Below are positions 1 through 64,000 of a stretch of 64,000 nucleotides of DNA, in pieces (within the stretch, counting starts at the first letter, position 1; every line of letters starts with the position of its first letter). Both the position numbers and the translations under genes were made by a program. The stretch is from the IMG/VR virus record IMGVR_UViG_3300045988_183236, positions 35,677 to 99,676 of that record. The stretch is one strand, 5' to 3'. The stretch is from a virus. The notes below the pieces were generated by a model. That model made no database searches, had not been told where the DNA came from, and was given only the letters and a program-made list of their open reading frames with translations.

Positions 1-412
1 GGATACCGTGGTACTGATAATGACCGAAAGCCAAAATCATGTTGAACACCGGATTCAGAAGGCAAAGACCAATCGTGAAACCAATACCTTCACCGAACGC
101 AACAGCTTTCTTGTAGTTGGTGATAGCACCGATGATGAGAGCAACGACCAGGAACAGATTGCCGAGCAGCGGGATACCGGACAAAAGGCTCAGCACGACC
201 GGAATCAGAAACAGCCAGCCGTTGCCCCAGTAGAGATTGAACCCAATGTAATTGCTGTAGAACGGGACGATGGATGCCCAGCCAGGCTGCCCGGCTTTCT
301 CGAAAATCTTCCAGTTTGCAACAATTTTGAGTACAAAATACGCCACTACCAAAAGAATCACCGTGTAGAGCATTCCGCCCAATAGATTAAGAGCGCTGTA
401 AGAATTATACAT
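1..412 (-). CDS. DUF5684-like small membrane protein (N-terminus at 412, C-terminus beyond window start)
   Basis: Minus-strand ATG at 412 preceded by GGAGG RBS (RC of 417-425); translation MYNSYSALNLLGGMLYTVILLVVAYFVLKIVANWKIFEKAGQPGWASIVPFYSNYIGF... hydrophobic with KIFEKAG..GW..IVPFYN motif typical of DUF5684; runs off window. Confidence 0.55.
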   Translation of the reverse strand, partial: MYNSYSALNLLGGMLYTVILLVVAYFVLKIVANWKIFEKAGQPGWASIVPFYSNYIGFNLYWGNGWLFLIPVVLSLLSGIPLLGNLFLVVALIIGAITNYKKAVAFGEGIGFTIGLCLLNPVFNMILAFGHYQYHGI

Positions 413-446
413 TTTATATCCTCCTCTTTCGGCATATGAAGCCGGA

Positions 447-788
447 TTATTCCTTCACTAAGTTCTTTGCCTGTCGCTGCCGCTCTGCAAGTTCTTTGCC
501 GCGTCTGACCAGTTCCGCATATTGCTCTTCGGTCAGCTTGCGAGGCGGCTTGATTTTGACCCATTTCTTGGGCATATCTGCCTCCATACACCAGTCCTCA
601 TCCCGCGTGATTTTAACAGCATCAGGGTATTCTTTGGCAAGCTCTTTTAGCTGTTCCATACGAGCTTTGTTGCAGGTGTAGTAGGATGCTTTCTTCTCTG
701 CATCATTGAATGTGATGATGGTTTCGCGTTCCCAGGGTCCATCAGATGCCTGCGTGGCCACTTTTTTATCGGGCATGATTTTTCTCAC
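447..788 (-). CDS. hypothetical protein
   Basis: 113 aa ORF, no recognisable domain. Confidence 0.45.
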   Translation of the reverse strand: MRKIMPDKKVATQASDGPWERETIITFNDAEKKASYYTCNKARMEQLKELAKEYPDAVKITRDEDWCMEADMPKKWVKIKPPRKLTEEQYAELVRRGKELAERQRQAKNLVKE

Positions 789-789
789 C

Positions 790-1005
790 TCAATCGAATA
801 AAATTGCCGACATAGCAGGCCCTTCGCAGATATACCCGCTCGCCTCGGCCCATTTCGGCGTCATGAGCTTGCCATTTGTTTTCACAAGCACCATCTTCCG
901 AGCAGAGGTATTCAGGAATTCCGCCGGAGCCCAGTTATTTCGCACAACGACGATAGCATTGTCGTCCGCGTTCTCAAGCATATGCTTCAGCTCTTTTACC
1001 GTCAC
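790..1005 (-). CDS. hypothetical protein
   Basis: 71 aa ORF tightly following upstream gene. Confidence 0.4.
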   Translation of the reverse strand: MTVKELKHMLENADDNAIVVVRNNWAPAEFLNTSARKMVLVKTNGKLMTPKWAEASGYICEGPAMSAILFD

Positions 1006-1009
1006 CGTG

Positions 1010-1306
1010 TCACCTCCCGTTCAACACATCATCCAGTGCCTGCAAGAAAACTCTGGATTCCTCATTGATTCCGCCGCGACACAGAACTTTCGCAATATCA
1101 TCAAATCCTACCAGGTACATGTTTTCTTCGCCCATGTACCCCTGCGGCCAGGGAACCGCGTAGTAGTTGTGTGGAACAGCACTGGTATCGTAACCCACTA
1201 CAATATATTTCTGGTCTGCAACATTTTTCACCGTCAGGATAGTGCCAAGTGGCAAAGCATCCTTCATAGAATGAGTAGTTGCAGGCATGATTCTCTGAAT
1301 TTTCAA
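1010..1306 (-). CDS. DUF4176-like protein
   Basis: 98 aa; LPLGTILTVKN...YIVVGY pattern resembles DUF4176 family; promoter motif at 1328-1356 just upstream. Confidence 0.5.
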   Translation of the reverse strand: MKIQRIMPATTHSMKDALPLGTILTVKNVADQKYIVVGYDTSAVPHNYYAVPWPQGYMGEENMYLVGFDDIAKVLCRGGINEESRVFLQALDDVLNGR

Positions 1307-1327
1307 AACAGCACCTCCCTAATTTTC

Positions 1328-1356
1328 ATTTTATGAGACTCGCACATTTGTGCAAC
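1328..1356 (-). promoter_or_regulatory. TGTGCGA-class promoter
   Basis: RC TTGCAC-aaa-TGTGCGAGT-ctca-TAAAAT. Confidence 0.5.
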
Positions 1357-1420
1357 AAAACTAAAAAACAAAAAAAGCGGCCGCTCCAAAAGGAACGACC
1401 GCAAAGATACGAGTCAGATA

Positions 1421-1906
1421 TTATTCATGGGAATCAGCTTTCCTGAAATCAGAAAGTTGATTCTCAGTGGAACACTGCACGAAAGGAATTCCCTTGCGCG
1501 GATTCACAAAAACGTCTGTGGTAGCAAACGCATTGCCAAAACTCATGTCACAGAAGACGACGTGAGAACTTTCGTCACCAGATGCACGGGGTGCAAAGCT
1601 GGTACATGCAAACCAATCCAATTCATCCTGCCCCTGTTCATCATAAAGATAAATGACGGGAGCCGGAATGTTGGGCGTCGGCATAGCCAGTGAGCCAACC
1701 TGCATTTCATTGACACAGAGGTCAATGGGCGGGTTCCCGTTCTGATAATCCCATTTGGGGTATGACTGAGCCCTGATGGTGGTGTCGCCATCATCTACCT
1801 CGACGCCAAGAGCAGCGATATCGAATGGAATACCGAGCTTTTCCTTGATTTCTTCCGGGGTGAAAGTTAGGGGCTTACCGTGTTCGCCTTGGATGTAGAG
1901 TCTCAT
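1421..1906 (-). CDS. hypothetical protein
   Basis: 161 aa ORF. Confidence 0.45.
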   Translation of the reverse strand: MRLYIQGEHGKPLTFTPEEIKEKLGIPFDIAALGVEVDDGDTTIRAQSYPKWDYQNGNPPIDLCVNEMQVGSLAMPTPNIPAPVIYLYDEQGQDELDWFACTSFAPRASGDESSHVVFCDMSFGNAFATTDVFVNPRKGIPFVQCSTENQLSDFRKADSHE

Positions 1907-1909
1907 GGC

Positions 1910-2482
1910 TTACTTTTCCTCCTTTTTCTTGTCGGCGTTCAGAATCTTTTCCAGAACGTCGTTATAAAAATCGTCAAGGAACAGACCGGTTTCTTCATCC
2001 GCTTCCGGAGCAGTGAAAACACCGTCTCCTTCAGCTGAATCCTGTACAGCGTCGAAGACACCGATTGTGCCCCAAAGCTCATCGGCCAGATGGTCATAGC
2101 CGAGGTCCTTTACTTTTGCCGAGAGGTCAATCAGCAGCATTTTCTGCCGAAAGAACTTGTTCATATCCAGGCCAATGTAGGGTTTTGCTGCGGTATTGCT
2201 TTTCTGAGACTTTACTTTGAAAATACCCCAGTCAAAATTGCTGTCTGCGCCGTACATATACCCGGATGCGAGGCAGAAGCCTTCAGCAGCACTGTCCTCA
2301 ACGTTGATACCGACTTCATAATCGCTTCCGGAATCTTCATCCAGGTTAATCGCAGAGCCTGTTGCCTTTTCGTACTCTGCCTCAACGTCAGTTTTCATGG
2401 CTGCCAGTAGAGCGTTGAAATCGGTATTCTGGGAAAGCAAGTTCATGCTTTCGCCTTCCTGGTTTTTAATGAGAATGTACAT
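1910..2482 (-). CDS. hypothetical acidic protein
   Basis: 190 aa ORF, D/E-rich. Confidence 0.45.
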   Translation of the reverse strand: MYILIKNQEGESMNLLSQNTDFNALLAAMKTDVEAEYEKATGSAINLDEDSGSDYEVGINVEDSAAEGFCLASGYMYGADSNFDWGIFKVKSQKSNTAAKPYIGLDMNKFFRQKMLLIDLSAKVKDLGYDHLADELWGTIGVFDAVQDSAEGDGVFTAPEADEETGLFLDDFYNDVLEKILNADKKKEEK

Positions 2483-2501
2483 AGTATTTACCTCCTAACA
2501 A

Positions 2502-2783
2502 TCAAATCATGCTATCAGACAATTTGTCGATAGCTGCCGTGATGGCTTCGTTTTCCATCTGAGTAATACGCTCAAACAGATGAGACCAGTCGATGGCATC
2601 ATAGACACGCTTGACAAACGCATCATAGGTGCCACCGGCCTTCATCATTTCAATTTCAGACTCATAGCAGCCGGGCTCCTCAAGTATGAACTTGATATCG
2701 TCGGTTGGGTTGATTTGTATTGCTGCTTCGTACTCATTCATTTTGATTATTTCCTTTCTTTTATACGCAAAAAGGCGAACCAC
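2502..2783 (-). CDS. hypothetical protein
   Basis: 93 aa ORF followed by terminator 2765-2800 region and preceded by promoter 2872-2899. Confidence 0.45.
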   Translation of the reverse strand: MVRLFAYKRKEIIKMNEYEAAIQINPTDDIKFILEEPGCYESEIEMMKAGGTYDAFVKRVYDAIDWSHLFERITQMENEAITAAIDKLSDSMI

Positions 2784-2800
2784 CCAAATGGGAAGTTCGC
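2765..2800 (-). terminator. rho-independent terminator with CCCAUUUGGGUG loop
   Basis: RC GGCGAAC-uucccauuugggug-GUUCGCC + UUUUUGCG. Confidence 0.55.
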
Positions 2801-2871
2801 CTAAAGCGCATTGTTAAGTGTGCGAAGGGCAGGGTGCCTTTTCGATAACTGTTATCTATCGTACATTTTTG

Positions 2872-2899
2872 ATTATAGGCCGTTCGCATAAATCTGCAA
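2872..2899 (-). promoter_or_regulatory. TGCGAAC-class promoter
   Basis: RC TTGCAG-att-TATGCGAAC-ggcc-TATAAT. Confidence 0.5.
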
Positions 2900-2904
2900 C
2901 AAAA

Positions 2905-2937
2905 AACCGCCACCCAAATGGGCAGCGGTAATGAAAA
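2905..2937 (-). terminator. rho-independent terminator with CCCAUUUGGGUG loop
   Basis: RC CCGC-ugcccauuugggug-GCGG + UUUUUUG. Confidence 0.5.
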
Positions 2938-2938
2938 A

Positions 2939-3223
2939 TTAAATTTCAGCGCAGAACATCGCGAGTTTCTGCCACAGCAAATAGGTGCTGTATCTCATGC
3001 GTACCTTTTCAGGAACACCAGTAACCAAACACCATTTGTGAGCAGTGGCTTTGATGCGGGGAATCTGCCTCTGTTCGGCTTCGGTAAACGTCTTGCTGTA
3101 TAGTCTGCGACGGCGTCCGGAATTCCAAAAGGCTCCTTCCATCGTTTCGCAAATCAGAGCGTACGCCAAATAGCTTTGGGCTTCTTCGTGAGTCAATGTA
3201 ACCATCGTTTTCATGGCTGTCAC
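2939..3223 (-). CDS. hypothetical protein
   Basis: 94 aa ORF. Confidence 0.4.
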   Translation of the reverse strand: MTAMKTMVTLTHEEAQSYLAYALICETMEGAFWNSGRRRRLYSKTFTEAEQRQIPRIKATAHKWCLVTGVPEKVRMRYSTYLLWQKLAMFCAEI

Positions 3224-3795
3224 CCTGCCTTTCTCTCATTGCGAGCCATGTGCAGCGCATAATCAAGCGCGTCAGGGTCATCGGCCAAGAATTTCGTTTT
3301 CTGAAGTGTACCAAGCTTGGGATGCTTCAGAATCGTATAGTTGCCATTGTTCTGGACAAGGGAACCTTTATCATAGACAAGCTCGACCTTTTCGGCAGGT
3401 ACTGCGTAACGGCGAATGCGGTCACATTCATCCGCATAGTTGATGGGAGTGATATAGCCAACTGGCTTTTGTCCTTCCATCCCTGTCACAGTGACCAGAA
3501 AAGCCTTAATGGTCCGGGCTTCTTCCTCTTCCTGCTCATCATAGTATTTGAACGTGATGAACATGGGAGTATCTTTCTTGTACGCATCTTCCTCAGGGCA
3601 GAGATACGTTCCACAAGAGCGGCAGAACCAGAGCATCGATACGGGCTTTCCAGTTTCCTGCGCTTCTTTTGCATAGCGCTTAAAAATCTTTATGTCCAGC
3701 TTGAAATCCTCGGTGTAATGCTCAACCGTGCTTTTCACGATGAGTTTCAGAAAATTACAGATGGAAATAGCGGTCATAGTCATATTGGAAGTCAT
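3220..3795 (-). CDS. hypothetical protein with Cys-x2-Cys...Cys cluster
   Basis: 191 aa; CRSCGTYLC motif. Confidence 0.45.
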   Translation of the reverse strand: MTSNMTMTAISICNFLKLIVKSTVEHYTEDFKLDIKIFKRYAKEAQETGKPVSMLWFCRSCGTYLCPEEDAYKKDTPMFITFKYYDEQEEEEARTIKAFLVTVTGMEGQKPVGYITPINYADECDRIRRYAVPAEKVELVYDKGSLVQNNGNYTILKHPKLGTLQKTKFLADDPDALDYALHMARNERKAG

Positions 3796-3810
3796 AATAA
3801 AATCTCCTTT

Positions 3811-4830
3811 TTAGTCAACCATAACTTTAGAAATATTCATGTCATAGCGGTTGAATTTAGAAATATAGTCAAAAATGATATTTACTTGAGCTTTTGTTGC
3901 GGTTTTGGTCTCATCCATATCGAGGAATGTATTGCCCATCGAAGGATTACGAATGGCAATCCAACCGCGTTTATATAGGAAATCGAGACCCTTGCCGCTC
4001 CAGTCATACGCCATATTGAGAACTTCATGGTCAGAAAGACCAAACGTTTCTCGATTGCGCATGATGATGCGGCCAGCCAGGGCAGCGTGCTCGCCAAACT
4101 CGCAGGCATACCAGGTGCCATCGGGAGCAATCAGACCATATTCGGTCAGCTGATGCTGAATGGGTCTATCACTGATATAGCTGTTGTACAGTCGCTGACG
4201 GCGTTCAACGGATGTGCCTTTCATGTTTGCTTCAATCCAAGAGGCAAGCTTGGTCCAAAAATCGGTTTTGTAGAATTCCGGGTTGGATTCCTGCTCAGGA
4301 AGCGGTTCGCCATTGAATTCTGCAACAAGGTCTGGGTGGGTAAAAAGCCATGCACCGTTGTTGAATGCATCAGAATAACCCGTTTTCCCATAGAGGAAGC
4401 ACTTGATACCGTCATAGCTGCAATCGATATAATGATGTTTTGCATTGGTGCAGAGCGTTTCATAGCTATCAGTCATAGCAAAGCGGTCAACATAATTGAG
4501 CGGGTGTGCAATCATATCCTCACGAATTTGATTGACCAGCATCCTGTGTTGAAGCTCCTCAACCTTCTGCCCGAGGGAACGAACATGAGCATTGTCATCG
4601 ACAAGTTCAAACTCATTGACACCAACAAGTTTTTTCCGGCCTTCGATAATGTCCTGGCAAACATGCCTTTTTTCTTCCTCGTTGCCACCCATCATGCAGG
4701 AGAGCAGCAGCTCCTCACACTTTTTATACGGTTTGTCCATATTCCAGAACCAGTCACGTGCAATGGCGGTGAGGAACTCACCATCCATACTGAAATGTAG
4801 TTGTTCACCCATGTTGGGTAACCTCCCCAA
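3811..4830 (-). CDS. hypothetical protein
   Basis: 339 aa ORF, no recognised domain. Confidence 0.5.
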   Translation of the reverse strand: MGRLPNMGEQLHFSMDGEFLTAIARDWFWNMDKPYKKCEELLLSCMMGGNEEEKRHVCQDIIEGRKKLVGVNEFELVDDNAHVRSLGQKVEELQHRMLVNQIREDMIAHPLNYVDRFAMTDSYETLCTNAKHHYIDCSYDGIKCFLYGKTGYSDAFNNGAWLFTHPDLVAEFNGEPLPEQESNPEFYKTDFWTKLASWIEANMKGTSVERRQRLYNSYISDRPIQHQLTEYGLIAPDGTWYACEFGEHAALAGRIIMRNRETFGLSDHEVLNMAYDWSGKGLDFLYKRGWIAIRNPSMGNTFLDMDETKTATKAQVNIIFDYISKFNRYDMNISKVMVD

Positions 4831-4833
4831 TTG

Positions 4834-5361
4834 TTATGTGTTGTTCTCGACAAAGTCTTCGCATTCCTCGCTGGTCAAAACCACGCCGAAATAGGCAACA
4901 CGCTTGACGGTGGTTTCCCACACGCGAACGGTGCGTGCCATTGGCTGAACGACCCAGGAATGACAGCGCCAGAGCCCGTCTTCGGAAAGAGCATAGCCCG
5001 TTGCAATAAAGCACCGGTCTTTGTTTTTATACCAAAGCCGTGCAGAATTGTAATGGCACTGGCAATCCTGGCCTTTCCTCATATAGCTGCTGCCATAAAA
5101 GAACCGGCCGCGTTTGAGGATTTTTGGGGCGTCTTCGTCAAATTCCGTCATGCAGACTTCATCCCCGCCAAATGTGAGGATTTTGTCATGCAGCTTCTTC
5201 ATAGCATCGAGCGTTTGAGTATCGAAACCAGAAGAGGTGTTGTAAATCTGGCTTTTGGTAAGCCGCATTTTCCAATCCTCGTTCATTGGGTTCCAATGAA
5301 TCGGCGCAGGCATCTGGTTTGCGGTGAGAATGGGGTGCTTAGAACTATTCCAGCCTTTCAT
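4834..5361 (-). CDS. hypothetical protein
   Basis: 175 aa ORF. Confidence 0.45.
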   Translation of the reverse strand: MKGWNSSKHPILTANQMPAPIHWNPMNEDWKMRLTKSQIYNTSSGFDTQTLDAMKKLHDKILTFGGDEVCMTEFDEDAPKILKRGRFFYGSSYMRKGQDCQCHYNSARLWYKNKDRCFIATGYALSEDGLWRCHSWVVQPMARTVRVWETTVKRVAYFGVVLTSEECEDFVENNT

Positions 5362-5942
5362 TACAATTTCTCCCTGATAGAACGCAGACAGCTCAGGATT
5401 TTTGCATACAAACGGTAACGATTTTCGCCGCTCGGTACAAAGTCACCAAGCTTTTTGGAAATGAGAAGTTTATCAAATACCTCCATAATATCAAAGACGG
5501 TGAACAGCTTGTATTGTGCATTTATATGATTCACACGGAACTCGACATCTTCGACAAGATGCCAATATTCCATGCCATACAACATCGCGCCGCTTTCGTT
5601 TGCTTTTCGGTCTTGCTCCTCGTCTGCATCGTCACACACAATATAGACACCGTTTTCGTCGAGATAGTTTTCGAAGACGTCGCAGATATCGGAGGCAATA
5701 GAACGGATATCGGAATTTGCCTTCACCTCAGGTTCATGCTGGACGGCTTCAACTTTGTACTCGATACTGTCGTGACGAAGTGACTCTTCGATACCATCAA
5801 AAACGATGTCCGCGTAGTCTTTATCATCCCGACACGCTTCGAAAATGTTTTTGACGGATTCGATTGCCTCTTTGGAATCGGAGCTTCCCTCAACAGAGAA
5901 CTCCAAAGGAACCAAGGCAACAACTTTGTATTTATTTTTCAT
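5361..5942 (-). CDS. hypothetical acidic protein
   Basis: 193 aa ORF. Confidence 0.45.
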   Translation of the reverse strand: MKNKYKVVALVPLEFSVEGSSDSKEAIESVKNIFEACRDDKDYADIVFDGIEESLRHDSIEYKVEAVQHEPEVKANSDIRSIASDICDVFENYLDENGVYIVCDDADEEQDRKANESGAMLYGMEYWHLVEDVEFRVNHINAQYKLFTVFDIMEVFDKLLISKKLGDFVPSGENRYRLYAKILSCLRSIREKL

Positions 5943-5954
5943 GGTTTTTTCTCC

Positions 5955-6125
5955 TTAATTTAACAGGATGCCGCAGCATTTGTTCAAGGCAAGTACGCTT
6001 GCAGCGAGAACAGCAACCTTCTCAAAGGTAATGCTCTCCGCAATTGCACAGACGCTCATAACAATGAGCAGAACAGCTGCCACAGCAGATACTATTACTA
6101 TCTGACTCTTGATGCCGGTTTTCAT
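5955..6125 (-). CDS. small hydrophobic peptide (56 aa), possible membrane protein
   Basis: Not in ORF track (<60 aa); ATG at 6125 with AGAGAAAAAG upstream; MKTGIKSQIVIVSAVAAVLLIVMSVCAIAESITFEKVAVLAASVLALNKCCGILLN. Confidence 0.3.
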   Translation of the reverse strand: MKTGIKSQIVIVSAVAAVLLIVMSVCAIAESITFEKVAVLAASVLALNKCCGILLN

Positions 6126-6152
6126 GAGCTTTTTCTCTTTCTGTTTATGCCC

Positions 6153-6488
6153 TTATCGGAGCATATCAATGATTTTTCCAACCAACTCATCATTGGTCAC
6201 GAACTGATTACGTCCTTTTGCACCGAGCGATACAGAGGAGTAATCTTTCATACTGGCGGCATAGCGAACCAGGTTCTTGTCAGACAAGGGCTGATAGCAA
6301 CTCTTTTCAGTGCTGACGTAAACGCACTTATTGTTGAGAACGTTCTGAATGTGGCCAGAGCAGCCAACACGCTTACCGTTGATGATGATGTTGTGTAGGT
6401 TATGGGTTAGCATAAGGTCTTTGCTTTCGGTTTCTTTTACCTTTAACTGGTTCAAGAGTTTTCGGGGCAGATAAACGGTTGTTTTCAT
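6153..6488 (-). CDS. hypothetical protein
   Basis: 111 aa ORF. Confidence 0.45.
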   Translation of the reverse strand: MKTTVYLPRKLLNQLKVKETESKDLMLTHNLHNIIINGKRVGCSGHIQNVLNNKCVYVSTEKSCYQPLSDKNLVRYAASMKDYSSVSLGAKGRNQFVTNDELVGKIIDMLR

Positions 6489-6505
6489 TGTGATTTTCTC
6501 CTAAT

Positions 6506-7300
6506 TCAAATGAAGTATTTGTAAGCGGCAGTTAAGCGTTTGCGGTACAGGTCTAACGTGGTCAGCCCTCCTGCATAGACTTTGCGGGAAGAGATTATCA
6601 CGTTGGTTCCTGCTTCCATATGGGAGAAGAACATCGAAAGGCAATCTTCCAGGCTGTCGCTTGTAGTGAGAGTTTCGTACACCGGATATGAGTATTTGGC
6701 GGCCTTGCTGTATGTGCTATTGAGCTCATACACGAAGAACATCACCTGTCCCGTAACGGTGTTGGGGTCATAGCCATTGCCATAACACCAGTTGAAAAGG
6801 TCTGTCTTTCGGCTATAAGTCCATTGCAGGAGTCCATAGCCGCCATCCGAAGGGTTTTCGGCCGAGGCTTTAAGGCCGCTTTCCATCGACATGCAGCCCA
6901 TCACTGCGGCAGTACCGGCCTTGGAAAGACCCACATCCCGCAATGCTGTGTAGATGGCGTACTCATTGTCAGAAAGGTTCTGAGGAATCGTGTTCGTCAC
7001 AGGTTCTTCTGCAGGTTCCACCGCAGTCTCTGCCGTCTCTACAGAGGGCTCAGATTCAGGCTCCGTCTCAGTCGTTTCCGGTTCAGGTACAGGCAGTACC
7101 GGCGCGAAAGGCGGCTGAGCGTTGAGCTCCCGAAGATGGACCTCCAACGGCGTGACATACTCGATATCGGAATCGTTAGCTGTCTTTACCGGCGTAGCAT
7201 ACGCAGGCGTCGAGAAAAAGCAGGCTATGCAGCCGATAATGGTGATAACGCTGAGCATGAAAGCGATGGTTCCGGCATAGAATTTCAATTTGTCGTTCAT
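6506..7300 (-). CDS. membrane-anchored peptidoglycan hydrolase-like protein (phage-tail-type lysozyme fold)
   Basis: Likely start MNDKLKF at 7300 (AAGGAG RBS); TM segment, Pro/Glu/Thr-rich linker, then ...DGGYGLLQW... motif characteristic of phage-tail lysozyme / CwlT-like hydrolases. Confidence 0.5.
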   Translation of the reverse strand: MNDKLKFYAGTIAFMLSVITIIGCIACFFSTPAYATPVKTANDSDIEYVTPLEVHLRELNAQPPFAPVLPVPEPETTETEPESEPSVETAETAVEPAEEPVTNTIPQNLSDNEYAIYTALRDVGLSKAGTAAVMGCMSMESGLKASAENPSDGGYGLLQWTYSRKTDLFNWCYGNGYDPNTVTGQVMFFVYELNSTYSKAAKYSYPVYETLTTSDSLEDCLSMFFSHMEAGTNVIISSRKVYAGGLTTLDLYRKRLTAAYKYFI

Positions 7301-7382
7301 TGTGATTACTCCTTTAAATAAAGTTCCCGCCGACAATAACTGTCTGGCGGGATGTGATAGATGTTCGGTTGTTGGAAAAACT

Positions 7383-7580
7383 TCATGCTTCACGAACTAC
7401 GATGGCGGTAAATCCGCTGTTGGCAAGATACCGATACGCTGCATCATAGGCGTCGCTGAGCGTTGGGGCTTTAACATACCCGATAAAATCGAAGCAGATA
7501 ACCATGCCGGAAAAACCTGGGTTACCGGCATAGATGGCGAAGCGGGTGTTTTTTGGAGTAAAATGTTTGGAAATAGACAT
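7383..7580 (-). CDS. hypothetical small protein
   Basis: 65 aa ORF. Confidence 0.35.
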   Translation of the reverse strand: MSISKHFTPKNTRFAIYAGNPGFSGMVICFDFIGYVKAPTLSDAYDAAYRYLANSGFTAIVVREA

Positions 7581-7794
7581 AGCGGACCTCCTTATCAGTC
7601 GCTGTTAAAATGGGTGGATGACGGCTTCCTGAAAACAAAAAAGGCAGGCCCATCATGAAGATGAGTCTGCCTTGAATGAGAACAGAATTATGAATTGTAC
7701 GAGCACGCGGTGTGCAAAGTAGATGTTATCTGTCGTACAACTTTAATACTATGGAATTCGCAAGGATGTGCAAGAGTTTTTGAGGTTCTTCTTT

Positions 7795-8334
7795 TTAGGC
7801 TTCATTGAGCCATTTCTGAGTGATATCCTTGATTTGGTTCTGGAATTTCGGGTCCGGCAATGCTTTTCTTTCTGTCCAAATTGAATTTCGGACGATTGGG
7901 TAATCGTACACGACGCCGTCAACGATATAGGGCCAAAGAACAACTTCACCACCCACAAGCCAAAGTTTCTGGATTTTGACGGGTTTCTCGTATCTTGTGA
8001 GCCAGCATTCACTGGTCACGACAGAATCCGCCACATATTTCTGTGTTTCTTCCTCGGTCAAGAGATTCGGGTCTTCGTCCTTGATGTTGTACATTCGGAC
8101 AATGAACGGTAACGGCATGTCCTTGGAGTATTTTTTGTTCCGACGCAGCTCAGCGAGCAGGAATTTTGAGACAAAATGCGCAATGCCGATGCTGGTCAGG
8201 CAGTCGTCAAGGGTATGCCCAAGACAAATTCTTGGGATTTCCTGGTCCTCCCCTTTCATCCGATTCGTTGGTATCTGCGGAACGACATCGTCCGGCAGGC
8301 ATCCGGTGTCTGCCATGATATGATAAAGAATCAT
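7795..8334 (-). CDS. hypothetical protein
   Basis: 179 aa ORF. Confidence 0.45.
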   Translation of the reverse strand: MILYHIMADTGCLPDDVVPQIPTNRMKGEDQEIPRICLGHTLDDCLTSIGIAHFVSKFLLAELRRNKKYSKDMPLPFIVRMYNIKDEDPNLLTEEETQKYVADSVVTSECWLTRYEKPVKIQKLWLVGGEVVLWPYIVDGVVYDYPIVRNSIWTERKALPDPKFQNQIKDITQKWLNEA

Positions 8335-8468
8335 TGATGTTTCCTCCTGAAATAGAAAAAATAGCAGGCCCTCAAGAATCGAGAGTCTGCTTTGTTTGCA
8401 CGATTTATTCTATCGTGCAGTAGATGTTTTGCTTGGTCCGCACACGCAGACAGCCCAACAGGCATCGT

Positions 8469-8936
8469 TCAGAACGTCTTGTCGTCAGGAACTAGCAGAT
8501 ACATCCAGGACTGTGGTGCTCGCTTAACGCCGAGCTCTCGCAGCGACATATCCATAGATTGGACATCAGAAACGTTCCAGCAATAAAGAGTGCCGGACTT
8601 ATTGCCGTATGCAATCAGCTCATTTGCGGTAAGGCAGCTGTCCTTCACGAATTGAGCGGTCTTTGCGGTCACTTCCGTACCAATAGCATATGCCGGAAGC
8701 TCACGCAGGCAATCGAGTGTATTGATGTCACGGCAAACAAATGCGGCAGTCACTTTTCCAGCACCACCGTTAGCTTTGGTTTCGTAGCAAAATACTACAA
8801 AAGGATAGCTAATTTCCCACGGCATAGTTTTTCGGACCTCAATAGTCTTTTCTCCGCTCAGAATTTTTTCAAGCCATTGCTTCTTGATGCTGAGAAGAAC
8901 GGCTTTATTCGAGTTAATTTCAAGGGCTTTATTCAT
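8469..8936 (-). CDS. ASCH domain protein
   Basis: LSIKKQWLEKILSGEKTIEVRKT matches ASCH/PUA-like N-terminal signature. Confidence 0.6.
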   Translation of the reverse strand: MNKALEINSNKAVLLSIKKQWLEKILSGEKTIEVRKTMPWEISYPFVVFCYETKANGGAGKVTAAFVCRDINTLDCLRELPAYAIGTEVTAKTAQFVKDSCLTANELIAYGNKSGTLYCWNVSDVQSMDMSLRELGVKRAPQSWMYLLVPDDKTF

Positions 8937-9239
8937 ATGTCAACAACCTCCACCTGAAGGAGGGGCTTAAAATCCCGCAGGATTCCAATAATTCTCACTC
9001 AATGGATTTTTACAGCACGGTTCCGTCCGTGCGACCAAGTATCTATGAGCTTTCACCGCTGTTGCGGGCGGCATAGCGGGAGTGAGGAAATTGGATTTAT
9101 GCGGGATATAATCCCAACAATCCAACATTACGTATGTTTATAGCGGCATTGTGGTCGCGGTTATGTGTTGTACCGCAGCCACTGCATGTCCAACTTCTGT
9201 CTGCCAGTGTAAGGTCATCTTTTATAAGACCACCATTTC

Positions 9240-9791
9240 TTAAACTATGTATGCATCACAATGCTGCTTTTTCCAGTACAGGTCATCGATGATATCCGAA
9301 AGGTACTGGTTTTGCTTTAAGACGAAAAACGATACCGGATTATGCTTTACGATGAAACCAAGTCCCGTTCGTTCATCGTAAATATCTTTCATGTGGTTCA
9401 GCCACTTTGAAAAATTTTTGATATGGGAATTATCTCGAAGTATAAACCTGCCGAACCATTGCTGCTTAATGATTTGTCTTTCCTTTGCTCGCTCTTTGGA
9501 TTCTTGTTCATTCCATACGATATTGTCAGGTTCGACAATTACATAGGGAATCTTCTGCCTATCCATTTCGTCTATGACGGATTCCGTTTGGCAAACGAAG
9601 ATAAAATCATATTTTCCTGATTTTGCCTCTTTCATGAAGCTATTTATGTATTCTTTTTCCCATCCGGCAGTTTTTTCATAAGTAGAACTATCACTATCCC
9701 GCATTGAATAGCCATATTTGTTTTGGTGATTCGCGAGCCATGTTTTTCCGCAGCCCGCAAATACGCTTACGACCATTGTTCGTCTCATCAA
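9240..9791 (-). CDS. P-loop NTPase/kinase-like protein
   Basis: Walker A-like VFAGCGKTW near N-terminus; 183 aa. Confidence 0.5.
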
Positions 9792-9885
9792 TCAGGGCAA
9801 TTCCTTTCTTTGAAAATAAAATATATTTTGTATGGCAACAAAGACCATAGCGACTATGAAAGCACCACTACGAATAGAGGCGCTC

Positions 9886-10163
9886 TGGCAGCTAAAAAGA
9901 AGCTGCTCACTCCTCCGAAGAGGGTAAAAATCCTTCCCCAAGGTCATAAACGGTTTAATACAGCCACACCTGTCGGCTTTGCCTCAGCTTTACGTGATGT
10001 GTTGTCTTAGAGCGTGCAGTTAGGATTAACGCCACACGGTAACTATCTATTCGCTTATAACGGAGTGCTCGAAGCACTTATGGTAGTCAACATATCCTTA
10101 CGGACACTTCTAAAGTGCAGACTTGCCGAAGCAAGCCTGCGACTTTAGTCGTGGGTTATTGAC
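9886..10163 (-). ncRNA. IscB-type omega-RNA-like element, second copy without adjacent nuclease gene
   Basis: About 93% identical over 278 nt to the region immediately upstream of iscB (12017-12294); ends with the same CCCACGAC-UAAA-GUCGCGGG-type hairpin; contains a GCAGGCUUGC-UUCG-GCAAGUCUGC hairpin. Confidence 0.5.
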
Positions 10164-10177
10164 TTGTTTTTGGAGCG

Positions 10178-10429
10178 TCACCATTTATGGAACGGGTTCA
10201 GAAGTCCGGGACGGTATTCGTTATCGACATACATCTTGATGTCGTTATCGTCCAGGGCATCCAAAATGTTCATCCAGCATTCCGCTTCGACGTGCATCTC
10301 GCCGTCCATTTTCAAGGCCCTGTCGCACTGAACTAAGTCTGCGCGAAAAGAATTCACATAGAAGCAATCTTTTGCGGCAGCCGCGAACCTGGTAAAACTG
10401 TTCTTGGTATTTGTGGTCATAGTATTCAT
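10178..10429 (-). CDS. hypothetical protein
   Basis: Likely start MNTMTTN at 10429 (GAAAGGATG RBS); own promoter 10574-10601 and terminator 10470-10508 upstream. Confidence 0.4.
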   Translation of the reverse strand: MNTMTTNTKNSFTRFAAAAKDCFYVNSFRADLVQCDRALKMDGEMHVEAECWMNILDALDDNDIKMYVDNEYRPGLLNPFHKW

Positions 10430-10469
10430 CCTTTCTGAAATATTTTTGTTTCTAATCAATACATACAAA

Positions 10470-10508
10470 AAAAGAAGCAGGCCCTCAAAAGAGAGTCTGC
10501 TTACTTGT
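10470..10508 (-). terminator. rho-independent terminator
   Basis: RC: AAGCAGACUCUCUUUUGAGGGCCUGCUU followed by CUUUUUUUG. Confidence 0.55.
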
Positions 10509-10573
10509 GCATGACAGATTGTTAATTTAATGTTCAATTAGGAGGTAAGTGATGGTATCTGTTATGCAATTAT

Positions 10574-10601
10574 TATTTTAGGCGGTTCGCACATTTGTGC
10601 A
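10574..10601 (-). promoter_or_regulatory. TGTGCGAAC-class promoter
   Basis: RC TTGCAC-aaa-TGTGCGAAC-cgcc-TAAAAT. Confidence 0.5.
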
Positions 10602-10712
10602 AGTGGCTTTTTTAGCTTCGTTTGTTTTTTGGCATCGCGTTGGTCCAGCCCTTAGATTTGTGTTTTTCAGGGGCATCATCAATCATGGCAAGGATACCCG
10701 CGACTTCAGTCG
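10597..10712 (-). pseudogene. 3' fragment of gene disrupted by IscB element (paralog of 45355-46242 family)
   Basis: Minus-frame translation ...AGILAMIDDAPEKHKSKGWTNAMPKNKRS* resembles ...FGIVLVGPAKGSHDDFTFLTLPAWAKEN of the 295-aa paralog. Confidence 0.4.
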
Positions 10713-10729
10713 TGGGAGGATTTGCCCAT

Positions 10730-11992
10730 TCACTTCCTTTCGATTAAATAGTTTGTTGCAGGCTCTAATAGTCGCAGTTTTTTAAATGAAATGCTATTCG
10801 TAATGGTTGTACCATCGAATTTTCTTAAAGCGAAATATCCCGATGACCTGCGTCCTGAAATAAAACATTCCTGCTCGTTATAGAGCACCTTGTCCCAGAG
10901 GCGAAATCCTTTAACGATATAGGGCGCTTGATTTGCTTTTCGAATTCCACCTTTCAAGATTTTCGCTTTATGGATTTGCCGATTGTGGTGTCGAATTGCC
11001 TTCGTGCGGTAACAAACACTGCAAGGTTTAGCTAGTGGATGCTTGCTAATACAACGGGCATCGTTAACATGGCTTTTCTTGATGTCGTTTTGTTCACGTA
11101 ACAACTTGGTTATATAGCCATATGTGTTTTGTACTGGAATATTAAGTTCGTTGCGTAGGCGTGTCAGTAGTGTGTTACGCATGATACCCATAAAAGCCGC
11201 ATCGCGAAGCGTTTTACCACGTTTTTTGCCGTCAAGTGTTATCTTCCCTTTATGGAGGTTGTTGTGGCAAGTGGTACACAAAGTGATAAGGTTGCTTGGT
11301 GCATTACCGCCCACCTTACGGCTTTCAAAGTGATGTACATGCAGCTTGACGGTTTTCTTTGCGGTGGTATGAGCACCACAGCATTGGCATGTATAGTTAT
11401 CACGCTTCAAAACATACTGGCGAACATTGTATTCGTCGTACATCTCACCGAGTTGGTAGTCGGTTCCTACCGGCAGAGGCTTTCCGGCAAGCATTGCTTT
11501 TAAGCGTTGCGTGTCAAACTCTGCAGTTTCTACTCTTACAAGAGTGATAGGCAAAATTCGACAGATGCGCTTGATAACAGTAATGTGCTCTTGGATTTTT
11601 ACTTCTACCGAAGGTGCAAGCCAACCCTTATGTTTGCTGTGTACACGGTTATTGAATCTTGGCGCACGGTAACGAGTTTTGCGATTTCGCCTTGAACGGC
11701 GGTTCTGTCTGCGCGTAGATAGCAATTCTACTACATCGTTGCGAGGAGTGAACTCCTCACTGTAGAGTTCGCGCTTCTCTGTAGATGCAGACAAGCCAAC
11801 ATGCTTGCTGCCCGCATCTACACCAAGAGTGATAGGCTGTTTGTATCCCGCACTTCCATGCAGGAGTTTGATGGTGAACGGCGTGCGTTTTACAACGCAA
11901 GCTTTTTGCTGTTTCAACAAGATGCGAGCCTTTCCGGGTGAGCAAGGCATCAAGGGCTCGCCGCGCTTGTTAAGTACATACGCATATTGCAT
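10730..11992 (-). CDS. iscB: IscB RNA-guided endonuclease (PLMP, RuvC-I, HNH, RuvC-III)
   Basis: N-terminal ...RGEPLMPCSPGKARILL (PLMP domain), LGVDAGSKHVG (RuvC-I), CQCCGAHTTAKKTVKLHVHHFESRKVGGNAPSNLITLCTTCHNNLH (HNH), HVNDARCISK (RuvC-III); 420 aa. Confidence 0.8.
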   Translation of the reverse strand: MQYAYVLNKRGEPLMPCSPGKARILLKQQKACVVKRTPFTIKLLHGSAGYKQPITLGVDAGSKHVGLSASTEKRELYSEEFTPRNDVVELLSTRRQNRRSRRNRKTRYRAPRFNNRVHSKHKGWLAPSVEVKIQEHITVIKRICRILPITLVRVETAEFDTQRLKAMLAGKPLPVGTDYQLGEMYDEYNVRQYVLKRDNYTCQCCGAHTTAKKTVKLHVHHFESRKVGGNAPSNLITLCTTCHNNLHKGKITLDGKKRGKTLRDAAFMGIMRNTLLTRLRNELNIPVQNTYGYITKLLREQNDIKKSHVNDARCISKHPLAKPCSVCYRTKAIRHHNRQIHKAKILKGGIRKANQAPYIVKGFRLWDKVLYNEQECFISGRRSSGYFALRKFDGTTITNSISFKKLRLLEPATNYLIERK

Positions 11993-12294
11993 GATGCTAT
12001 GCTCCTTTCGATAAAATTGCAGCTAAAAGGAAGCTGCTCACTCCTCCGAAGAGGGTAAAAATCCTTCCCCAAGGTCATAAGCGGTTTGATACAACCACAC
12101 CTGTCGGCTTTGCCTCAGCTTTACGTGATGTGTTGTCTTAGAGCGTGCAGTTAGGATTAACGCCGCACGGTAACTATCTATTCGCTTATAACGGAGTGCT
12201 CGAAGCACTTAGGGTAGTCAACATATCCTTTCGGACACTTCTAAAGCGTAGACTCGCTGATGCAAGCCCGCGACTTTAGTCGTGGGTTATTGAC
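11993..12294 (-). ncRNA. omega-RNA scaffold of the IscB element
   Basis: Non-coding ~300 nt immediately 5' of iscB start on same strand, the IscB-specific arrangement; conserved copy at 9886-10163; guide would be RC of the flank beyond 12295. Confidence 0.55.
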
Positions 12295-12295
12295 G

Positions 12296-12636
12296 ACAAA
12301 ATCCCTATATGGCAGCCGCATCATAATATCGGAATAAATCGGTGCGTCCTCAGTCTCTGCCAATGTTCTGAGAAATTCCGAAGCGAAATTGTACACGGTT
12401 TTTGCTGCACGCCAATAGTTTGCGACGTATGCCATCGAAAATTGTGCGGCAAGTTCCCCATCTATCGCATCGGCGGCAATCTGACCGTTTTGGATAAGGC
12501 GGTGCCCAAGCGGAATAAATTCTTTCACATAATAGTCATAGCCCTTATCCAGCAGCTTGTTGGCCCCAGAATTCAAAAGAAACTGACTGCTCTGCTCGGC
12601 ATACCAAAGAGCGCTGTTCACAATTATATTGTCCAC
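12296..12636 (-). pseudogene. 5' portion of gene disrupted by IscB element insertion
   Basis: ORF 12241-12636 N-terminal 113 aa homologous to residues ~60-115 of the 45355-46242 protein (AKTVYNF..LPYRDF vs TKTVYDF..LPIRDF); last 18 codons are IS-derived. Confidence 0.55.
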
Positions 12637-12645
12637 AATGATACC

Positions 12646-12873
12646 TCACTGCCAATACAGTTTTATTGTTCCGTCAGCAAAAAGAATCTGGCTGTACTCC
12701 TCGCCGTCAAGGACAATGCAGCGGTCCTCTCCGTGCTTGTGAGCGCCGGTACAATACACAGTTTTATTATCGATAGCCGGAATGGACGGTGCTTTTGCCA
12801 AAACCGACTGACCGTGCATGGCGCAGATGTCTAAGAAAGAAATGATGTGGTCGCCCACCCTGGAAGCCTCCAA
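12646..12873 (-). CDS. hypothetical protein
   Basis: 75 aa ORF. Confidence 0.4.
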   Translation of the reverse strand: MEASRVGDHIISFLDICAMHGQSVLAKAPSIPAIDNKTVYCTGAHKHGEDRCIVLDGEEYSQILFADGTIKLYWQ

Positions 12874-12878
12874 TCTAA

Positions 12879-13550
12879 TTACAGTGCTCTAATTTGGAAA
12901 GAACCTTCAGCACGCGGCAATGGCTCGTCTGTGACTTTCAGAACGGAGCTATCTCGTTTCTCTGTCGCATATCGAATGGTTTTAAGAATCTCGTATGCCA
13001 GCTTGCTGTTGTAGGCAAGTCCTGAATTTGAAATACCAAAGTTCCCATTCCAACCAAGCCTTATCTTTTTGAGCTGTGGAATCAGAAGGTCACGGGCTTC
13101 GAGGACCCCCACCCCATTCCAGCGTGCATCATGGTACGCTTGAAGGTGCTGCTCATCGTTACCAGAAATATCAAGTGCTTCATAGATGACGCCAAATTGA
13201 CCCATCAAAACACGAGAGTATGTATCCAGCGCATCGGCAACGGCTTTCCAGGAAGAGACATCTAAGCTAACACTGTATTTATATGGAGCGTCCTTTCCCG
13301 GCAGTTCCCGTGCATGATGCAGTATATCTTCCAGAATGTCGCTGCACTTGTTAGATAAACTTTTGACAGGTGCCGTTACGTTTACAGCTGTCAGAGCAGC
13401 GCAAGCACTTGCAATGTCTGCTTCGCTTGCTCCATAAGCCTCTCCAACCTCTTTGCAGATAGAGGAAAAATCGTTGCTATAAAACGTTATCATGATGGCA
13501 AGAGCGTGCAGGATGAAAGAGTACTGCTTGCTCGTGAAATCAATGTACAT
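12879..13550 (-). CDS. hypothetical protein
   Basis: 223 aa ORF; promoter motif 13583-13610 upstream. Confidence 0.5.
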   Translation of the reverse strand: MYIDFTSKQYSFILHALAIMITFYSNDFSSICKEVGEAYGASEADIASACAALTAVNVTAPVKSLSNKCSDILEDILHHARELPGKDAPYKYSVSLDVSSWKAVADALDTYSRVLMGQFGVIYEALDISGNDEQHLQAYHDARWNGVGVLEARDLLIPQLKKIRLGWNGNFGISNSGLAYNSKLAYEILKTIRYATEKRDSSVLKVTDEPLPRAEGSFQIRAL

Positions 13551-13582
13551 ACGGCAAAAATCCTTTCATTTTCTACACTTTA

Positions 13583-13610
13583 ATTATACCGCGATTCGCA
13601 ATTTCTCACA
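13583..13610 (-). promoter_or_regulatory. TTGCGAAT-class promoter
   Basis: RC TTGTGA-gaaa-TTGCGAAT-cgcg-GTATAAT. Confidence 0.45.
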
Positions 13611-13839
13611 ACGGAAAGCGTTAAATGGTAACAGTTTATACACATTCTTTTGCAATTGACATTCTCCCCCGCCTAAGCCCAACGGCTATAGACGGGGTAC
13701 TCTGCCTTCAAATTTCATAGATGAATCAGTGGCAAATGAAGGCACTTTTGCTTTCTGGACAATTTTGTTGCTTTGCTGTATGATTAAAGTACAACAATTA
13801 GGGCAATACAAAAATCGATAACGACGAGGTACTGATAAG

Positions 13840-14211
13840 ATGGACGCGACAATGCAGACGGTTCTCCGGCTCCATGAGCAAGGTATACCTAGAAGAACCA
13901 TTGCCAAACGTGCAGGCATCTCATTGCAGAAAGTGCGCAAAATACTGATTACAGCCGGGGCATGGTCAGATGAAACATCAGAAAAAATCGGGAAGCTGCG
14001 TGCGAACGGTATGTCAGTTCCTGAAATCGCAGAAGAATTGGGTGTAAAAACCAATACTGTTTGGAGCTATTTGCCATACAGCAAAGGCATGTATAATCAA
14101 GAATATCCGACCATTAACGCCATTCGAGTCCGAAATTCGAAGCGAAAAGCAAAAGAAAAAGCCCTCACCTGCACGGATACCGCACAGAATGAGGGCAGTG
14201 GCGCTTGCTGA
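13840..14211 (+). CDS. tandem-HTH DNA-binding protein (two resolvase/sigma-r4-like HTH units)
   Basis: IPRRTIAKRAGISLQKVRKIL and MSVPEIAEELGVKTNTVWSYL repeats; same repeat family as 23696-25827 and 47511-48050. Confidence 0.55.
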   Translation: MDATMQTVLRLHEQGIPRRTIAKRAGISLQKVRKILITAGAWSDETSEKIGKLRANGMSVPEIAEELGVKTNTVWSYLPYSKGMYNQEYPTINAIRVRNSKRKAKEKALTCTDTAQNEGSGAC

Positions 14212-14286
14212 AGGATTCGAACCTTCGGACAGTCTCCCATCGTCGGTTTTCTGGACCGATTTCATCAACCACTCGAACAAGCAAGC
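14199..14286 (-). tRNA. tRNA, Ser-type (long variable arm) with non-canonical anticodon loop CCAGAAA (C33; anticodon AGA?)
   Basis: RC gives GCTTGCT acceptor / AGCAAGC-G-CCA, T-arm GAAGG-TTCGAAT-CCTTC, anticodon arm TCGGT-CCAGAAA-ACCGA; 88 nt. Confidence 0.55.
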
Positions 14287-14289
14287 AGA

Positions 14290-14379
14290 TGGCGCAGAGG
14301 GTGAGATTCGAACTCACATGCCGCGATTTCCGCGACGGCAGCTTAGCAAGCTGCTGCCCTACCGTTAGGCGACCTCTGC
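14290..14379 (-). tRNA. tRNA-Ser(GCT)
   Basis: GCAGAGG...GCAGC-TTGCTAA-GCTGC...long variable arm...GTGAG-TTCGAAT-CTCAC-CCTCTGC-G-CCA; 90 nt. Confidence 0.7.
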
Positions 14380-14410
14380 ATAATGCACCTTTTTGACATA
14401 GGTGCTTGTA

Positions 14411-14484
14411 TGACCCCTGGCAGACTCGAACTGCCGACTCCACATTGAGAGTGTGGTGACTTAGGCCAACTTGTCGAAGGGGCC
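14411..14484 (-). tRNA. tRNA-Glu(CTC) (CCA not encoded)
   Basis: Acceptor GGCCCCT/AGGGGTC, anticodon arm CCACA-CTCTCAA-TGTGG, T-arm GGCAG-TTCGAGT-CTGCC. Confidence 0.55.
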
Positions 14485-14487
14485 TTA

Positions 14488-14574
14488 TGGTGTGCCGGGC
14501 TGGATTCGAACCAGCGAACCGAAACGGAGCGGTTTTACAGACCGCCTGCTTTAACCTCTTGCATACCGACACAT
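14488..14574 (-). tRNA. tRNA-Tyr(GTA)
   Basis: GTGTCGG acceptor, GCGGT-CTGTAAA-ACCGC, long variable arm, TTCGAAT T-loop, CCA. Confidence 0.7.
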
Positions 14575-14575
14575 A

Positions 14576-14651
14576 TGGTGCTCCCGGCTGGAATCGAACC
14601 AGCGACACGCGGTTCTTCAGACCGCTGCTCTACCAACTGAGCTACAGAAGC
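14576..14651 (-). tRNA. tRNA-Phe(GAA)
   Basis: TAGCTCAGTTGGTAGAGC D-arm, GCGGT-CTGAAGA-ACCGC, TTCGATT T-loop, CCA. Confidence 0.7.
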
Positions 14652-14652
14652 A

Positions 14653-14732
14653 TGGTGACCCGTGTGGGTTTCGAACCCACAATAACCTCCGCCTTGAAAG
14701 GGCGGCAACTCTACCAATTCGTCCAACGGGCC
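14653..14732 (-). tRNA. tRNA-Glu(TTC) (80 nt, long D/variable region)
   Basis: GGCCCGT acceptor, CCGCC-CTTTCAA-GGCGG, GTGGG-TTCGAAA-CCCAC, CCA. Confidence 0.55.
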
Positions 14733-14761
14733 ATATATAGCCGCAATCCTGCGGCGAGGGT

Positions 14762-14983
14762 TTATGCGATGACAAGGATGTCATCTATCTTGGTATCCAG
14801 CATTGCTGCTAATATCACAAGGTTATCGATGGTGGGAAGCGCTGTTCCGGCTTGCCATTTAGCAACCGCCTGCGGAGACACACCGAGCATGTCTGCCACA
14901 TCCTTCACCTTGATGCCTGCTGCCTTTCGCAGGGCCTTGATATTGGCACCTGTCTGCTGGATATCAATAGTAGGAACGTTCAT
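14762..14983 (-). CDS. XRE-family HTH transcriptional regulator
   Basis: ALRKAAGIKVKDVADMLGVSPQAVAKWQAGTALPTIDNLVILAAML = Cro/C1-type HTH; embedded in tRNA array. Confidence 0.65.
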   Translation of the reverse strand: MNVPTIDIQQTGANIKALRKAAGIKVKDVADMLGVSPQAVAKWQAGTALPTIDNLVILAAMLDTKIDDILVIA

Positions 14984-15240
14984 TTTTCTTGCTGCCTTTC
15001 TGTATTGCAGGCAACAAAAAAGCTGCCTGCCGAAATCTCGACAAGCAGCTATGACATGCAGTTATCGCTTAGAAGACGCACCGCATCTGTACATGGTCTG
15101 TTTTTGCCTGTCGAGGAGTATGAGAAATAAAACTGCGTTCAAAGGACATGAACTCAGAATATTCGTAACTATACTCATACGGCATGACATTAACAGTGTT
15201 GCACAGCATTTTGGGGTATCTCCTTTCGTTTCGTTCTGAT

Positions 15241-15272
15241 ATTATTATACCATGTTTTCGCAAGTTCGCAAT
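15241..15272 (-). promoter_or_regulatory. promoter, TGCGAA-class variant (TTGCGA-N16-TATAAT)
   Basis: RC ...TTGCGAACTTGCGAAAACATGGTATAAT upstream of XRE gene. Confidence 0.35.
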
Positions 15273-15316
15273 CAACTTGTGGTTTAGTTTTTTGGTCTGT
15301 ATACTCTCCAAAACAA

Positions 15317-15350
15317 AAAGCCGCCTCTTATGTGAGGACGGCTTTTCTTA
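15317..15350. terminator. bidirectional rho-independent terminator at end of tRNA block
   Basis: AGCCGCCTC-TTATGT-GAGGACGGCT flanked by A-run and T-run. Confidence 0.55.
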
Positions 15351-15353
15351 TTG

Positions 15354-15429
15354 TGGCAGGGGTAACACGACTCGAACATGCAACAAGCGGTTTTGGAGAC
15401 CGCTGCTCTACCACTTGAGCTACACCCCT
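15354..15429 (-). tRNA. tRNA-Trp(CCA)
   Basis: AGGGGTG-TA-GCTCAAGTGGTAGAGC-A-GCGGT-CTCCAAA-ACCGC...TTCGAGT...G-CCA. Confidence 0.7.
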
Positions 15430-15437
15430 ATATAGAT

Positions 15438-15511
15438 ACTCCAGCTGGGAGTCGAACCCAGAGTAAAACGGGACTTAAAGCCGCCGCGTTTGCCAGTTTC
15501 GCCACTGGAGC
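15438..15511 (-). tRNA. aberrant tRNA-like gene / pseudo-tRNA (good acceptor and T-arm, no canonical anticodon stem; loop region contains UUUAAG)
   Basis: GCTCCAG...CTGGG-TTCGACT-CCCAG-CTGGAGT-A; anticodon region GGCGGCTTTAAGTCCCG cannot form 5-bp stem with 7-nt loop. Confidence 0.4.
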
Positions 15512-15514
15512 ATA

Positions 15515-15590
15515 TGGCGGGTTGTACAGGGTTTGAACCTGCGGCCCACGGATTAACGGTCCGTTGCTCTACCAGCTGAGCTAACAACCC
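15515..15590 (-). tRNA. tRNA-Asn(GTT) with C33 (loop CCGTTAA)
   Basis: GGGTTGT-TA-GCTCAGCTGGTAGAGC-A-ACGGA-CCGTTAA-TCCGT...GCAGG-TTCAAAC-CCTGT...G-CCA. Confidence 0.65.
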
Positions 15591-15619
15591 ATAAATGGCA
15601 GTTGTTGTACTGCCGGACA

Positions 15620-15697
15620 TGGTACTCCCCGAGGGATTCGAACCCTCAAAACGGTGCGGTTTGAGCGCACTGTGTCTGCCAATTTCACCAGAGGAGC
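15620..15697 (-). tRNA. tRNA-Leu(CAA) with Leu-type D-arm but short variable arm (78 nt)
   Basis: GCTCCTC-TG-GTGAAATTGGCAGACAC-A-GTGCG-CTCAAAC-CGCAC-CGTTTT-GAGGG-TTCGAAT-CCCTC-GGGGAGT-A-CCA. Confidence 0.55.
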
Positions 15698-15700
15698 TTA

Positions 15701-15776
15701 TGGCGGGCGTAGCAGGATTTGAACCTGCGACAAACGGATTAACGGTCCGCCGCTCTGCCTACTGAGCTATACACCC
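15701..15776 (-). tRNA. tRNA-Asn(GTT) with C33 (loop CCGTTAA), second copy
   Basis: GGGTGTA-TA-GCTCAGTAGGCAGAGC-G-GCGGA-CCGTTAA-TCCGT...TTCAAAT...G-CCA. Confidence 0.65.
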
Positions 15777-15807
15777 ACAAAAGTGGCAGATAATGCTCTG
15801 CCGGGCA

Positions 15808-15883
15808 TGGTGCGCTCGCGGGAAATCGAATCCCGAACACCCCGATTAAAAGTCGGGTACTCTACCGATTGAGTTACGAGCAC
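15808..15883 (-). tRNA. tRNA-Lys(TTT)
   Basis: GTGCTCG-TA-ACTCAATCGGTAGAGT-A-CCCGA-CTTTTAA-TCGGG...TTCGATT...A-CCA. Confidence 0.7.
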
Positions 15884-15963
15884 TTGTCGCGCATCTTCCG
15901 TGCCTTGCTTATGGGAACACAGCTTCGAAGAATCTCACTTCCGATGCGCATGAAAGTGAGCGT

Positions 15964-16037
15964 TGGCCGAGAATGGTCGAGTCGAACAACCGTTGTCAGG
16001 GTCAAAGCCTGATGCCTTACCGTTTGGCGAATCCTCG
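15964..16037 (-). tRNA. tRNA-Gln(TTG)
   Basis: CGAGGAT acceptor/ATTCTCG-G-CCA, TCAGG-CTTTGAC-CCTGA, GGTTG-TTCGACT-CGACC. Confidence 0.6.
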
Positions 16038-16430
16038 AATATACATTATGTATAATAGCATACACTTTAATAAGCCTGGCTGGAATTCACTCCAGCGGCA
16101 TTAGAGTGACCTGATTCTGATTTTCTGCATCAAAAAAGCACCCATCAGGCGTTGTGCGTCTGACAGGTGCTCATATCGTGCAGAGTATGGAAAACAACCG
16201 ATACTTGGATGATTTTATTCAACCATCACTGCACTATGATTTGCACAAACAGACAACACAAAACAGCCGAAGAGATTCCAATTGCTCCACAGCTTTTGCA
16301 ATTTATTCTGTTTGTTCATCATAGCAGCAAACATCGTGCAATTTTCCTTTCATCAAATTCAGTGTCTATATTATACAATGTGTAAAATACAAAGTCAAGG
16401 CTTTTCATAAAAATAATAGCAGGCCCACGC

Positions 16431-17180
16431 TTATTGTTTGTCTGGCTTCCAAGCCACAATCCGCACTATCACATTCGAGAGCAGTACGTCCTCATACGAG
16501 CACAGTACGCCTAAAGCGTTAGCCATTCTGGACTCGTAGTCAGCCAAAGCCAGGTCGATGGGCGCGTTAATTTCAGCAGAACCATCCGTTGTTCCCAGAA
16601 CGGGAGGCCTCGTGCTTTTCCTTTTGACGCTCCAGTTGTTTGCCAGCAAGTAGTCGTACAGTGCATACGGATTAACTGCGCTTATACCTTCTCTCGATGA
16701 CAGTATCGTATATGCCCGCTTGTATTTTCTGGTTCTTTCCAAGTCTCTTTTAGTTGGAGTGTGAGGGAGCCTGGTTAAGTCCATGTTGCTGCGCAGGTCC
16801 GAGAGCTTCACTTTGACAGCAATCGAATTTTGCTGAATATACCAAAGATATTCAGCATACGATATACCCTTGCTATGGGTCAACGCACTCACAGCGTCAG
16901 CAACCTCTTTTGGAAACCCCGTTCTGATGTCTTCTATTGTGACGGACGTATCTTCGACCGTATCATGCAGAAATGCCACAGCCTCGGCTATTGGGTCACC
17001 TTTTACGCCTTCTGCTACAACCGTAACGTGCGCTTTGAAGTAGTCCTGCCCAGCCTTGTCTTTTTGCCCGGCATGAGCCTTAACAGCCCAAGCTCTGGCT
17101 TTGGCAACCATCTCAATGTCAGACTGCTTCCACTCTAAAGGAATCGTAATGTTCACTTGTACGCTTGATTTTTTTGCCAA
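16431..17180 (-). CDS. RelA/SpoT-type HD-domain hydrolase (small alarmone hydrolase-like, (p)ppGpp pyrophosphohydrolase family)
   Basis: N-terminal AHAGQKDKAGQDYFKAHV and AVAFLHDTVEDT motifs = RelA/SpoT HD hydrolase signature; 249 aa, no synthetase domain. Confidence 0.7.
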   Translation of the reverse strand: MAKKSSVQVNITIPLEWKQSDIEMVAKARAWAVKAHAGQKDKAGQDYFKAHVTVVAEGVKGDPIAEAVAFLHDTVEDTSVTIEDIRTGFPKEVADAVSALTHSKGISYAEYLWYIQQNSIAVKVKLSDLRSNMDLTRLPHTPTKRDLERTRKYKRAYTILSSREGISAVNPYALYDYLLANNWSVKRKSTRPPVLGTTDGSAEINAPIDLALADYESRMANALGVLCSYEDVLLSNVIVRIVAWKPDKQ

Positions 17181-17359
17181 CTATATCACCTCATACATAT
17201 ATTATGTATGTATTCTGTGCCGTCAGTCAAACTGCTCAACGAATATTTTACAAAAAATCAAAAAGAGCCATTCATCCCACAGGCAAGCCTGCAGGTTTTC
17301 TGGCTCTCAATTATAACCCTATTCGATATAGCAATCTGTTGCCTTGTATTGCTCACAAA

Positions 17360-17386
17360 AACAAAAAAGCCGGGAAGTCCCGGCAA
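17360..17386 (-). terminator. rho-independent terminator after tRNA-Ser(TGA)
   Basis: RC GCCGGGACUUCCCGGC + UUUUUUGUUUUUG. Confidence 0.55.
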
Positions 17387-17389
17387 ACA

Positions 17390-17478
17390 TGGCGGCCAGA
17401 GTGGGATTCGAACCCACGGACGTTTGCGGCGTCGCTGGTTTTCAAGACCAGTTCCTTAAACCACTCGGACATCTGACC
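17390..17478 (-). tRNA. tRNA-Ser(TGA)
   Basis: GGTCAGA...CTGGT-CTTGAAA-ACCAG, long variable arm, GTGGG-TTCGAAT-CCCAC, G-CCA; 89 nt. Confidence 0.7.
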
Positions 17479-17561
17479 ACAAAAGGATGGGGCGGGACCG
17501 AAATCCCGCCCCACAGCAAGGAGAAAAAACTATCGATTACCGTTAGTTAGAGGATGGCAAA

Positions 17562-18695
17562 TTAGTGGATGCCCAGGGAAGCGGCATAAGCAGCTTCACG
17601 AGCGGCAACCTGTGCCTGCAGAGCAGCGATGGAAGCGGCATAAGCGGCTTCACGCTTTTCAGCAGCAGCCTGAGCTTCAGAGGTAGAAGCGTACTGGGGT
17701 TCATTGCCGGCCAGAGTGCCAGCATAACCCTTGACGCCATCAGCGCCCTTGACAGTCAGGACTTCGTGACCACAATGGTCACAGACGTAAACGTTACCTT
17801 TGCGGGTCCAGTTGTGATAGCCACAGCTGGTGCAGACGGTGTACTCATTGCCCCAGGTGCCATTGGCAATAGCGGCGGCAATTTCACCGTGCTCAGAGAC
17901 TTCAACGTTCTTGTGAGGAGCGGTCGGAGTAGTGGTGGTAGTACCGTTGCCCTTGTTGGAGCCGGTAGAAGTGTTGTCCTTACCGGTGTTGTCCTTATCG
18001 GGGGCCACTACGTCGCCCTTGTCATCGGGAGTGGTGGTGCCGCTGTCGCCGGTATTGTCGCCCTTGTTGTCGCCCTTATCGTCGGGGTTGGTGACATCGC
18101 CCTTGTCATCGCCCTTGTTGTCATCCTTGCCGTCATCGGGAGTGGATGCAGAAGTGGCTTTCAGGGTCAGGACGTTGTCGTGGATGTCGTCGCCCAGGTA
18201 GTAGAACAGGCGGTCATGGTTCAGGCTCTTGCTGGATGCGGTGTAAGTATCACCGGAATCCGTGGTCCAGGCTTCAACGCTCTGACCATCAACGCTGCCG
18301 GGGAAAGTGGCAGTGTCAGTTTCGGTCAGCACAGTGTTGCCGTCAATCTGATAGTTGATGGTGATGGAACGCGGATTACCTTCGGCCGCATAGCAGGAAG
18401 TGATGCCGTCAGCGGTGAACCACTGGTCAACTGCATCGTACGGCAGAGTGTCGCCGGGATAGTAGTTGTAGGTGTAGCCGCCGTGGCCCTGCAGGGTAAT
18501 CCAGTAACCGTAGTCATACTGGCTTGCCGGGAACGTCATAGAGCCGCCCGGAGCCAGGTCCTGGGAAGAACCGTTGCTGAAAGAGAAATGATAGGTGTCG
18601 CCGGTGGCTGCGAATGCTGCGACAGGCAGACAAGTTGCCATCATACCGGCTGCTGCAATCCCTGCGATTGCTTTGATGATTTTCTGATTACTCAT
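17562..18695 (-). CDS. secreted protein with Asp/Lys-rich (PDDKGD) repeats and C-terminal Cys4 zinc-ribbon-like motif
   Basis: Start MSNQKIIK (AAAGGAG RBS), signal peptide ...LPVAAFAATG; low-complexity DDKGD repeats; CTSCGYHNW...CDHCGH. Confidence 0.55.
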   Translation of the reverse strand: MSNQKIIKAIAGIAAAGMMATCLPVAAFAATGDTYHFSFSNGSSQDLAPGGSMTFPASQYDYGYWITLQGHGGYTYNYYPGDTLPYDAVDQWFTADGITSCYAAEGNPRSITINYQIDGNTVLTETDTATFPGSVDGQSVEAWTTDSGDTYTASSKSLNHDRLFYYLGDDIHDNVLTLKATSASTPDDGKDDNKGDDKGDVTNPDDKGDNKGDNTGDSGTTTPDDKGDVVAPDKDNTGKDNTSTGSNKGNGTTTTTPTAPHKNVEVSEHGEIAAAIANGTWGNEYTVCTSCGYHNWTRKGNVYVCDHCGHEVLTVKGADGVKGYAGTLAGNEPQYASTSEAQAAAEKREAAYAASIAALQAQVAAREAAYAASLGIH

Positions 18696-18795
18696 GCTGT
18701 GTACTCCTTTGCTTTTTTGATTTTTTCGTCTATTTATCTGCATTTATTCAGATACCGGTTTGAAAGAAATCAGCCGCAGCTTTGCTGCGTTGCCC

Positions 18796-18855
18796 ACCAT
18801 CTGCCACGTGGAGGCTTTCTCATGGATGGTTGACGAAGCAGATATGTGCTTCGCC
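18796..18855. other. conserved covarying hairpin motif, instance 1 (core GCCACGTGGAGGC) plus second hairpin
   Basis: ACCATC-tGCCACGTGGAGGCtttctcat-GATGGT then CGAAGCA-gatatg-TGCTTCG; in 5' leader of gene 17562-18695. Confidence 0.4.
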
Positions 18856-19054
18856 AGTGTCGCAACCGTCTTCGCCACTCGACACAATTTCGGTTTGAAT
18901 TTATCCCCGTAAAATCGCATGTCCATGCTGCGCGGAGAGGATAAAATTCTTCGTGGTATGGTTTCGGAGTTCCGCGCCTGATTGGCCGTACTACACGCAA
19001 TGCAGTACAATACCCCAGATACCTTTGGCGAAAGGAAGCGAAAGGGTGTCTGGA

Positions 19055-19130
19055 TGGAGAAGGGAGATGGCCTCGAACCATCGATACCCTGCTTTGCGGC
19101 AGGTGCTTTATCCAGCTAAGCTATCCCTCC
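19055..19130 (-). tRNA. tRNA-Cys(GCA)-like with non-canonical anticodon loop (6-nt CGCAAA or 8-nt CCGCAAAG; no U33)
   Basis: GGAGGGA-TA-GCTT...AAGC-A-CCTGC-CGCAAA-GCAGG-GTATC-GATGG-TTCGAGG-CCATC-TCCCTTC-T-CCA; 76 nt. Confidence 0.5.
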
Positions 19131-19160
19131 ATGATGGCGGGTCAAGCCCGCCAAATAGCG

Positions 19161-19553
19161 TTACGCAAACTGGAAGTCGCCGTACTGAGTCACGGCGCGT
19201 TCCAGGCGCAGAGGAATGGTTTTTGTGCTCTTCTGAGTGATGTCTTCGCGTGCTACCTGAGCTTCACTCACGCCAGCCGCCTGCAGGACTTCATACAGAT
19301 TGGAAGGACCAGTACCAGCATAACCGCAAGTCAAGCCATTAACCTGAAGTGTAAAGCCGTGCAGATGCGGTGCCAAGCCGGGCACGAAATCAAGTTCGAC
19401 AATGACCTCATCGCTCTTATCGTTCACACGATTGACCGAGATGGCGCGGACGTTCTGATTGCCAAGCATCCCAATCAGCTTTTTGGCTGCTGCAGCGGTT
19501 TCAATGGTAGTTGTACCTTCGACATTGATAATTGCCTGTTCCATAAGTTTCAT
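19161..19553 (-). CDS. hypothetical protein
   Basis: 130 aa ORF between tRNA genes. Confidence 0.45.
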   Translation of the reverse strand: MKLMEQAIINVEGTTTIETAAAAKKLIGMLGNQNVRAISVNRVNDKSDEVIVELDFVPGLAPHLHGFTLQVNGLTCGYAGTGPSNLYEVLQAAGVSEAQVAREDITQKSTKTIPLRLERAVTQYGDFQFA

Positions 19554-19582
19554 CTCCTTTCTATTATCGCTTCATTGGGTAA

Positions 19583-19658
19583 TGGGGCTTGATGGCAGGT
19601 TCGAACTGCCGACCTGCGCGTTACGAATGCGCTGCTCTACCAACTGAGCTAATCGAGC
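19583..19658 (-). tRNA. tRNA-Thr(CGT)
   Basis: GCTCGAT-TA-GCTCAGTTGGTAGAGC-A-GCGCA-TTCGTAA-CGCGC...GGCAG-TTCGAAC-CTGCC-ATCAAGC-C-CCA. Confidence 0.65.
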
Positions 19659-19930
19659 ACGATAGGGTGTTTTATGCTGGTCACCCCTTGAGCGAGAAGC
19701 CAACTCGCATCCAGCACCATTCGATAGCTGCATCGATGGATTCTGCTTTATACCCTTTCCGCTGTTTTCCGGTCTTATTCGCGACTAACACCGGGACTTT
19801 CGAATACTTTCAGGCACAGCACCTGTTTGTCTATTATTTTTGAGGCTGTCTCATCGACATTTGGACAGCGGACCACAAGTGGACCATGCTCACCAAGTTT
19901 AACGTCGTGGCGTACGGTGACTGCGACGTG

Positions 19931-20005
19931 TGGAGCAAGTAGCGGGGGTCGAACCCGCGTCTCCGCCTTGGAGGGGCGGAGTATTAGCCGTTATACGATA
20001 CCTGC
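19931..20005 (-). tRNA. tRNA-Gly(TCC) with C33 (loop CCTCCAA)
   Basis: GCAGGTA-TC-GTATAACGGCTAATAC-T-CCGCC-CCTCCAA-GGCGG...GCGGG-TTCGACC-CCCGC-TACTTGC-T-CCA. Confidence 0.6.
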
Positions 20006-20374
20006 ATAAAATTGCGGGTGAACCCTCACTTAGCCCCGCCATGACATCCGTTTAGTAGGTCGTCATCCCCGGATGTCATCTTCACACCACCTGACAATCT
20101 TGCGAACCTCATCGTTGACGATACGCGAGAATCCAAGAAAGCGCTTGGGTGTTGGTCAACTTCAAATTTTGAGCCCTGTCGTTGATTCCCTGTCAAATCG
20201 GGTTAACGGTTGTCGTTGGGCTGTGTGTGAGACTGCGGCGAAACTTACCAGTTGCCGTGCAGCAATCTCGCCTTTACGGCTGTGTCGCGTCTGGATGCGC
20301 CCCGACTTGACGGGGATGCTCGTACGTTTGCATGCTTCTAAGACATTCGTCAGCAGCCGCAAGAGCCGCTGTCC

Positions 20375-20408
20375 GCCACCCGCCACGAGGAGGCCGCCTT
20401 AATGGGTG
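20375..20408. other. conserved hairpin motif, instance 4 (core GCCACGAGGAGGC)
   Basis: CCACCC-GCCACGAGGAGGCcgccttaat-GGGTGG; flanked by direct repeat ctgtccgcca. Confidence 0.35.
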
Positions 20409-20478
20409 GCATGCTGTCCGCCAGATGTTGTGTATAGCATCGTATCATGTGATTTCGATACATCCAACGGATAGCGTC

Positions 20479-20554
20479 TGGAGCTGGAAATCGGACTTGA
20501 ACCGATGACCGACTGATTACAAATCAGTTGCTCTACCAGCTGAGCTAAACCAGC
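20479..20554 (-). tRNA. tRNA-Thr(TGT) (two mismatches at base of acceptor stem)
   Basis: GCTGGTT-TA-GCTCAGCTGGTAGAGC-A-ACTGA-TTTGTAA-TCAGT...ATCGG-TTCAAGT-CCGAT-TTCCAGC-T-CCA. Confidence 0.55.
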
Positions 20555-20600
20555 AAATACAAACATTAGCCAGATGCCCGGAACACGGAAACATCTGTTG

Positions 20601-20660
20601 CCCACCGTCCGCCGCGTGGAGGCTGTTTGCTTGGACGGCTGGCGCGGAGTTACCCGCGCC
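20601..20660. other. conserved hairpin motif, instance 2 (core GCCGCGTGGAGGC) plus GC hairpin
   Basis: CCGTCC-GCCGCGTGGAGGCtgtttgctt-GGACGG then GGCGCGG-agtta-CCCGCGCC. Confidence 0.4.
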
Positions 20661-21104
20661 AAAGAAAGGAAGGATATTACTATGAAACGGATGATTTTCA
20701 CGCTTCACCTGTGTCAGCTCAAATGAAGCCATGCGACCAAGATTGGGGAAAGGAAAACCTTGATGTCTCAGGAGCCGTTCCTCTTCCTGAGAACAATTGT
20801 ATTATACCATATATGTGGTATCCGGTCAATGAAAAGACACAATATATAGTGTCTAAATTGTAAACAAACATTAAGATACCACTATATCTTGTGGTTGGGG
20901 CAAGCGCATCAAAAATGCCTTGTGGTTCCGGCAGATTGCAGGAAAGTCAGCAAATTTTTAGCCGAACCTACCATGGAAACCACAGCGCCACTTTTCGCGT
21001 ATAGGTCGGCAATGGAATCTTCCTGCCCCTATGGTTAGTCCTTCCCAAGAAAACGCACCCACTGTGTACGCTTGATTGGCTTGCTGTCGAAAGCACAGTG
21101 CTCG

Positions 21105-21617
21105 TCATGATAATCCGGCATCAGTTTCCGCTGGAAACACCTCGTACACGCTGACATACAGCATCCCCGGCTTGTAGTCAGCGTACTCAACCGAGCGTTT
21201 TTGGTCGTATACTTTCACGTCTGAGTCATCGTCCGCCGTGAGCCAAAGATACTTGACGTGCTCAGCATAGCGCGGGTCTTCGATACGATAGCTCTGCCCC
21301 TCTTTGATTTTCAAATGACGTGCATTTGCTTGGGCACGCGAAAACTCAACGAATGCGCCGTAGTCGCCAATCACGATTCGGTTATACCCGCTGGCAATGA
21401 CCGTGCCGCTTCTGGTTTCGAGTTTGGTCGTATCGCCGGACATATTGCACCATTCCGGCAAAGTTTCTTCAAATTCTGCCCGCACATCCTTGAAAAAGGT
21501 ACGTGGGATGGGCTTGTACTTGTATTCGTAGGCAAGCTGCTCTTGAAATTTGAGCATTCGAATGCCGGTCTCTGAGATTTCATGCTTCATCATTAACTCA
21601 TCCACCTTTTTTCCCAC
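21105..21617 (-). CDS. hypothetical protein
   Basis: 170 aa ORF. Confidence 0.45.
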   Translation of the reverse strand: MGKKVDELMMKHEISETGIRMLKFQEQLAYEYKYKPIPRTFFKDVRAEFEETLPEWCNMSGDTTKLETRSGTVIASGYNRIVIGDYGAFVEFSRAQANARHLKIKEGQSYRIEDPRYAEHVKYLWLTADDDSDVKVYDQKRSVEYADYKPGMLYVSVYEVFPAETDAGLS

Positions 21618-21728
21618 TGGTCGTACTCAGCGACTTCTCGTTTTACGGTTTTGCCGTCTTTCTTATATACAGTGATACGTTGTGCATAGTTCACCGTGTG
21701 CTTTTGTAGCTGTTGCAGGGCTTCTTTC

Positions 21729-21938
21729 TCAGAGTTCACCTGCTTCATCCAGAACAACTTTCCCCTGCTCACCGTAGTCACCCGTATAGCTGCTTCGGAT
21801 GATTCGTGCGGCACGGTCATTCTCCTGCTCTTCGTAGGCTTTGACAATAAAATCGACATATGCTTTGAACTTCTGCTCGTCACCGTCTCGATGTGCTTCA
21901 ATGAGTTTTCCAATCGTCACAACGTTGATTTGGTTCAT
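21729..21938 (-). CDS. hypothetical small protein
   Basis: 69 aa ORF; overlapping alternative ORF 21593-21913 makes exact gene model uncertain. Confidence 0.35.
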   Translation of the reverse strand: MNQINVVTIGKLIEAHRDGDEQKFKAYVDFIVKAYEEQENDRAARIIRSSYTGDYGEQGKVVLDEAGEL

Positions 21939-22023
21939 GATTTTTTGTCCTCTCTTTCCATACTTTAATTATACTCTTCCGTCAGACTGAAGTGTGATTT
22001 TCTAACGATTGTTAGCGAAAAAT

Positions 22024-22701
22024 TCATAATTTGAAAGGGCAAAAGCTGAACGTTGGAACGTCTGAATCAGGGTTTTCAACCTGGTATTTGATGACTCTTT
22101 TTTGCGCCCCTAAAGCCTTGTATGTCTGCTCAGCATTCACGCATAAGCCGTTGGCAAAGAAGAGAGTGGAACCATTGCGTTCACTGATATTTTCGGCAGA
22201 ATACATTTTTGGCTTTCTGATTCCGGGGTCAAGATGGATTCCACCACGCATCAGCTTTTCAGCATAGAACCAGACATCAACGCGGGAGAAAATGTAAAGC
22301 AGCTGCGTGGTTCTGAAATAATAGAGAATCTGGTCCGCACCACTCCTGTATACCCAGCCCGGGGTGTGCCATAAAGGGTCGATGCCATCCCGATACCGCC
22401 GCGCCACCCGTTGTTCGTTCAGAGCGTCAGGCACCATGGAGAAGTAGTCCACCGAGGTTTCCAGGTAGAAATTTCCGGTATTGTGACTGTCCACTTTCGC
22501 TTCCAGGCCAAAGGTCTTACCATTCTTCTTCCAGACAATGAAATCGGTATCTTTGTCTTGATATGATTTATCCTGAGTCACGTCATCGTAATGGCTAATA
22601 CCATGATTCACTTTGATAATCGGGTCGTTAAGGAATTTAAGGAATTTGCGAGCCAAGTCTTCTCCGAATTTTCCCTCATCGAGTTGCTTTGACATCTTAA
22701 A
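22024..22701 (-). CDS. PD-(D/E)XK nuclease-like protein
   Basis: Start likely MIAWEE/MSKQLD after AAA gene stop; DTDFIVWKKNGKTFGLEAKVD fits D...E-x-K restriction-endonuclease-like motif. Confidence 0.45.
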   Translation of the reverse strand, partial: FKMSKQLDEGKFGEDLARKFLKFLNDPIIKVNHGISHYDDVTQDKSYQDKDTDFIVWKKNGKTFGLEAKVDSHNTGNFYLETSVDYFSMVPDALNEQRVARRYRDGIDPLWHTPGWVYRSGADQILYYFRTTQLLYIFSRVDVWFYAEKLMRGGIHLDPGIRKPKMYSAENISERNGSTLFFANGLCVNAEQTYKALGAQKRVIKYQVENPDSDVPTFSFCPFKL

Positions 22702-22735
22702 CTGACGAGGGCTTTCTTCCCAGGCTATCATACTT

Positions 22736-23650
22736 TTACACGGCATCTGCCGAATTTTCAGGCAGCTGCGATACGATATGTGCAACGATACGTTCTGTAC
22801 AGGCATTGACAACGGCGCTGGCAGTCCGCTGTTCACGCAGCGAATGGCAGAGTTCGTCGAGTTCGGATTCCGTGAAGGGATAGTCTGCCGAAGCAAGGAA
22901 CTTCTTGCACAGTTCTTTCATGTCATCGTCGCCTAAAGGCTTGACGCGGTGTTTGAAAGTGAATCGGCGAATGAGGGCTTCGTCAAGGTTATCGACGCGG
23001 TTTGTGGTGCCGATGAGAATGACATCGTTTGGGAGCCGGTCCAATTCCTGCATCAAAGCAATGGTGACGCGGCTCATTTCAGCGACATCATCGCGGCTGC
23101 CACGGCACATTCCGATAGCATCAATTTCGTCAACGCAGAGAACGCAGGGCGTGCGCTTTGCGTAATCGAACACTCTGCCGATGTTCTGCTGTGTCCGGCC
23201 AAGAGCAGAATTGACAAGGCCAGAAAATTTCAGGAAAACAAACGGTAAATTCGCCTTGTGTGCAATGTAGCGGGCCAATTCAGTCTTACCAACACCAGGA
23301 AGGCCCGTCAAAAGCAAAGAGCAAGTATAGTGGATGCCAAGCTCCTTGATGGCTAAAGCTGCTTTTCTGGTGGCCAAGAGCTTGTTGATGACTGTTTCTT
23401 CCTCCTCGCGGAGCAGGAACCGGCTCTCAGGGAAATTTGTAGCGTCCTCCGCAATCAAGAGACTTTCCAGGTTGGCAGGCAGCTGAATGAGTTCCGGTTT
23501 CAAAAGATTCAGCTTTTTGAGTTCAGCCTCCTTAAACCGGGCATCTTTTTCAGGGACATTCTTTTCAAGCATGATTCGGCACTGAGTCTGTGCGTTTCGA
23601 ATATCGCCATCCACCACAAATCGAATTAAATTACGTACGTCGTCTGTCAT
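22736..23650 (-). CDS. AAA+ ATPase
   Basis: Walker A GLPGVGKTELA, Walker B VLCVDEIDAI, sensor-1 IGTTNR, Arg finger region; 304 aa. Confidence 0.7.
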   Translation of the reverse strand: MTDDVRNLIRFVVDGDIRNAQTQCRIMLEKNVPEKDARFKEAELKKLNLLKPELIQLPANLESLLIAEDATNFPESRFLLREEEETVINKLLATRKAALAIKELGIHYTCSLLLTGLPGVGKTELARYIAHKANLPFVFLKFSGLVNSALGRTQQNIGRVFDYAKRTPCVLCVDEIDAIGMCRGSRDDVAEMSRVTIALMQELDRLPNDVILIGTTNRVDNLDEALIRRFTFKHRVKPLGDDDMKELCKKFLASADYPFTESELDELCHSLREQRTASAVVNACTERIVAHIVSQLPENSADAV

Positions 23651-23669
23651 TTCATTTCCTCCTAAAAAA

Positions 23670-23700
23670 GAAATAGGCCGCCAAATGGCAGCCTGTTAAT
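23670..23700 (-). terminator. hairpin terminator-like element between HTH gene and AAA gene
   Basis: AGGCCGCCAAATGGCAGCCT with A-run upstream (minus: hairpin + UUUCUUUUUU). Confidence 0.4.
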
Positions 23701-24664
23701 ATGAGGTTATATTCTGATTTTTGTTTCTACTGCAAATAGTGTTTACCGTCGAAACAGAGAGATTATATTCAGTGGCAAGCGCCTGCACCTTCTCGCCTTC
23801 CCTGTGGCGTTTAGCAATCAGTGCATTACGTTCCGTGTTTTTTCGCGGACGGCCGCGTTTCTGTAAAATTCCAGCTCTGACATTTTCCTGATGAAACGTT
23901 TCATAAATCGCCGTTTTAGAGATTCCGTATTCCTTGGCAATAGTGCTGACCGAGACCCCTCTTTCGATTTTGCTTCGAATATCGGAATTCCTTTGATTGG
24001 TCTTGTCTTTCAGCGCCTTGTGATAGTATTCCTGACAGGTTTTTCCAATTTGGCGCATGTCCTTGTAAAGAGTGGATTTTGAAATACCGTATTTCTCACA
24101 GATGTCTTTTGAGGACGTTCCTGCCTCATAATCCGCAAGAATCGCCTTGCGCCTTTCATCCAACTTTTTGGAATTTGTATGTAAATGCCCTGCAAGGACG
24201 GTACGGACACTGCTTCGAGACAAAAAGTATTTTTTGGCGATTTCCTTATCAGTCATTCCGGCTTTCGCATCTTCCAACATAGCCGCATTGCGAACTTTCG
24301 TGGCAGCAGACTGCTTTTTCTTGTTCTTCTTAATCGTAGCTTGAGCGTATTCAGAAACAGTATAGTAGCACTGCTGATAAGTCACGCCATGCTTCTTTGC
24401 GATTTCAGCAACCGTCATCCCGGCTTTCGCATCTTGAATCATAGCTTCGTTGAGAGGTGCTCTTTTTGCTTTCTTTGCAAGATTCTTTTCTTTTGCTAGG
24501 TCTCTCACCATGGCATAACAATAAGAGCTTGAAAAATACGTTTCCTTGGCGATTTCCTTGACAGTTTTGCCAGAAAGATACATTTCCCGAACCTTTTCGC
24601 GGTCTTCTTTGACCTGCTGCTTCGCAACATCTTTCTTTGATGCAGCCATGCAATTATTCCTCAC
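23696..24664 (-). CDS. tandem HTH-repeat DNA-binding protein (6 HTH units)
   Basis: Repeats such as TVKEIAKETYFSSSYCYAMV, MTVAEIAKKHGVTYQQCYYTV, SSKDICEKYGISKSTLYKDM, VSTIAKEYGISKTAIYETF (resolvase/sigma-r4-like HTH). Confidence 0.6.
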   Translation of the reverse strand: MRNNCMAASKKDVAKQQVKEDREKVREMYLSGKTVKEIAKETYFSSSYCYAMVRDLAKEKNLAKKAKRAPLNEAMIQDAKAGMTVAEIAKKHGVTYQQCYYTVSEYAQATIKKNKKKQSAATKVRNAAMLEDAKAGMTDKEIAKKYFLSRSSVRTVLAGHLHTNSKKLDERRKAILADYEAGTSSKDICEKYGISKSTLYKDMRQIGKTCQEYYHKALKDKTNQRNSDIRSKIERGVSVSTIAKEYGISKTAIYETFHQENVRAGILQKRGRPRKNTERNALIAKRHREGEKVQALATEYNLSVSTVNTICSRNKNQNITSY

Positions 24665-25172
24665 TTTGACAACTTTTACTTTTCCCTGGGCCTGGACTAT
24701 ACCGCTTCATGGCGCGATATACGCTTCCCTTTTTGAGCCCGTATTCTTCCGCAAGCTCTTTGACAGAAACGCCGTTTTTGTATTTCCTGACCATCTCGGC
24801 GTTTCTTTTCTTGCCAGTCTCGATACGGTTTTGGCTGTGGATTTGTCGGCCATTCTTTCCGTGCGTATGAAGAATCCGATAAAAGAGCGTTCCACTGATG
24901 CCGTATTTTTCCTGGAGCTCCGGAGATTTTGCGCCCATCTCATATTCATGAATCATCTGGGTTTGCCAGGCTTTCTTCTTTGCTTTCCTCTGCCGGGCCT
25001 GTTCTTTGTAAAAGTCCTTCAGACTATATCGGACAGTAGAAACACAAATTTGATACTTTTTGGCCAGCTGTTCCTGGGACATACCGTTCTTGGCATCCTC
25101 CAGCATCTTTTCATTTCGTGCCCTGACTTTGTCATGAGTTAGACACACGTGGGTAATCTTGTTAATCGGCAT
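24654..25172 (-). CDS. tandem HTH-repeat DNA-binding protein
   Basis: MSQEQLAKKYQICVSTVRYSL, VSVKELAEEYGLKKGSVYRAM repeats; overlaps neighbours by a few nt (operon). Confidence 0.6.
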   Translation of the reverse strand: MPINKITHVCLTHDKVRARNEKMLEDAKNGMSQEQLAKKYQICVSTVRYSLKDFYKEQARQRKAKKKAWQTQMIHEYEMGAKSPELQEKYGISGTLFYRILHTHGKNGRQIHSQNRIETGKKRNAEMVRKYKNGVSVKELAEEYGLKKGSVYRAMKRYSPGPGKSKSCQSEE

Positions 25173-25689
25173 TTTCGCTATTCTCCTTAGCTCTGGCTTT
25201 TACGTTATACTGGTAAATCCCATTTTGATGAAGGATAAGGTAACCTAGTGAAGGGCTGATATTTACCTCCCTGCTCAACTCGATAATCGATTTTCGAGGA
25301 TTTTTCTTGTAAGCATCAAGAAAAGTTTGGTTCCGCATCTTTTTCTCTTTTTTGAGAGCCGTTTCAATATGATTGTATTTTTGGCTTTCGTACTCTCCGC
25401 TCGAATGCAAGATTGCATAAATACGCTGCATGGAAATGCCGTACATCTTGCCCAATTCTCTGGCCGTCATACCGCCTTTATACTGTTTAACAATTTGCTC
25501 ATTTCGAGTGGTAAGTCTCTTCCTCTTTTTTTCAAAATAACGAGGCGGCTCCTGCGTATCTTTTAGAATCTTGTAGCACATCGTTTCTGAAAGATTATAT
25601 TCCCTCGCGATTTCTAAAATCGGCTTTCCATTTTTGTAATCTTCGATGATGCTTTTATTGCGGTTCATGCGTTCTTCTTTGTTTGACAT
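25162..25689 (-). CDS. tandem HTH-repeat DNA-binding protein
   Basis: Likely start MSNKEE at 25689 (GGAGGC RBS); PILEIAREYNLSETMCYKIL, MTARELGKMYGISMQRIYAIL, SIIELSREVNISPSLGYLIL repeats. Confidence 0.55.
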   Translation of the reverse strand: MSNKEERMNRNKSIIEDYKNGKPILEIAREYNLSETMCYKILKDTQEPPRYFEKKRKRLTTRNEQIVKQYKGGMTARELGKMYGISMQRIYAILHSSGEYESQKYNHIETALKKEKKMRNQTFLDAYKKNPRKSIIELSREVNISPSLGYLILHQNGIYQYNVKARAKENSENAD

Positions 25690-25801
25690 AAAGCCTCCGA
25701 TAAAAAGAAAGAGCAGGTTCAAAACTGAGCCTGCCCTAGCCTTTCGGTCGGATTTTGCCCGACCAACGATGTTTTTTGATGCCTTTCGTTCTATATTTTG
25801 T

Positions 25802-25830
25802 ATTATATGCAATTCGCACAGATACACAAT
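25802..25830 (-). promoter_or_regulatory. TGTGCGAAT-class promoter
   Basis: RC TTGTGT-atc-TGTGCGAAT-tgca-TATAAT. Confidence 0.5.
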
Positions 25831-26000
25831 GTTTTTCTTTCTGGTAATTTATGGTATGTGATGTGCAAAAAAAATTAGACCACCACCCTTTTTGGGGTAG
25901 TGGTCTTGATTGCTATTGCTTTCGCACAATCAATTTGTATGATTTTGATTCCAACGCTTTCTGCTGAAAGAATCCGAATCAAAGTTTCGTTCTAGGAGTA

Positions 26001-27434
26001 TCAGCTGTTCGATTCACCCGGCAGCCACTGCTGCGGATAAGCACGAAGGCGGTTACTCGGCACGCAGTCATTCAGAGCAGAGTTCTCAGCAAGCGCCATA
26101 TCAATGATGTAGTAATCATTGCCGTTGCGCATTACATCGACGCTCCACTGCCCTGTCAACTCAATGCGAGGAATAACCTTCTTCAGCTCAGCCAGAACAG
26201 TTTGAACGCTTTCGTGGTAACGCTGGTTCAGAATGTCTTCATGCATCTTGTAGACAACATAATCATGGCGTTCCTGTGGGCTGCTGACTTTTTTGAATTC
26301 GTTCTTCATAACATCGCTGCGCCAATAAGGACTTGCGCCAAGGATTTCCTTTGTATCAAAATCCACAAACACGCGATATTCAGTGTGCAGCGGCAAACCG
26401 TTGTAGATGGTGGGGTTATTTTCTTTGTCCTTGATGTATTCTCTGACGACCCACTCGTTCGTGGTGTTCGCGCCGTAGAAGCAGCGATTGTTCAGAGGGG
26501 ATGCCATCGAGCATGTCAGATGATTCAAAAACAAGAAATACTCGCCCATCTCATTGATTTCCTTCGGGTTATGGATATGAGCGTTGCGGAATTCGTATTT
26601 GGAAGAATACGTGCCCGTTTTGATAAAATAGTCTTCGTATCCATCAAGATGGAAGACTTTCTGGCAATAACGGTTCACGATTTCCTTTGTAACGGGATTC
26701 AACGTCTCGAAACCAAGGCGGGTAAGCTGCAGCATGGTGATAGGTACGCGAAGAATTTTTGTGTCCGGAACCTTGAAAAATGCGCTGCCGTACAATCCCT
26801 CTACCAGAGGAGGAAACCAGAAGCCCATAGAGTTGGGGTTCATCTCAAGCATCTGATAAGTGAAGTCATCAAGGTCGAGGATGTCAAGACCTTGACGGAA
26901 CATGTTGTAGTAGAACATCTTTGTGCTGTCGTTCTTTGCATTCTTGTAGCCTGCGTAGTTTTGAAGCAGTTCCTTGTACGACGGCTCAGAAATGTCAATC
27001 TTCATCAACTTTCCGGTGAGCTGCGGACGGAGTTCTTCGGGGTAGCGTTTCAACTCCTCGTTTGTAACCTCTGTCATAAAGTCGCGGTTGGCAGAGTATG
27101 TCACATAATAGCCACTGCGTTCCGCGTTGTAGATGTACAGACGCGTTTCAAGCACCAGTTCTGTGACGATGCGGTCAATGAGCGAATTGAGTTCCGGTGG
27201 GAAGTAGACCTTTTTGTCGAGAATTGCTTTGACTGTAGCTGTATCCCACTGGAGCATATTTTCATGCAGCTCTCCGCTTTCAAGAACCTGTGTCTTATAG
27301 ACCTCATCAAAGGTTTTGAGGGCATCAGGGTCAGTTTTGAGCATTGCTGCAAGCTCCTCATAGGAAAACGGCTTATCTTTCTTATCGGTTAAGATGGCGC
27401 TGATTTGTTCAAACATGTCTTTTGTTTCAGTCAT
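26001..27434 (-). CDS. large hypothetical protein, possibly ATP-grasp-like C-terminal domain
   Basis: 477 aa; C-terminal ...GQWSVDVMRNGNDYYIIDMALAENSAL resembles ATP-grasp fold end; weak. Confidence 0.45.
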   Translation of the reverse strand: MTETKDMFEQISAILTDKKDKPFSYEELAAMLKTDPDALKTFDEVYKTQVLESGELHENMLQWDTATVKAILDKKVYFPPELNSLIDRIVTELVLETRLYIYNAERSGYYVTYSANRDFMTEVTNEELKRYPEELRPQLTGKLMKIDISEPSYKELLQNYAGYKNAKNDSTKMFYYNMFRQGLDILDLDDFTYQMLEMNPNSMGFWFPPLVEGLYGSAFFKVPDTKILRVPITMLQLTRLGFETLNPVTKEIVNRYCQKVFHLDGYEDYFIKTGTYSSKYEFRNAHIHNPKEINEMGEYFLFLNHLTCSMASPLNNRCFYGANTTNEWVVREYIKDKENNPTIYNGLPLHTEYRVFVDFDTKEILGASPYWRSDVMKNEFKKVSSPQERHDYVVYKMHEDILNQRYHESVQTVLAELKKVIPRIELTGQWSVDVMRNGNDYYIIDMALAENSALNDCVPSNRLRAYPQQWLPGESNS

Positions 27435-27504
27435 TTGTGGTCTCCTTTTCTAAAAAAGCCACCGTTTCTGTAGGAAAACAGTGGCAATGTATAAGTGATA
27501 TGGT

Positions 27505-28245
27505 TTAGCTTGCAATGTACAACTCACTGTTGGAAATGTTCTCCAGCCAGTTTTTGTTCATTACATTACCAAAACGATATTTCTTCTGCGACTTGTAGGA
27601 CCAATCGCAGCCGGAAACGACATCACCGATGGCGTTCAAGTACAGCTCGCCGCTGTAAAAGTCGATATCGCCGGTTTTGTTGAATTCGTATTCGAGCTTG
27701 TCTACATGAGGTTCACGCTTCTTATAGATATTCGAATCGAGATTCTTAGCACGCCCTTCGTTTAGTAAATAAGCCAGATGGAAGTCCGTTACCTTATCGT
27801 TACGGTTATATTTCAAGCCACTAAGGATACTTTCACTTTCATATGGGATTGCTTCGTGGAAGTTATCACTGCTGATGCAAAGACCGCACATATAGTCATC
27901 TTTTTCATCGCAGTAGGCCCACCACTCCAGACTCGCCATAGCAAGGTCAGCCATCTTATCGACAGCTTTTCCGTTAGTGACCATGTAAAAGCTTCCAACG
28001 GCGATACCGCGCTCTTTGACAGCTTTCAAGGTGTATCGAATTGCCGGTATATTCAGAGAGATTTCCCCACCGGTAAAGGTAAGAGAGCTGATATAAGCTC
28101 CCTTCTCAAAGTTGTCGAGAAAAGCATCGATGTACTTCTCCTGAATATCGATGCTTTCGGCATCTCCGCGCAGGCAGTGCGCACAGCACATATTGCATCG
28201 GCGCGTAACTTCTATGAATACGTTGTTTGCGCTATAAATACGCAT
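27505..28245 (-). CDS. radical SAM protein (CxxxCxxC; QueE/NrdG-activase-like size)
   Basis: TRRCNMCCAHCL = C-x3-C-x2-C radical SAM cluster motif 17 aa from N-terminus; 246 aa. Confidence 0.6.
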   Translation of the reverse strand: MRIYSANNVFIEVTRRCNMCCAHCLRGDAESIDIQEKYIDAFLDNFEKGAYISSLTFTGGEISLNIPAIRYTLKAVKERGIAVGSFYMVTNGKAVDKMADLAMASLEWWAYCDEKDDYMCGLCISSDNFHEAIPYESESILSGLKYNRNDKVTDFHLAYLLNEGRAKNLDSNIYKKREPHVDKLEYEFNKTGDIDFYSGELYLNAIGDVVSGCDWSYKSQKKYRFGNVMNKNWLENISNSELYIAS

Positions 28246-28263
28246 TTTTTCATGCCCTTTCTG

Positions 28264-28593
28264 TTATTCTTCCTCGCAATCCTCGTAGTCGTCCATGAAG
28301 TTCTCGTTGCGGTCGATGACAACATTCACATCCGGCGGAGCGATTTTAGTCAGACCATAGTTCAAGAAGAACGAGCCGGGAATGTCATCGACATCGCCCC
28401 AGTTCCAGCAACCACAGTTGATTTCCAGCTGTCGTTTGCCTTCATCCGTCTTGAGATAGTCCATGACAGCACTGCGCAGGACCGTTTCGGGGTCATGGAT
28501 TTGCTCCGGATTGTAGCTGAATTGCATCAGTGTGCATTCCGTTGCGGATAAGCCAATGACCTCATTGGCGACGATAGTGAAAGTCTTTAGCAT
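28264..28593 (-). CDS. hypothetical protein
   Basis: 109 aa. Confidence 0.4.
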   Translation of the reverse strand: MLKTFTIVANEVIGLSATECTLMQFSYNPEQIHDPETVLRSAVMDYLKTDEGKRQLEINCGCWNWGDVDDIPGSFFLNYGLTKIAPPDVNVVIDRNENFMDDYEDCEEE

Positions 28594-28608
28594 TGGTATT
28601 CCTCCTTC

Positions 28609-28935
28609 CTAAACGTTGACGATGCCGCCGTGCTTGGCCAGAACCGCGTCTACGGTTTCTACGGGCACATACCCGTAGACCGTAGCCAGCGGTGCCTCGT
28701 CGTCTTCAGCAAACGGCAAAAACTCTTCGACCTCCTCAGACAAGTAGCTGAGTTCGACCTTAGAGTAATTGCCGTCCGACAGGTCTTCGTTCGGTATGCA
28801 GTAGTGCATGCCGCTTGCCTGAATCGACAGGGTGAAGCCGTCTGCACAAACTGCTTCCGGACGAAGTGCAGCAGTACCAAAGATGGTCTTGCTGAAGGTT
28901 TTGCGGAGAAATTCGTTGGTATTGAAAATAGCCAT
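28609..28935 (-). CDS. hypothetical protein
   Basis: 108 aa. Confidence 0.4.
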   Translation of the reverse strand: MAIFNTNEFLRKTFSKTIFGTAALRPEAVCADGFTLSIQASGMHYCIPNEDLSDGNYSKVELSYLSEEVEEFLPFAEDDEAPLATVYGYVPVETVDAVLAKHGGIVNV

Positions 28936-28970
28936 AGTAATATGCTCCCTTTCTGTGTGTGAGATGTTTC

Positions 28971-29711
28971 TTAGATGTACTTTTCCCAGAAGCGCTCGAA
29001 CTCTTCGTCCGGCATCTGGGCTTCGGTTTCATCCATCACGCGGTCGTAAGTATCGCTGGAAATGTCGGTCCCGACAAAATCAGCAACAGCCTCATGTCCG
29101 CGCTTCTGGATGGCATCCTTCAGGATAGCCCAACGACATTCGTGAATGGCATCATCCAGCGTTTTGTTGCCATCAGGCTGCCAATACTCGCCTGTCTGCT
29201 GAATTCTATAAAACTCATCCAGCGCATCATCAACATTGTTTTCGAGAAGAATATCGTCAATAAAATTGATAGGATAATCCTTGCCGTTGATTTTCACTTC
29301 TGCATAACTGAACGAGTCATCATCATCGGGGCTTGCGCAGCATTCGACAGCAAAAACTTCATGGGTTTTGCGGTTGGCTTTGCATGGCAGATTGAACATT
29401 GCACCGGAATCAAAGCAGGACTCAATGCAGGCATTGACCACATCGCTTACGGGAGACTCTGCAGCCTCCTGATATTCCGGCATGTGCCAGATGTCGATGC
29501 TTGCCTTGTTGGTATCCTCAATGTTGCGGACCTTCAAGACACGGACACCCTTCTTCTCCATGTGAATGACGGCACGGCACAGGTCCACACGGATTTCGTG
29601 TGAATCCATAATGGTGCCGCGGTCATCCTTAGGTAGGAAGATTTCGATAACTTTGTTGATATCGGGGGTTTCGGCGACGAAATAGACTTTGTCATCGTGA
29701 ATTTTGAACAT
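28971..29711 (-). CDS. hypothetical acidic protein
   Basis: Start probably MFKIHDD (AAGGAG RBS 9 nt upstream); promoter 29849-29876. Confidence 0.45.
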   Translation of the reverse strand: MFKIHDDKVYFVAETPDINKVIEIFLPKDDRGTIMDSHEIRVDLCRAVIHMEKKGVRVLKVRNIEDTNKASIDIWHMPEYQEAAESPVSDVVNACIESCFDSGAMFNLPCKANRKTHEVFAVECCASPDDDDSFSYAEVKINGKDYPINFIDDILLENNVDDALDEFYRIQQTGEYWQPDGNKTLDDAIHECRWAILKDAIQKRGHEAVADFVGTDISSDTYDRVMDETEAQMPDEEFERFWEKYI

Positions 29712-29848
29712 TGCATTACGCTCCTTCTTGTTCATACAAAAAGGGCGGGCTCCCTAAAAACAGGAAGTCCGCCCTTTAAGCGAAATTGTGAATGTACGAA
29801 AGGCATAAAACCCTTTCGATATGGAATGTTATCTATCGTACAATTTTT

Positions 29849-29876
29849 ATTGTAGTCGGTTCGCACAGCTTGTCGA
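29849..29876 (-). promoter_or_regulatory. TGTGCGAAC-class promoter
   Basis: RC TCGACA-agc-TGTGCGAAC-cgac-TACAAT. Confidence 0.5.
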
Positions 29877-29894
29877 GTAAATCAGGTGCAATTT

Positions 29895-31055
29895 TTATGG
29901 TTTGCAAATCCCACACGCCGAATACCCTTCCTGGATGAGCTCATCGCGGGGCCCCATATAGTCGATTCGATTCTTTTGACTCATCGATTCGACTGCAGAG
30001 CAATCGGGTTTGTGAAACTTCATAGTGCTCGTGTTCAGAACGTATGTCTCGTCTATGACAAGTGAAGCTTTGTCCTGTTCATCCTTGGAATCTGCAGCAC
30101 TACCGGCTTCAATCCGATTTTCATCATGATATTCACCGGAAGTGAAACTTACCTCTTTGCCATCCGAGGTGCAGTAAATATCACCCAGCAGGTCTGTGCG
30201 ATAAACCTCGACACCTTTGTTTTGCAACTTGTCGAGTGTTTCCTGATGTGGATGACCGTAACTGTTCCCTGTGCCACAAGAAATCACAGCATATGTTGGA
30301 TTTACCGCATCCAGAAAAGCCTCTGAGGTAGATGTACTTGAGCCATGATGCCCTACTTTCAGAACTGTTGACTGAATGTCTTGTCCCGATGCAAGTATCA
30401 CGTTTTCCGCTTCCTGTTCCGCATCTCCGGTAAAGAGGAACGAGGTGTCTCCATAGACAATACGCAAAACAATCGAAGTATTGTTCGTGTCATCGGGAAC
30501 AGAATTAACACCAACTATCGTGAATTCCGCTTCCCCCAGAGTGTAGGTTTCACCCACATCCGGTATCGTGATGCCTCCGCCTTTTTGCTCCGCGTAGCTT
30601 GCAAAGTCCCGAAATGCTTTGCTGTCGTATTCTGTCACAGGGCATAGAGTCATGTTCGCAGTGACGGCCTCAAAAGCACCGGACAAGCCGCCGATGTGGT
30701 CTTCGTGCGCGTGAGTCCCAACGACATAATCCAGGTGCCCATCGGTTTCACGCTGCATAACAGAATATAAGAGGTTAGAATCATCGACATTGCCGCCATC
30801 AATGAGCATTGAGTGGCCGTCGCAGGTAACAAGAGCGGAATCCGCCTGCCCTACGTCTATAAAATGAATGGTAAAGCTGCCGTCCACCGAACCGCCAGCC
30901 GTCTGGTCACTGCTCACAGTGCTTTCTGAGACGACCCCGATACTGGATGGACTTTCCGATATTATCGGATTCTGACCGCAGCCGGTGAAGCTGAGTGCAA
31001 AGAGCGCAGCGATGATTGCCGCTGTACTCCGTAAAAGCTTGTTTTTGATTTTCAT
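29895..31055 (-). CDS. lipoprotein, MBL-fold metallo-hydrolase (ComEC C-terminal domain-like), possible secreted nuclease
   Basis: Signal/lipobox ...LFALSFTGCG; HFIDVGQADS...THAHEDHIGG (HxHxDH); Cys-rich tail CSAVES...CGIC. Confidence 0.6.
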   Translation of the reverse strand: MKIKNKLLRSTAAIIAALFALSFTGCGQNPIISESPSSIGVVSESTVSSDQTAGGSVDGSFTIHFIDVGQADSALVTCDGHSMLIDGGNVDDSNLLYSVMQRETDGHLDYVVGTHAHEDHIGGLSGAFEAVTANMTLCPVTEYDSKAFRDFASYAEQKGGGITIPDVGETYTLGEAEFTIVGVNSVPDDTNNTSIVLRIVYGDTSFLFTGDAEQEAENVILASGQDIQSTVLKVGHHGSSTSTSEAFLDAVNPTYAVISCGTGNSYGHPHQETLDKLQNKGVEVYRTDLLGDIYCTSDGKEVSFTSGEYHDENRIEAGSAADSKDEQDKASLVIDETYVLNTSTMKFHKPDCSAVESMSQKNRIDYMGPRDELIQEGYSACGICKP

Positions 31056-31166
31056 GAATTCTTCTCCTTTCAACAAAAAAAGCGGACCTACCCCGTGATG
31101 GGATAAGTCCGCTTAAAATACAGATTGTGAATCCTACTGATTGCTTAGTATCTGTTCACACTTTAC

Positions 31167-31194
31167 ATTGTACGGCGTTCGTATATTTTGGCAA
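31167..31194 (-). promoter_or_regulatory. TACGAAC-class promoter variant
   Basis: RC TTGCCA-aaa-TATACGAAC-gccg-TACAAT. Confidence 0.45.
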
Positions 31195-31197
31195 GCG

Positions 31198-31410
31198 CTA
31201 TTTTTCCCCAAACTTGATGTCGATATATACAATCTCAAAGCACAACGCAGCGCTCAAGACAAATCCAAGAACAACATATGACGGATGAGTCAAGGACCAG
31301 CCAGGATTCGCTAGATACCCATGCCAATATCTAATGTTAAGTACAAAAATAAACACCGGCAGAATTAGATACCAGATGCTTTCCAGCACAATTTTGATAT
31401 TTTTTCGCAT
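31198..31410 (-). CDS. small membrane protein
   Basis: 70 aa, two hydrophobic helices; start overlaps stop of upstream peptide (TGAGATG). Confidence 0.4.
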   Translation of the reverse strand: MRKNIKIVLESIWYLILPVFIFVLNIRYWHGYLANPGWSLTHPSYVVLGFVLSAALCFEIVYIDIKFGEK

Positions 31411-31411
31411 C

Positions 31412-31528
31412 TCACTCGCCTCGAAATTCGAGCGGAATCATGGTCCGGCGCTTTTGGCTTTCTGAATACCAGATAACGCCAAATCCGACCAGGATAGCGA
31501 AAATGATGATTTTCAAAAGCTTCTTCAT
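31412..31528 (-). CDS. small membrane peptide (38 aa)
   Basis: AAGGAGAAATAAATG; MKKLLKIIIFAILVGFGVIWYSESQKRRTMIPLEFRGE; translationally coupled to next gene. Confidence 0.3.
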   Translation of the reverse strand: MKKLLKIIIFAILVGFGVIWYSESQKRRTMIPLEFRGE

Positions 31529-31705
31529 TTATTTCTCCTTTTATGCTGCGGATGCAAAGATGTCACCGCAAGGGCAGTTATAAAACATTTTATACCGACT
31601 TGTCACGGCCAATATATCCCAATTCTTAATATCTCTCTCCTTTTTTAGAAAATTTTTATCGCTGCGAATATCTTTATGGCATCGTGATATTCGCAGAATA
31701 ATTGT

Positions 31706-32368
31706 TTATGCTTTGCTCATTTTTGTCAGTCGCTTAGCAACTGACATGATGAGCCATTTCTGGGTTTTCTCCGAGAGTTGGCGGGGCTTGCATTCGATTT
31801 TCTTGCGAATCCCGCAGGTACTTTCGCCGTTGTAATATAGCAGAACTCCTATACCATCAGGAATCTCATCTTTGACTTTCTTGTATAGTGCTAACGGCAT
31901 CGCATAGTAGTTACAGTGCCCCACAAAGTTGTGGCCATGGTCAGAGTGAAAGTCACTCACGGAAACCTTAATTTCCACGCAGGTGATGACGGTGTCGATG
32001 GTGTATGTATGTTTCGTCTTATATAGCCTGCAGAACCGTTCCGTACACGGTTCATTACGAAAACTCCAGTTGGCGATATCTTTAGGGCATGATACTTCCT
32101 GCGTCCACTGCCGGACGGACGGCATAACTAAGTCTCTGTCCTCATCCCTGTACATTGAGAGTTTGCAGGTCCCACATTTTGTTTCTGATGTGAAGCACTC
32201 TTGGACCCGAACGAAGTCAACAAGACCGGATTTTATCGAGCCACACTCGACAGGTACTTCCAGAGCTTCGAAGCCTTGACGGAACGAATCAACCCGGTAT
32301 CCACCATAGCTGGTAGGATGCCAAACCTTTAGCGCTGATTTGATTTTTTGAGTCAGAAGAGTTTTTGC
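31706..32368 (-). CDS. PD-(D/E)XK nuclease family-like protein with Cys cluster
   Basis: Start MAKTLL (GGATTGGAG RBS); ...DTVITCVEIKVSVSD (D..E-x-K) and CGTC/C..C motifs. Confidence 0.45.
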   Translation of the reverse strand, partial: AKTLLTQKIKSALKVWHPTSYGGYRVDSFRQGFEALEVPVECGSIKSGLVDFVRVQECFTSETKCGTCKLSMYRDEDRDLVMPSVRQWTQEVSCPKDIANWSFRNEPCTERFCRLYKTKHTYTIDTVITCVEIKVSVSDFHSDHGHNFVGHCNYYAMPLALYKKVKDEIPDGIGVLLYYNGESTCGIRKKIECKPRQLSEKTQKWLIMSVAKRLTKMSKA

Positions 32369-32385
32369 CATGGCTACTCCAATCC

Positions 32386-32679
32386 TCATCGAATGATTTC
32401 GTGCGCAATAACGTCGGATTCCGTACAAAAGATATCGCTGTAATCGGCCTCATCATTGCCCGCACAGACCTCATGCTGATATGGTGCCGTGCCCTTGCGT
32501 TCAATTTCAATGCGCCAGATACCGTTCGTATAGCGCACTACCAAAATCGTGTCATCATCCAAGAACAGCCGGACTCCCTTGACATCGAAGCAACCAATTT
32601 CATCGACCCCATAGTTGGAATTATCCAGGCAGACAAGGTCGTCACTGGACCCATAAATTTTGACCACGTTGCACCTCAC
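32386..32679 (-). CDS. hypothetical protein
   Basis: 97 aa. Confidence 0.4.
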   Translation of the reverse strand: MRCNVVKIYGSSDDLVCLDNSNYGVDEIGCFDVKGVRLFLDDDTILVVRYTNGIWRIEIERKGTAPYQHEVCAGNDEADYSDIFCTESDVIAHEIIR

Positions 32680-32951
32680 ACCGTTTTCTGTTCGCTGGTG
32701 ACAATGCGCGGGATGAATAGAAATTCAGTTTTTCTTGTTTCAGCGTTGGTTCTCCGAATGGCCGTGCCATCCCGAACGATTTTCACGCCATCCTTATTGA
32801 TGACAGGCTTTTCTTTGCCGACGAAGTTCATCAGTTCCAGCTCTTCAACAGTGTAGTTATCCCGGTGCAGCCATTCCGTGAGCTCACCGTCATCGTCGAA
32901 AACCGGGACAGCCTCGCTCCCCAGCGTGCTCCTTGCTTCAAACTTATTCAT
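32676..32951 (-). CDS. hypothetical protein
   Basis: 91 aa. Confidence 0.4.
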   Translation of the reverse strand: MNKFEARSTLGSEAVPVFDDDGELTEWLHRDNYTVEELELMNFVGKEKPVINKDGVKIVRDGTAIRRTNAETRKTEFLFIPRIVTSEQKTV

Positions 32952-33058
32952 AGTTTTTGTCTCCTTGCAACAATTTTTTATGCGATTTATCGGAATTTTT
33001 GGGGCTATATCTTAGTTTTGCAACATCCATACAGCTGCAAAGACTCAAGTTGATGGCA

Positions 33059-33913
33059 TTACCCAGCTTTCTTGGTTTTCTTGGTTTCGGGCTTTACGAT
33101 ACCGCCGTTGGCATCGTAGACATTGTATGGGAAGTCACCGTTATTGACGCGCTGCCCGGTGGCAGTCTTATAATACTGGTTCAGTCGGTTTGCAGTACGG
33201 AAAAAGGCAAACCTTGCATACTGTGTGCCGCGCTTGACACGATTTTCGCGCAGCAGTTCGTCCCGCAGCGTGATAGCATAATGTTCGGCTTCATTGTTGG
33301 TGAACCCCGAATAGAACACGTCCATGAACTTCTCGATATAAATAGCGGGAACATCGTTCATGGCAGCCACAATGATGGCCGCTGTCGTGCCTGCGGAATT
33401 GAGCCCCGGCAGTGTAGCCTTCTTGATGCATTTGGTGGCGGATTCGATTTGCGTGCGGTATTTCATCAGCCATTCGCTCAAAGCTTCCTCGTGACTGAGG
33501 TTCGAGCCTGCGAACACGCGGCCGATGAGGTTTGCTGCGGAGAGAATCGTATTGTTCGTCCAGCTCATATCGTACTCGGACATCTGCACACGGTTCGCCA
33601 TGGAGCGGATGTTTCCGGAATCGATGTGCTGAGACTTGGCGGCATTAAAGGTCACGTTCATACGCACGGTCACACCGGACTCGACGATAGCGAGCAGCCG
33701 ATGCTGTCCGTCAACCAGCGTGCCATCGGAGGCGATGGCAATACCCTGATGCGTAGTATCCCCATGTCCTTCTCTCATGTCCTTTGCCATCTTTTTGACT
33801 TTGGCGACGTTCACGTTCCGATTGTTATCGTTCCTCTCAAGCCATTTTGCCGCCTGTTCGGGCGAGATTTCGTAGCCGTCCCGAGTCCTTTGATTAAAAT
33901 TATAGCGTCCCAT
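33059..33913 (-). CDS. ParB/Srx-like nuclease domain protein
   Basis: Start MGRYNF; GIAIASDGTLVDGQHRLLAI = ParB N-terminal domain signature. Confidence 0.6.
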   Translation of the reverse strand: MGRYNFNQRTRDGYEISPEQAAKWLERNDNNRNVNVAKVKKMAKDMREGHGDTTHQGIAIASDGTLVDGQHRLLAIVESGVTVRMNVTFNAAKSQHIDSGNIRSMANRVQMSEYDMSWTNNTILSAANLIGRVFAGSNLSHEEALSEWLMKYRTQIESATKCIKKATLPGLNSAGTTAAIIVAAMNDVPAIYIEKFMDVFYSGFTNNEAEHYAITLRDELLRENRVKRGTQYARFAFFRTANRLNQYYKTATGQRVNNGDFPYNVYDANGGIVKPETKKTKKAG

Positions 33914-34131
33914 CTGTAATCCCTTTCTGCCTATGTGGGCATATGTCTGATATTTGTTATTGATATTCAGAAAAATTCCCTGATTTGTGATTATATTCGT
34001 GTTGGTCGAGTTGGCGTGGCTGCATCGAAACAATGCGCAACGTTCTGAGCCCGTGCATAACACCTTCTCTCACCAGCGGCGATAAGGTATCCCTGCCGCT
34101 GAGGTTATGAGTCCTAGCTCTGTCGTCTGAA

Positions 34132-36852
34132 TCAGCCGAAGCTAAGCTGTTCCGAATCAGTCGAGAAGAAAGTTGCCTTTTTCTTAGCCCGCTCTTTTGC
34201 GCTCTTGCTCATAGGCTTCTTTGCCCCATCCAGATGATGCTTGCTCTTGTACGAATAGCCTTTCCAGGCAGCCTGATAGGAAAGGTAGCCATATCCGTTA
34301 GCATTGTCCAGGACCTTATCAGTAGCCGTCTCGACCACAACATAGCGCGGCTGATTGGGCTTTGAAAGTTCAGGACTCTTCACGACACGGTAACTCTTCT
34401 TTTCATCTGCACCGTACTTGGAAAACGGCAATGTGGATTCCTTTTGGGGTTTGGCTTTTGCCTTGGTATTTTCGGTATTTCCCTCGACGGAATCCACCAG
34501 TTCAGAGTCAAAGAACGCCTCATCAAGAGGTACGTTGGGGCTGTTCTGCTTCTTTGCTTCTTCGATTTTCTGATACATGGCATCTTCGGCGCGGCGCATC
34601 TTCCAAACCTTGATGAGGGCTTTTTCCGGGAACGTGATGGTCAGTCCCTTTTCCGCCAGCATCTTTCGGACAGCAGGCGTAGCGAAAGACTTGTATTTTG
34701 CATACGGTCCTTCTTTGTGCTGCTCGATTTCATGGCTTACCTGAGTCATGTATTCCTCAAACGCCTTGTTCTGGTCGAGCCAGAACTCGACTTCGGAATA
34801 AGGAGAATCATGGTCCACGGTTTTTTGAAGTTCGCAACTCTTCGCATAAGCAAGACAAGCGTCTTTCACATCGGCAAAACCAAGCCCAAAATTATCGTTC
34901 AGAGTGTTTCGGCGTGCTCCATCCATCACGAAATAACGGCTTCCTTGCTTGATGATGGCGATACCATCTCCGGAAGTGATGGCGGTGGGTTCTTCCGCAT
35001 ATCCGTCGTCAGTCCAGCGGTCGATAATCGATGCCGTATCCTGTACAAAGCCTTTTCGGCAAGTGTAATAATCTGCGCCGTTGTAAGCTCGTTTCGTGAT
35101 GCACTTGAGGATTGCGTCAATCAGAGCGTCCTTATCCTTGATTTTTACGCTGTACATCAGGTTACTTTTCACGTTCCAGACAACGCCATATGGCAGCCCC
35201 AATGCCATCATGGAACACGCACACTGCAGAAAATGCTTGTGTGCCAGACTGCTGATGAACTTGATGCAGTAGACGGTGCTGTTCTTTACGACATCCGCAA
35301 GGCCCGAGGCATAAATCACTTTATGGTCATTAGTATGGATGTCGATATCTCCGCGTGCCTGAACATACTCATCGGGAGTGAACACGGTGCCAAGCCGCAT
35401 ACTGAGCGACATTTTGGCTTTTGCGCTCACAAAAGGAGGCTTGACCTGTTTTACATACCGGCACTGATTCGTTTCGAGTGCTGTGAGCAGTAGAACCTTA
35501 TCCTCGACCGTTGCGCCTTTCTTGATTTTCAAATACTGCATGTCCTTGTGTAGGTCCATGTAATAAGCGAGTGCGTCATCGATATCATAGGAATTAAAGA
35601 AGCCTGCCTGCATGTAGATACTGATACAGGGGGATAAATCAATCATTGCATCTGCCGTCTGGATATCAATGGTCGTGGTATCATTACGTTCAATCGGTGT
35701 GACTTCCAACAGCTTATAGCAGGCATCTACATCCTCGATGAATTTATGGTCAAACATTTCAGAGAATGCGAACGGATGCGGAAATCCGCGAAGAGTTTCA
35801 GTTGGGGTCATCAGAGATTTATCGCTCAACGGATGGTCTGAGTTTACGAAAATGATTCGCTGCTTTCCTCGGCTTGCTGCGACACAAAACAGATTCCGAA
35901 GAATCTCATATCGTGCCATCGGTTTGTTTGTGCGAGACGACCAGTATTCTTCCGTGAAATCAAACACAACGCAGATAGGCCGCTCCATACCTTTGCTGCC
36001 GTCAAAAGTCGTGAAGATACCAACATCCGAGGAGGGTGCTACTGCTTTATTCCCGTCATTGTCTGCGATACTTGCATAGACATGATGCTTGTCATAGAGG
36101 TTCCCCGGTCGATTCTCCAAGTCGTTGAGCACCTTCGTCATGGCTCCAATTCGAGCACCCAGGCAAAGGACATTTTTGGGGTTCTGCTTATTCAGGAACT
36201 CTGTTACTTCATCGACCGACATCTGTTCCACGATACAGGAGCTATTTACGCCATTGATGGTCTTGCCCCAGATGTTGCCGAGTCGTTCTGCCAAGTCATG
36301 AGAAATACGGAAGCATTTCGTGAAAACCACCTGTTCATGGCGGCCGAGAAAAACCTGCATGAACTCCCAGACATCCAGCGCTGTATCATCGTAGATTTTC
36401 TGCTTCATATCGCCCACTGCGACGATTTGAAGGCCCGGATTCTTAGAGTGGATATATTTGAGCAGTTCTGCAATCTCGTCATTGATATCCTGATACTCGT
36501 CAATGATAAGAGTATCAATCGGCGGAATCGGAATTTTCTTTTCCAATACCATGGCAAGCTGTTCGCCCTGTCCGCAATTCCGGATTCCCTTTTTGTTCAG
36601 CAGCAGGCTTGCAAATCCATGATAGTTCTGAACCAGCACATTGCCATTCTTGATTTTGTCTTTGGCATCAAGTTTGAGTAATCGGTTGTAGGTCAAGTAC
36701 AAAATACGCCGTTCTGGTGGATATGCATCGCAGAGTACGTTGATAGTCGATGTTTTTCCGCTGCCGATGCAGGCGTCACACAATACGTTTTTGCCCGACA
36801 ATGCCAAATGTACGAATTCCTGCTGTTCGCTTGACAAGTCGTTCAGTGTCAT
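34132..36852 (-). CDS. UvrD/Rep-like superfamily 1 DNA helicase with long C-terminal extension
   Basis: Start MTLNDL (AAGGAG RBS); Walker A ACIGSGKTST, motif II LIIDEYQDIN; basic Lys-rich C-terminus. Confidence 0.65.
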   Translation of the reverse strand: MTLNDLSSEQQEFVHLALSGKNVLCDACIGSGKTSTINVLCDAYPPERRILYLTYNRLLKLDAKDKIKNGNVLVQNYHGFASLLLNKKGIRNCGQGEQLAMVLEKKIPIPPIDTLIIDEYQDINDEIAELLKYIHSKNPGLQIVAVGDMKQKIYDDTALDVWEFMQVFLGRHEQVVFTKCFRISHDLAERLGNIWGKTINGVNSSCIVEQMSVDEVTEFLNKQNPKNVLCLGARIGAMTKVLNDLENRPGNLYDKHHVYASIADNDGNKAVAPSSDVGIFTTFDGSKGMERPICVVFDFTEEYWSSRTNKPMARYEILRNLFCVAASRGKQRIIFVNSDHPLSDKSLMTPTETLRGFPHPFAFSEMFDHKFIEDVDACYKLLEVTPIERNDTTTIDIQTADAMIDLSPCISIYMQAGFFNSYDIDDALAYYMDLHKDMQYLKIKKGATVEDKVLLLTALETNQCRYVKQVKPPFVSAKAKMSLSMRLGTVFTPDEYVQARGDIDIHTNDHKVIYASGLADVVKNSTVYCIKFISSLAHKHFLQCACSMMALGLPYGVVWNVKSNLMYSVKIKDKDALIDAILKCITKRAYNGADYYTCRKGFVQDTASIIDRWTDDGYAEEPTAITSGDGIAIIKQGSRYFVMDGARRNTLNDNFGLGFADVKDACLAYAKSCELQKTVDHDSPYSEVEFWLDQNKAFEEYMTQVSHEIEQHKEGPYAKYKSFATPAVRKMLAEKGLTITFPEKALIKVWKMRRAEDAMYQKIEEAKKQNSPNVPLDEAFFDSELVDSVEGNTENTKAKAKPQKESTLPFSKYGADEKKSYRVVKSPELSKPNQPRYVVVETATDKVLDNANGYGYLSYQAAWKGYSYKSKHHLDGAKKPMSKSAKERAKKKATFFSTDSEQLSFG

Positions 36853-36874
36853 AGCCAAATTCTCCTTAACAAAC

Positions 36875-36910
36875 AAAAATGCCCCGGCAGCATCCAATTC
36901 AGATGCCGTC
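36875..36910 (-). terminator. rho-independent terminator
   Basis: RC TGCCCUGACGGCAUCUGAAUUGGAUGCUGCCGGGGCA + UUUUUG. Confidence 0.5.
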
Positions 36911-36938
36911 AGGGCACAATTTTTATCTTATTAGGGTT

Positions 36939-36966
36939 ATTATATCTGATTCGCACAGATGTGCAA
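36939..36966 (-). promoter_or_regulatory. TGTGCGAAT-class promoter (best example)
   Basis: RC TTGCAC-atc-TGTGCGAAT-caga-TATAAT (16-nt spacer). Confidence 0.6.
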
Positions 36967-37023
36967 GCTTTATTTTACAGTCCCCGCGCCGGGAAAGCCC
37001 ACTCCGTAAGGGGTAGGAGTGCG

Positions 37024-38043
37024 TCAAATAACGCGTCGCAGATACGACTTATTGATTTCTACCAACAGTTCTTCAATCTTCCCACAGTCTGGCTTTGCAG
37101 GAAGCGCAGTCTTCTTCACATCATACTGAAATCTCTTTTCGAGTGCATCAACAAGCTCAAAGAATTCGGGTGCGTACGACCCGTCTTCACGCAGGTACTT
37201 GCCGTTGCGAATCGCCAACAGTTCCTCGCGTTCCTTGTCTCGGTGAGTGATAATCTCGCCTTTTTCCAGAATATCGAACGCCGTGTAGTACAACCGCACA
37301 ATGTGCATCGCGTGTTTGTTGATGTGGGCAGCATCTTTTTGTGCTTTCGGATGCTGCGGCTGCTCATACTGGTCGATGGTCGTAGTCAGACTCTTTAGCA
37401 GCGACTTTAGAGAGGTGACTGGATAATCGTTCAAGCTGCCAGAAATCAGGAGCGGATGTTTGCCTTCTTCATCCGCATCTTCACTGATGGTGATTTCAAA
37501 GATATTATCCTTTCCCCATCCAGCAATCGCCCGTTCCAGACTCCTCTTCTCGAATTTGTTTTTGAGCGCCTCCGGCGAGACTCTGTTGCGAAGCAAACCC
37601 ATCTGCAAACGTCTGAGCTGGTCGTTTGCAAAGCCGCCATAGCTGTAGGCAATGCGCCGAGTCAAGAACAGTTCCCTATTGTCAAGCAGCATTTGGCCTT
37701 CCGGCGTCATGTTCACATATAGCTCCGGGTCATTGCCAAGAAGTTCGATAATGCTGGGATTACCCTGCGCAAGCAAGCCGACAAACTTGTTCACAGCGTA
37801 GATGACTGTATCTGTCCGGTTGTCAATGGCCTGCTCGAAGCGGTTAAACCCTAAGATTTCGGGTGAGCCTGCCACGCCACGTATATCGATATCGGAGCCT
37901 TCGACGTTGGTTCCGTAGGCATGACTGCCGCTAAGCGTTAGGAATAAAATGTTGCTCCCCAAGTGTTTGTTGGTGTGCAGGAAATCGTATTCCTCGCGCT
38001 GGACGATTGCTTTTAGTTCTGCGTTTGTCATAGGCTTTTTCAC
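37024..38043 (-). CDS. Pol-beta superfamily nucleotidyltransferase (GS-x9-SDIDI motif; MNT/CD-NTase-like)
   Basis: LTLSGSHAYGTNVEGSDIDIRGV matches hG[GS]x9-13[DE]h[DE]h; 339 aa. Confidence 0.55.
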   Translation of the reverse strand: MKKPMTNAELKAIVQREEYDFLHTNKHLGSNILFLTLSGSHAYGTNVEGSDIDIRGVAGSPEILGFNRFEQAIDNRTDTVIYAVNKFVGLLAQGNPSIIELLGNDPELYVNMTPEGQMLLDNRELFLTRRIAYSYGGFANDQLRRLQMGLLRNRVSPEALKNKFEKRSLERAIAGWGKDNIFEITISEDADEEGKHPLLISGSLNDYPVTSLKSLLKSLTTTIDQYEQPQHPKAQKDAAHINKHAMHIVRLYYTAFDILEKGEIITHRDKEREELLAIRNGKYLREDGSYAPEFFELVDALEKRFQYDVKKTALPAKPDCGKIEELLVEINKSYLRRVI

Positions 38044-38079
38044 TTACTTTACTGATGATGTTGTTGTTTCTTTACTAAT

Positions 38080-38109
38080 ATTATCCCACTATCGTGCTTT
38101 TTCTGCAAC
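38080..38109 (-). promoter_or_regulatory. promoter variant (TTGCAG-N16-GATAAT, core AGCACGATA)
   Basis: RC TTGCAGaaaaagcacgatagtgGGATAAT. Confidence 0.4.
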
Positions 38110-38154
38110 GGCAGGTGCCATTTGTTTGCAATCTGTACATATTTGCATCCCTAC

Positions 38155-38200
38155 AAAAAAGAAAGACCCTTACCGAATTTCGGTAAAGGTCTTATTGCTA
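38155..38200 (-). terminator. rho-independent terminator
   Basis: RC AAGACCUUUACCGAAAUUCGGUAAGGGUCUU + UCUUUUUUG. Confidence 0.55.
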
Positions 38201-38746
38201 TTATTTCTGGAGTTCCCAAATCTCAACATTCAGATTCCAGGCTTTTGCTGCATCGCTGATGATGTCCAGAACCGTATTCCAGTCACCTCCGGCAAGTCCG
38301 CAGCCTAAACCATATGGCAACCGGATAGTTACGTCCTGATACTTTTGAGCGCAGTCTCTAAAAAACGAGAACAGCGCAGCCGCCAGTGCAGCATAATTCG
38401 TCTGCCTTTCACCTCGGCTATAACCATTCTGCCCGAACAGATTCACGACATACAGCTTCGGTTCTACCAGAACCTCCTGGTAAGTACCGAGCTTGTTGCC
38501 GTCGTTTCCATAGCAAAACTCCAGATAGCGCTGATATACCACCGGCCATTGGATGCAAATTTGCATGGCAAGTCCAGCTCCCATTACACCTTTACAATTC
38601 ACTTGTTGGCAGATATATGTCGTCTTGTTCGTTGACAGTCGTGAAAAAATATTGCCATCGACAAAATTTACGCTCATCTCACTTACCACCTTTTCCAAAT
38701 TTCGAAGCATTCCCTGGATAGATGGTGTAGTCCGTGCCATAATCAA
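38201..38746 (-). CDS. macro domain protein (ADP-ribose binding/processing)
   Basis: YICQQVNCKGVMGAGLAMQI = macro-domain N-x-G-x-G-G-G-like nucleotide-binding loop; 181 aa. Confidence 0.65.
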   Translation of the reverse strand: MIMARTTPSIQGMLRNLEKVVSEMSVNFVDGNIFSRLSTNKTTYICQQVNCKGVMGAGLAMQICIQWPVVYQRYLEFCYGNDGNKLGTYQEVLVEPKLYVVNLFGQNGYSRGERQTNYAALAAALFSFFRDCAQKYQDVTIRLPYGLGCGLAGGDWNTVLDIISDAAKAWNLNVEIWELQK

Positions 38747-39086
38747 CGTTATTGTCTCGGTATACGAGCTCTACATTCGACATGCTGGTATAAAAAACCT
38801 TGTCTCGATAACGACTATCGTTGATTTCAAATTTGATGTTTTGCCCGTCGTCCACGATTTCGTAGCTTACGAGAGCGGATACGGTCCAAATATTGTCGTA
38901 GCGAAAATGAATGTAATTGTATTCCGGTTTCATCTCAGCACTTTCCGGTGTGGCCAATATCTGGTTCGGGATATCTTCGAGTTCAGACATTGTGTTACAA
39001 GTCACGGTGCTGATGGCTTCTTTGCAGCCAGCTAAAGGCAAGGCCAAGCTGCACAACACTAAAACAATTCCAATAATTTTTTTCAT
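38679..39086 (-). CDS. lipoprotein
   Basis: Start MKKIIGIV (GGAGG RBS); lipobox LALPLAGC. Confidence 0.55.
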   Translation of the reverse strand: MKKIIGIVLVLCSLALPLAGCKEAISTVTCNTMSELEDIPNQILATPESAEMKPEYNYIHFRYDNIWTVSALVSYEIVDDGQNIKFEINDSRYRDKVFYTSMSNVELVYRDNNVDYGTDYTIYPGNASKFGKGGK

Positions 39087-39100
39087 GGTTGTTTCCTCCG

Positions 39101-39128
39101 CTTGATTTTTATTGTACGCAACTCGCAC
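39101..39128 (-). promoter_or_regulatory. TGTGCGA-class promoter
   Basis: RC ...GTGCGAGT-tgcg-TACAAT. Confidence 0.4.
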
Positions 39129-39216
39129 AAAAGAAAAAGCAGCCCAACAGCCATAAGGCCACTGAGCAGCTCAATATAAACCCTATTTTGTGTTTGATAT
39201 CTGTCGTACAAATCTG

Positions 39217-39244
39217 ATTGTACGAGCCTCGCACATCAGGTCAA
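39217..39244 (-). promoter_or_regulatory. TGTGCGA-class promoter
   Basis: RC TTGACC-tga-TGTGCGAGG-ctcg-TACAAT. Confidence 0.5.
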
Positions 39245-39369
39245 GCCATGTCGGCAGCTACGCATCCTGGCACCTACGGTTTCTGCGGACAAAAGGATGC
39301 AGCTACGCAAACAAAAAAGTCCTACCCGCATTTTACTGCAGGCTTGGTTTGCTTTTTGCTCTGTGGTGT

Positions 39370-39690
39370 TTAGCCCTCAATAACAAAGGTGTAGCTGTCT
39401 TCTTTCATCGCGACAAGGCCCTTGAACGTCTGGTACTCAGCTTCGTCCAGGAATGCCTTGATGGTCAGGCTAGTATCCTCATTATCCAGCCATTCGGGAC
39501 GCATTCGGACAACGAGGTCGTGTAGCTCTCCGACAACATAGGCCATCAGGTCATGGTCGCCCAGAGCCTCGCCAATTACTTCATCATCGCATTCAACGGG
39601 AAAGCTGATGGATGCGGCAAGGCCGTCAAGTTCATCATCGTCTTTGGGACGGATTACAGTGGCTTCGAGTTTCAAAATACTGGTGTTCAT
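39370..39690 (-). CDS. hypothetical protein
   Basis: Start MNTSILKLEA. Confidence 0.45.
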   Translation of the reverse strand: MNTSILKLEATVIRPKDDDELDGLAASISFPVECDDEVIGEALGDHDLMAYVVGELHDLVVRMRPEWLDNEDTSLTIKAFLDEAEYQTFKGLVAMKEDSYTFVIEG

Positions 39691-39739
39691 AGTGAAATTT
39701 CCTTTTTTTGTGTGTTGTGCTTTATCTTTCGACATCTTT

Positions 39740-39767
39740 AATTGTATTTAATTCGCACGGATGCACA
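39740..39767 (-). promoter_or_regulatory. TGTGCGAAT-class promoter (in divergent intergenic region)
   Basis: RC TTGTGC-atc-CGTGCGAAT-taaa-TACAAT. Confidence 0.5.
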
Positions 39768-39982
39768 AGGCAAAACTGTGGTAAAGACAAGGCGCATAGA
39801 GCTTGTTCCGTCACCAAGCCGGAAAGCTCAAGAATCAATTGCTTTGCTCAAATATGTCATCTTGTGTGTTTTATTGTCATTTATTGTAAATTCATGTTTG
39901 CTTTTTGGTGCGAGATGTGCTATTATAATTACAGAAGATGACATTATTATACAGCAAATGACACATCTGAAAGGAGTACACC

Positions 39983-41869
39983 ATGATTTCTGTTAACCTC
40001 GCCACGCCCGTGATTTTCTATAAGCAGCTGCCCGGCATCGCTAAGAAGCTGGATGTGGATGCTGATTTTTTGAAAGGCTTTCTCACCAACGCCAGGTGTT
40101 ATGTCGAGGATGCCGGAAAAGGTGAAGTGCTTGAGCTGGACAACTCGGCCGACACGATAACGAAAGTTGTCGCAACCCATGCGAAGCGTTTTTATGGCGC
40201 GGAAGCCATTGTGGAATTCGCCAAGAGCAAAGGCGTGGATATTCCTGCACTGAACCATTTTGAACTTGGTGCAGATATCTCTGCCCATGCAACGGAAGAC
40301 CAAGTTGCCAACATCACTGCATTGACCGCACGAGTCGAGCGCCTCAATAATCGGTACAAGAGTCTTGCCCGGCTTGAAGCCCCGGACGTCATCCTGATGA
40401 ACGAAGCAAGGATGGTGCGTGACGCAGTAGAGCAACTGGAAGATAACAGCGGTACATACTCCCCGGCTCTTGACCAGAACGGGGTTGCCTATCAATCCCT
40501 GAAGGATATTGGGTATTCTCTTGTCACTGGTTGGGACAAGTCGGTACTTGAAAAGAACAGCAATAAGGATACGGAGGCCACCTTTCCCAAAGAGCCCGAC
40601 TTTCAAAGGCTGGCATCGCTGGTCAAAAAAGCCATCGGAACCCGCACACAGGGTAAGTTTGCGCTTCAAGCGGGGCTGACTCGTGGATATATCAGTAACC
40701 TTGCGAACGGCAACGCGAAAGCTCAGCCGACCGAGAATACCATCAAGAAAATTGCAAGCGCAACGGATGCTGTCACGGAGAACGAGCTTCGTATCGCCTG
40801 TGGGTATGAGCCCTTGTCTGACGACGGGAAAGACAAGCTCTCTATGCAGCGTGCAAGCATGTCTGATGACGCATGGCAGAAAGACAACGTGGATGCATTC
40901 CTCTCTTTTCTGAATGAAACGATTCCAATGTCCACTCCTCTTTCGTCCACTGAAATTCTTCAAGCTCTTTTCAAGGAAAAATACGGTGACAAGAACGACC
41001 AGATTCTGCTGGAAAAGGTCTCTGCCCCCGGCACCTATCGTGCGGAAGGTACGGCTGCTAATGTCATTCTACCCATTCGTCTTTGTTGGTTCAGCTTCAA
41101 GCGGATGCTGATGCAGACCCTCTATGTGGGACTTATCGGGCATTACAGCAAAAACGATGAGCTGTACATTACCGGATACATTTCTTCTGTGAAAGAGCTG
41201 CATGACGCGGTTCCGGCGCTGCGAGGCGGCATTGATGCGGCCTATGACGCGAGTCTGTCGGAGGGAATCGACATCATGAAGTTCCCGGTATTTTACACGG
41301 CTTCCAATGTTCAGGAAGCATACAAGCGGGTCCAGCAGAAAATCGTCTCCAAAATTGACGATTACTTTGCCAGCGAAGTGAAGGTTCGCGTTTCCGGCAT
41401 CGGCTTTTATACCGATACCCTCTCGGATGAAAAGTTTGTGGAATTCATGCGCCTTCATAAAGCAGCGCTGACCGCTCCTTCTGCTCCTATCGAACTCCGG
41501 GACATCTATGAAAACGTTGTTGAACGTCACGGCCGCCCTGAGGATTTCCTTGTGGAAGACAGCGACTTTGACTGTAAGGCTTCCGTTATCGCCTATGCGA
41601 TGAACAATGAGACGATTCTCTGTGCAGGGCTGGACATCTTTGACGGGATGCTGGGCAGCAAAGAAACCGATGCAGAAAATTGCTCTTGCGTTTCTGTCTC
41701 TGACAAAGAGTTTGCCCGTCTGCATTCCAAGTTTGGCCTCAAGAAAGAGGACGTTCTGGAAGCTATCAAGGCATACGCGCAGGAGCTCGGTCTTGAGTAC
41801 GGCCCCGTCAACTACTTCATGATGTGTGACCCGAAATATGCAAACGACCTTGGCGAGATTGTGCAGTGA
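39983..41869 (+). CDS. large protein with central XRE-type HTH domain
   Basis: 628 aa; GKFALQAGLTRGYISNLANGNAKAQPTENTIKKIASATDAV = Cro/C1-type HTH in middle; plus-strand. Confidence 0.6.
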   Translation: MISVNLATPVIFYKQLPGIAKKLDVDADFLKGFLTNARCYVEDAGKGEVLELDNSADTITKVVATHAKRFYGAEAIVEFAKSKGVDIPALNHFELGADISAHATEDQVANITALTARVERLNNRYKSLARLEAPDVILMNEARMVRDAVEQLEDNSGTYSPALDQNGVAYQSLKDIGYSLVTGWDKSVLEKNSNKDTEATFPKEPDFQRLASLVKKAIGTRTQGKFALQAGLTRGYISNLANGNAKAQPTENTIKKIASATDAVTENELRIACGYEPLSDDGKDKLSMQRASMSDDAWQKDNVDAFLSFLNETIPMSTPLSSTEILQALFKEKYGDKNDQILLEKVSAPGTYRAEGTAANVILPIRLCWFSFKRMLMQTLYVGLIGHYSKNDELYITGYISSVKELHDAVPALRGGIDAAYDASLSEGIDIMKFPVFYTASNVQEAYKRVQQKIVSKIDDYFASEVKVRVSGIGFYTDTLSDEKFVEFMRLHKAALTAPSAPIELRDIYENVVERHGRPEDFLVEDSDFDCKASVIAYAMNNETILCAGLDIFDGMLGSKETDAENCSCVSVSDKEFARLHSKFGLKKEDVLEAIKAYAQELGLEYGPVNYFMMCDPKYANDLGEIVQ

Positions 41870-41924
41870 ATCTTTCTGAACGCGGTAAGGTGATTTGCTG
41901 CCATATTGGCTGACACAATCAAAA

Positions 41925-41965
41925 AAAGAAGGCTGCTACCCGTGATGGGCGGCAGCCTTTTGTCT
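41925..41965 (+). terminator. rho-independent terminator
   Basis: AGGCUGCUACCCGUGAUGGGCGGCAGCCU + UUUGUCUU. Confidence 0.6.
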
Positions 41966-42068
41966 TAAAAAAGAAAACGAGAACGCCGTCGGCAACGGAG
42001 TCTTCGCAAAAGATGGTTCTTTTTGATTGCGGTTTTAATTATATGGAACCCGCAATGCATTGCAAGTA

Positions 42069-42521
42069 TTATTTGCCAGCTTGCTTTTTCAATTTATCCC
42101 TCGTTTCCATCAGAATAGTTCCAAGCCGGTTTTGACCTGGGATGTTCTGGCATTTCGGGCAGTGGCAGTTGCCCCAGTAATTGTCATGCCAGCTGGTCGT
42201 GTCTTCCTCAATAGGCTGCGTACCCGTTTCGAGGAGACGCTGCTTGAGGTCTTCATTCTGTTCGAATTTAGCCATCACCACGCGGCGCATCACGTCGTCC
42301 CGAGCCTCATCCCAGTTTGCGGGGATAGCTACATTGCGGCCAAAGCGCTTGGCAGAAGCCGGTGGCATGTCCGCAAACTGTCTGCGCTCTTCCAGTGGGA
42401 CCTTGTGACTCTGGAATGCTGCCTCGGCGTTCTTGTAACGAATTCCATTCATCACAAATTCGCAAGGATAATAGTTGCTCATGAACCAACTACGGTGGTT
42501 CTCTTTCTTAACTCGAATCAT
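42069..42521 (-). CDS. NADAR (YbiA/DUF1768) domain protein
   Basis: Start MIRVKK (AGGAGA RBS); SNYYPCEFVMNGIRYKNAEAAFQSHK...W matches NADAR family N-terminal signature. Confidence 0.65.
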   Translation of the reverse strand: MIRVKKENHRSWFMSNYYPCEFVMNGIRYKNAEAAFQSHKVPLEERRQFADMPPASAKRFGRNVAIPANWDEARDDVMRRVVMAKFEQNEDLKQRLLETGTQPIEEDTTSWHDNYWGNCHCPKCQNIPGQNRLGTILMETRDKLKKQAGK

Positions 42522-42543
42522 GCAAATTCTCCTAATTTCTAAC

Positions 42544-43098
42544 TCAGGCGGCACTTTTATCGCTGCCGTTCTTTTTCTCTGCCGCTGCACTCAACAGGCT
42601 ATCAAACAACTCAACTGCCGTAGACACAAACATCTGGCTCTGCATCGAGATTTTTCTCCGCTCCGGAGTCTGCCCTTTCATGTGTGCAGCGGCACTATAA
42701 ATTGCTGCCAAAACCTTGTGCTTCATCAAAGCAGATTCTTTGATATCCGCGTTATCAGCAGCAAGGTAGTTGGCAAGGTTATAGGCCCGTCCAAGCATCA
42801 GCTCATCGTACAGCGGAGCATTGTGCTGGACCATGGTAGTGTAAACAGCAGGTTGTTCTCCGAAAGTGCTGAATCGGATGCCTCGGAATCCAGAATTCAG
42901 CTCATACAAAAGCGCGAGGCGTTCGGTCAGAAATACTGCAGTTTCGGAGAGTTTTTTTGCCATTTCGTCAGGCAATGAAGCAGTATTGTCCTGCCGTACC
43001 GCGTGCAGAATTTTTTTGGCTAAAAGCCGTTTCGCATATTCCTGCACATCGTGGTCAAGCTCGTAGCAAATGTGGCTTGCTGTTTTGTCTGTACGCAT
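42544..43098 (-). CDS. hypothetical protein
   Basis: 184 aa. Confidence 0.45.
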   Translation of the reverse strand: MRTDKTASHICYELDHDVQEYAKRLLAKKILHAVRQDNTASLPDEMAKKLSETAVFLTERLALLYELNSGFRGIRFSTFGEQPAVYTTMVQHNAPLYDELMLGRAYNLANYLAADNADIKESALMKHKVLAAIYSAAAHMKGQTPERRKISMQSQMFVSTAVELFDSLLSAAAEKKNGSDKSAA

Positions 43099-43445
43099 AT
43101 GATTACCTCCTGGTTCTTGCCGCCTTCTGTTGTTCGACCCACGCTTCGGCTTCCTCTACTGTGGCATACACTGCCGTCTCACCGCGCCGGGTAATCTGCT
43201 TTCGGGCATTCTGAGCTGCCTGCTCACTCTTGTAAGTTTCATAATTATGGAGCAGGACACCCCATCTATAGCCGTAAGGCTTAGGTGGGGTGGAATGCGC
43301 TTCTTAGAAAAGACTAAGATACAGCATTTCCTGCTTACTCAAATGCATAACGGAGTTCGCAGCAACCGAAGTTACTGTTCACCGAGGCTAATCAACCGGG
43401 CTTACGGGTTGCCCCGCAAGCCCCGCCTATAACCGGCGAACCGGT

Positions 43446-43649
43446 TTAGGCGGGGTTGTTGACTGCCCGCTGCATCACAAATATGATGCCGGTTGCCAAA
43501 ACCATAACGCCAATGTCTCTGACAACGGTTCCGACCCGTTTATCATTGGTAATGTCCTGATTCCATTCAAATCCCCAACCAATCATAGCGACACCAACCA
43601 CAATCAAAATAACACCAACAATCGTTAAGCTTTCTTCTGATAAACCGTA
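43446..43649 (-). CDS. small membrane protein
   Basis: Start MYGLSEES; two TM helices. Confidence 0.4.
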   Translation of the reverse strand, partial: YGLSEESLTIVGVILIVVGVAMIGWGFEWNQDITNDKRVGTVVRDIGVMVLATGIIFVMQRAVNNPA

Positions 43650-43737
43650 CATAGTGCATTTCCTTTCTGCAAACAAAAAGTCCCGCACAAACAACTCATG
43701 CGGGACAACGATAAGATATATTTTTGGTTTATATTTT

Positions 43738-43765
43738 TCATTGTACGCAATTCGCACAGATTGAC
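43738..43765 (-). promoter_or_regulatory. TGTGCGAAT-class promoter
   Basis: RC TTGTCA-atc-TGTGCGAAT-tgcg-TACAAT. Confidence 0.55.
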
Positions 43766-43824
43766 AATAGAAAATTACAAAAAAATTCCCGCATGAGCGT
43801 CGCTGCTCACACGGGAAAAATTTC

Positions 43825-44433
43825 TTAATATTCAGTGCAGAGAACCGTCAAAAGGCTGGAGAAGTAGTACATTGCGATGGTCGTGATTTTCACAGCATCG
43901 CTTCCCTGCCCGTTTGCAAGGCGCGTAAAGGTGCCGCCATTCTTGAGTCGGGTCATGGTCAGGTACATGAGCATATAGGCGTTCACATAGACGTCTGTAT
44001 ATCGCTGACCGTCATCCTCATAGCGCTGCGGGATACATTCCTGACTCAACATTTCAATGAGCTGATACCAGGATTTCAGATACAGAGGGCTCTTCGGTTC
44101 ATTCAGAGCATTCTGAGCCTGCTTCTGGTATTCTTTCAGAGTTTCATCAGTCAGGGGCATGAACTCGACGTTTGCAAATTTGTCACGGTTGTAGTAGAGC
44201 CACAGCGTGGCATTGGACAGGTCCATGCAGATACCGGCAAGCTTCTCTGCCTTATCGTCTTCCAGCTGAGTTACCGGAACACTAGGGTCATTGATTTCGG
44301 CATCTTCAGAAGTCATGTCCACAATCCTGTAGCTGTTCTCTTCTGCCCGAATTTCAGAACTGACGAAGCGCTTGAAATCTTCAACGAGCTTCCGATAAGC
44401 TTCGAGCTGAGCATTTTCTTTCTGTTCACTCAT
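43825..44433 (-). CDS. hypothetical protein
   Basis: Start MSEQKEN. Confidence 0.45.
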   Translation of the reverse strand: MSEQKENAQLEAYRKLVEDFKRFVSSEIRAEENSYRIVDMTSEDAEINDPSVPVTQLEDDKAEKLAGICMDLSNATLWLYYNRDKFANVEFMPLTDETLKEYQKQAQNALNEPKSPLYLKSWYQLIEMLSQECIPQRYEDDGQRYTDVYVNAYMLMYLTMTRLKNGGTFTRLANGQGSDAVKITTIAMYYFSSLLTVLCTEY

Positions 44434-44628
44434 AATGTGTATCTCCCTTTTGGATTTCTTATTATATGGATATTGCACTTTTTTGCAAGGGCTTTTAACC
44501 CAAGCACCTTTTTTGGCTGTTTGTCAATACCCGCAGAATATCAAAGTGTTGTTAAAGTTCAGGTGAAAAAACGTTCTGGAACCAACAAACCCGGGACTCC
44601 CGCCTCTTGCATTTGTTTACCGCCTTTT

Positions 44629-45336
44629 TCAGCCTGCGTTCTGGCTGTTCTTCTTGACATCGGCTGCAACCTTCAAGCGGCGTATGTACTCTTCCAGTTC
44701 CTCCAGTGTATAGGTCTCTTCCGTCTCAATCGGCTCTTTGGCATCTTTGGGCAGATAGCTTTTCGTACAGACAAACTCAGGGTTCGTTACAGGGCAGTCC
44801 AGGACAGTTTCATCGTACAACTCTTTCTCGATGTTGTGGTAGAGAAAGAACGGGATATGCCGCCCGCAATCGTCATCCGATTCTGTCCAATCCGGGAGTT
44901 CCTGGATTTCGCGGCCGTATGTTTCATACAATACCGTGTTTGCCCGAGCATTGCCAAGCAGGGTATTGTACAGCTTGAAGTTTTCCCTCACTTCACGGCG
45001 AAAGAACTTCGGGAGCGAGAACTCCTCGTATTCCAGCTTCGTATCAGAACGTAGATAGTAGCGGTACTGCGCCTCGACCGGCATGAATTCAGTCGTGTTG
45101 TTCAGCTCTTTCAAAGCGTTGAGTCGTTCACTCGTTTTTTTGACATTATGTCTTGCAAAGCCCAGATACGCTGAAACCAGAATCATCAGAAGAAGAGCTG
45201 CAAGGATAATGACAATGAGCCATTCCTCGCCTTCCATATGCGGCAGGTGTTTCAGAATACTATCCTGGATAGCATAAGGAAGGTCATCGAACCATTCATA
45301 GAACCCAATCGGGTCCTGATAAGTATGGGGAGCCAT
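44629..45336 (-). CDS. hypothetical membrane-anchored protein
   Basis: 235 aa, one TM segment (WLIVIILAALLLMILVSAYLGF). Confidence 0.45.
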   Translation of the reverse strand: MAPHTYQDPIGFYEWFDDLPYAIQDSILKHLPHMEGEEWLIVIILAALLLMILVSAYLGFARHNVKKTSERLNALKELNNTTEFMPVEAQYRYYLRSDTKLEYEEFSLPKFFRREVRENFKLYNTLLGNARANTVLYETYGREIQELPDWTESDDDCGRHIPFFLYHNIEKELYDETVLDCPVTNPEFVCTKSYLPKDAKEPIETEETYTLEELEEYIRRLKVAADVKKNSQNAG

Positions 45337-45354
45337 GATTCACCCTCACCGCCA

Positions 45355-46242
45355 TCAGTAAATAAACTTGCATTCCCGGCGTTCCCGGCCATTGCCGCAC
45401 CAGTAATGCCGCCAGCGGGGAGTTTTGCCTTCCCCATTCTTTTTGTATTCTTTGGCCGCATTCTCACCAACGGTATACGGTTTAATGTTGATGCGTTGTG
45501 CTTTTCCCTGGAATACAAAAACCGGGCGGTCACGCTTCTTGGAAGTTTCCAAGCGGACATCAGGGTTCTTACTGGCAAGATAGTAGGCACACAGGATTGC
45601 CAGGCGAACATAAGGTGTGCCGCCGTCAAAGACCGAAGGAACTGCTTCCATCACAGCCGGTACGCTGATACCATTTACCTGCCGCTGCCCGGCTGCCTTT
45701 TCCAGGTATTCTTTCGTGCTCCGAGTTGCTTCCGTCAAACTCTGGTTTTCTTTGGCCCAGGCAGGCAGAGTCAGGAACGTGAAATCATCATGGCTGCCTT
45801 TGGCCGGGCCGACAAGAACGATGCCGAAAGCAGTGGTCTTCTCTTTCTCTTCGAATTCCACATGCACGAACATACCGTTGTAGTCGTAGCTGTCATACAC
45901 CGGGATAAAGAAATCACGAATCGGAAGCCGCTGCAGGATATCCTGATGAATCGCCATGTCATCCGTATCCATAAGAATTTTCTGGAACTCGTAGTCAAAA
46001 TCATAGACCGTCTTCGTCTGGTTCCAGCAGCCGATGGTGAAGCAGGGGAAAATCTGTGCAGCAAGGACACGCTCGAAACCCGGCGTGTTCATTTTCTGCG
46101 CTGCCGTCACACAGCAAAGCGTTGAAGATTTGTTGTACTCTTGCAGAGTCTTCCCACACGGGTCACTGAACCCAAAATGGTTACGGGTCTGTTTGGTAAC
46201 GGCATTCGCCGTCAATGCGATTCTCAGCTGTTCCTTGGTCAT
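45355..46242 (-). CDS. hypothetical protein (intact paralog of IS-disrupted gene at 10597-12636)
   Basis: 295 aa; homology to 12296-12636 fragment. Confidence 0.5.
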   Translation of the reverse strand: MTKEQLRIALTANAVTKQTRNHFGFSDPCGKTLQEYNKSSTLCCVTAAQKMNTPGFERVLAAQIFPCFTIGCWNQTKTVYDFDYEFQKILMDTDDMAIHQDILQRLPIRDFFIPVYDSYDYNGMFVHVEFEEKEKTTAFGIVLVGPAKGSHDDFTFLTLPAWAKENQSLTEATRSTKEYLEKAAGQRQVNGISVPAVMEAVPSVFDGGTPYVRLAILCAYYLASKNPDVRLETSKKRDRPVFVFQGKAQRINIKPYTVGENAAKEYKKNGEGKTPRWRHYWCGNGRERRECKFIY

Positions 46243-46835
46243 TTGCTATCCTCCAAAAGTTTATTTTTTGTCATATGCAAACAGCGCTGAACCATGCCGA
46301 TGGTGAATTTTCGAGTCGTTAGCACTGTCATGAGCTTTCCTTCATTGCCCTTGATGGTTCGTTCCAGAATGTTCCAGGATTCGCTTTCGGGCTTGACATT
46401 GGTATATAAGTCCAGCGGAACATACAACCACGCGATTTCACTGTCCCGCATCACGGCATAGGATTGCAGGATTTTATCAATTGCCTCTACGCCGACCTTC
46501 CAGCTGGTGATTATGGTCCGGCTGATATCGTATACAATCAGGTGCGGTGCTTCATTTGCTTCCGTATCAACTTCAATGACATGAGCAATATACGGTTTCC
46601 CGTCCACCAGCTTATACCGATAAATAATGGACGGAATTTTCTCTCGAATCAATCTGTCATGTTCAAGCGCCAAGTCCGCGTACTCGCCCGTTGCATCAAT
46701 GATGATGACTCGTCCCTGACAGGTCCTCAGTGTCGCTCTAATTTGCTTGCGGCACCAGGCGAAGCAGCTCTCTTTGTATTCTGTTGAGACAAGAAAAAAG
46801 TTATTACCAGGTGTTATGATAGGTTCGTAGCTCAT
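46239..46835 (-). CDS. hypothetical protein
   Basis: 198 aa; start overlaps stop of upstream gene; promoter 46872-46899. Confidence 0.45.
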   Translation of the reverse strand: MSYEPIITPGNNFFLVSTEYKESCFAWCRKQIRATLRTCQGRVIIIDATGEYADLALEHDRLIREKIPSIIYRYKLVDGKPYIAHVIEVDTEANEAPHLIVYDISRTIITSWKVGVEAIDKILQSYAVMRDSEIAWLYVPLDLYTNVKPESESWNILERTIKGNEGKLMTVLTTRKFTIGMVQRCLHMTKNKLLEDSK

Positions 46836-46871
46836 TGTGTAACCTCAGCTTTTGTACTTCATCTGTTCTTA

Positions 46872-46899
46872 ATTGTCTGCGATTCGCACAGTTTCGCAA
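46872..46899 (-). promoter_or_regulatory. TGTGCGAAT-class promoter
   Basis: RC TTGCGA-aac-TGTGCGAAT-cgca-GACAAT. Confidence 0.5.
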
Positions 46900-46932
46900 C
46901 ATGATATTGTCTGTGAATGCCAGGCGTTGGAA

Positions 46933-47571
46933 TTACAACCCCTTGATGAAGTTCGGGTCATAGTGAGACAGGACATCCTCATTCAGGCAGTACTCGCACT
47001 TAATAGTTGTCGCGTCATTCGTATACACGCCGCGGTTTGCGTAGTATATCCCATCGATATAAATGGCGAACACGACGGACGGCATCAGTGCCTTTTCATT
47101 CACTGCGTAAATCAGGTATTCATCCAGATTATCCTTGACCACCGCGCTCTTATTGATTTGGGCGATTTGCTGTCCGCAAAGGAATACAGGGCAGCATACT
47201 CCTTCTTTTCCAAAACCAATTTTGTAGCTCTGGTATTCCTCGCCATACAGCTGCATGGTGATAGAATTGTATCCTTGGAGGAATCCGGTTTTTGTATGGA
47301 TGACGGAAATCTCGCCTACCGTGCGGTTGTTCTCACAGATAGCAAAAGGGTGTCTCAGAATATCTTTCGTGTTGATGCCGCGCATGTACGCCCTTGCGTC
47401 ACCAGCTGGCATGTATTGCAGCAGGAACTTGGAATCATTCAGCCGGATGCCATAACCTTGCCGCAGCACTTTCGGAATATAGTGTGCCTGCCCGATAACG
47501 GCCTTGCCTTTCACGATATCGAAGGTGAACTCATATCCTTTCGATTTGGTTTGCTTAACAATCCATTGCAA
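46933..47571 (-). CDS. hypothetical protein
   Basis: 212 aa. Confidence 0.45.
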   Translation of the reverse strand: MQWIVKQTKSKGYEFTFDIVKGKAVIGQAHYIPKVLRQGYGIRLNDSKFLLQYMPAGDARAYMRGINTKDILRHPFAICENNRTVGEISVIHTKTGFLQGYNSITMQLYGEEYQSYKIGFGKEGVCCPVFLCGQQIAQINKSAVVKDNLDEYLIYAVNEKALMPSVVFAIYIDGIYYANRGVYTNDATTIKCEYCLNEDVLSHYDPNFIKGL

Positions 47572-47999
47572 AACTCCATCGCCTCCTTTTGCCTTCTCAC
47601 TCGCTGGATAACCTTGTAAATACCAGGAACCGAGAGCTGATACTTTTCGGATAGTTTCTGCACCGGCACGCCACTCTCGTATTCTCGAAAGATATTCTCG
47701 TTGCGCGGTCTTTGTCTAATTTTGATGCGCTCGTTTCTGCGGTTTTCAGTCAGGCCCGCATCGTTGGCAACCATGCCGCAATATCCTTCTGTCACGTTGA
47801 ATTTCGCAATCATTTCCTTGAGAGGGACACTGTTCTTGTATGCCGCAAGGATTTCAGCTTTTCTGGCATCCTCAACCTGTGCCAGCTGAATTCTGGCCTC
47901 CTGTTTCGCGTCGTCTAACGCTCGATAGCATGTACGGACGCTCAACCTGTATTTTGCGGCAAGCTCCTCAATGGAATAGCCGTTGCCGTAGTCTTTCAT
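47511..47999 (-). CDS. tandem HTH-repeat DNA-binding protein (3 HTH units); N-terminus uncertain
   Basis: YSIEELAAKYRLSVRTCYRAL, VPLKEMIAKFNVTEGYCGMV, VPVQKLSEKYQLSVPGIYKVI; annotated ATG at 48110 lies inside promoter 48083-48110, so start is further downstream (ATG 47999 or non-ATG near 48050). Confidence 0.5.
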   Translation of the reverse strand: MKDYGNGYSIEELAAKYRLSVRTCYRALDDAKQEARIQLAQVEDARKAEILAAYKNSVPLKEMIAKFNVTEGYCGMVANDAGLTENRRNERIKIRQRPRNENIFREYESGVPVQKLSEKYQLSVPGIYKVIQRVRRQKEAMEFCNGLLSKPNRKDMSSPSIS

Positions 48000-48082
48000 G
48001 ATATTGCAATTTCGCTCAATCAACTTTTTGCTTGCAAATTTTGAGATGGTACTCAGCTCCTTTGCTTTACGCTTTATTTCTG

Positions 48083-48110
48083 ATTGTCTGCAATTCGCAC
48101 AAATGGGCAA
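48083..48110 (-). promoter_or_regulatory. TGTGCGAAT-class promoter
   Basis: RC TTGCCC-att-TGTGCGAAT-tgca-GACAAT. Confidence 0.5.
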
Positions 48111-48161
48111 CTATTTTTGCGAAATAAGAAGGCAGGCTCCGAAAAGAACCTGCCATGCATA

Positions 48162-49103
48162 TTAGAGGTTAAAGATGCCCAGCCAGCGCCGAAACTTGAT
48201 GCCGAACAATTTCTGTGCCTGCTCGTAGTTCATGATAAGCTGGTTGCCGCCAGAAATCTCTGCTTCGAGGGAGTTCGGCAGCTCATCTGCAATGTATTTC
48301 AGTTCGTACCACGGTCCATCCGGCGGATAGGAGTAAATGAGCCTGTTCTGCTTCTTATCGACCCGGAACTTGCTCGGGTCAGCCTGCCATGCCAGTTCGA
48401 TTTTTTCAATTGCAGCACGACCAATGCTCTCATCACCCATATAGTCGTTATAGTACAGGATACGCACATAGTCCGGCAAATCGATTCCGCATGCCTCGAA
48501 GATATCTGCAATGACACTAGACGAAGCGTGGAAGATATCCGGGAAGTATTCCTTGCCATTCGCATTTTCACGCATTTCCGTCGTCATCTCATCGATGCAA
48601 ACAAGCATTCGGCGGACATATTCGCCATAGAACGCGGTTGTCAGCTCCGACATACTCTCATTCACACGCTTCGAGTTCTTGGCACCGCGCTCGTTGTCGA
48701 TTTTAGCACCAATTCGACAGATGATAGCACGTTTCGAGAGGTCTTTTGTCAGCGAGGTAATTTTATTCGATGTGATAGATACAGCAGGATAGTTCACGAG
48801 CCTGTCCGAGATACCCCATTCATCGTTCTTGATTACCCGTTCTGAATGGTTCTGAAACTGGGTCTTGGCGAGGTCGTCGATGTTCAGCGGCAGTCCCTCA
48901 CAAACTCGTTTGAGGCCGTCGATTCTTGTGGCTGTGAAATCCTCCGTCGTGTTCATCTTAACGGTCTCACCGCACATGAGTTTGACAAGAAATTTTATAA
49001 AGGTCGTCTTGCCGCCGTTTGAGTCGCCGTATATAACGCCGTACATCGGGAACAGCTTCGTATCGTAGTTGTTCCTCGATGCGAAATACCGCAGATACGC
49101 CAT
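48162..49103 (-). CDS. D5/P4-primase C-terminal-like (SF3-type) P-loop NTPase
   Basis: YGVIYGDSNGGKTTFIKFLVKLMCGE matches lyGpGgnGKStf of P4/D5 family; overlaps upstream ORF by ~137 nt in another frame. Confidence 0.55.
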   Translation of the reverse strand: MAYLRYFASRNNYDTKLFPMYGVIYGDSNGGKTTFIKFLVKLMCGETVKMNTTEDFTATRIDGLKRVCEGLPLNIDDLAKTQFQNHSERVIKNDEWGISDRLVNYPAVSITSNKITSLTKDLSKRAIICRIGAKIDNERGAKNSKRVNESMSELTTAFYGEYVRRMLVCIDEMTTEMRENANGKEYFPDIFHASSSVIADIFEACGIDLPDYVRILYYNDYMGDESIGRAAIEKIELAWQADPSKFRVDKKQNRLIYSYPPDGPWYELKYIADELPNSLEAEISGGNQLIMNYEQAQKLFGIKFRRWLGIFNL

Positions 49104-50328
49104 GAACGGAGTAGCCAGATACCAAGGTCATGTACTTGAAGTAGTCCTTCTTGGCCTGTTCGACATCGCCGTAAAAGTAGTCCATGCCTGAGAAGAACTT
49201 CTGGATGCTCTTGATGTTCTTTGCCACCTCGCTGAGATTCGGATTGAGGTCGATATTCTCGTCGTTGAAGGTCATGGTCCCGGCATCATAGTCGATATGT
49301 AATTTCGGGAGCTGCTTAACTGCCTCAGCTGCCACACGCCGCACCTCGGTATATCGTTTCCCGAAAACGCGCATCGGTTCCGCTGCCACTACAATACGAT
49401 TCGCCTGTACCGGCATCTTAGGCATGATTGGCTTGACGAGTTCCTGCATTTTCTTGACATCGGCAACTATCTCGTATTCGACCTCATCCTCAGGCTGTGC
49501 CTGTTCCAGAAAGACAAGCTTCTGCTTTTCAATAGACTGAAAGACGGGCACTTCTTTGATGTTCTCTTTCAGATAATCTTCCTGGTTCATGGTGTTCACG
49601 ACTGCCTTATAGGAGACATTGTCGGAGCAGGTTTCCTTGAAGGTCTCGAACAGAACCTTGTAATGCGAAAATGCCGCCTCGTCATCGAAGCAGACGATAT
49701 TCTCTCGCTGAATGCCGCAAAACGCCGATGCCGACATATTCGCACTGCCGGTGATGACTCGGACACGCTTATGGTCAGTGCTCTCCAAGATATAGATTTT
49801 CTCGTGCGATTTCGTGTCCCGCGATACATACAGCTGCAAGGACCCGTCATCGAGGCGGTTCGCAAGGTTCCCTGCCGACTTAGACTTAGCGAGCCGCTGC
49901 ACGCTGTCGATTTGCACCGACATGATGGCAGCAATGTCGTTGGCGATGATTTTCTCGCATCCGAACACGACTTCCGCATACGAGAACTTGTTGATGACCT
50001 TATTCACGAACTCGATACCGGACGAAAAAGTGATAGCATAGAGTCTGTCGAACCCGTCAAACAACTCTTCCCAATTCGTTTCGACCGTATCAGCATATAC
50101 CGCCTTCACAACATTCAGCGCCTGCGTGGAGATGCTCACCTTTGCCTTCGTGGTCTTGTTCGCCACGAGTTTGAAGGGCTTATCCGTCTGCCCTTCACTG
50201 TCCCCCATGTCCTCGCCGGGGTCCAAGAGTTCTTCCGGGCCTTCTTCGGTATATTCGGGGCTTTCCGATGCCATCATGTCCATGAGCGACATCTGATTTT
50301 CCAAGTCGTTTGTTTTCCTTCTTGCCAT
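48967..50328 (-). CDS. hypothetical protein, possible primase-like or HKD/PLD-like domain; C-terminus overlaps NTPase gene
   Basis: 453 aa; HEKIYILESTDHKRVRVITGSANMS loosely resembles HxK(x)4D...GSxN; acidic N-terminus. Confidence 0.45.
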   Translation of the reverse strand: MARRKTNDLENQMSLMDMMASESPEYTEEGPEELLDPGEDMGDSEGQTDKPFKLVANKTTKAKVSISTQALNVVKAVYADTVETNWEELFDGFDRLYAITFSSGIEFVNKVINKFSYAEVVFGCEKIIANDIAAIMSVQIDSVQRLAKSKSAGNLANRLDDGSLQLYVSRDTKSHEKIYILESTDHKRVRVITGSANMSASAFCGIQRENIVCFDDEAAFSHYKVLFETFKETCSDNVSYKAVVNTMNQEDYLKENIKEVPVFQSIEKQKLVFLEQAQPEDEVEYEIVADVKKMQELVKPIMPKMPVQANRIVVAAEPMRVFGKRYTEVRRVAAEAVKQLPKLHIDYDAGTMTFNDENIDLNPNLSEVAKNIKSIQKFFSGMDYFYGDVEQAKKDYFKYMTLVSGYSVHGVSAVFRIEEQLRYEAVPDVRRYIRRLKRRQDDLYKISCQTHVR

Positions 50329-50670
50329 TTTGTATCTATCCTTCCTAAACAGATTTGGGTCATTTGTTGGTTTGGGTATAAAAGCGAGCGGTTACTTTTT
50401 AGCAACCAATTATTCATTCATGGTTTTTGTTTTTTCGGTTAAATCTGATTTTAGGTATTCCTAGTTTCATTTTACCACTTTAGCTGTCCCATTGTCCGGA
50501 CTTTAAACTACTCGGCACAAGTATTATCCGCCTCAGCCGGATTTCATTCATCTTTTCTTGTATTCTCTTCGCGTTTCGTTTAATTTCGTGTTGTTTCGCG
50601 AATACCAAAAACAGCCGCTATATTTATTACAAATACATCCTTGCATCGCTTTTTTTGTTCTCCAATTCCC

Positions 50671-50698
50671 ATTGTATGCAATTTGCACGGCTGTGCAA
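50671..50698 (-). promoter_or_regulatory. TGTGCAAAT-class promoter
   Basis: RC TTGCAC-agc-CGTGCAAAT-tgca-TACAAT. Confidence 0.5.
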
Positions 50699-50767
50699 CT
50701 GCCCACAGAGTATCAAACTGCTGGTAAAATCGGCTCGCTTCGCCACTGAATCGCTGGATTCACAAAA

Positions 50768-50812
50768 CAAAAAGCCGTCCACCCAAAAAGATGAACGGCA
50801 TATATTTTTGCA
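50768..50812 (-). terminator. rho-independent terminator
   Basis: RC GCCGU-ucaucuuuuugggugg-ACGGC + UUUUUGUUUUG. Confidence 0.55.
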
Positions 50813-50936
50813 GGATGGTTATGCTTGCGCTGCTTCTGTTTTTTCTGCCATTGTACAAGGCGGCGACCATATCGACCGCCTCATCCATCGAGTGGCACTG
50901 GTAGCTGACGGCCGTGCCGCTTCCGACCAGCATGTT

Positions 50937-51000
50937 CCCGCTGCTCGCCGCGTGGAGGCTGTCTTTTGGAGCAGCTGCGCGGACAAAACCGCGCTTTTGA
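50937..51000. other. conserved hairpin motif, instance 3 (core GCCGCGTGGAGGC) plus GC hairpin/T-run
   Basis: GCTGCTC-GCCGCGTGGAGGCtgtcttttg-GAGCAGC then GCGCGG-acaaaa-CCGCGC-TTTTGAG; lies just 3' of vWA gene on opposite strand. Confidence 0.4.
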
Positions 51001-51001
51001 G

Positions 51002-52696
51002 TTACATCTCTGCGTTAAACAGGTTGCGGAGCTTGTAGGTGATATCCTCGCTGTTGCCGACGATAGCTGCCGCTTCGTTGATGGAAGCGAGCTCCGAAAG
51101 ACTATCCGCTGCGTAGTTGTAGCTGATGGTGTAAATGGGGATATCCATACCGGCAATGATGTTTTTCGTATCGGAGAAGCCATATCCGGTATTGTTGTCA
51201 CCATCCGTGAGCACAAAGATGATGGGCGTGCAATTCCCACCCAGTTCCTGAGATTTCTGGTAGATGCGGTCCATAGCAACGCAAAGACCGTTGTACATTG
51301 CGGTGCTGCCGTTCGCATCGAGGGAGTTCACGGCACCCTTATACAGAGTTTTCTGGGTCAGAGAGAACTGGTCAATGGGCAGGTATTCCCTGACATCTGA
51401 ATCAAAGCCAATGATGCCGATATAGTTGTCGTCATTGATATACTGGATGGTGTTTATCATCGCGGTTTTCAGGGCATTCAGGGGTTCGCCGCGCATCGAG
51501 CCGGAAGTATCGACAACGAACTCTGCCACAATAGGAATGCCGGAATCCTTCTCTTCTTTCCAGACACTCTGAGCCTGTGCGATGGTGTTGCCGTCGTATG
51601 CCTTGCCTGTATAAGCATAGTCATCGAGACCATTGAACCCGTCCTTCGTCGCCTCTGCCTGGTTCTGAGCGCAGAAGGAAACGAAGGCAGCAATAACTTC
51701 CTTCTTCTCCGCAGAGACATTCCCGATGGAATACAGAGGATTATCGTGCCGTACACCGAACGGGATGAATTCGTAGTTGCGCTGCAAGGTTGGGTCATTC
51801 TGATAAGACTGGTACTCCATCACGACACCGTCCACGATACCCTTGTCAGCCGACTGGACCATCTGCTGGGTCGTGAAGGATACGAGAGGGACGTTCGCTT
51901 GAAATTTCTGGAAATTCTCAACAGCAGCCGTATCGACAATCGTATCGCTGCCGCTGCTTGCCAATGCAGCAAGCAGGAAGTTAAGACCAGTTGCGCTGGT
52001 ATATGGGTTGGAATACCCCATCATGAGTTTGCCATCGATGGTTGCGTTCAGAACGGAAGAAACAGACGCTTCACCGTATTCAGAGCGAAGCATATCCCCT
52101 GTCTTCTTTGATACGAGAATACCCGCCACATTGCCGACCAGACGGTCAGCCTCAACGGTCAATTCTACGCCCTCGTTCTTCACCAGCTCGCCAAAGAGCG
52201 TATTTGAGGGGGTATAGCACTCGGGCTGATACTTTCCCGTCGAGATGTACTCAGCCGCCGTACCGGACGGAATGGAGCGCAGGGAGACACTCATAGTCTT
52301 GTCTCCGGAAGTCTTGTTGTGCTGGGCGTTGAACTTTTTTGCCATGCTTGTCAGGAAAGAATCGGAGCCGGATTCTGCTGCTTTCTCGCCAGAGGAAAAG
52401 ATTTCGATGTTCACATCTCCGTTTCCTACGACCACGAATGGGTAGGAGGATTCAATGTCGGGCAGTTCATCCTTTGCATCAAGGAATTCAGAGACATCCA
52501 GCTGCTGAGGATTGACCTTGACCTCCTGCACGCCGATGCGCTTCATCTTGCTGCTCAAGTTGGCATATGCCTGCTCGGACGTCATTGTACTAATGCTGAC
52601 GTTTGAGTCCCTCATCACCGTCATCGAAAATACTCCGAGAACAACGCCTACCACAGCAATGGTTGCAACTACAGGGAAAATGTTCTTTTTTGTCAC
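51002..52696 (-). CDS. membrane-anchored von Willebrand factor A (vWA) domain protein with N-terminal extracytoplasmic domain
   Basis: N-terminal TM; C-terminal VVDTSGSMRGEPL...STAM...IIFVLTDGDNN (MIDAS DxSxS...T...D). Confidence 0.65.
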   Translation of the reverse strand: MTKKNIFPVVATIAVVGVVLGVFSMTVMRDSNVSISTMTSEQAYANLSSKMKRIGVQEVKVNPQQLDVSEFLDAKDELPDIESSYPFVVVGNGDVNIEIFSSGEKAAESGSDSFLTSMAKKFNAQHNKTSGDKTMSVSLRSIPSGTAAEYISTGKYQPECYTPSNTLFGELVKNEGVELTVEADRLVGNVAGILVSKKTGDMLRSEYGEASVSSVLNATIDGKLMMGYSNPYTSATGLNFLLAALASSGSDTIVDTAAVENFQKFQANVPLVSFTTQQMVQSADKGIVDGVVMEYQSYQNDPTLQRNYEFIPFGVRHDNPLYSIGNVSAEKKEVIAAFVSFCAQNQAEATKDGFNGLDDYAYTGKAYDGNTIAQAQSVWKEEKDSGIPIVAEFVVDTSGSMRGEPLNALKTAMINTIQYINDDNYIGIIGFDSDVREYLPIDQFSLTQKTLYKGAVNSLDANGSTAMYNGLCVAMDRIYQKSQELGGNCTPIIFVLTDGDNNTGYGFSDTKNIIAGMDIPIYTISYNYAADSLSELASINEAAAIVGNSEDITYKLRNLFNAEM

Positions 52697-52697
52697 G

Positions 52698-53543
52698 TTA
52701 AATTTCTCCTTTCAAGTTGTTATATCGTTTCATAGCCTCACGACTGATATCTTCATCCTGTTCAATATCCTGCGTCGTCTTGTTAATGACAGCATCGAGC
52801 TTTGACATTGCGAGGACAACCTCTGTATCCCACGGATTCTGGGCAGAACGTTGGTTCAGAGCGTATGCTAAAGAATCTAATCGGAGGATTAAGCGTTCAT
52901 TGTCATGAACTACTTTATCCACGGTACTTACGATACCATTGTAGATTTCTTTCTTTTTCTGCGCTTCTTCTTTGTTTCCAAACGAGATAGAGCCTTGACA
53001 GAAAGCCTTGTATTCCGTTTCATCAAACATTGAAGCCGAGCGAATCGCGTCATCCAGTCGGTCATAGAAGATACGTTCTGCGGATTCCAATAACGTTAGG
53101 CACTTGGCTTGTTCCCCGGATGTCTTGCTATCCTGGGTCATGCTGTAGGCAACGGCCATTTTTTGCCCGAAGCGCCGTACCTGATACAGCATTTGGTCAG
53201 CCTGCTCTGAGAAGACGCTTTTTGTCTTTACTGCCGTTTGAATTTTGTTGGTATACAGCTCTTCTTTGCTTGTAGGCCGTTCAGATGCAGCAGAAGCCGC
53301 AGCTTTCTGCTTTTTGAGGAATTTGCGATATGCAATGTAGGCGCAGAGCAGCAGGAACAGGACTGGCGTGCCATATTTCGCAAGGAGGATAAGGAACAGC
53401 GATGTTCCGTGCATGTATTCGATAGTGTAATAGGTGCTGATATAGGTTTCGACCATGTAGACTATAGCCGCTGCTATGATAATCAAACTCACGCCGAGCA
53501 TTAACTTCACCTCTTCGGTTTCAATCGATTTGATACAAAGCAT
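52698..53543 (-). CDS. membrane protein with C-terminal coiled-coil region
   Basis: Two N-terminal TM helices; 1-nt gap to vWA gene. Confidence 0.5.
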   Translation of the reverse strand: MLCIKSIETEEVKLMLGVSLIIIAAAIVYMVETYISTYYTIEYMHGTSLFLILLAKYGTPVLFLLLCAYIAYRKFLKKQKAAASAASERPTSKEELYTNKIQTAVKTKSVFSEQADQMLYQVRRFGQKMAVAYSMTQDSKTSGEQAKCLTLLESAERIFYDRLDDAIRSASMFDETEYKAFCQGSISFGNKEEAQKKKEIYNGIVSTVDKVVHDNERLILRLDSLAYALNQRSAQNPWDTEVVLAMSKLDAVINKTTQDIEQDEDISREAMKRYNNLKGEI

Positions 53544-53564
53544 CTTTTGTTTTTAATTATCTTC

Positions 53565-53592
53565 AATTCGCACAATTCAGCAACAAAGCCTT
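53565..53592 (-). promoter_or_regulatory. TGTGCGAAT-class promoter
   Basis: RC TTGCTG-aat-TGTGCGAAT-tgaa-GATAAT. Confidence 0.5.
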
Positions 53593-53704
53593 AACATGCA
53601 AAAAAGACAGTCACCCAAATTGGATGGCTACCATGAACTTTTCGTTTGCGTCACAACAGAAAAAAAGGATGGCTCTTTCGAGTCACCCTCTTTTCATGTT
53701 GTCT

Positions 53705-55348
53705 TTAATCTTTGGCCTTTTTGTCTTTCATGATAGCCTTCTCTTCTTCGGTCACATCCGGTCGAAAATGAGTGACTTCCTCACCGTTGAGATTCTTCTC
53801 ATGAATCAGATAGCCGCCTTCTACGCGTTCCATTGCCTTGGCACCTCCTTTCTCTTTGTTATTCTCAGGCTGTTCACATTGAGTCATAATGTTGATGTTG
53901 CGGTCTGTCTTTGCCTGGATGCTGTTGGCACGGACAATTTCGCCCATGTCAATGCCGGTCGCTTCTTTCACCGTCTGCATGGTTTGAGCCATCAGGATAG
54001 GAACGTTCCCGGAAACGCCGGATACGCCGGAGGCATCACCGCCAATGATAGAAACCTTATCAATGCTGGACAAAGGCTGAGCCACGCTCTTGGCAATGTC
54101 AGGAAGAACCTTGATGAGCATTTCAGCCACAGCCGCATCGTTATACTGCTTATATGCCTCTGCTTTCTGTTTCATGGCTTCCGCTTCAGCCAAGCCTTTC
54201 TGACGAATCGCTTCAGCTTCTGCCTTACCGACAAGCTCAATGCCTTCTGCTTCCTGCTGCTTAGAGAACTTCTGTGCCTCAGCTGCACGTTCCGCCTCAT
54301 ATTTCTTGGCTTCTGCCTCTTTCTGGCGGCGGTACAGGTCAGCATCTGCCTGTTTGCGGACTTCCGCATCCAGTTTGCGTTGCTGGACCTCGGCTTCCTG
54401 TGCGGCAAGGTCTACCATTTTCTTCTGCTTGGCGATTTCAGCATCCGCTTCCGCTTCTTTGATTTCTTTGGCGCGGAGATTCATCTGAATCTGACCGGCA
54501 GCATCTGCGTCAGCCGCAGCTTTATCAGCTTCAGCTTTCAGCTTTGCCTTGGCGAGCTGCAATTCATTGTTGCGTTTTGCAATCGCAGTCTGCGCTTCAA
54601 CTTCCTTGGCATTTGCAGCCATCTCAGCATCGGCCTTCGCGCAGGCTACATCACGGGCAGCCTGAGCACGGGCAATTTCAGCCTGTTTCTTTACGAGCTC
54701 TTCCTGTTCGATGCCGATAGCTTCGATAACGCCGTGATTGTGGCCCTGAACATCCACTGCATCCCTGATGTCCTGGACATTAAAAGTCACGACCTCAAGT
54801 CCCATCTTAGCAAGGTCGGGGCGAGCATTCTCGATAACGCTCACAGCCATCTGCTTGCGGTTCGTCAGAATTTGGTCAACGGTCATATCGGAGACAATCT
54901 CTCGCAAATTGCCCTGCAGAACGTCATTGACTTTGTCATTGATGCCCTGCTCGTTCATGCCGAGAAAGTTCGAGATGGCTGCCTGCTGGCGGGACATGAT
55001 GTACGCCTTGGCGTCTTTCAGACCGGATGCCTTCACTTCTTCATCCAGAACGGTAGAGTTTTCGCTGTAGACTTGAATCGTGACAACAGAGTCAATCCAG
55101 AGACTTACGCCGTTCTTCGTCTTAACACCTGTTTCAGGAGTCTTGACATCGATTTTCAAAAGGCGCATATTTAGTCGGTCAGCCCGTTGAAGAACGGGCA
55201 GAACAAATGTACCCTTTCCGCAAACCACTTTAGGCTTAGACAGGCCAAAGCCAGTTACAACGATAGCCTCCGTGGGCGGAGCTTTCTTGTAGCAGAGAAA
55301 TCCAAAGAGAATAATCAGGGCTGCTACAATTCCAATCACGTATACCAT
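53705..55348 (-). CDS. flotillin-like SPFH/Band-7 domain protein
   Basis: N-terminal TM + SPFH fold motifs (VVTGFGLSKPKVV...GTFVLPVLQR...) followed by long Ala/Glu/Gln-rich coiled coil typical of FloA/YqiK. Confidence 0.7.
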   Translation of the reverse strand: MVYVIGIVAALIILFGFLCYKKAPPTEAIVVTGFGLSKPKVVCGKGTFVLPVLQRADRLNMRLLKIDVKTPETGVKTKNGVSLWIDSVVTIQVYSENSTVLDEEVKASGLKDAKAYIMSRQQAAISNFLGMNEQGINDKVNDVLQGNLREIVSDMTVDQILTNRKQMAVSVIENARPDLAKMGLEVVTFNVQDIRDAVDVQGHNHGVIEAIGIEQEELVKKQAEIARAQAARDVACAKADAEMAANAKEVEAQTAIAKRNNELQLAKAKLKAEADKAAADADAAGQIQMNLRAKEIKEAEADAEIAKQKKMVDLAAQEAEVQQRKLDAEVRKQADADLYRRQKEAEAKKYEAERAAEAQKFSKQQEAEGIELVGKAEAEAIRQKGLAEAEAMKQKAEAYKQYNDAAVAEMLIKVLPDIAKSVAQPLSSIDKVSIIGGDASGVSGVSGNVPILMAQTMQTVKEATGIDMGEIVRANSIQAKTDRNINIMTQCEQPENNKEKGGAKAMERVEGGYLIHEKNLNGEEVTHFRPDVTEEEKAIMKDKKAKD

Positions 55349-55442
55349 AATTTTTATTTCTCCACATTCAATTTTTTAGCTGCTAAGATTCTCATCCCTA
55401 CTGCATCGGTATCGCCCCATCTCACAATCGCTCTGTCTTTAA

Positions 55443-55470
55443 TTGTCTGCAATTCGCACGATTCCGCAAT
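55443..55470 (-). promoter_or_regulatory. TGTGCGAAT-class promoter
   Basis: RC TTGCGG-aat-CGTGCGAAT-tgca-GACAAT. Confidence 0.5.
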
Positions 55471-55608
55471 AAACAAAACCCACAGGTGAGAGAATGACCT
55501 GTGGGCTTCGAAAAGAGGTAATTATGCGCAAGCAGACACGGCATCGATTCGTGGCGACCAACTACAATCGCGATGAACGTCACTTGCCGTTTCTCTTGTA
55601 CAATTTCT

Positions 55609-55636
55609 ATTTTATGAGGTTCGCACAGCGGCGCAA
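55609..55636 (-). promoter_or_regulatory. TGTGCGAAC-class promoter (no obvious downstream gene)
   Basis: RC TTGCGC-cgc-TGTGCGAAC-ctca-TAAAAT. Confidence 0.35.
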
Positions 55637-55770
55637 GGGTAAACTTGCCAAGACTAAGATATTTTTGAGTTTGACTTCTGGTGTTTGTTTTTTTGTACTC
55701 ATTTTCGAAAACTACCATACAATACCCCTGGCACAAAATGAGATACACCTCCAGCTACAACTCAAGAGCC

Positions 55771-55805
55771 CCATCCAAGATGACGGGGCTCTAGTTTTAT
55801 ATATT
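55771..55805 (+). terminator. rho-independent terminator (insulating plus-strand operon)
   Basis: AGAGCCCC-auccaagaugac-GGGGCUCU + AGUUUUAU. Confidence 0.45.
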
Positions 55806-55927
55806 AGGGCAACAATAAATCTCGTGCATAAAGGTTAAGTATTCATGAACAAAGTTGCGATTTTGGCCCGTCCATCTGTAAAATATGATATAATTATGTT
55901 AGAAAGAATTGTGGGAGGAGAAAAACA

Positions 55928-57325
55928 ATGACGGTCGGGGATATTCTTGTAAGCATCAACCAAGCAAGTCTTGATACGATGCTTCCCCTTACTGCAGTGC
56001 AGACGAGCGCGGATATTGAACGGTACTACAAAGAAGGCTACAGCATCGGTATAACGGCCACTGAATTCGCTAAGAAGTATCCGAGACTGCCCATCACCAG
56101 GATTTATGCCGCTCGCAATATGTTGGCCCCACTCTATTACTGCGAACTCGATAATCCGGCCATTCCCATCGTTCTTTCTCTAAACATTTATGGCGACAAG
56201 CGTCTGGCTGTGAACGGCGAATCGGACGAGAAATTCCAGCAGAGAGTTCTGGATATGGCCGAGAAAATCTCATCGGGAAACGCCCCCTTTATTCGCAGCT
56301 ACCTCTTTTCCCTGGAAGACAGCCTGCGTGTATCGGTTCTTTCTAAATACATTGAGTTGTCCAGTCCGGGTGAGAATCTATACGCACTTTTTTTGGACTT
56401 CTATCGTACCAGTGATTTTGGGTTCTCGGCTCTCAAAGAGGATAACCTTCAGAAAGTCTTTTCTGGAAAGTCTCAGAAACAAAAGCAGAACACTGAAAAG
56501 AAGCTATCCAGCCTGCCAGATATTGTGACCATCTATCGTGGGGAAGGAAGCAAATCAACTCCATACGAGAAATCTTTCTCCTGGACCACAAGCTACAAGG
56601 TAGCCTGTTTCTTTGCCTGCCGCATCCCGAGTCTCGAGAACAGCAGAATCATCACTGCCCATGTCAGCAAATGTGACATCATCGAGTATTTTCCGAATGA
56701 TGAAGAAAAAGAGGTTCTTGTCCCACCGGCTGCCGTAAAAGATAGAAAGGTCGATACACTATACGGCATTAACGCTCTGACAGATGAAATTCAGGCGTTC
56801 TTCCCTCTCTACCAGCGCTACCGGAGCCGCATTTCCACTCTGTATGATGCTTATGGCCGGGCTAATGATGAGGAGCACGACGCCGAGCATACGCTGCGAG
56901 TTCTCTTTGATGCGCTGCTTTTGGTTCAGGTTCAGGGCATTGCCTTAACAAAAAAAGAATCCCACCAGCTATGTGATGCGATTCTTTATCATGATATTGG
57001 GCGGACAAACGATGATGTCGATGACAGCCACGGAGCAAAGTCCAATGACATTTATTATGATGCTGTTCCCGAATGCAATTCGGCAACTGCTTTCCTCATC
57101 GAGTACCATTGCTTGGATGACCGCAAGGCTCTTGCAGACCTCAAAGCATCCAATATTCGAAACAAAGAACGGGTGTGGCTGCTATATACGATTCTCAAGG
57201 ATGCAGATGCCCTGGACCGTGTGCGGTTCGGAATGCGGGCCGTGGACCCCAAGTATTTTCGAAACGAGATGGCCCACAAGCTACTGCCCACCGCGCAGAG
57301 TTGTGTGGGGCAGCTGAAACTATGA
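55928..57325 (+). CDS. two-domain protein: N-terminal domain with possible ADP-ribosyltransferase-like R/S-T-S/E motifs, C-terminal HD phosphohydrolase domain
   Basis: GGGAGGAG RBS; TIYRGEGS...SWTTS...NDEEKEV; HD motif EHDAEHTL...ILYHDIGRTNDD. Confidence 0.55.
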   Translation: MTVGDILVSINQASLDTMLPLTAVQTSADIERYYKEGYSIGITATEFAKKYPRLPITRIYAARNMLAPLYYCELDNPAIPIVLSLNIYGDKRLAVNGESDEKFQQRVLDMAEKISSGNAPFIRSYLFSLEDSLRVSVLSKYIELSSPGENLYALFLDFYRTSDFGFSALKEDNLQKVFSGKSQKQKQNTEKKLSSLPDIVTIYRGEGSKSTPYEKSFSWTTSYKVACFFACRIPSLENSRIITAHVSKCDIIEYFPNDEEKEVLVPPAAVKDRKVDTLYGINALTDEIQAFFPLYQRYRSRISTLYDAYGRANDEEHDAEHTLRVLFDALLLVQVQGIALTKKESHQLCDAILYHDIGRTNDDVDDSHGAKSNDIYYDAVPECNSATAFLIEYHCLDDRKALADLKASNIRNKERVWLLYTILKDADALDRVRFGMRAVDPKYFRNEMAHKLLPTAQSCVGQLKL

Positions 57326-57335
57326 GGAGGATACC

Positions 57336-58880
57336 GTGCAGAACGAAAATGGTGTTTTGGCAGAGCAGGAAGAAATTCACAATGCGTTAGTCGATAAATA
57401 CGTTCCCATATGGGATAAGAAATACCGGAGCAAGGGCGAGTCTATCTGGGTATTTCAGAGAAGAACCCTGTCCAGCGCTTGCCAGGTTGCGACGACATTG
57501 CATGACATGGATTTTGGGAAAGCATCTACTTTCCTCTTTCACCTGGTCCGTGAAGCTGAGGAGTGCAAACCCATCATTGAGGCCGTCAGCTCTCAGGTAG
57601 AGCTTGCCATGGCAAACCCCGACAAGTTCATTAAAGGCTATCATCAGTTTTTGCAGGGGCTCACAAAGCCCATCAAGAAGAATAAGGACTATGCTCTGTA
57701 TTTCAAGGCTATTGCTTATGCGCAGGAATGTGTTCATTCAGGATTATCCATTGACGGAAATGTGGAACGTAATGATTCTGTCCTGTACGCGGTAATCGAT
57801 ATGCTGATGCAGGGGAGCGAATACCTCAAGCCTCAGGAATTCGATATTGTGAACAACATTGTCGGTATCTCAACTGAGAACGAGCCAATCATCATCCGGG
57901 ACCCCTATCCCCTCGCCGATGTTCCTGTCTATTATAGTGATGCTCTTTTCAATAATCGGCCATACGATAAATGCGATTTTCAGATTTCTGAAGATAGACG
58001 CCTGGATATGGTCTTTTCGTACTACAAGCGTTATGGCTATGAGAATGTAGCAGATTTCGATAGCATCAACGACCTCGCTTTGCTCTCGCATTTGTATACA
58101 AACACGGTTCTTTCGATGGCCACCTATGTGAACGAGTATACCGTGGATATGCTGCCGGACAAGCCGCTGATTGAGAATACTCCGAACATGTGGTCCTGGT
58201 GGCCAAAGCCCATCTCACCCAAATATACGACAGAGTTTCTGAAAGATACGCTGCACCATCGCCGCAGAACTCTTCCCGCCAACGGTGCATTGTTTCAGTT
58301 TGATGTCTGCCAGCTGATACAGGAAATTAAGCTGAAAGAGACTTGCCGCGACAACGAGATTGTGTGTCTGTATAAAATCGTAACCAAGTTCGGTGACCTG
58401 GCCGGATACTATAACACAAGCACCGAGTGGTTTTATATTTTGACTGACCGAGCTCAATTTCCAGAGCTGGTTGACAGCGTCACGAATCTGATTCTCTGGC
58501 TGTACACTTCTCTCGCCTGTGATTTGCCGGATGTCCTGCCCACTGATGCGTCGTTCCGGTCTTCGTTTGTGACACACGCGGATGCTCCATTCGGGATTCG
58601 TTGTCTGATGATTGGCGGAAAGCCCCGCGATTATCGCAAGAAAGGCAATGGTGACGACGAGCCGCTGCGGGTGTTCGACAAGTCCAAATATGATGCTTCG
58701 TCCAAAAACATCAATGGTTTCATTCGCCACCTGCCTGCCGGACAGAAAGCAAGCGAACGTGCCATCCTGATAGCTGAAAGCTATGGCTATGAGCTGAAGA
58801 GTGATGAAACTTATGTCACGCCGTTTGTGAGAAGACAATGGCTGAAAAAGAAAACTGAAGAGTCAATAATCCACGACTAA
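57336..58880 (+). CDS. hypothetical large protein (co-operonic with HD protein)
   Basis: 514 aa; ATG 8 nt after upstream stop. Confidence 0.5.
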   Translation: MQNENGVLAEQEEIHNALVDKYVPIWDKKYRSKGESIWVFQRRTLSSACQVATTLHDMDFGKASTFLFHLVREAEECKPIIEAVSSQVELAMANPDKFIKGYHQFLQGLTKPIKKNKDYALYFKAIAYAQECVHSGLSIDGNVERNDSVLYAVIDMLMQGSEYLKPQEFDIVNNIVGISTENEPIIIRDPYPLADVPVYYSDALFNNRPYDKCDFQISEDRRLDMVFSYYKRYGYENVADFDSINDLALLSHLYTNTVLSMATYVNEYTVDMLPDKPLIENTPNMWSWWPKPISPKYTTEFLKDTLHHRRRTLPANGALFQFDVCQLIQEIKLKETCRDNEIVCLYKIVTKFGDLAGYYNTSTEWFYILTDRAQFPELVDSVTNLILWLYTSLACDLPDVLPTDASFRSSFVTHADAPFGIRCLMIGGKPRDYRKKGNGDDEPLRVFDKSKYDASSKNINGFIRHLPAGQKASERAILIAESYGYELKSDETYVTPFVRRQWLKKKTEESIIHD

Positions 58881-58911
58881 AGTCGCGGGTCTCCTTGCCC
58901 TGATTTATGAA

Positions 58912-58950
58912 TAAAAGCGCCCACCGAAAAATGGTGAGCGCTTTTATTTT
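58912..58950 (+). terminator. rho-independent terminator
   Basis: AGCGCCCACCGAAAAAUGGUGAGCGCU + UUUAUUUUUU. Confidence 0.65.
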
Positions 58951-58984
58951 TTCATTCCAAAAAGCCGGAGAGTTTTCCCATTCC

Positions 58985-59062
58985 AGAAAACTTTTTCCAA
59001 AAATGCCAAAAGTTTTCTGAACTCAGAAAAGTTTTGCTGCTATTCCAGAAGTTTTTTGGTTT
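58985..59062. repeat. cluster of CAGAAAAGTTTT repeats in direct and inverted orientation
   Basis: ttCCAGAAAACTTTTtccaaaaatgccAAAAGTTTTCTGaactCAGAAAAGTTTTgctgctattCCAGAAGTTTTTTgg. Confidence 0.5.
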
Positions 59063-59080
59063 CGGAAAATCATGCGACTA

Positions 59081-60106
59081 TCATTGGGGGTTCACTATCG
59101 GCGTTGCAGTTCTTGCCTGCGGGTCAATAGAATAAGTGGCATCAATGTATACCGTATTGTTCCCTGTGTCTTTTCTCACAAAAACTGGCATTACAATTTC
59201 TGTGATGGATGTTGGGTCGTTGCCATTCTCTGCATAAGTTTCAGCATATTCTTGCCAACGAATGTCAACATAGGCGTTGGAATGTGGTTCCAGTAGTGCC
59301 GCTCCTTCCGGGGTACATTCAAAGCCGTTGATAGAGCCTTTGTCCAAAATGATATCGATACGGTCATCCGTCTTGTTCTGACAGTAGGCTTTCGCCGTAT
59401 AGCCCATGAAACTATCAGAATAAAATCCGCAAACGACCATGCTGCAGGCATTATTGTCGAACAGCACAATATCCGTGGGCTGAATCTCGTGTTTTGGTTT
59501 TGTCGCTTTCTCTTCACCTTTCGGATAAATCACAAAGTCATCATCGATAGGGTCATCACGATTCGACACATCCCATTCTGCTTCATCATAGACATCGATG
59601 TGAAGTTTGACGGTATCGATGTCTTGCGGTTTCACTCCATAGATTTCCAGTCCTGCTTTATCCCACGAAACGACCTCGGTGGTTTTCACTCCTGGTCCAA
59701 TTTCCGGGAACCAACTGGTATCTGCCGGGATTCCATTCAAGGACGAGCTGCTTGTGATAGCGCAAAGAGTTTTGTCATCCGTTTTATTTTGGAAATCAAC
59801 GGTCCAGTAGTATCCGTAGTCATCATCATAGCCAACGCTCTGCAAGATGATGGTACAGGTATCGTTGTCGGCAATCGTCTGTGGCTGGAAACTCTCATCG
59901 AACTGGATGTCAGGTTCAGCCGTTGTACTATCGGCAGCACTACTTGCAGTACTCGTTGAAGAGTCGCTGGTGCTTTCCTCGGAGGATGCAGCATCAGATG
60001 TAGCTGCACTGCTGGCAGCAGTACTGGTAGTGTTAGAGCTGCTACAGGCGGCCAGGGAAAGTACAAGCAAAGCCGAAAGTGCTAATGATACAACCTTTTT
60101 CATGAT
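59081..60106 (-). CDS. lipoprotein with Ser/Thr-rich linker and two internal ~110-aa repeats
   Basis: Start MKKVVSLALSALLVLSLAAC (lipobox); paralog of 60248-61345. Confidence 0.6.
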   Translation of the reverse strand: MMKKVVSLALSALLVLSLAACSSSNTTSTAASSAATSDAASSEESTSDSSTSTASSAADSTTAEPDIQFDESFQPQTIADNDTCTIILQSVGYDDDYGYYWTVDFQNKTDDKTLCAITSSSSLNGIPADTSWFPEIGPGVKTTEVVSWDKAGLEIYGVKPQDIDTVKLHIDVYDEAEWDVSNRDDPIDDDFVIYPKGEEKATKPKHEIQPTDIVLFDNNACSMVVCGFYSDSFMGYTAKAYCQNKTDDRIDIILDKGSINGFECTPEGAALLEPHSNAYVDIRWQEYAETYAENGNDPTSITEIVMPVFVRKDTGNNTVYIDATYSIDPQARTATPIVNPQ

Positions 60107-60247
60107 TTTCTCCTTTTTTCTTTGTATAAGGCTATTATACATCAAAAGCGCTTCGGCATTTTACTTTTCCAGAACGAAACCTTTACTTACAAAGTTGCAA
60201 ACGAAGCCCGGGAAAGTTAATAATTTTAATCGCAGGAGGGCGTCAAA

Positions 60248-61345
60248 TTATTTCGATGTTGTCACGGAATTTGTCTGAGGGTTAATAGTGAAAGTCTCAT
60301 CTACATAGATGTCCCGAGTATTGAAATTGTTTATAACGATTGGCATCACCATTTCGGTGATAGAGGTGGGGTCTTTACCGTTGGCCTCATAAGTATCCAA
60401 ATAATCGCGATAGTAGATGTCTACATAGGCATTAGTGTGCGCATCAATTCCCATTGTATCTGTTTCAGGGAAGCACTCAAAGCCATTTATGGAACCTCCA
60501 CTTCTAAAGGCAAGCATGATTTCTTTATCTGTTTTGTTTTCGATGTAAGCTTTAGCCGTGTAACCGTCCAGGCCATCGGGGTCAAATCCACAAATCATCA
60601 GAGTGCAAGCGTCATTGTCGGCCAGTACGAGGTCTGTGGGTTGGGTTTCATGCTTTGGCTCGGTTGCGTTTTCTTCCCCTTTTGGATAGACCACGAAATC
60701 GTCATCAACAAAGTCATGCCGTGGGATAACATCATAATCTAATTCGTTATAGACATCGAGATAAAAACTTACCGTATTGATATCCTGCGGATTGATGTTA
60801 TAAATTTTAAGCCCGGAACTTTCCCAATGATGAATCTCCGTTTCCTCTTGACCAGGTTCAACACTCGTAAGCCAAAGGCTCGCACCCACGCCATTCAATG
60901 TGCAGTCGCCAAACGAGTAACCGAGTTTTTTATCTGATGTCTTATTCTTGAAGTAAAGCTTCCAATAATAGCCGTAATCATCATCGTAGCCTACGCTCTG
61001 CAAGATAATGATGCATTCTTCATTATCAACAAGTGTTTGTGCCTGGAAATCATTATCGTATGTAATTTTGGGTTCGGGGGACGGCGTAGGTAAACCGCTG
61101 CCTGTGCCGTTCCACACCCTTTCATATGTTTTGCCGTCTTCTGTAGTATATGTCTCTCCTACTTTAATCCCGTCAGGGCTGTAATCTTGCGTGCTATTGG
61201 AAGTGCTATTTGACGAAGCACTTGACGACGAAGCACTTGACTTGGATTCACTTGAGGCTGCAGCAGAACTGTCTGCCTTGCCACAGGCAGCCAACGAGAG
61301 GACGAGCAAAGTCGAAAGTGCTAATGATACAACCTTTTTCATAGT
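60248..61345 (-). CDS. lipoprotein paralog with internal repeats
   Basis: Start MKKVVSLALSTLLVLSLAAC; shared ...ILQSVGYDDDYGYYW... and ...PTSITEIVMP... blocks with 59081-60106. Confidence 0.6.
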   Translation of the reverse strand, partial: TMKKVVSLALSTLLVLSLAACGKADSSAAASSESKSSASSSSASSNSTSNSTQDYSPDGIKVGETYTTEDGKTYERVWNGTGSGLPTPSPEPKITYDNDFQAQTLVDNEECIIILQSVGYDDDYGYYWKLYFKNKTSDKKLGYSFGDCTLNGVGASLWLTSVEPGQEETEIHHWESSGLKIYNINPQDINTVSFYLDVYNELDYDVIPRHDFVDDDFVVYPKGEENATEPKHETQPTDLVLADNDACTLMICGFDPDGLDGYTAKAYIENKTDKEIMLAFRSGGSINGFECFPETDTMGIDAHTNAYVDIYYRDYLDTYEANGKDPTSITEMVMPIVINNFNTRDIYVDETFTINPQTNSVTTSK

Positions 61346-61853
61346 GTTCTCCTTTTTTCTGTTTGTCAGAGCCATTATACACCAAAAGCACTTTGACTTA
61401 TTTATTTTGGGAATATTTATCGCCAATTTGAGCGGATTGCACAAATAGCAAGAAGAAAATCAGTGCATATATGCTTCGACATTTTCCTTTCCCCTCTGCA
61501 TTTTCCAGAACGAAACTTTTAATGCAGGCTTTCCCAAACGAAACTTTTGGGAGTTGTGATTTGAACTTGACAGCATTTGCGGCAGCTGAGATTTTGCTAT
61601 TCGCCTGTTCCGATTGTCTCACCACAGATACGAAGCAGCGCATTTCGCTTTTGTGAGATACATCTCATATTCGGAAAGGCTGCGACAAAATTCTGAGGTT
61701 TCAGCGGCTCGCTTGCGACATTTTTCCAACTTTTTGGGCAGCAAAAAAGCCTTACCAGAATGGTAGAGTCTTTGCATGTTTTCTTTCGGTCATACGAGTA
61801 GGAAGCGTCATTTATCCGATATTCTTTCGCGCAAAAAAATGAACTTGCTTCGA

Positions 61854-61930
61854 GGTGAAGCGTAGCAAGTGCTTAGCAAGTTTTTAGCAAGTTCGTAGCA
61901 AGTATGCAACAAGCTCATGACAAGTACAAT
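61854..61930. repeat. six 11-bp-phased (A/G)CAAG iterons (minus-strand ACTTGCTA x4) ending at a TACAAT -10-like hexamer
   Basis: GCAAG at 61865, 61876, 61887, 61898, ACAAG at 61908 and 61919; inverted CTTGC at 61854. Confidence 0.5.
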
Positions 61931-61962
61931 GTCTACTTTTCCGTAGCAAAAAGAAAAGCCAC

Positions 61963-62000
61963 CAAACGATTTCACTCGCTTGGCGGCTTAGCTATATTCC
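61963..62000 (-). terminator. rho-independent terminator
   Basis: RC AGCCGCCAAGCGAGUGAAAUCGUUUGGUGGCU + UUUCUUUUUGC. Confidence 0.5.
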
Positions 62001-62038
62001 TATACTGTTTTATCAAAACAACTCATCCAACTTCTCGC

Positions 62039-62362
62039 TCAGCGTCCCATCCCTTGCATAGGGTAGCGCATTACAGATACGGAAGTTATACTGCTTTCCG
62101 TTATGCTCCTCAGAGAAACCCAGAATATAGTTGGCTGCAATGCGATAGATGATTTCGGACGGGGCCAGAGGTCCAGAACGACAATTTCACAAGTCTCGGC
62201 ATCAACGCCTGTGCTCATCAGACGGCTTGTAACAGCGATAACAGGGTACTTCTGAGAAGGGTCGATAAAGTTATCGAGCTGAGCCACGCCAAATAATGCT
62301 GAATCGGAATTCAGTGAAATTGAATTCAACGTTTTTGAGAATACAAGAAGAGCCCCCGCCAA
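62039..62362 (-). pseudogene. fragment of SF2 helicase / restriction-enzyme R-subunit-like gene
   Basis: ...[24 protein letters not shown] resembles helicase motif VI region (LxTGxDxP) followed by out-of-frame sequence; no N-terminal domains present. Confidence 0.35.
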
Positions 62363-62436
62363 AGAGCGGAGGCTTGTTTTTGTGCAGCAAAGCTCAAAGT
62401 CCTAGGGGTATTTCTCCAAACGCCAGGAAATCTCCC

Positions 62437-62991
62437 TCATATTTTGTGCGAAGACACTACCTGTTCGTTCTTCCCAAGCGGCTGAGCCTGAAGCAAGGCG
62501 CTCACATCGAAACTGGAAGCGTTATACACCGTTACGCCATGTTCCAGAGCGTATTTTACCGTATATGCTGTGCCTCCAGTATTTCTAGTACAATAGGAGA
62601 TGCAATAGGCAGAACAATCCACTAAATGCCGGTCTCTTAAAAGATATACTCCCCTGCTTGGCTCTTTCGCCGCATAGACAATCTTATCCACCTGTTTGTC
62701 TATCTTCTCTGCGTGCCGCTGCTGTTCCAAGCTCCATTTAGAACGGTATCCCTCAAATGGCAAAACCTCAATAATCCGAATCCGTGGATGCGCAGCTTTC
62801 AGGGAAACCAGCATATCTGCCATGAGGGTATCGAAGCCTAAGGAACCGCCGATGCCAAAATAGGTGACCCCCTGCTGAATGAGTGGAATGAGCCGATGCT
62901 CTACCCTGACTAATATTTTAAGCTGTTCTCCTGGCGGAATATCTTTGTGCCCGACAAAGCAGCAAGTTTGCTCTCGGTATTTATTATTCAC
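62437..62991 (-). CDS. SLOG-superfamily protein (DUF1273/YpsA-like)
   Basis: N-terminal TCCFVGHKD...GVTYFGIGGSLGFD consistent with SLOG family. Confidence 0.45.
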   Translation of the reverse strand: MNNKYREQTCCFVGHKDIPPGEQLKILVRVEHRLIPLIQQGVTYFGIGGSLGFDTLMADMLVSLKAAHPRIRIIEVLPFEGYRSKWSLEQQRHAEKIDKQVDKIVYAAKEPSRGVYLLRDRHLVDCSAYCISYCTRNTGGTAYTVKYALEHGVTVYNASSFDVSALLQAQPLGKNEQVVSSHKI

Positions 62992-63244
62992 ATTGTCCCT
63001 CCTTTGCTTCGACGAACCATTTATCTACTTCGTAGTATAGGTATGTCTTTGCTCTTCCTATCTGGCAGCTATAGCGTACCCCAACACCACCAGTCTTTGA
63101 GTATTTGCGTGGCAGAACCTCCGAGATACAGGTGATGTCAAATTTCTGGCCCGTGTCCCAGATGACCGCCTGAGGGGTCAGAATACCTTCAGGGGAGAAG
63201 TCGGCAATGACTTCCACATATTTTTTAATTCTTTGTTCTGGCAT
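62984..63244 (-). CDS. hypothetical protein
   Basis: 86 aa; 8-nt overlap with downstream gene. Confidence 0.4.
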   Translation of the reverse strand: MPEQRIKKYVEVIADFSPEGILTPQAVIWDTGQKFDITCISEVLPRKYSKTGGVGVRYSCQIGRAKTYLYYEVDKWFVEAKEGQCE

Positions 63245-63247
63245 GGA

Positions 63248-64000
63248 TTAGATACTCTCCTGCAAATACCCATGTGGGTGAATCATATGGTCTCCCTTTG
63301 CATCACAATGAGAGAGAAAGCGGTCCTTGTACATGACAGCCCTTTGTACAGAATAGTATCCGAATCGATTGCGAACGCTGTCGATAGCCGATTCGAGCTT
63401 CTCTATCTCTTCCTGCTTTTCAGCGCTATACTCAAATGATATCTGGTTTGGTTCCGTATCTGGCCGAAGGTCGATGGCTCTTACGCCGACCGAGCGGAGA
63501 TGCTCACTCCATCGGTAGTTCTTCTTATATAGCTGGTATGCTGCCTCCGCAATATCCTTTTCCTGCATCGTTGGCTGAGATAACTTAACTTGCCGTTCAA
63601 AGCTGAAAAGGCTGGAATCTCGGAGGCTCACTTCTACCCCTCGACATCGGAAATGATTCTCTCTGAGCCTTGCTGCCACGCTTTCTGAAAGCAGGTAGAG
63701 AACTATCCAGACATCTTCATCCGTGAACAAGTCTCTTGGTGTAGTCCAACTGTTGCCAATGCTTTTGATAGGTGCCTGAGCTTCTCTGCCTTCATATTTC
63801 GCTACTGCTCCCGTATCATGGCCATTTGCGAATCCCCATAGCATGGAGCCAACTTTTCCAAGCTTTTCTTTCAGAAAATTCGGATTGGCAGTCGCCAAGT
63901 CGCCGATTGTATGGACACAGTAGTTTGCCAGCTTTTTCCCCGTTCTGGACCCGACATACAAAAGGTCCGTGGCAGGCAGCGGGAACACGATATCTTTCCA
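63248..64000 (-). CDS. Y-family DNA polymerase (DinB/UmuC-like), C-terminal portion; N-terminus beyond window end
   Basis: ...YVGSRTGKKLANYCVHTIGDLA (HhH) and little-finger-like C-terminus; ORF open to window edge. Confidence 0.55.
   Translation of the reverse strand, partial: WKDIVFPLPATDLLYVGSRTGKKLANYCVHTIGDLATANPNFLKEKLGKVGSMLWGFANGHDTGAVAKYEGREAQAPIKSIGNSWTTPRDLFTDEDVWIVLYLLSESVAARLRENHFRCRGVEVSLRDSSLFSFERQVKLSQPTMQEKDIAEAAYQLYKKNYRWSEHLRSVGVRAIDLRPDTEPNQISFEYSAEKQEEIEKLESAIDSVRNRFGYYSVQRAVMYKDRFLSHCDAKGDHMIHPHGYLQESI

Follow-up and report, generated by a model that had tools for sequence, protein, structure and literature searches.

A three-part promoter with a near-invariant spacer element precedes the gene cassettes of one mobile-element family from gut Clostridia

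The stretch of DNA analysed here, hereafter the window, comprises 64,000 nucleotides (positions 35,677 to 99,676 of IMG/VR record IMGVR_UViG_3300045988_183236). A preliminary description had assigned at least 20 of its transcription units to a single stereotyped class of gene-strand promoters, odd in having an invariant sequence element in the spacer. This raises the questions of whether the class is genuine, whether it is specific to the element that carries it, and what might read a conserved spacer.

The promoter class is borne out in the window. The sequence TGTGCGAA occurs 13 times where 3.2 copies are expected, a count reached by 0 of 100 shuffles. A PWM trained on 16 strict instances (cut-off >12 bits) matches 21 sites, all of them on the minus (gene) strand, with the plus strand empty, against 0-2 in shuffled sequence. 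The 28-nt consensus of these ~21 copies is TTGCnn-N3-yGTGCGAA-N5-TAvAAT with a 16-nt spacer, which corrects the consensus given earlier.

Two classes share this promoter. Class A (~60% of the total) has the element and no leader terminator. From +1, the remaining ~40% (class B, 68 unique leaders) start a conserved structured leader RNA of ~105 nt that is not found in Rfam and consists of a three-way-junction RNA, whose 5' strand UGUACGAU includes the -10-like hexamer TACGAT, a conserved linker AAUUCACAAUU, and a strong intrinsic terminator ahead of the RBS. A covariance model finds 148 leader matches in 873 kb, including ~15 lower-scoring antisense duplicates; helix P3 shows covariation at 5/5 pairs, with G-U pairs on the sense strand. 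The features of the window are as follows (scores in PWM bits).

55609-55636, minus: promoter, 33 bits, variant class-B leader; in tandem with and upstream of the 55442 promoter
55471-55603, minus: variant leader RNA, 5' stem UGUACAAG..CUUGCGCA, fold z = -4.1
55471-55506, minus: terminator of that leader, -16.3 kcal/mol
55442-55469, minus: promoter, 36 bits, class A; flotillin gene, start codon 55348; terminator directly upstream
53556-53583, minus: promoter, 32 bits, class A; 267-aa gene and VWA gene
50671-50698, minus: promoter, 36 bits, class A, element GTGCAAA; PLD-nuclease cassette
48083-48110, minus: promoter, 38 bits, class A; 2xHTH Mor-like gene (~47511-48023)
46872-46899, minus: promoter, 38 bits, class A; 198-aa, AcrVA2-like (45355-46242) and 235-aa genes
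44461-44488, minus: promoter, 25 bits, element GTGCAAT
43740-43767, minus: promoter, 36 bits; terminators upstream (43786-43817) and in the leader (43675-43706); ORF start 43652
42038-42065, minus: weak promoter-like site, 18 bits, element TTGCGGG; terminator-like hairpin downstream (41967-42007)
39741-39768, minus: promoter, 32 bits, class A; initial transcribed sequence AUGUCGAAAGAUAAAG
39217-39244, minus: promoter, 24 bits, class-B box; leader terminator 39134-39170 adjoins the next promoter
39111-39138, minus: promoter, 24 bits; no -35 box, its place being taken by the T-run (TTTTTC) of the terminator before it; element and -10 box retained in relatives
38080-38108, minus: putative weak variant, TTGCAG-N17-GATAAT, AGCACGA in place of the element, sub-threshold
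36939-36966, minus: promoter, 35 bits; leader terminator 36875-36916 (-23.8 kcal/mol); 906-aa UvrD-like gene, start 36852
31167-31194, minus: promoter, 27 bits, element ATACGAA; Lactamase_B / Apyc1-like gene
31075-31161, minus: variant leader of that promoter, 5' stem UGUGAA..UUCACA, compensatory changes relative to the canonical stem
29849-29876, minus: promoter, 25 bits, -35 TCGACA; canonical class-B leader
29738-29842, minus: that leader RNA, three-way junction 29782-29842, covariance model 37.7 bits; ORF start 29711
29738-29774, minus: its terminator, -21.9 kcal/mol
25802-25829, minus: promoter, 35 bits; leader terminator 25702-25736
22736-25689, minus: tandem-HTH operon of that promoter, 175 aa (25162-25689), 172 aa (24654-25172), 317 aa (23696-24649), AAA protein (22736-23650)
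13583-13611, minus: variant promoter, TTGTGA-N4-TTGCGAA-N6-TATAAT; 73-aa HTH_3 gene
10575-10602, minus: promoter, 36 bits; variant leader 10467-10569, 5' stem UGCAU.ACAGAU..AUCUGU.AUGCA
7746-7773, minus: promoter, 23 bits, element TTGCGAA, -10 TAGTAT
7637-7739, minus: canonical class-B leader RNA, three-way junction 7684-7739, 69.1 bits; terminator 7637-7671
2872-2899, minus: promoter, 31 bits, element ATGCGAA; terminator directly upstream
2769-2865, minus: canonical class-B leader RNA, three-way junction 2807-2865, 29.2 bits; ORF start 2741
2769-2801, minus: its terminator, -18.5 kcal/mol
1328-1355, minus: promoter, 35 bits, class A; 21 nt to start codon 1306; terminator upstream

Most sites named in the preliminary description recur here, namely those at 1328, 2872, 10574 (now 10575), 25802, 29849, 31167, 36939, 39101 (39111), 39217, 39740 (39741), 43738 (43740), 46872, 48083, 50671, 53565 (53556), 55443 (55442) and 55609. 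The site at 13583-13611 is a true variant, with an additional base between element and -10 box and hence a 17-nt spacer, while the weak variants at 38080-38108 and 61437 both score under the PWM threshold. The site proposed at 7694 (TTGCAC-N12-TACAAT) is rejected as a promoter: it lies within the leader RNA of the true promoter at 7746-7773. The list gains 44461-44488 and, more weakly, 42038-42065.

Related loci were fetched via their proteins, independently of the motif, and amount to 4.53 Mb; they contain 1272 gene-strand matches (243 unique), whereas the opposite strand and shuffled loci contain none. When the spacer is left free (TTG-N3-N16-TAnAAT), 141 unique matches fall on the gene strand versus 12 on the opposite strand; ~120 of the 141 have TGCGA at -23..-19, and element-free sigma-A-like sites on the gene strand of these loci show no excess over background. 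The geometry is fixed as TTG-N8-TGCGA-N6-TAnAAT with a 16-nt spacer: unique contexts number 224 for the upstream half (TTG-N8-TGCGA), where the background is 16, and 136 for the downstream half (TGCGA-N6-TAnAAT), where it is 1. A search anchored on GTGCGAR only yields 260 excess occurrences, all of them with TTG and the -10 A2/T6, and any other combination of -35 and -10 parts stays at background level. The promoter of this mobile-element family has three parts, a sigma-A-type -35 box (TTGC..) and -10 box (TAvAAT) and, between them, an obligatory yGTGCGAA.

yGTGCGAA occupies -25..-18, its TGC following the -35 TTG at a distance of 11 bp, about one helical turn. In information content it exceeds the -35 box. 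In logos from 125 non-redundant promoters (77 class A and 48 class B, <80% identical pairwise), TGCGA carries 1.7-2.0 bits per position, equal to or above TTG and the key -10 positions, compared with 0.1-0.3 bits at adjoining spacer positions. The spacer element is therefore as odd as first claimed, and its position-specific conservation suggests selection rather than recent copying. The core promoter itself is sub-consensus, with TTGC instead of TTGA, a 16-nt spacer and no TG extension. A perfect TATAAT hexamer is found in just 12 of 260 promoters.

The motif is common to one family of mobile elements, and the element in question, of ~220 kb, comes from gut Clostridia. A phage is improbable, and a giant conjugative plasmid-like element is the likeliest identity, as judged from relatives rather than from the window's own contig: in relatives, genes for VirD4- and VirB4-like conjugation proteins lie 10-19 kb upstream of the right end of the window, and the promoter class ends upstream of an IMS gene in the region of VirD4 (PF02534, 3e-48) and a VirB4-like ATPase; a relaxase and oriT were not found. 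On one strand only, and over at least 120 kb, the three-part promoter stands ahead of practically all transcription units in a cassette arm, and it appears to drive more than half of the element's genes. The arm holds anti-defence genes, themselves downstream of three-part promoters, as well as tRNAs, a ligase and many ORFans. The motif is not present in the conjugation-gene region or before opposite-strand genes of the same element, the latter using other promoters. Among 185,579 species genomes scanned, the linked leader occurs in only two MAGs, one of which appears to be the mobile element itself; the proposed element specificity is thus supported.

It is important to point out that the cassettes are not simply independent units. 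Per-gene terminators exist as described, but many lie between promoter and ORF: a strong intrinsic terminator takes this position at 11 of the window's 21 promoters and at 89 of the 207 unique ones, and one lies directly upstream of the promoter in 73 of the 207. With a leader terminator before the RBS, class-B cassettes would need antitermination or read-through for their expression.

How might such a promoter work? The explanation we prefer, with about even confidence, is that these promoters are of sigma-A type and offer, in the third element, a docking site for an element-encoded regulator, many cassettes having a second gate of antitermination type in addition. Host sigma-A RNA polymerase would start ~7 nt past the -10 box, the third element would serve as docking site for an element-encoded DNA-binding factor, and a docking site common to all cassettes would allow the whole arm to be switched together. 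Our preferred version, by analogy with plasmid kor-type or 'establishment' regulons, is an arm kept silent in the resident state and released in a burst upon entry into a new cell; the main alternative within this reading is a positively acting factor docked on the polymerase. On the ~40% of promoters with leader and terminator, these would form the second gate. Some observations count against the preferred explanation. The plasmid global repressors KorA and KorB bind palindromic or repeated operators, as does Reg576, whereas the third element is a single asymmetric 7-mer. The sub-consensus core suits a positive factor, or direct polymerase contact, better than pure repression, and a few promoters have TTTTTC in place of a -35 box yet keep element and -10 box. 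Precedents are p576 Reg/EGeRS2 and pLS20 EGeRS1 (PMC8708921), conAn (PMC8191782) and PeSLs (PMC4122927). The tandem-HTH proteins proposed earlier as candidate regulators do exist, with 2, 3, 3 and 6 Mor-type HTH repeats, and their genes sit behind three-part promoters, i.e. within the regulon. As a side role, the terminator-promoter modules also serve as joints for cassette exchange between strains.

An unlikely alternative is that GTGCGAA is the spacer binding element for an element-encoded antiterminator of Q/AlpA type, which would load on polymerase paused at a -10-like initial sequence and then pass leader and inter-cassette terminators. Class-B units have all three cis parts that define such cassettes (PMC9388147; PMC9371919), including the strong terminator ahead of the genes; TACGAT lies at ~+3..+8 in 33 of 38 non-redundant leaders and a second hexamer, TAMCAT, is found in 27 of 38, comparable to CACGAT at -1..+5 of the alpB promoter (PMC9371919). 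Known Q families are mutually unrelated in sequence (PMC9388147), so a missing recognisable homologue is no objection, although the sole Q-family match is below threshold (PF06530, E = 0.036). Class A, on the other hand, has the element but neither a leader terminator nor an enrichment of -10-like hexamers downstream (30 versus 25 in the control). TACGAT also has a double role as the 5' strand of helix P1, with compensatory changes in its partner (31167, 10575), so that its -10 likeness may be a by-product, and a structured RNA 5' end would be ill-suited to threading through a Q-type nozzle.

It is more doubtful that host RNA polymerase itself reads the element without a dedicated factor, through sigma region 3 or the beta-prime zipper and akin to an extended -10 box or 'Z-element', making these promoters unusually competitive. 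The rigid phasing to both boxes fits such contact, as does a distance of about one helical turn to the -35 contact, on what geometry and established knowledge of the holoenzyme indicate to be the polymerase-facing side of the DNA; the element could offset the sub-consensus -35 box and spacer length, and the rare promoters lacking a -35 box retain it. Yet the same host polymerase must read the opposite-strand and conjugation-region promoters, which lack the element, and on the gene strand sigma-A-like sites without it stay at background level. We know of no near-invariant 7-bp element at -24..-18 for any sigma-A.

Improbable, too, is a sigma-70-family factor encoded by the element, with a specificity that includes the spacer element. 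Large mobile elements often encode sigma factors, and three obligatory, strictly spaced parts, TTGC instead of TTGACA and the scarcity of perfect TATAAT would agree with one. An incoming element, though, would first need another promoter to express it, and no Sigma70_r2 domain was found in the annotated regions, which comprise the window with 10 kb on each flank and a selection of larger ORFs from the remaining fetched stretches; at least ~80 kb of the element, and most of the small ORFs in the relatives fetched, lie outside this set. Sigma70_r4 matches are due to generic HTH repeats.

Very improbable is a spacer element devoid of function, its likeness resulting from copying and recombinational homogenisation of terminator-promoter cassettes on the model of the PeSLs of T4-type phages. 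Cassettes are indeed mosaic between strains, with breakpoints that coincide with promoters and two joints inside them (L005 12240-12258; L010 ~4015-4058); in relative L005 it is the 48083-48110 promoter that has a recombination joint inside. The terminators directly upstream of promoters and the PeSL precedent (PMC4122927) agree with this. Conservation is position-specific, however, the positions next to TGCGA being randomised across the 125 copies, and in PeSL promoters as published the N17 spacer is free (PMC4122927). An Frpo-type promoter, active once the transferred single strand folds back on itself, would suit copies confined to one strand of an apparently conjugative element with anti-defence genes, but can practically be dismissed: the motif has the -35/-10 layout of an ordinary duplex promoter, no inverted copy lies within 250 nt on either side, and the longest inverted matches and the duplex energies of promoter flanks equal those of shuffled flanks (-18.9 versus -18.3 kcal/mol).

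Taken as a whole, the promoter and leader system suggests an as yet undescribed form of gene control that spans the element and depends on a factor.

Aligned on the minus strand, the sites behind the preliminary description's claim of one stereotyped promoter class share a common 28-nt unit. The corrected consensus reads TTGCnn-N3-yGTGCGAA-N5-TAvAAT, in which 16 nt separate the -35 box from the -10 box and a third element, yGTGCGAA, occupies positions -25 to -18. With a position weight matrix derived from 16 strict instances, 21 sites in the window score above 12 bits; every one of them is on the minus strand and the plus strand has none, while shuffled sequences give 0-2. TGTGCGAA occurs 13 times where 3.2 occurrences are expected. 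Most of the sites originally listed are borne out, those at 38080 and 61437 as weak variants only. The sequence at 7694 (TTGCAC-N12-TACAAT) is not a promoter and falls within the leader that follows the true one (7746-7773); 13583-13611 is a genuine variant promoter with a 17-nt spacer, and site 44461 and, more weakly, site 42038 have been added. Start codons, where they can be assigned, lie 21-155 nt downstream of the window promoters.

The same promoters recur far beyond the window. Among 232 related loci (4.53 Mb) that were anchored on proteins and fetched without using the motif, the gene strand has 1272 matches (243 of them unique) and the opposite one has none; together with the window matrix, this confirms and strengthens the observation of a single promoter class. 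Exact-protein look-ups place the window in gut-metagenome contigs of 188-232 kb whose gene strand has the same promoters, and a pattern scan of IMG/VR yielded more than 120 stretches among the matches listed, mostly from contigs of 30-390 kb. Many of these stretches show hardly any DNA alignment with the window, yet carry 3-6 promoters each. A walk along IMG/VR relatives shows that the promoter class runs on, on the same strand, beyond the gene for a NAD-dependent ligase; in the 222-kb contig 3300045988_182459 it extends from the gene for a Y-family polymerase (IMS), near 86 kb, as far as 206 kb or more, and upstream of the IMS gene the motif is almost gone. The mobile element probably contains 35 or more of these promoters, spread over at least 120 kb, and the family of such elements is widespread, uncultured and gut-associated.

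The promoters have the features of sigma-70/sigma-A promoters, i.e. TTGnnn and TAnnnT hexamers with 16-18 bp spacing on the coding strand and 5' of genes. A search for TTG-N3-N16-TAnAAT, which leaves the spacer sequence out of account, gives 141 unique matches on the gene strand, whereas the opposite strand has 12; for spacer lengths of 15, 17 and 18 nt the cases number 7, 30 and 8, respectively. About 120 of these 141 generic matches have TGCGA at -23 to -19. Searches that include the element give the same picture, with 224 contexts for TTG-N8-TGCGA against a background of 16, 136 contexts for TGCGA-N6-TAnAAT against a background of 1, and, when the search is anchored on GTGCGAR alone, both a TTG and the -10 A2/T6 in all 260 of 260 excess occurrences. 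Four clear variants with a 17-nt spacer have their additional base between the element and the -10 box, and a few promoters without a -35 box retain the element. Gene-strand sigma-A-like sites without the element occur at background level only; the third element is obligatory.

The hexamers themselves depart from consensus. At its fourth position the -35 box has C instead of A in about two thirds of the generic matches (95 of 141), and a perfect TATAAT is rare (12 of 260), TAGAAT, TACAAT and TAAAAT being the predominant forms; GCA is conserved ahead of the -10 box, at the place of TGn in extended -10 promoters. In logos of copies less than 80% identical, each of the positions T-G-C-G-A holds 1.7-2.0 bits, adjacent spacer positions hold 0.1-0.3 bits, and UP-like conservation upstream of the promoter is absent. 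Because T-G-C-G-A is conserved in these diverged copies while its neighbours in the spacer are close to random, the conservation of the element points to selection rather than recent copying.

The nature of the mobile element emerges from its relatives. Two genes on the same strand as the promoter arm, in a related locus (L387) on contig IMGVR_UViG_3300045988_182459, lie 10-19 kb upstream of the IMS gene with which the window ends:

L387:300-2477, VirD4/TraG coupling protein (PF02534, 3e-48)
L387:5644-8313, VirB4-like TraG P-loop ATPase (PF19044, 1e-20)

The best matches of the coupling protein among sequenced plasmids (PLSDB) are conjugative plasmids of 235-275 kb from C. botulinum and C. sporogenes, with identities of about 30%. 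Capsid, terminase and other phage structural genes were not seen, the sole PHROG 'terminase' match being the VirB4-like P-loop ATPase, and no relaxase was found in the 20 kb upstream of the IMS gene. A jumbo phage, as suggested by the tRNA array, the listing in IMG/VR and PHROG hits, was dropped as a reading, given the presence of VirD4 and VirB4 and the absence of capsid and terminase genes. We take the mobile element, which IMG/VR files as viral, to be a giant, plasmid-like conjugative element from gut Clostridia, on the strength of related sequences rather than of the window's own contig. Megablast of 20 kb of the window against phage and plasmid collections and blastn of one promoter with its leader against the plasmid collection gave no match, and full-text literature searches with the motif strings returned unrelated primer sequences only. 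The tRNA array is accompanied by ribozymes:

14199-20554, minus strand, array of 18 tRNA genes, in which 19055-19130 has an abnormal anticodon call
18763-18830, minus strand, HDV-like ribozyme
20339-20410, minus strand, HDV-like ribozyme
20559-20639, minus strand, HDV-like ribozyme
50904-50975, minus strand, HDV-like ribozyme

One of these ribozymes (RF02682, 50 bits) abuts a tRNA-Thr gene, and three weaker copies score below threshold. The layout of ribozymes and tRNAs resembles those reported from gut 'phage' contigs.

A strong intrinsic terminator is found between promoter and ribosome binding site (RBS) at 11 of the 21 window promoters and between promoter and gene at 89 of 207 unique promoters; the leader hairpins have folding energies of -12 to -24 kcal/mol, with U-tracts after them. 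The earlier suggestion that the cassettes are independently transcribed needs amending in this respect, as many of the terminators are located downstream of the promoter, after a conserved leader RNA. We refer to promoters with this leader as class B and to those with the element but no such leader as class A. Class B comprises 74 of the 207 unique promoters, which start with a near-invariant box, UGUACGAUAGAUAMCAU, at +1 and collapse to 68 unique leader sequences. In the window the leaders are:

2769-2865, minus strand, canonical leader
7637-7739, minus strand, canonical leader
29738-29842, minus strand, canonical leader
10467-10569, minus strand, variant leader
31075-31161, minus strand, variant leader
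39134-39211, minus strand, variant leader
55471-55603, minus strand, variant leader

The leader, which is also present in the related loci L221, L282, L342, L357 and others, is about 105 nt long and consists of a three-way junction, a linker and a terminator. Helix P1, in which UGUACGA pairs with UCGUACA, encloses two hairpins, namely the short P2 (UAGAU..AUCUA) and the variable P3; the conserved linker AAUUCACAAUU follows, and 3' of it a GC-rich terminator with its U-tract precedes the RBS (AAAGGAG) by 10-25 nt. P3 covaries at four of five pairs in the curated alignment and at five of five in 98 distinct covariance-model matches. P1 and P2 are invariant and pairable in 96-98% of cells, with compensatory changes in P1 in the window variants 31167 and 10575. 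Since G-U pairs occur on the sense strand, it is the RNA and not the opposite DNA strand that folds. The covariance model has 148 matches in 873 kb of relatives, about 15 of which are lower-scoring antisense duplicates. The leader is a new, abundant structured RNA: class-B leaders have no match in Rfam 15, whether gathering scores or E <= 1 are applied, and among 185,579 species genomes its pattern occurs only in two 'Clostridiales' MAGs, one of which includes a 224-kb contig resembling the mobile element itself.

The flanks of the terminator (e.g. window 2760-2805; columns 62-68 versus 119-128 of alignment A1) look complementary and apparently covary (CGC..GCG, CUGCA..UGCAG, UUCGGC..GCCGAA), and would place the terminator and U-tract of a read-through RNA in a longer hairpin, possibly a processing site. 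A duplex test of this outer helix was not significant (p = 0.056), and RNAalifold on the full-length leader alignment recovered the terminator alone. Two other interpretations of the leader were rejected, a leader peptide (AUG UAC GAU AGA UAA), because most copies have a UUG or CUG start, and a classical riboswitch with an antiterminator helix, as there is no upstream complement to the 5' half of the terminator.

How are these promoters read? Both boxes (-35 and -10) and the distance between them point to a holoenzyme of the sigma-70 family, by default with the host sigma-A; no sigma region-2 domain was found in the proteins scanned or in those with precomputed Pfam hits. The element is obligatory in the arm and missing from the other promoters of the same mobile element, a pattern more in favour of a dedicated reader than of an optional booster. 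The putative dedicated, shared regulator put forward in the preliminary description remains the best reading. Candidates for the factors that read the element are tandem Mor-type helix-turn-helix (HTH) proteins encoded inside the regulon (2, 3, 3 and 6 repeats). They belong to a paralogous family of Mor/HTH_23-type proteins with 2, 3, 3, 6 and 2 repeats:

25162-25689, minus strand, tandem HTH protein
24654-25172, minus strand, tandem HTH protein
23696-24649, minus strand, tandem HTH protein
about 47511-48023, minus strand, tandem HTH protein
13840-14211, plus strand, tandem HTH protein

The operon with the 6xHTH protein goes on with an AAA ATPase (22736-23650). Further candidate factors are a 73-aa HTH_3 protein, a 123-aa 2xHTH protein and small ORFans in class-A cassettes. 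The gene for the 2xHTH protein is missing in some strains that retain the promoters; this protein alone therefore cannot be essential. A PDB sequence search with the HTH proteins was uninformative.

Our preferred reading is that the GTGCGAA element is the docking site of a mobile-element-encoded regulator that would couple the whole arm. A positive or polymerase-docked factor fits better than simple repression because of the sub-consensus -35 box (TTGC), the 16-nt spacer and the -35-less promoters that keep the element. Rigid phasing, also considered as evidence against a plain repressor, was withdrawn as an argument, since the fixed spacer length forbids a shift of the element by a single indel. 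Leader and terminator would constitute a second gate, operating by antitermination or attenuated read-through.

The main rival to a dedicated shared regulator is antitermination of the Q/AlpA type via a promoter-embedded element, as at lambda PR', in phages 21 and 82 and at alpB of P. aeruginosa. Class-B units combine candidates for all three cis parts that define such cassettes: a conserved asymmetric 7-mer, as a putative binding site, at the relevant spacer position, a -10-like hexamer of the NACGAT type in the initial transcribed region (TACGAT in 33 of 38, TAMCAT in 27 of 38), and an intrinsic terminator ahead of the regulated genes (in the window at 11 of 21 promoters, in the whole set at 89 of 207). 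Class A, however, has the element alone, its initial transcribed regions showing no enrichment of -10-like hexamers (30 promoters versus 25 in a control window), and the class-B 'pause box' doubles as a strand of an RNA helix; for these two reasons Q/AlpA-type antitermination is retained as the main rival and not chosen. Unlike Q/AlpA cassettes, most promoters here carry the element without pause box or terminator, and the initial transcript is a conserved folded RNA; the known Q/AlpA cassettes occur once per genome in Proteobacteria, whereas there are dozens per mobile element in these Clostridia. No Q-like protein was recognised here, the only Q-family hit being sub-threshold (PF06530, E = 0.036); the known Q families lack mutual sequence similarity (PMC9388147).

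A single-stranded-DNA promoter of the Frpo type is excluded, as complementarity to the promoter in its flanks, up to 250 nt away, does not exceed that of shuffled flanks. Further candidates were rejected by eye: the extended -10/-16 TRTG motif is in the wrong position, sigma-54 GG-N10-GC has the wrong spacing, the sigma-E/sigma-K -10 CATACA-T comes with no matching -35 box, the LexA half-site CGAAC lacks its second half-site, the Spo0A box TGNCGAA leaves the element one base out of register (a true TGTCGAA occurs in a few leaders only), and sigma-H, ECF sigma factors and Rex and Fur boxes did not fit.

For a dedicated shared regulator, the closest precedents would be plasmid regulons in which one plasmid-encoded protein governs many promoters. 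In the establishment regulons of Gram-positive conjugative plasmids, EGeRS2 of p576 with its repressor Reg576 and EGeRS1 of pLS20 (Val-Calvo et al. 2021, PMC8708921), one conserved regulatory sequence recurs in front of several of a conjugative element's operons, anti-defence genes included, as it does here, where VirD4 and VirB4 are known from the relatives. On p576 a sigma-A promoter is combined with an operator for the plasmid-encoded regulator, whose own gene is part of the regulon, some promoters have a second site directly after the transcription start, and the establishment genes are expressed transiently after transfer (PMC8708921); the conserved structured upstream region of pLS20 blocks transcription arriving from upstream. 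The differences are equally clear. p576 has 4 such promoters, compared with probably 35 or more over at least 120 kb here; the Reg operator is a dual heptamer, TTATCCCnnTTATCCC, flanking the promoter and read by a ribbon-helix-helix (RHH) repressor, whereas we find a single asymmetric 7-mer at a fixed position inside the spacer, tandem Mor-type HTH proteins and no RHH protein among those scanned. EGeRS1 is 400-600 bp long and without a promoter, unlike the leader of about 105 nt with its own promoter and terminator, and there is no sequence similarity to either plasmid.

As an RNA-based precedent for the second gate, the nearest would be conAn: conAn2 with ConAn1 of pLS20 (PMC8191782), like HK022 put, EAR and lambda nut, is a structured RNA transcribed ahead of terminators, and conAn is common in Gram-positive conjugative elements, clostridial plasmids included (PMC8191782). 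conAn2 is about 280 nt long and occurs once per element, at the start of the conjugation operon, whereas the putative antitermination RNA described here, a junction of about 50 nt plus linker, is multi-copy and lies in an accessory arm. Regulation of many promoters by one plasmid-encoded protein is also known from KorA, KorB and TrbA of IncP-1, with the operator at a stereotyped place with respect to the -35 or the -10 box; the palindromic Kor operators measure 12-13 bp and occupy 7-12 sites, compared with an asymmetric 7-mer within the spacer in several dozen copies here.

The window encodes anti-defence-type and accessory functions, including AcrVA2-like and Lactamase_B/Apyc1-like proteins, a radical SAM protein, a flotillin together with a VWA protein, a PLD nuclease and a UvrD-like helicase; AcrVA2-like, Apyc1-like and NADAR genes are located downstream of promoters. 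Further features are:

10730-11992, minus strand, RRXRR+HNH (IscB-like) ORF of 420 aa
12055-12294, minus strand, HEARO/omega-RNA match (RF02033, 84.6 bits) adjoining this ORF
55928-58880, plus strand, large opposite-strand genes without the promoter motif
39983-41869, plus strand, large opposite-strand gene without the promoter motif

The presence of the IscB/OMEGA insertion varies among strain variants (L008 against L007), and so does the cargo of the slots between promoters (L001-L006 and L010-L012 versus the window; e.g. L005 17901-21473). The opposite-strand genes encode proteins of 465 and 514 aa with no Pfam hit and one of 628 aa with one HTH_3 domain and a sub-threshold Rpb1-domain-1 match; the 465-aa/514-aa pair stands at the start of the promoter-rich arm in six of six strain variants (L001-L006). 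Alternative cargo includes type I-C cas genes (Cas5d, Csd1, Cas7), IS605 TnpB, Eco57I, T5orf172/ResIII, NADAR, RlaP and HipA_C, and the inter-promoter slots are a 'marketplace' of defence and anti-defence cassettes.

Exchange takes place at the promoter modules. A terminator lies within 80 nt upstream of 73 of 207 promoters, and a comparison of the window with 11 strain variants shows that homology breaks mostly no more than about 190 nt from a promoter and in two cases inside the 28-mer. In variant L005 (12240-12258) the promoter of window site 48083 is fused to the region downstream of a 46872-type promoter, in L010 homology breaks inside a promoter at about 4015-4058, and one of these two breaks deleted the Mor-like cassette through recombination between two promoters. 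This organisation is reminiscent of the PeSLs of T4-type phages (Arbiol 2010; Comeau 2014, PMC4122927), where terminator-plus-promoter modules likewise flank small variable ORFs in hyperplastic regions and the modules are recombination joints for cassette swaps. PeSL promoters, however, have a free 17-nt spacer (PMC4122927), where the spacer here holds an invariant element, and they have neither a leader RNA nor a terminator downstream of the promoter; the mobile element, in which phage structural genes were not seen and whose relatives have VirD4 and VirB4, is no T4-like myovirus and is probably no phage at all.

We place the finding with known kinds of system, namely global regulons of plasmids, PeSL-like cassettes and antitermination sites embedded in promoters, with a real chance of a new distributed antitermination or sensing system. 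Tentatively, and as a rather unlikely case, element and class-B leader might together form a massively multi-copy control, in which one element-encoded factor or RNA-sensed signal loads at the promoter or nascent leader, RNA polymerase becomes terminator-resistant and dozens of anti-defence and accessory cassettes open at once. Such a switch, distributed and Q-, nut- or put-like, would have no described counterpart; a decoy or sensor RNA in high copy number would be the alternative.

With the motif as a precise marker, transcription units can be annotated in widespread, uncultured gut elements that are filed as viruses in IMG/VR; it also marks cassette boundaries, which makes it possible to follow how accessory genes are exchanged between strains. 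The leader ahead of anti-defence genes offers a route to study the timing of counter-defence in giant plasmids. If a dedicated factor reads the element, the system would provide a simple and testable case of a mobile element that puts over half its genome under a single switch by means of a third promoter element.

Follow-up and report, generated by a model that had tools for sequence, protein, structure and literature searches.

A nuclease-less omega-RNA near a phage-borne iscB gene is probably the decaying relic of a second transposon insertion

The window analysed here, a stretch of viral DNA 64,000 nucleotides long, carries one complete IscB element (element 1) and a second, solo copy of its omega-RNA that has no nuclease gene attached. 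We think it likely that a second, independent insertion of the IscB transposon family (IS200/IS605, ISC), now decaying as a relic, brought in this solo copy as its guide-RNA gene. The parts of the two elements are listed below in the nomenclature of Meers et al., in which the omega-RNA side is the transposon RE and the target-adjacent motif (TAM) flanks the LE. The length of the putative guide, 16 nt, is assumed from published IscB systems.

9789–10163 (minus strand): whole solo element, an IscB-less, omega-RNA-only IS200/IS605 (ISC) derivative of 375 nt
10164–10179 (minus strand): putative 16-nt guide flank of the solo copy, GACGCTCCAAAAACAA, adjoining the scaffold on its 5' side and overlapping the stop codon of the upstream 119-aa ORF
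9888–10163 (minus strand): solo omega-RNA scaffold, its 5' end at 10163 being the transposon RE boundary (GTCAATAA...)
9801–9887 (minus strand): 87-nt tail between the omega-RNA and the far end, ending in GAAAGGAA, which matches the last iscB codons
9789–9800 (minus strand): remnant tip of the far (LE, TAM-side) end, TTGCCCTGATTG, with 42 bp including the LE hairpin deleted just upstream
9785–9788 (minus strand): ATGA motif serving the solo element as TAM; the ATG in it probably doubles as start codon for the 181-aa P-loop ORF downstream (9240–9788)
12295–12310 (minus strand): guide flank of element 1, ATATAGGGATTTTGTC
12019–12294 (minus strand): iscB-linked omega-RNA of element 1, HEARO score 84.6 bits
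10730–11992 (minus strand): iscB gene, 420 aa, the only IscB in the window (Pfam RRXRR 4e-59, HNH 3.5e-7)
10680–10729 (minus strand): far (LE) end of element 1, with the hairpin CCCACGACTGAAGTCGCGGG at 10697–10716, a near-repeat of the RE hairpin

The two scaffolds form a direct repeat whose copies, 9888–10163 and 12019–12294, align over 276 nt without gaps and with 13 mismatches (95.3% identity; blastn E = 1.6e-126 inside the window). With nhmmer the match stretches out to 9886–10163 (278 nt) at about 95% identity. The first-pass annotation, which had reported a 278-nt block about 93% identical to the iscB-linked region, was thus right about the repeat, and its figure should read about 95%. 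Its statement that no IscB ORF adjoins the solo block also holds, the only IscB in the window being encoded at 10730–11992 on the minus strand and tblastn finding no second copy there. The homology does end against unrelated flank, as had been said: it stops exactly at 10163/10164 and 12294/12295, where GACGCTCCAAAAACAA stands against ATATAGGGATTTTGTC.

Both copies match the Rfam family HEARO (RF02033), the RNA later recognised as the IscB omega-RNA, on the minus strand. The covariance-model alignment that had been proposed as a check shows each of them spanning the full model, positions 1–211 of 211. The iscB-linked copy scores 84.6 bits at 12055–12294 (minus strand; gathering score 83), and the solo copy 71.1 bits at 9924–10163 (minus strand; E = 1.2e-13). 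Solo copies therefore fall under the 83-bit gathering cut-off, with 71.1 bits in the window and 75.7 bits for the variant in a sibling contig (L023), this cut-off being a curation threshold. Overall, they reach 71–76 bits as against 79–85 for the three IscB-linked family members tested, and some IscB-linked relatives likewise score below 83 bits. The homology of the solo copy to HEARO that this alignment indicates is not in doubt despite the sub-threshold score. Its predicted fold has a minimum free energy (MFE) of −92.2 kcal/mol (z = −3.6), and, judged by sequence and modelled structure, the second copy is a real IscB omega-RNA gene. The HEARO pair was missed by a gathering-mode Rfam scan of the whole window and found in an E-value scan of a 3-kb stretch. 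That the linked copy, at 84.6 bits above the threshold of 83, went unreported in the 64-kb gathering-mode scan is probably due to speed filters; a gathering-mode scan that finds nothing in a long sequence does not prove absence.

The solo copy departs from the usual HEARO arrangement in that it is not directly upstream of, and co-oriented with, an IscB/HNH ORF. Directly 3' of it on the RNA strand lies the 181-aa P-loop ORF, which has no IscB domains, and the only iscB gene is upstream. We found no convincing promoter directly upstream of the solo omega-RNA, and the terminator-like U-tract that follows the last hairpin of the linked copy is absent from the solo copy.

The boundaries of the solo element were drawn from the end of its homology to element 1, from sibling phages with the full far end, and from independent copies elsewhere. 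It consists of the omega-RNA-side end, the complete omega-RNA, the 87-nt tail and the 12-nt far-end tip, followed by ATGA. The RE is identical to that of element 1 (GTCAATAACCCACGACTAAAGTCGC at 10139–10163, minus strand) and includes its subterminal hairpin. The LE hairpin is gone from the window copy, in which a deletion of 42 bp has left the tip only. Tip and TAM together match the LE tip of element 1 at 15 of 16 positions, and ATGA follows the LE tip at all three copies of the family in the window. There is no similarity to iscB within 9789–10163, with which one 51-aa ORF call (9792–9947) overlaps. The insertion shares the orientation of the 119-aa ORF, whose stop codon it closely follows, and comes right before the ATG of the next gene, at the site ...CAA|ATGA. 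In two element-free loci (L124 and L125), homology with the window starts at ATGAGACG. As to the origin of the tail, neither element 1 nor any other IscB locus fetched showed similarity to it, and its translation weakly resembles the IscB C-terminus. A 9-nt inverted match between the tail and the 3' end of iscB was considered and set aside as being at chance level.

A megablast search of positions 8000–14000 against GenBank phages returned nothing, and relatives came from IMG/VR, where the 25-nt RE motif identified 103 loci with about 33 distinct flanks and the downstream P-loop protein 27 loci. The solo omega-RNA is present in every one of the 25 IMG/VR relatives that share the orf119–orf183 junction. 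An IscB element at the site it occupies in the window is found in 17 of these 25 and is missing from the other eight. Three of the relatives (L117, L119 and L120) preserve the undeleted solo far end, ...GAAAGGAAGTGAATGGGCAATTCCTCCAACGGATGAAGTCGGGGGTATCC|TTGCCCTGATTG, preceded by GAAAGGAAGTGA; they read ...GAAAGGAAGTGAATGGGCAATTCCTCCAACGGATGAAGTCGGGGGTATCCTTGCCCTGATTG|ATGA, that is, the last iscB codons and a stop codon, then a complete but degenerate LE. Because these three keep the complete LE, the window copy must bear a 42-bp deletion that removed the LE hairpin, and this deletion is shared by the window and most of the relatives.

Members of the same IscB-less family occur at other sites. 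One locus (L216) has the same junction of omega-RNA and tail (AGCTGC|CAGAGCGCC) and an intact LE hairpin in a different flank, ATGAACACCG. Another (L068) repeats this junction and the order of omega-RNA, tail and LE at yet another site (flank ATGAAAAC), with a 60-nt deletion inside the omega-RNA, and a third (L053) retains tail and LE alone. The LE hairpin is present in the family copies at the L216 and L068 sites, and the shared architecture and junction at other sites, together with the intact hairpin, show that the IscB-less family moved as a unit. By its sequence, then, the solo copy is a member of a once-mobile, PATE-like, omega-RNA-only family that spread in this form. The first-pass annotation had offered, as one of two readings, the relic of a second element that lost its nuclease; this reading is borne out by the element's own tail with the last iscB codons, its LE tip and TAM, and the IscB-less copies at several sites.

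Further deletion derivatives of the transposon family exist. At the site with flank TCCAGAGCGGAGATACACAC (for example L003:8081), omega-RNA and iscB are both present in 4 of 21 copies, and 15 copies can be recognised only by the first ~40 nt of the RE; this one site therefore holds more deletion or replacement derivatives. The sibling contigs also carry a second, distant IscB family (L023:8875–10220, L064:7921–9266 and L027:7901–9299; 36–39% identity). These proteins have their own HEARO RNA (59–92 bits), and sibling phages can therefore host more than one IscB/omega-RNA system.

Element 1 is complete. On the minus strand it starts at 12294 with GTCAATAACCCACGACTAAAGTCGCGGG, continues with the omega-RNA and iscB, and ends after the LE hairpin in TATCCTTGCCATGATTG, which is followed by the TAM ATGA at 10676–10679; this LE tip with its TAM is common to other copies. 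The iscB reading frame is intact in all 18 related contigs in which it was compared, variation falling mostly at third codon positions. Seven siblings without element 1 (L106, L116, L117, L119, L120, L122 and L128) read ...GATTTTGTC|ATGAATCTGCC at the homologous position. These empty sites consist of the guide followed by ATGA, the match in L128 being exact over the 16-nt guide, and the linked guide therefore has real targets, with TAM, in circulating relatives. In six of the seven, positions 4 and 7, which lie in the half away from the TAM, differ from the window guide (ATACAGAG... versus ATATAGGG...); this could be ordinary divergence or could reflect target variants that weaken cleavage.

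In element-free siblings, the position of element 1 is taken up by about 1.2 kb of phage DNA, as a comparison of window positions 10672–12294 with L128:3879–5105 shows. Encoded there are most of a 179-aa protein and, of a 358-aa protein, the C-terminal two thirds; the 131-aa ORF of the window (12241–12636) is the truncated remnant. Past the TAM, the window reads ATGATGCCC|CTGAAAAAC and L128 reads ATGAATCTGCCC...1.2 kb...CTGAAAAAC. From this comparison of junctions, the insertion was accompanied or followed by an adjacent deletion.

The window holds one more, much reduced copy of the same family.

58862–58906 (plus strand): 45-nt mini relic with RE start, one hairpin and LE tip, followed by the TAM ATGA at 58907–58910

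Its RE start is GTCAATAAT. The relic lies at the 3' end of a 514-aa ORF (57336–58880), the last codons and stop codon of which fall inside it, and it is found at the same site in five IMG/VR loci. Its structure suggests that the RE and LE hairpins, which are nearly identical, recombined to produce it.

Elsewhere in the window, eighteen tRNA genes lie on one strand at 14199–20639 (minus strand), and ARAGORN calls an odd tRNA-like gene with a two-base anticodon at 19055–19130. An HDV-like ribozyme (RF02682, 50 bits) at 20559–20639 adjoins tRNA-Thr at 20479–20554. Several proteins near the tRNA cluster match PHROG families, which supports a phage origin.

The family shows a consistent target-adjacent motif. 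ATGA starts 21 of the 22 distinct LE flanks, 16 of which read ATGAA, and the reverse complement of this ATGA(A) motif corresponds to TTCAT, the TAM reported for GstIscB. All three window copies are co-oriented with the gene upstream of each. A bias in orientation has been published for IscB elements, whose omega-RNAs need transcription starting outside the element, and the co-orientation seen here fits this need. Among the roughly 33 RE flanks and 22 LE flanks in the loci collected (L001–L217), many guide-side flanks end in a sequence resembling a ribosome-binding site (GGAGG or AAGGA plus spacer), after which the TAM ATGA supplies the start codon, and one further A, of the next gene. Insertions of the family thus often fall precisely between an ATG and the ribosome-binding site that serves it, and the solo copy is placed in the same way with respect to the ORF at 9240–9788.

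The solo guide, unlike that of element 1, has no target that we could find. It does not recur elsewhere in the window at up to two mismatches, and a search of IMG/VR for the uninterrupted site (the guide followed by ATGAGACGAACAATGG with a gap of 0–30 nt) gave no match. The check that had been proposed, whether the guide flank matches another locus, thus came out negative in the window, as did the search for an empty site in IMG/VR. The 20-mer made up of guide and TAM gave only unrelated matches, in two JGI contigs (metagenomes) and one cyanobacterial MAG (GTDB genomes), and we estimate that three is about the number expected by chance. The searches of IMG/VR, JGI metagenomes and GTDB genomes required exact matches and covered sampled sequence only. 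The guide flank itself is invariant in 21 aligned relatives, and one further locus, L052, has a 1-nt deletion there.

How far the solo RNA has drifted can be judged from the 13 differences between the two window copies, which were polarised with an alignment of 34 distinct family sequences. Eleven of them are variants also found in members from other insertion sites, and at several it is the linked copy that holds the rarer state. Only G26A and C83A are specific to the solo lineage, at positions that are invariant in 26 sequences from other sites. G26A falls in the 3' arm of the RE hairpin; in the RNAalifold consensus of the subfamily, A26 pairs with U45 in the UUCG-loop hairpin and no pair is broken in the solo copy. 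C83A breaks one pair of a long-range helix in the HEARO model, and this helix is formed in the MFE structure of the linked copy (81–85 with 222–226) and missing from that of the solo copy. Total predicted stability is equal, at −91.9 kcal/mol for the linked and −92.2 kcal/mol for the solo RNA (z about −3.6).

These data also bear on what had been said about a hairpin described as perfectly paired in the solo copy and degenerate in the linked one. The hairpin GCAGGCUUGC-UUCG-GCAAGUCUGC does form in the solo copy, with 10 pairs including one G-U, and to call its counterpart degenerate is an overstatement, since the linked copy has one C-A mismatch and more G-U pairs. The accompanying suggestion of compensatory substitutions is not supported: none of the 13 differences is two-sided, the changes in stems being one-sided transitions (G-C/G-U, U-A/U-G). 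Across the family, too, the UUCG-loop hairpin varies by one-sided transitions only, and there are therefore no compensatory double changes.

Polymorphism among relatives distinguishes the two RNAs. In 18 genomes, 62 of the 84 segregating sites of iscB are at third codon positions, and the linked omega-RNA has 3 segregating sites in 276 nt as against 62 in 421 iscB third positions (Fisher p = 2e-11), which indicates that the protein and its linked RNA are both strongly constrained. The solo omega-RNA, compared over 21 contigs, has 10 segregating sites in 276 nt versus 5 in 302 flanking third-codon positions (p = 0.19), a comparison of low power because background diversity is low. In the 17 genomes with both elements, the solo copy has 4 in 276, versus 0 in 360 and 8 in 553 in the two flanking ORFs. 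Purifying selection on the solo omega-RNA is thus not detectable in these comparisons, its diversity matching the local background, where diversity is so low that they have little power.

We propose the following history. A derivative of the family would have lost iscB and kept both transposon ends and a full omega-RNA, inserted at ...CAA|ATGA and gone to fixation in this phage lineage; loss of the LE hairpin would have come afterwards. Since excision by TnpA needs both ends, the deletion of the LE hairpin has presumably left the solo copy immobile. While the element was young, transcripts reading through from the upstream gene would have given rise to an omega-RNA with the 5' flank GACGCTCCAAAAACAA as its guide. 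IscB supplied in trans could then have bound this RNA and cut genomes carrying the uninterrupted site next to ATGA, and such cleavage would have favoured retention or homing of the element and biased its inheritance. This original homing mechanism is probable by analogy with the established biology of the family. Now that the element is fixed and no uninterrupted target has been found, we consider it most likely that the solo copy is a relic, inherited passively and slowly decaying, and is not being kept up as a second guide. Several observations stand against the relic. The scaffold is still 95% identical to a constrained and presumably functional omega-RNA, breaks no pair of the subfamily consensus and folds as stably as the linked copy, and the guide flank does not vary among the 21 aligned relatives. 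Upstream, on the strand of the solo copy, there is also an intact iscB gene under purifying selection, with about 570 bp between its stop codon and the solo omega-RNA.

Alternatively, the phage could be maintaining the solo omega-RNA as a functional second guide, read-through from the 119-aa ORF loading it onto the upstream IscB so that co-infecting relatives without the insertion are cut. This would amount to RNA-guided homing or marker exclusion with two guides per nuclease, and we regard it as unlikely. Consistent with it are the near-intact scaffold (HEARO E = 1e-13, no broken consensus pairs, MFE equal to that of the linked copy), the strand and orientation shared with iscB and the upstream gene, the intactness of iscB under purifying selection, and the guide flank that does not vary among aligned relatives. 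Targets of guide plus TAM do exist in sibling phages for element 1, and the use in trans of PATE-borne omega-RNAs has been proposed in the literature (Meers et al., 10.1101/2023.03.14.532601). However, no uninterrupted target for the solo guide appears in IMG/VR, JGI metagenomes or GTDB genomes, and as the solo copy is fixed (25 of 25 relatives), the sampled genomes offer nothing to cut. Moreover, the adjacent IscB element is lacking in eight relatives that keep the solo copy. Of these, one contig was examined (L023), and the flank retrieved for it has only the 39%-identical IscB with its own HEARO RNA; three large solo-bearing contigs (105–161 kb) are not among the best 80 IscB loci listed. 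The diversity of the solo RNA is not below its neutral proxy, unlike that of the linked omega-RNA, and G26A and C83A at invariant positions and the lower HEARO scores point the same way.

The other reading of the first-pass annotation, a trans-acting extra guide for the single IscB, therefore keeps the nearly intact scaffold and the IscB just upstream on the same strand in its favour, and is opposed by the lack of detectable selection, the two derived changes, the want of a cognate target and persistence without an adjacent IscB. Use of the solo omega-RNA in trans by the nearby IscB is possible on these grounds and has no positive support. It is quite improbable that one IscB with two guides polices two loci against co-infecting relatives that lack the insertions. 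If true, this would be a natural two-guide IscB system in a virus and a conceivable step towards guide arrays.

It is also conceivable, though we think it very improbable, that the element now serves the P-loop gene as a co-opted cis-acting signal for its expression, the omega-RNA being an incidental 5' leader. The 42-bp deletion puts AAAGGAA, from the old end of iscB (window 9789–9810, minus strand), 13 nt before the ATG of the gene and, speculatively, may have restored a ribosome-binding site for it. Because the family inserts right before ATGA, often after flanks resembling ribosome-binding sites, its insertions would split genes from those sites, and the deleted form is the one found in most relatives. 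Yet 13 nt is a long spacing for a Shine-Dalgarno sequence, the three relatives with the undeleted form (L117, L119 and L120) have an intact gene, and co-option would account for the deletion and not for the retained omega-RNA. A recent local duplication of the neighbouring omega-RNA segment (a transposon-end duplication), which the 2.1-kb distance between the copies, their common strand and their 95% identity might suggest, has a negligible chance of being correct and is rejected, since the solo copy comes with a tail, an LE tip and a TAM of its own, the same IscB-less architecture occurs at other sites, 11 of 13 differences are common to other members with the linked copy in the less common state at several, and phages in which element 1 never inserted at this locus carry the solo copy as well.

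As an omega-RNA-only relic, the solo element closely resembles the PATE-like elements of Meers et al. 2023 (10.1101/2023.03.14.532601), according to whom PATEs 'often encode omega-RNAs', for which a nuclease would have to be supplied in trans. Like these, it has no nuclease or transposase gene, has ends homologous to those of protein-coding members and a complete omega-RNA at the RE, belongs to a family with copies at several independent TAM-adjacent sites, and would depend on TnpA and a nuclease in trans. Unlike them, it is borne by a phage and not by a bacterial chromosome, its window copy is a fixed, dead member without the LE hairpin, and it has the conserved 87-nt tail. The partner here would be IscB, whereas the sentence of Meers et al. 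names TnpB in trans.

With the OMEGA elements and HEARO RF02033 RNAs (GstIscB, OgeuIscB) the solo element shares a match to the full RNA model, a guide outside the RE boundary, a TAM that is the reverse complement of the GstIscB TTCAT, and co-orientation with the upstream gene; it differs in having no iscB ORF after the RNA and in scoring 71.1 against 83 bits. The ISC transposons (Kapitonov et al. 2016, PMC4810608) are IscB-encoding elements which, like the solo family, have subterminal hairpins at their ends, insert next to a 4-bp target and lack a transposase of their own, whereas the solo copy encodes no protein. Finally, the linked element recalls free-standing phage homing endonucleases and 'transposon non-restorative homing' (PMC13565253), in that siblings carry the guide-matching site with its TAM. 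Under such conditions, co-infecting relatives would be converted or excluded by a nuclease that the phage carries (PMC13565253). Here, in contrast to those endonucleases, recognition would be RNA-guided, and the solo copy has no target that was found.

Omega-RNA-only IS200/IS605 derivatives, and the borrowing of a nuclease in trans, have already been published, and by itself the finding of the solo element matters little, as this kind of element has been described. What the locus does offer, inside a single gut-phage lineage, is a clean natural series that runs from the full IscB element through an omega-RNA-only derivative to a 45-nt relic consisting of ends only, along with sibling genomes in which the guide-matching target of the full element, with its TAM, is uninterrupted. 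This makes the locus convenient for asking whether a phage-borne IscB homes between co-infecting phages, and how fast an omega-RNA decays once it has been separated from its nuclease.

Follow-up and report, generated by a model that had tools for sequence, protein, structure and literature searches.

An intact, non-autonomous IscB insertion sequence of the IS200/IS605 family in a gut phage genome, with decayed copies and empty sites

Positions 10680–12294 of the minus strand of the DNA studied here, a stretch of 64,000 nucleotides that we will call the window, are an intact and ordinary non-autonomous insertion sequence (IS) of the IS200/IS605 family, residing in the genome of a gut phage. The element is 1615 bp long and contains an omegaRNA and the gene iscB, and nothing else. 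IscB is an RNA-guided nuclease and represents the ancestor type of Cas9. We read the element as an IscB-only, non-autonomous IS that is most likely maintained and spread selfishly, by RNA-guided cutting of empty alleles, and give this reading a probability of about 0.88. It belongs to the IS605-family IscB type, which is already known, and reveals no new kind of system; its main value lies in the phage setting, the defined pairs of target-adjacent motif (TAM) and target, a solo omegaRNA, and a series of sites running from occupied through decayed to empty.

The window comes from a phage. It matches IMG/VR viral contigs (e.g., IMGVR_UViG_3300045988_182201) at 97–99% identity, many of its ORFs match PHROG families, and it carries an array of tRNA genes (17 according to Rfam, 18 according to ARAGORN). 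Megablast of positions 8000–14200 against the GenBank phages in INPHARED returned no match.

The gene iscB (10730–11992, minus strand) encodes a protein of 420 aa with a PLMP domain, a RuvC domain split by an HNH insert, and a C-terminal TAM-interaction region. An initial annotation, made from the sequence alone, had recognized IscB by its motifs, and all of those it quoted are present; the full set comprises PLMP at residue 13, GVDAGS (D59), E155, CQCC/HVHH/CHNNLH (the HNH domain), and HVNDAR (H308, D311). Every catalytic residue is in place, in RuvC (D59, E155, H308, and D311) as well as in HNH (H220, H221, N234, H243, and H247). Profile searches agree with that assignment: the NCBIfam model guided_IscB (the equivalog "RNA-guided endonuclease IscB") scores 331 bits, above its cutoff of 175, Pfam reports RRXRR at 4e-59 and HNH at 3.5e-7, and solved IscB structures (OgeuIscB and others) are matched at E values of 1e-33 to 3e-36. 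The architecture is the one expected of IscB, that is, an RRXRR/PLMP N-terminus and an HNH-split RuvC domain in a protein of some 400–500 aa that lacks a REC lobe.

The protein is under strong purifying selection, with a dN/dS of about 0.07 (0.05–0.07 against relatives at a dS of 0.4–2.9). Of 79 loci examined, 75 have an undamaged ORF. Among 60 unique proteins of the family, D59, E155, H221, N234, H243, H247, H308, and D311 are invariant, and H220 is kept in 59, the remaining one having Y. The element is predicted to direct RNA-guided double-strand cleavage beside an ATGAA TAM, on the indirect evidence of empty sites in which ATGAA comes right after the guide match and of the published TAM of GstIscB (see below).

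Between the start of iscB and the element boundary lies a non-coding block of 302 nt (11993–12294). Here, the Rfam HEARO model (RF02033) is matched over its full length (model positions 1–211) at 12055–12294 on the minus strand, with 84.6 bits, a gathering score of 83, and an E value of 7e-17; this match was missed by a gathering-threshold scan of the whole window and recovered with laxer filters. Together with a terminator-like 3' hairpin at 12019–12037, it forms the omegaRNA-1 scaffold (12019–12294, minus strand). A HEARO-class omegaRNA thus sits directly upstream of iscB, on the same strand and with its 5' end at boundary 12294, the arrangement expected of an IscB locus; the initial annotation had proposed this position and strand. 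HEARO has been equated with the IscB omegaRNA and placed at the transposon right end (RE; Meers et al. 2023, PMC10055086). An alignment of 21 members supports a common fold with 78 predicted pairs; at 18 of these, both bases have changed in a compensatory manner. A promoter scan upstream of the omegaRNA gave no signal above chance.

To fix the ends, we compared about 40 distinct insertion contexts, drawn from 216 relatives of the protein in IMG/VR viral contigs (identity of at least about 70%; several contigs hold two copies). When the window was aligned with 79 relative loci, homology in unrelated contexts invariably started at window position 12294 and ended at 10676, or at 10687–10691 in more distant subfamilies. 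Across the roughly 40 contexts, the omegaRNA-side end invariably reads GTCAATAA followed by a hairpin, and the opposite end reads hairpin-T(A/C)TCCTTGCC-N7-ATGA, beyond which the flanks differ, the next base being mostly A.

In the window, the omegaRNA-side end, labeled RE in accordance with PMC10055086, has a subterminal imperfect palindrome, CCCACGACTAAAGTCGCGGG, at 12267–12286 (minus strand), 8 nt from the boundary. The other end, the transposon left end (LE; 10680–10716, minus strand), consists of the hairpin CCCACGACTGAAGTCGCGGG at 10697–10716 followed by TATCCTTGCCATGATTG. These two hairpins, whose similarity had already been noticed, are in direct orientation and are kept across the family, and there are no terminal inverted repeats, as is usual for IS200/IS605 elements. 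The insertion contexts, together with a comparison with element-free alleles that the initial annotation had recommended, yielded the ends 12294 and 10680 as well as the ATGA(A) motif; the limits first given for the element (10690 or 10713 to 12295) therefore needed only a small correction, to 10680–12294 plus a target-derived ATGA at 10676–10679.

This ATGA (minus strand) abuts the element and is conserved and non-duplicated, the family consensus being ATGAA. There are five clean pairs of occupied and empty sites for full elements (L029/L006, L035/L006, L037/L071, L062/L033, and L053/L029), each with a single ATGA per junction, and a 49-nt relic described below adds one further pair with, likewise, a single ATGA. 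Because ATGA is single and undivided at the empty sites, there is no target duplication and the tetranucleotide is part of the target. In 33 unique 3' flanks, ATGA is mostly followed by A, ATGA itself having been a search criterion of the motif with which these flanks were collected; nearly all empty sites carry ATGA straight after the 5' flank, which is evidence independent of that motif. The reverse complement of ATGAA, TTCAT, is the TAM of GstIscB, which was determined experimentally and lies 5' of the transposon LE (Meers et al. 2023, PMC10055086). From these computational comparisons, we infer that ATGAA is the TAM of the 420-aa IscB.

The gene interrupted by the element, gene X, had been taken for a host gene; a gene is indeed interrupted, and it is a phage gene. 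Its 5' fragment, codons 1–114, occupies 12295–12636 (minus strand) and belongs to phrog_6160, a family of unknown function; an intact allele of 358 aa is found in contig L080 (4001–5077). The window also holds an intact paralog of 295 aa at 45355–46242 (minus strand), which, over residues 62–334, shares 33% identity with full-length gene X. The homology reported between the upstream fragment and this paralog was borne out: the 131-aa ORF at 12241–12636 (minus strand) is 44% identical to ORF 45355–46242 over 54 aa, and the similarity stops exactly at the 5' end of the omegaRNA. Pfam and NCBIfam returned nothing for gene X, its paralog, the neighboring gene Y (see below), or a 119-aa ORF, and PHROGs offered function-unknown families only.

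Using the first 114 residues of gene X as a query on viral contigs, we found 80 loci. The site is occupied in 24 and empty in at least 55, and one (L127) retains a 49-nt one-hairpin remnant. The empty allele reads GATTTTGTC directly followed by ATGAATCT, which means that ATGAAT stands right behind the insertion point 12294/12295. The existence of at least 55 empty alleles in related contigs confirms an insertion into a phage gene at 12294/12295, after codon 114. Fourteen of the empty alleles combine a perfect guide match with an adjoining ATGAAT, and about 40 have mismatches. Escape from cleavage would predict an excess of guide mismatches among empty alleles; those present track the phage lineage. 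The guide-equivalent flank of omegaRNA-1 is ATATAGGGATTTTGTC (12295–12310, minus strand), which doubles as the terminal codons of truncated gene X; its length of 16 nt is assumed from published IscB systems.

On the other side of the element, one meets a different gene. Positions 10612–10675 (minus strand) are the last 20 codons and the stop codon of gene Y (178 aa; L080:5089–5625), which is distinct from gene X, and the 1218 bp at L080:4349–5566 (codons 115–358 of gene X plus most of gene Y) have no counterpart in the window. Removal of the element does not restore gene X, since what follows is part of another gene and 1218 bp are gone. The initial annotation had homology to the paralog resuming at 10597–10712 and expected deletion of 10713–12295 to rebuild the gene. 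Neither expectation holds, since tblastn with the paralog as query detected in the window no C-terminal homology below the element, nor any homology to gene X there, and the missing 1218 bp preclude reconstruction. The annotation had itself named failure of this reconstruction as a refutation, and it applies to that one sub-claim: the insertion into a gene stands, and it is the downstream part that is not gene X. When the two flanks in the window were joined and searched for as an empty site, nothing matched, because the 3' flank comes from another gene.

All occupied gene X alleles share the identical deletion and identical flanks. Mismatched flanks are also seen in other members of the family, where L006, L053, and L059 have one 3' flank and three different 5' flanks; such exchanges make recombination between element copies a plausible cause of the 1218-bp loss. 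Pattern scans for the element simply inserted in an otherwise intact gene X, and for the element at the gene Y junction (5' of ATGATGCCCCTG), each gave 0 matches. With neither predicted intermediate found, we infer a recombination origin of the deletion rather than observe it.

The window holds two decayed copies that went unmentioned in the initial annotation. The first is a solo omegaRNA copy of 379 nt (9785–10163, minus strand) with neither iscB nor an LE hairpin. Its omegaRNA-2 scaffold (9888–10163, minus strand) is 95% identical to 12019–12294 over 276 nt, retains all helices of the family fold, and covers the full HEARO model at 71.1 bits, a score under the Rfam threshold that surfaced only in a short-region scan. 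About 90 nt downstream of the scaffold, the family terminal motif TTGCCCTGATTGATGA is found at 9785–9800, and the terminal ATG(A) of the copy is the start codon of ORF 9240–9791.

The guide-equivalent flank of omegaRNA-2 is GACGCTCCAAAAACAA (10164–10179, minus strand), and an empty allele in L087 has exactly GACGCTCCAAAAACAA and then ATGAAT. At this same site, L006 carries a complete element with intact iscB and an identical 16-nt flank, and further contigs have either a stub of about 45 nt from the 5' end or the empty sequence, GACGCTCCAAAAACAA joined to ATGAAT. The occurrence of full, solo, stub, and empty states at one site identifies the solo omegaRNA as a deletion derivative of a second element within a decay series. 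It is retained in some 17 contigs. The second decayed copy is a one-hairpin relic of 49 nt (58862–58910, plus strand), in which GTCAATAA and its hairpin are fused to TCTCCTTGCCCTGATTT (the left-end tail) and ATGA; related contigs have its empty counterpart. Neither guide sequence has a further match next to ATGA anywhere in the window, which therefore does not target itself.

The gene tnpA, which an autonomous IS200/IS605 element would carry, is absent from the 1615-bp element, as had been claimed. Pfam detected no Y1 transposase in the window (41 ORFs of suitable size), and tblastn with two TnpA query sequences found none there either. Only about 1.5% of iscB elements have tnpA nearby, so that its absence is the usual state (PMC10055086). 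Among related contigs, L014, L089, and L132 possess a Y1_Tnp gene (2e-33; at 532–933 in L014), and the hairpins of the element hosting it resemble those of the IscB element.

How might such an element persist? The scheme that we propose, with a guide taken from the flank, cutting, and repair, is based on published work on IscB and TnpB (PMC10055086; review PMC13565253). Because the omegaRNA scaffold begins at the right end of the element, transcripts reading through from the upstream phage gene would carry about 16 nt of flank as a 5' guide; because the opposite end abuts ATGA(A), an element-free locus reads as a guide match followed by ATGAA. The IscB–omegaRNA complex, with ATGAA as a 3' TAM, would then cut sites that lack the element, and recombination with an occupied copy would repair the break and put the element back (homing). 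Empty alleles could arise by excision through TnpA supplied in trans, or could arrive with co-infecting related phages; in a phage setting, the most natural source of an element-free site would be a related phage infecting the same cell, the situation termed "non-restorative homing." The insertion after codon 114 of gene X would have come first, with the 3' flank replaced later in the lineage and 1218 bp lost. This natural phage example is consistent with RNA-guided homing, and the 24 occupied and 14 perfectly matching empty alleles are equally compatible with one old, vertically inherited insertion.

A bolder version of the scheme, which we hold only tentatively and think improbable on balance, has the element spreading without any transposase as a homing drive between co-infecting phages, with the solo omegaRNA serving in trans as a second guide and the copies also providing movable stretches of homology through which phage gene modules are reshuffled, in many cases right at a start codon. 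If true, this would be a natural two-guide arrangement for a single IscB, reminiscent of a step toward CRISPR-type multiplexing.

The same two guides invite a different explanation, namely that IscB and the two omegaRNAs have been domesticated as a two-guide nuclease against competing, insertion-free phages (marker exclusion), transposition being irrelevant now. The window has no tnpA and a single iscB, each of the two guides matches an allele of a related phage beside ATGAAT, the fold of the solo omegaRNA is complete and has been kept in those roughly 17 contigs, and IscB is under purifying selection. However, the family is found, with typical IS ends, at about 40 different sites, which indicates present or recent mobility; the decay series at the second site (full element, solo omegaRNA, hairpin stub, empty site) resembles erosion rather than design; and the contigs with the solo copy are 97–99% identical, so that their retention of it weighs little. 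We regard domestication as unlikely.

Selfish maintenance also has to be weighed against the view that the insertion is an inactive fossil, a passive passenger of the phage with no present nuclease activity. The lack of a transposase in the window, the visible decay of the neighboring copies (9785–10163 and 58862–58910), and the rearranged 3' flank would all suit a fossil, but its ORF should not then be full length with RuvC and HNH catalytic residues that are near-invariant in 60 unique homologs, its dN/dS should not be about 0.07, and its omegaRNA should not exceed the Rfam gathering threshold and show compensatory changes; we think this quite improbable. Least credible of all is the idea that, in place of a transposon-borne OMEGA system, we have either a free-standing HNH homing endonuclease or a CRISPR-Cas9-type locus in miniature (type II-D-like): HNH and RuvC domains are common to Cas9, and small Cas9 structures are matched more weakly, but the best matches are to IscB and not Cas9, the protein has 420 aa and no REC lobe, the upstream RNA is HEARO and not a tracrRNA/crRNA pair, and there are defined IS ends and many insertion sites. 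Repeat finding over 8000–14000 detected no CRISPR array beside iscB, and membership in CRISPR-Cas9 (type II) was rejected on the absence of array-like repeats from that interval, the length of 420 aa, and IscB as the best-matching family.

As an IscB-only IS, the element closely resembles the ISGst-type IS605-family IscB elements of Geobacillus stearothermophilus, to which we liken it by anatomy. They, too, are non-autonomous and comprise only a HEARO/omegaRNA and iscB; RE bounds the omegaRNA, LE and RE have similar subterminal hairpins, and the TAM is TTCAT 5' of LE, which on the iscB strand reads ATGAA. Mini derivatives lacking the protein (PATE-like) likewise occur beside full elements, and tnpA is usually absent. 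The difference is one of setting, ISGst-type elements sitting in a bacterial chromosome and the element at 10680–12294 in a phage genome, with no TnpA in the window.

The OgeuIscB–omegaRNA complex (PDB 7UTN, 7XHT, and 8CSZ) has the identical domain order and a HEARO-class omegaRNA. Its catalytic residues align with those found here (D in GxDxG, HH in HNH, and HxxD in RuvC-III). OgeuIscB is longer, with 496 aa compared with 420 aa, and the similarity is limited (E of about 1e-33 over two stretches). Its TAM also differs from the ATGAA predicted for the 420-aa IscB.

The homing endonucleases of the T-even phages (SegF and I-TevI), both free-standing and intron-borne, are also phage-borne nuclease genes that are present or absent at one locus among relatives, and they, too, are predicted to act on the element-free allele during co-infection ("intronless homing," marker exclusion; PMC13565253). 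They recognize their target through protein–DNA contacts, whereas the IscB element is predicted to do so through a guide RNA copied from its flank and a short TAM; unlike them, it has transposon ends. A review (PMC13565253) discusses "transposon non-restorative homing" as a theoretical process in homologous chromosomes, phages, and plasmids, and presents one plasmid experiment as best explained by it. In the present case, public contigs show the same sites in occupied, empty, solo-guide, and collapsed states, and the element supplies a predicted TAM, ATGAA, and guide–target pairs for a compact IscB of 420 aa. The phage population is a natural setting in which to ask whether OMEGA nucleases drive homing when related phages infect the same cell.

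The bacterial relatives of the protein bear on the host of this phage. Among bacterial genomes, the closest IscB homologs are those of a Clostridiales MAG (85% identity) and of Owariibacterium komagatae (80%), and the remaining ones come from Oscillospiraceae, Erysipelotrichaceae, and Lachnospiraceae, a distribution that points to a Clostridia host.

Because an ORF so often opens at the junction ATG(A), and because a Shine–Dalgarno motif closes many of the 5' flanks, elements of the IscB family tend to lie exactly between the ribosome-binding site of a phage gene and its start codon. Among 33 unique 3' junctions from the related viral contigs L001-L079 (an example in the window lies at 9788-9791), the junction ATG(A) in 24 starts an ORF that is 50 or more codons long; of all ATGAA in this DNA, 36% do so. 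The window also holds an empty version of one site (~54564-54567, minus strand), where the flank is followed by ATGAAT; in contig L020, the same site is filled by an IscB element of 98% identity.

Not all copies are complete. A solo omegaRNA copy (9785-10163, minus strand), 95% identical to the omegaRNA upstream of iscB, lacks both the nuclease gene and the left-end hairpin and has its own guide, taken from the flank. In related contigs, its site can be found occupied by a full element, reduced to a stub of ~45 nt, or empty.

There are also one-hairpin relics. One of these, belonging to the IS family of the main element, spans 49 nt (58862-58910, plus strand) and adds six codons to the upstream ORF (57336-58880); in the empty alleles of this site, ATGA is a stop/start overlap, TGA ending one gene and ATG starting the next. 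In contig L127, a one-hairpin remnant, also of 49 nt (L127:4343-4391), is the sole trace of the element in gene X, the phage gene cut by the main element. Since this allele shares the downstream deletion with the full-element alleles, the full element there collapsed after the deletion, through recombination between its two hairpins.

Recombination at element copies is also suggested by their flanks: a single 3' flank can follow the element where the 5' flanks differ, and vice versa (L006, L053, L059, and other pairs), as if the copies act as points at which phage modules are reshuffled.

A tnpA-bearing unit, absent from the window, is present in three related contigs (L014:400-2950; also L089 and L132). 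In L014, it is bounded by the hairpins CCCACGGTTTCAACCGTGGG and CCCACGATTTCAATCGTGGG, is surrounded by tRNA genes, and consists of an IS200-type tnpA (Y1_Tnp, 2e-33), then a 578-aa ORF without a match in Pfam, and ~250 nt of non-coding sequence. This unit could represent a divergent element of TnpB-like type, and might supply transposase in trans.

The window has its own tRNA array, with 18 genes called by ARAGORN (14199-20554, minus strand), including one (19055-19130) called as tRNA-???, its anticodon loop having been abnormally assigned two bases. A weaker match to an HDV-like ribozyme lies within this region (18763-18830, minus strand; 40.7 bits, below threshold). Directly 5' of the tRNA-Thr gene (20479-20554) is an HDV-like ribozyme (RF02682; 20559-20639, minus strand; 50 bits, above threshold), an arrangement that presumably resembles the HDV-like ribozymes published for gut phages.
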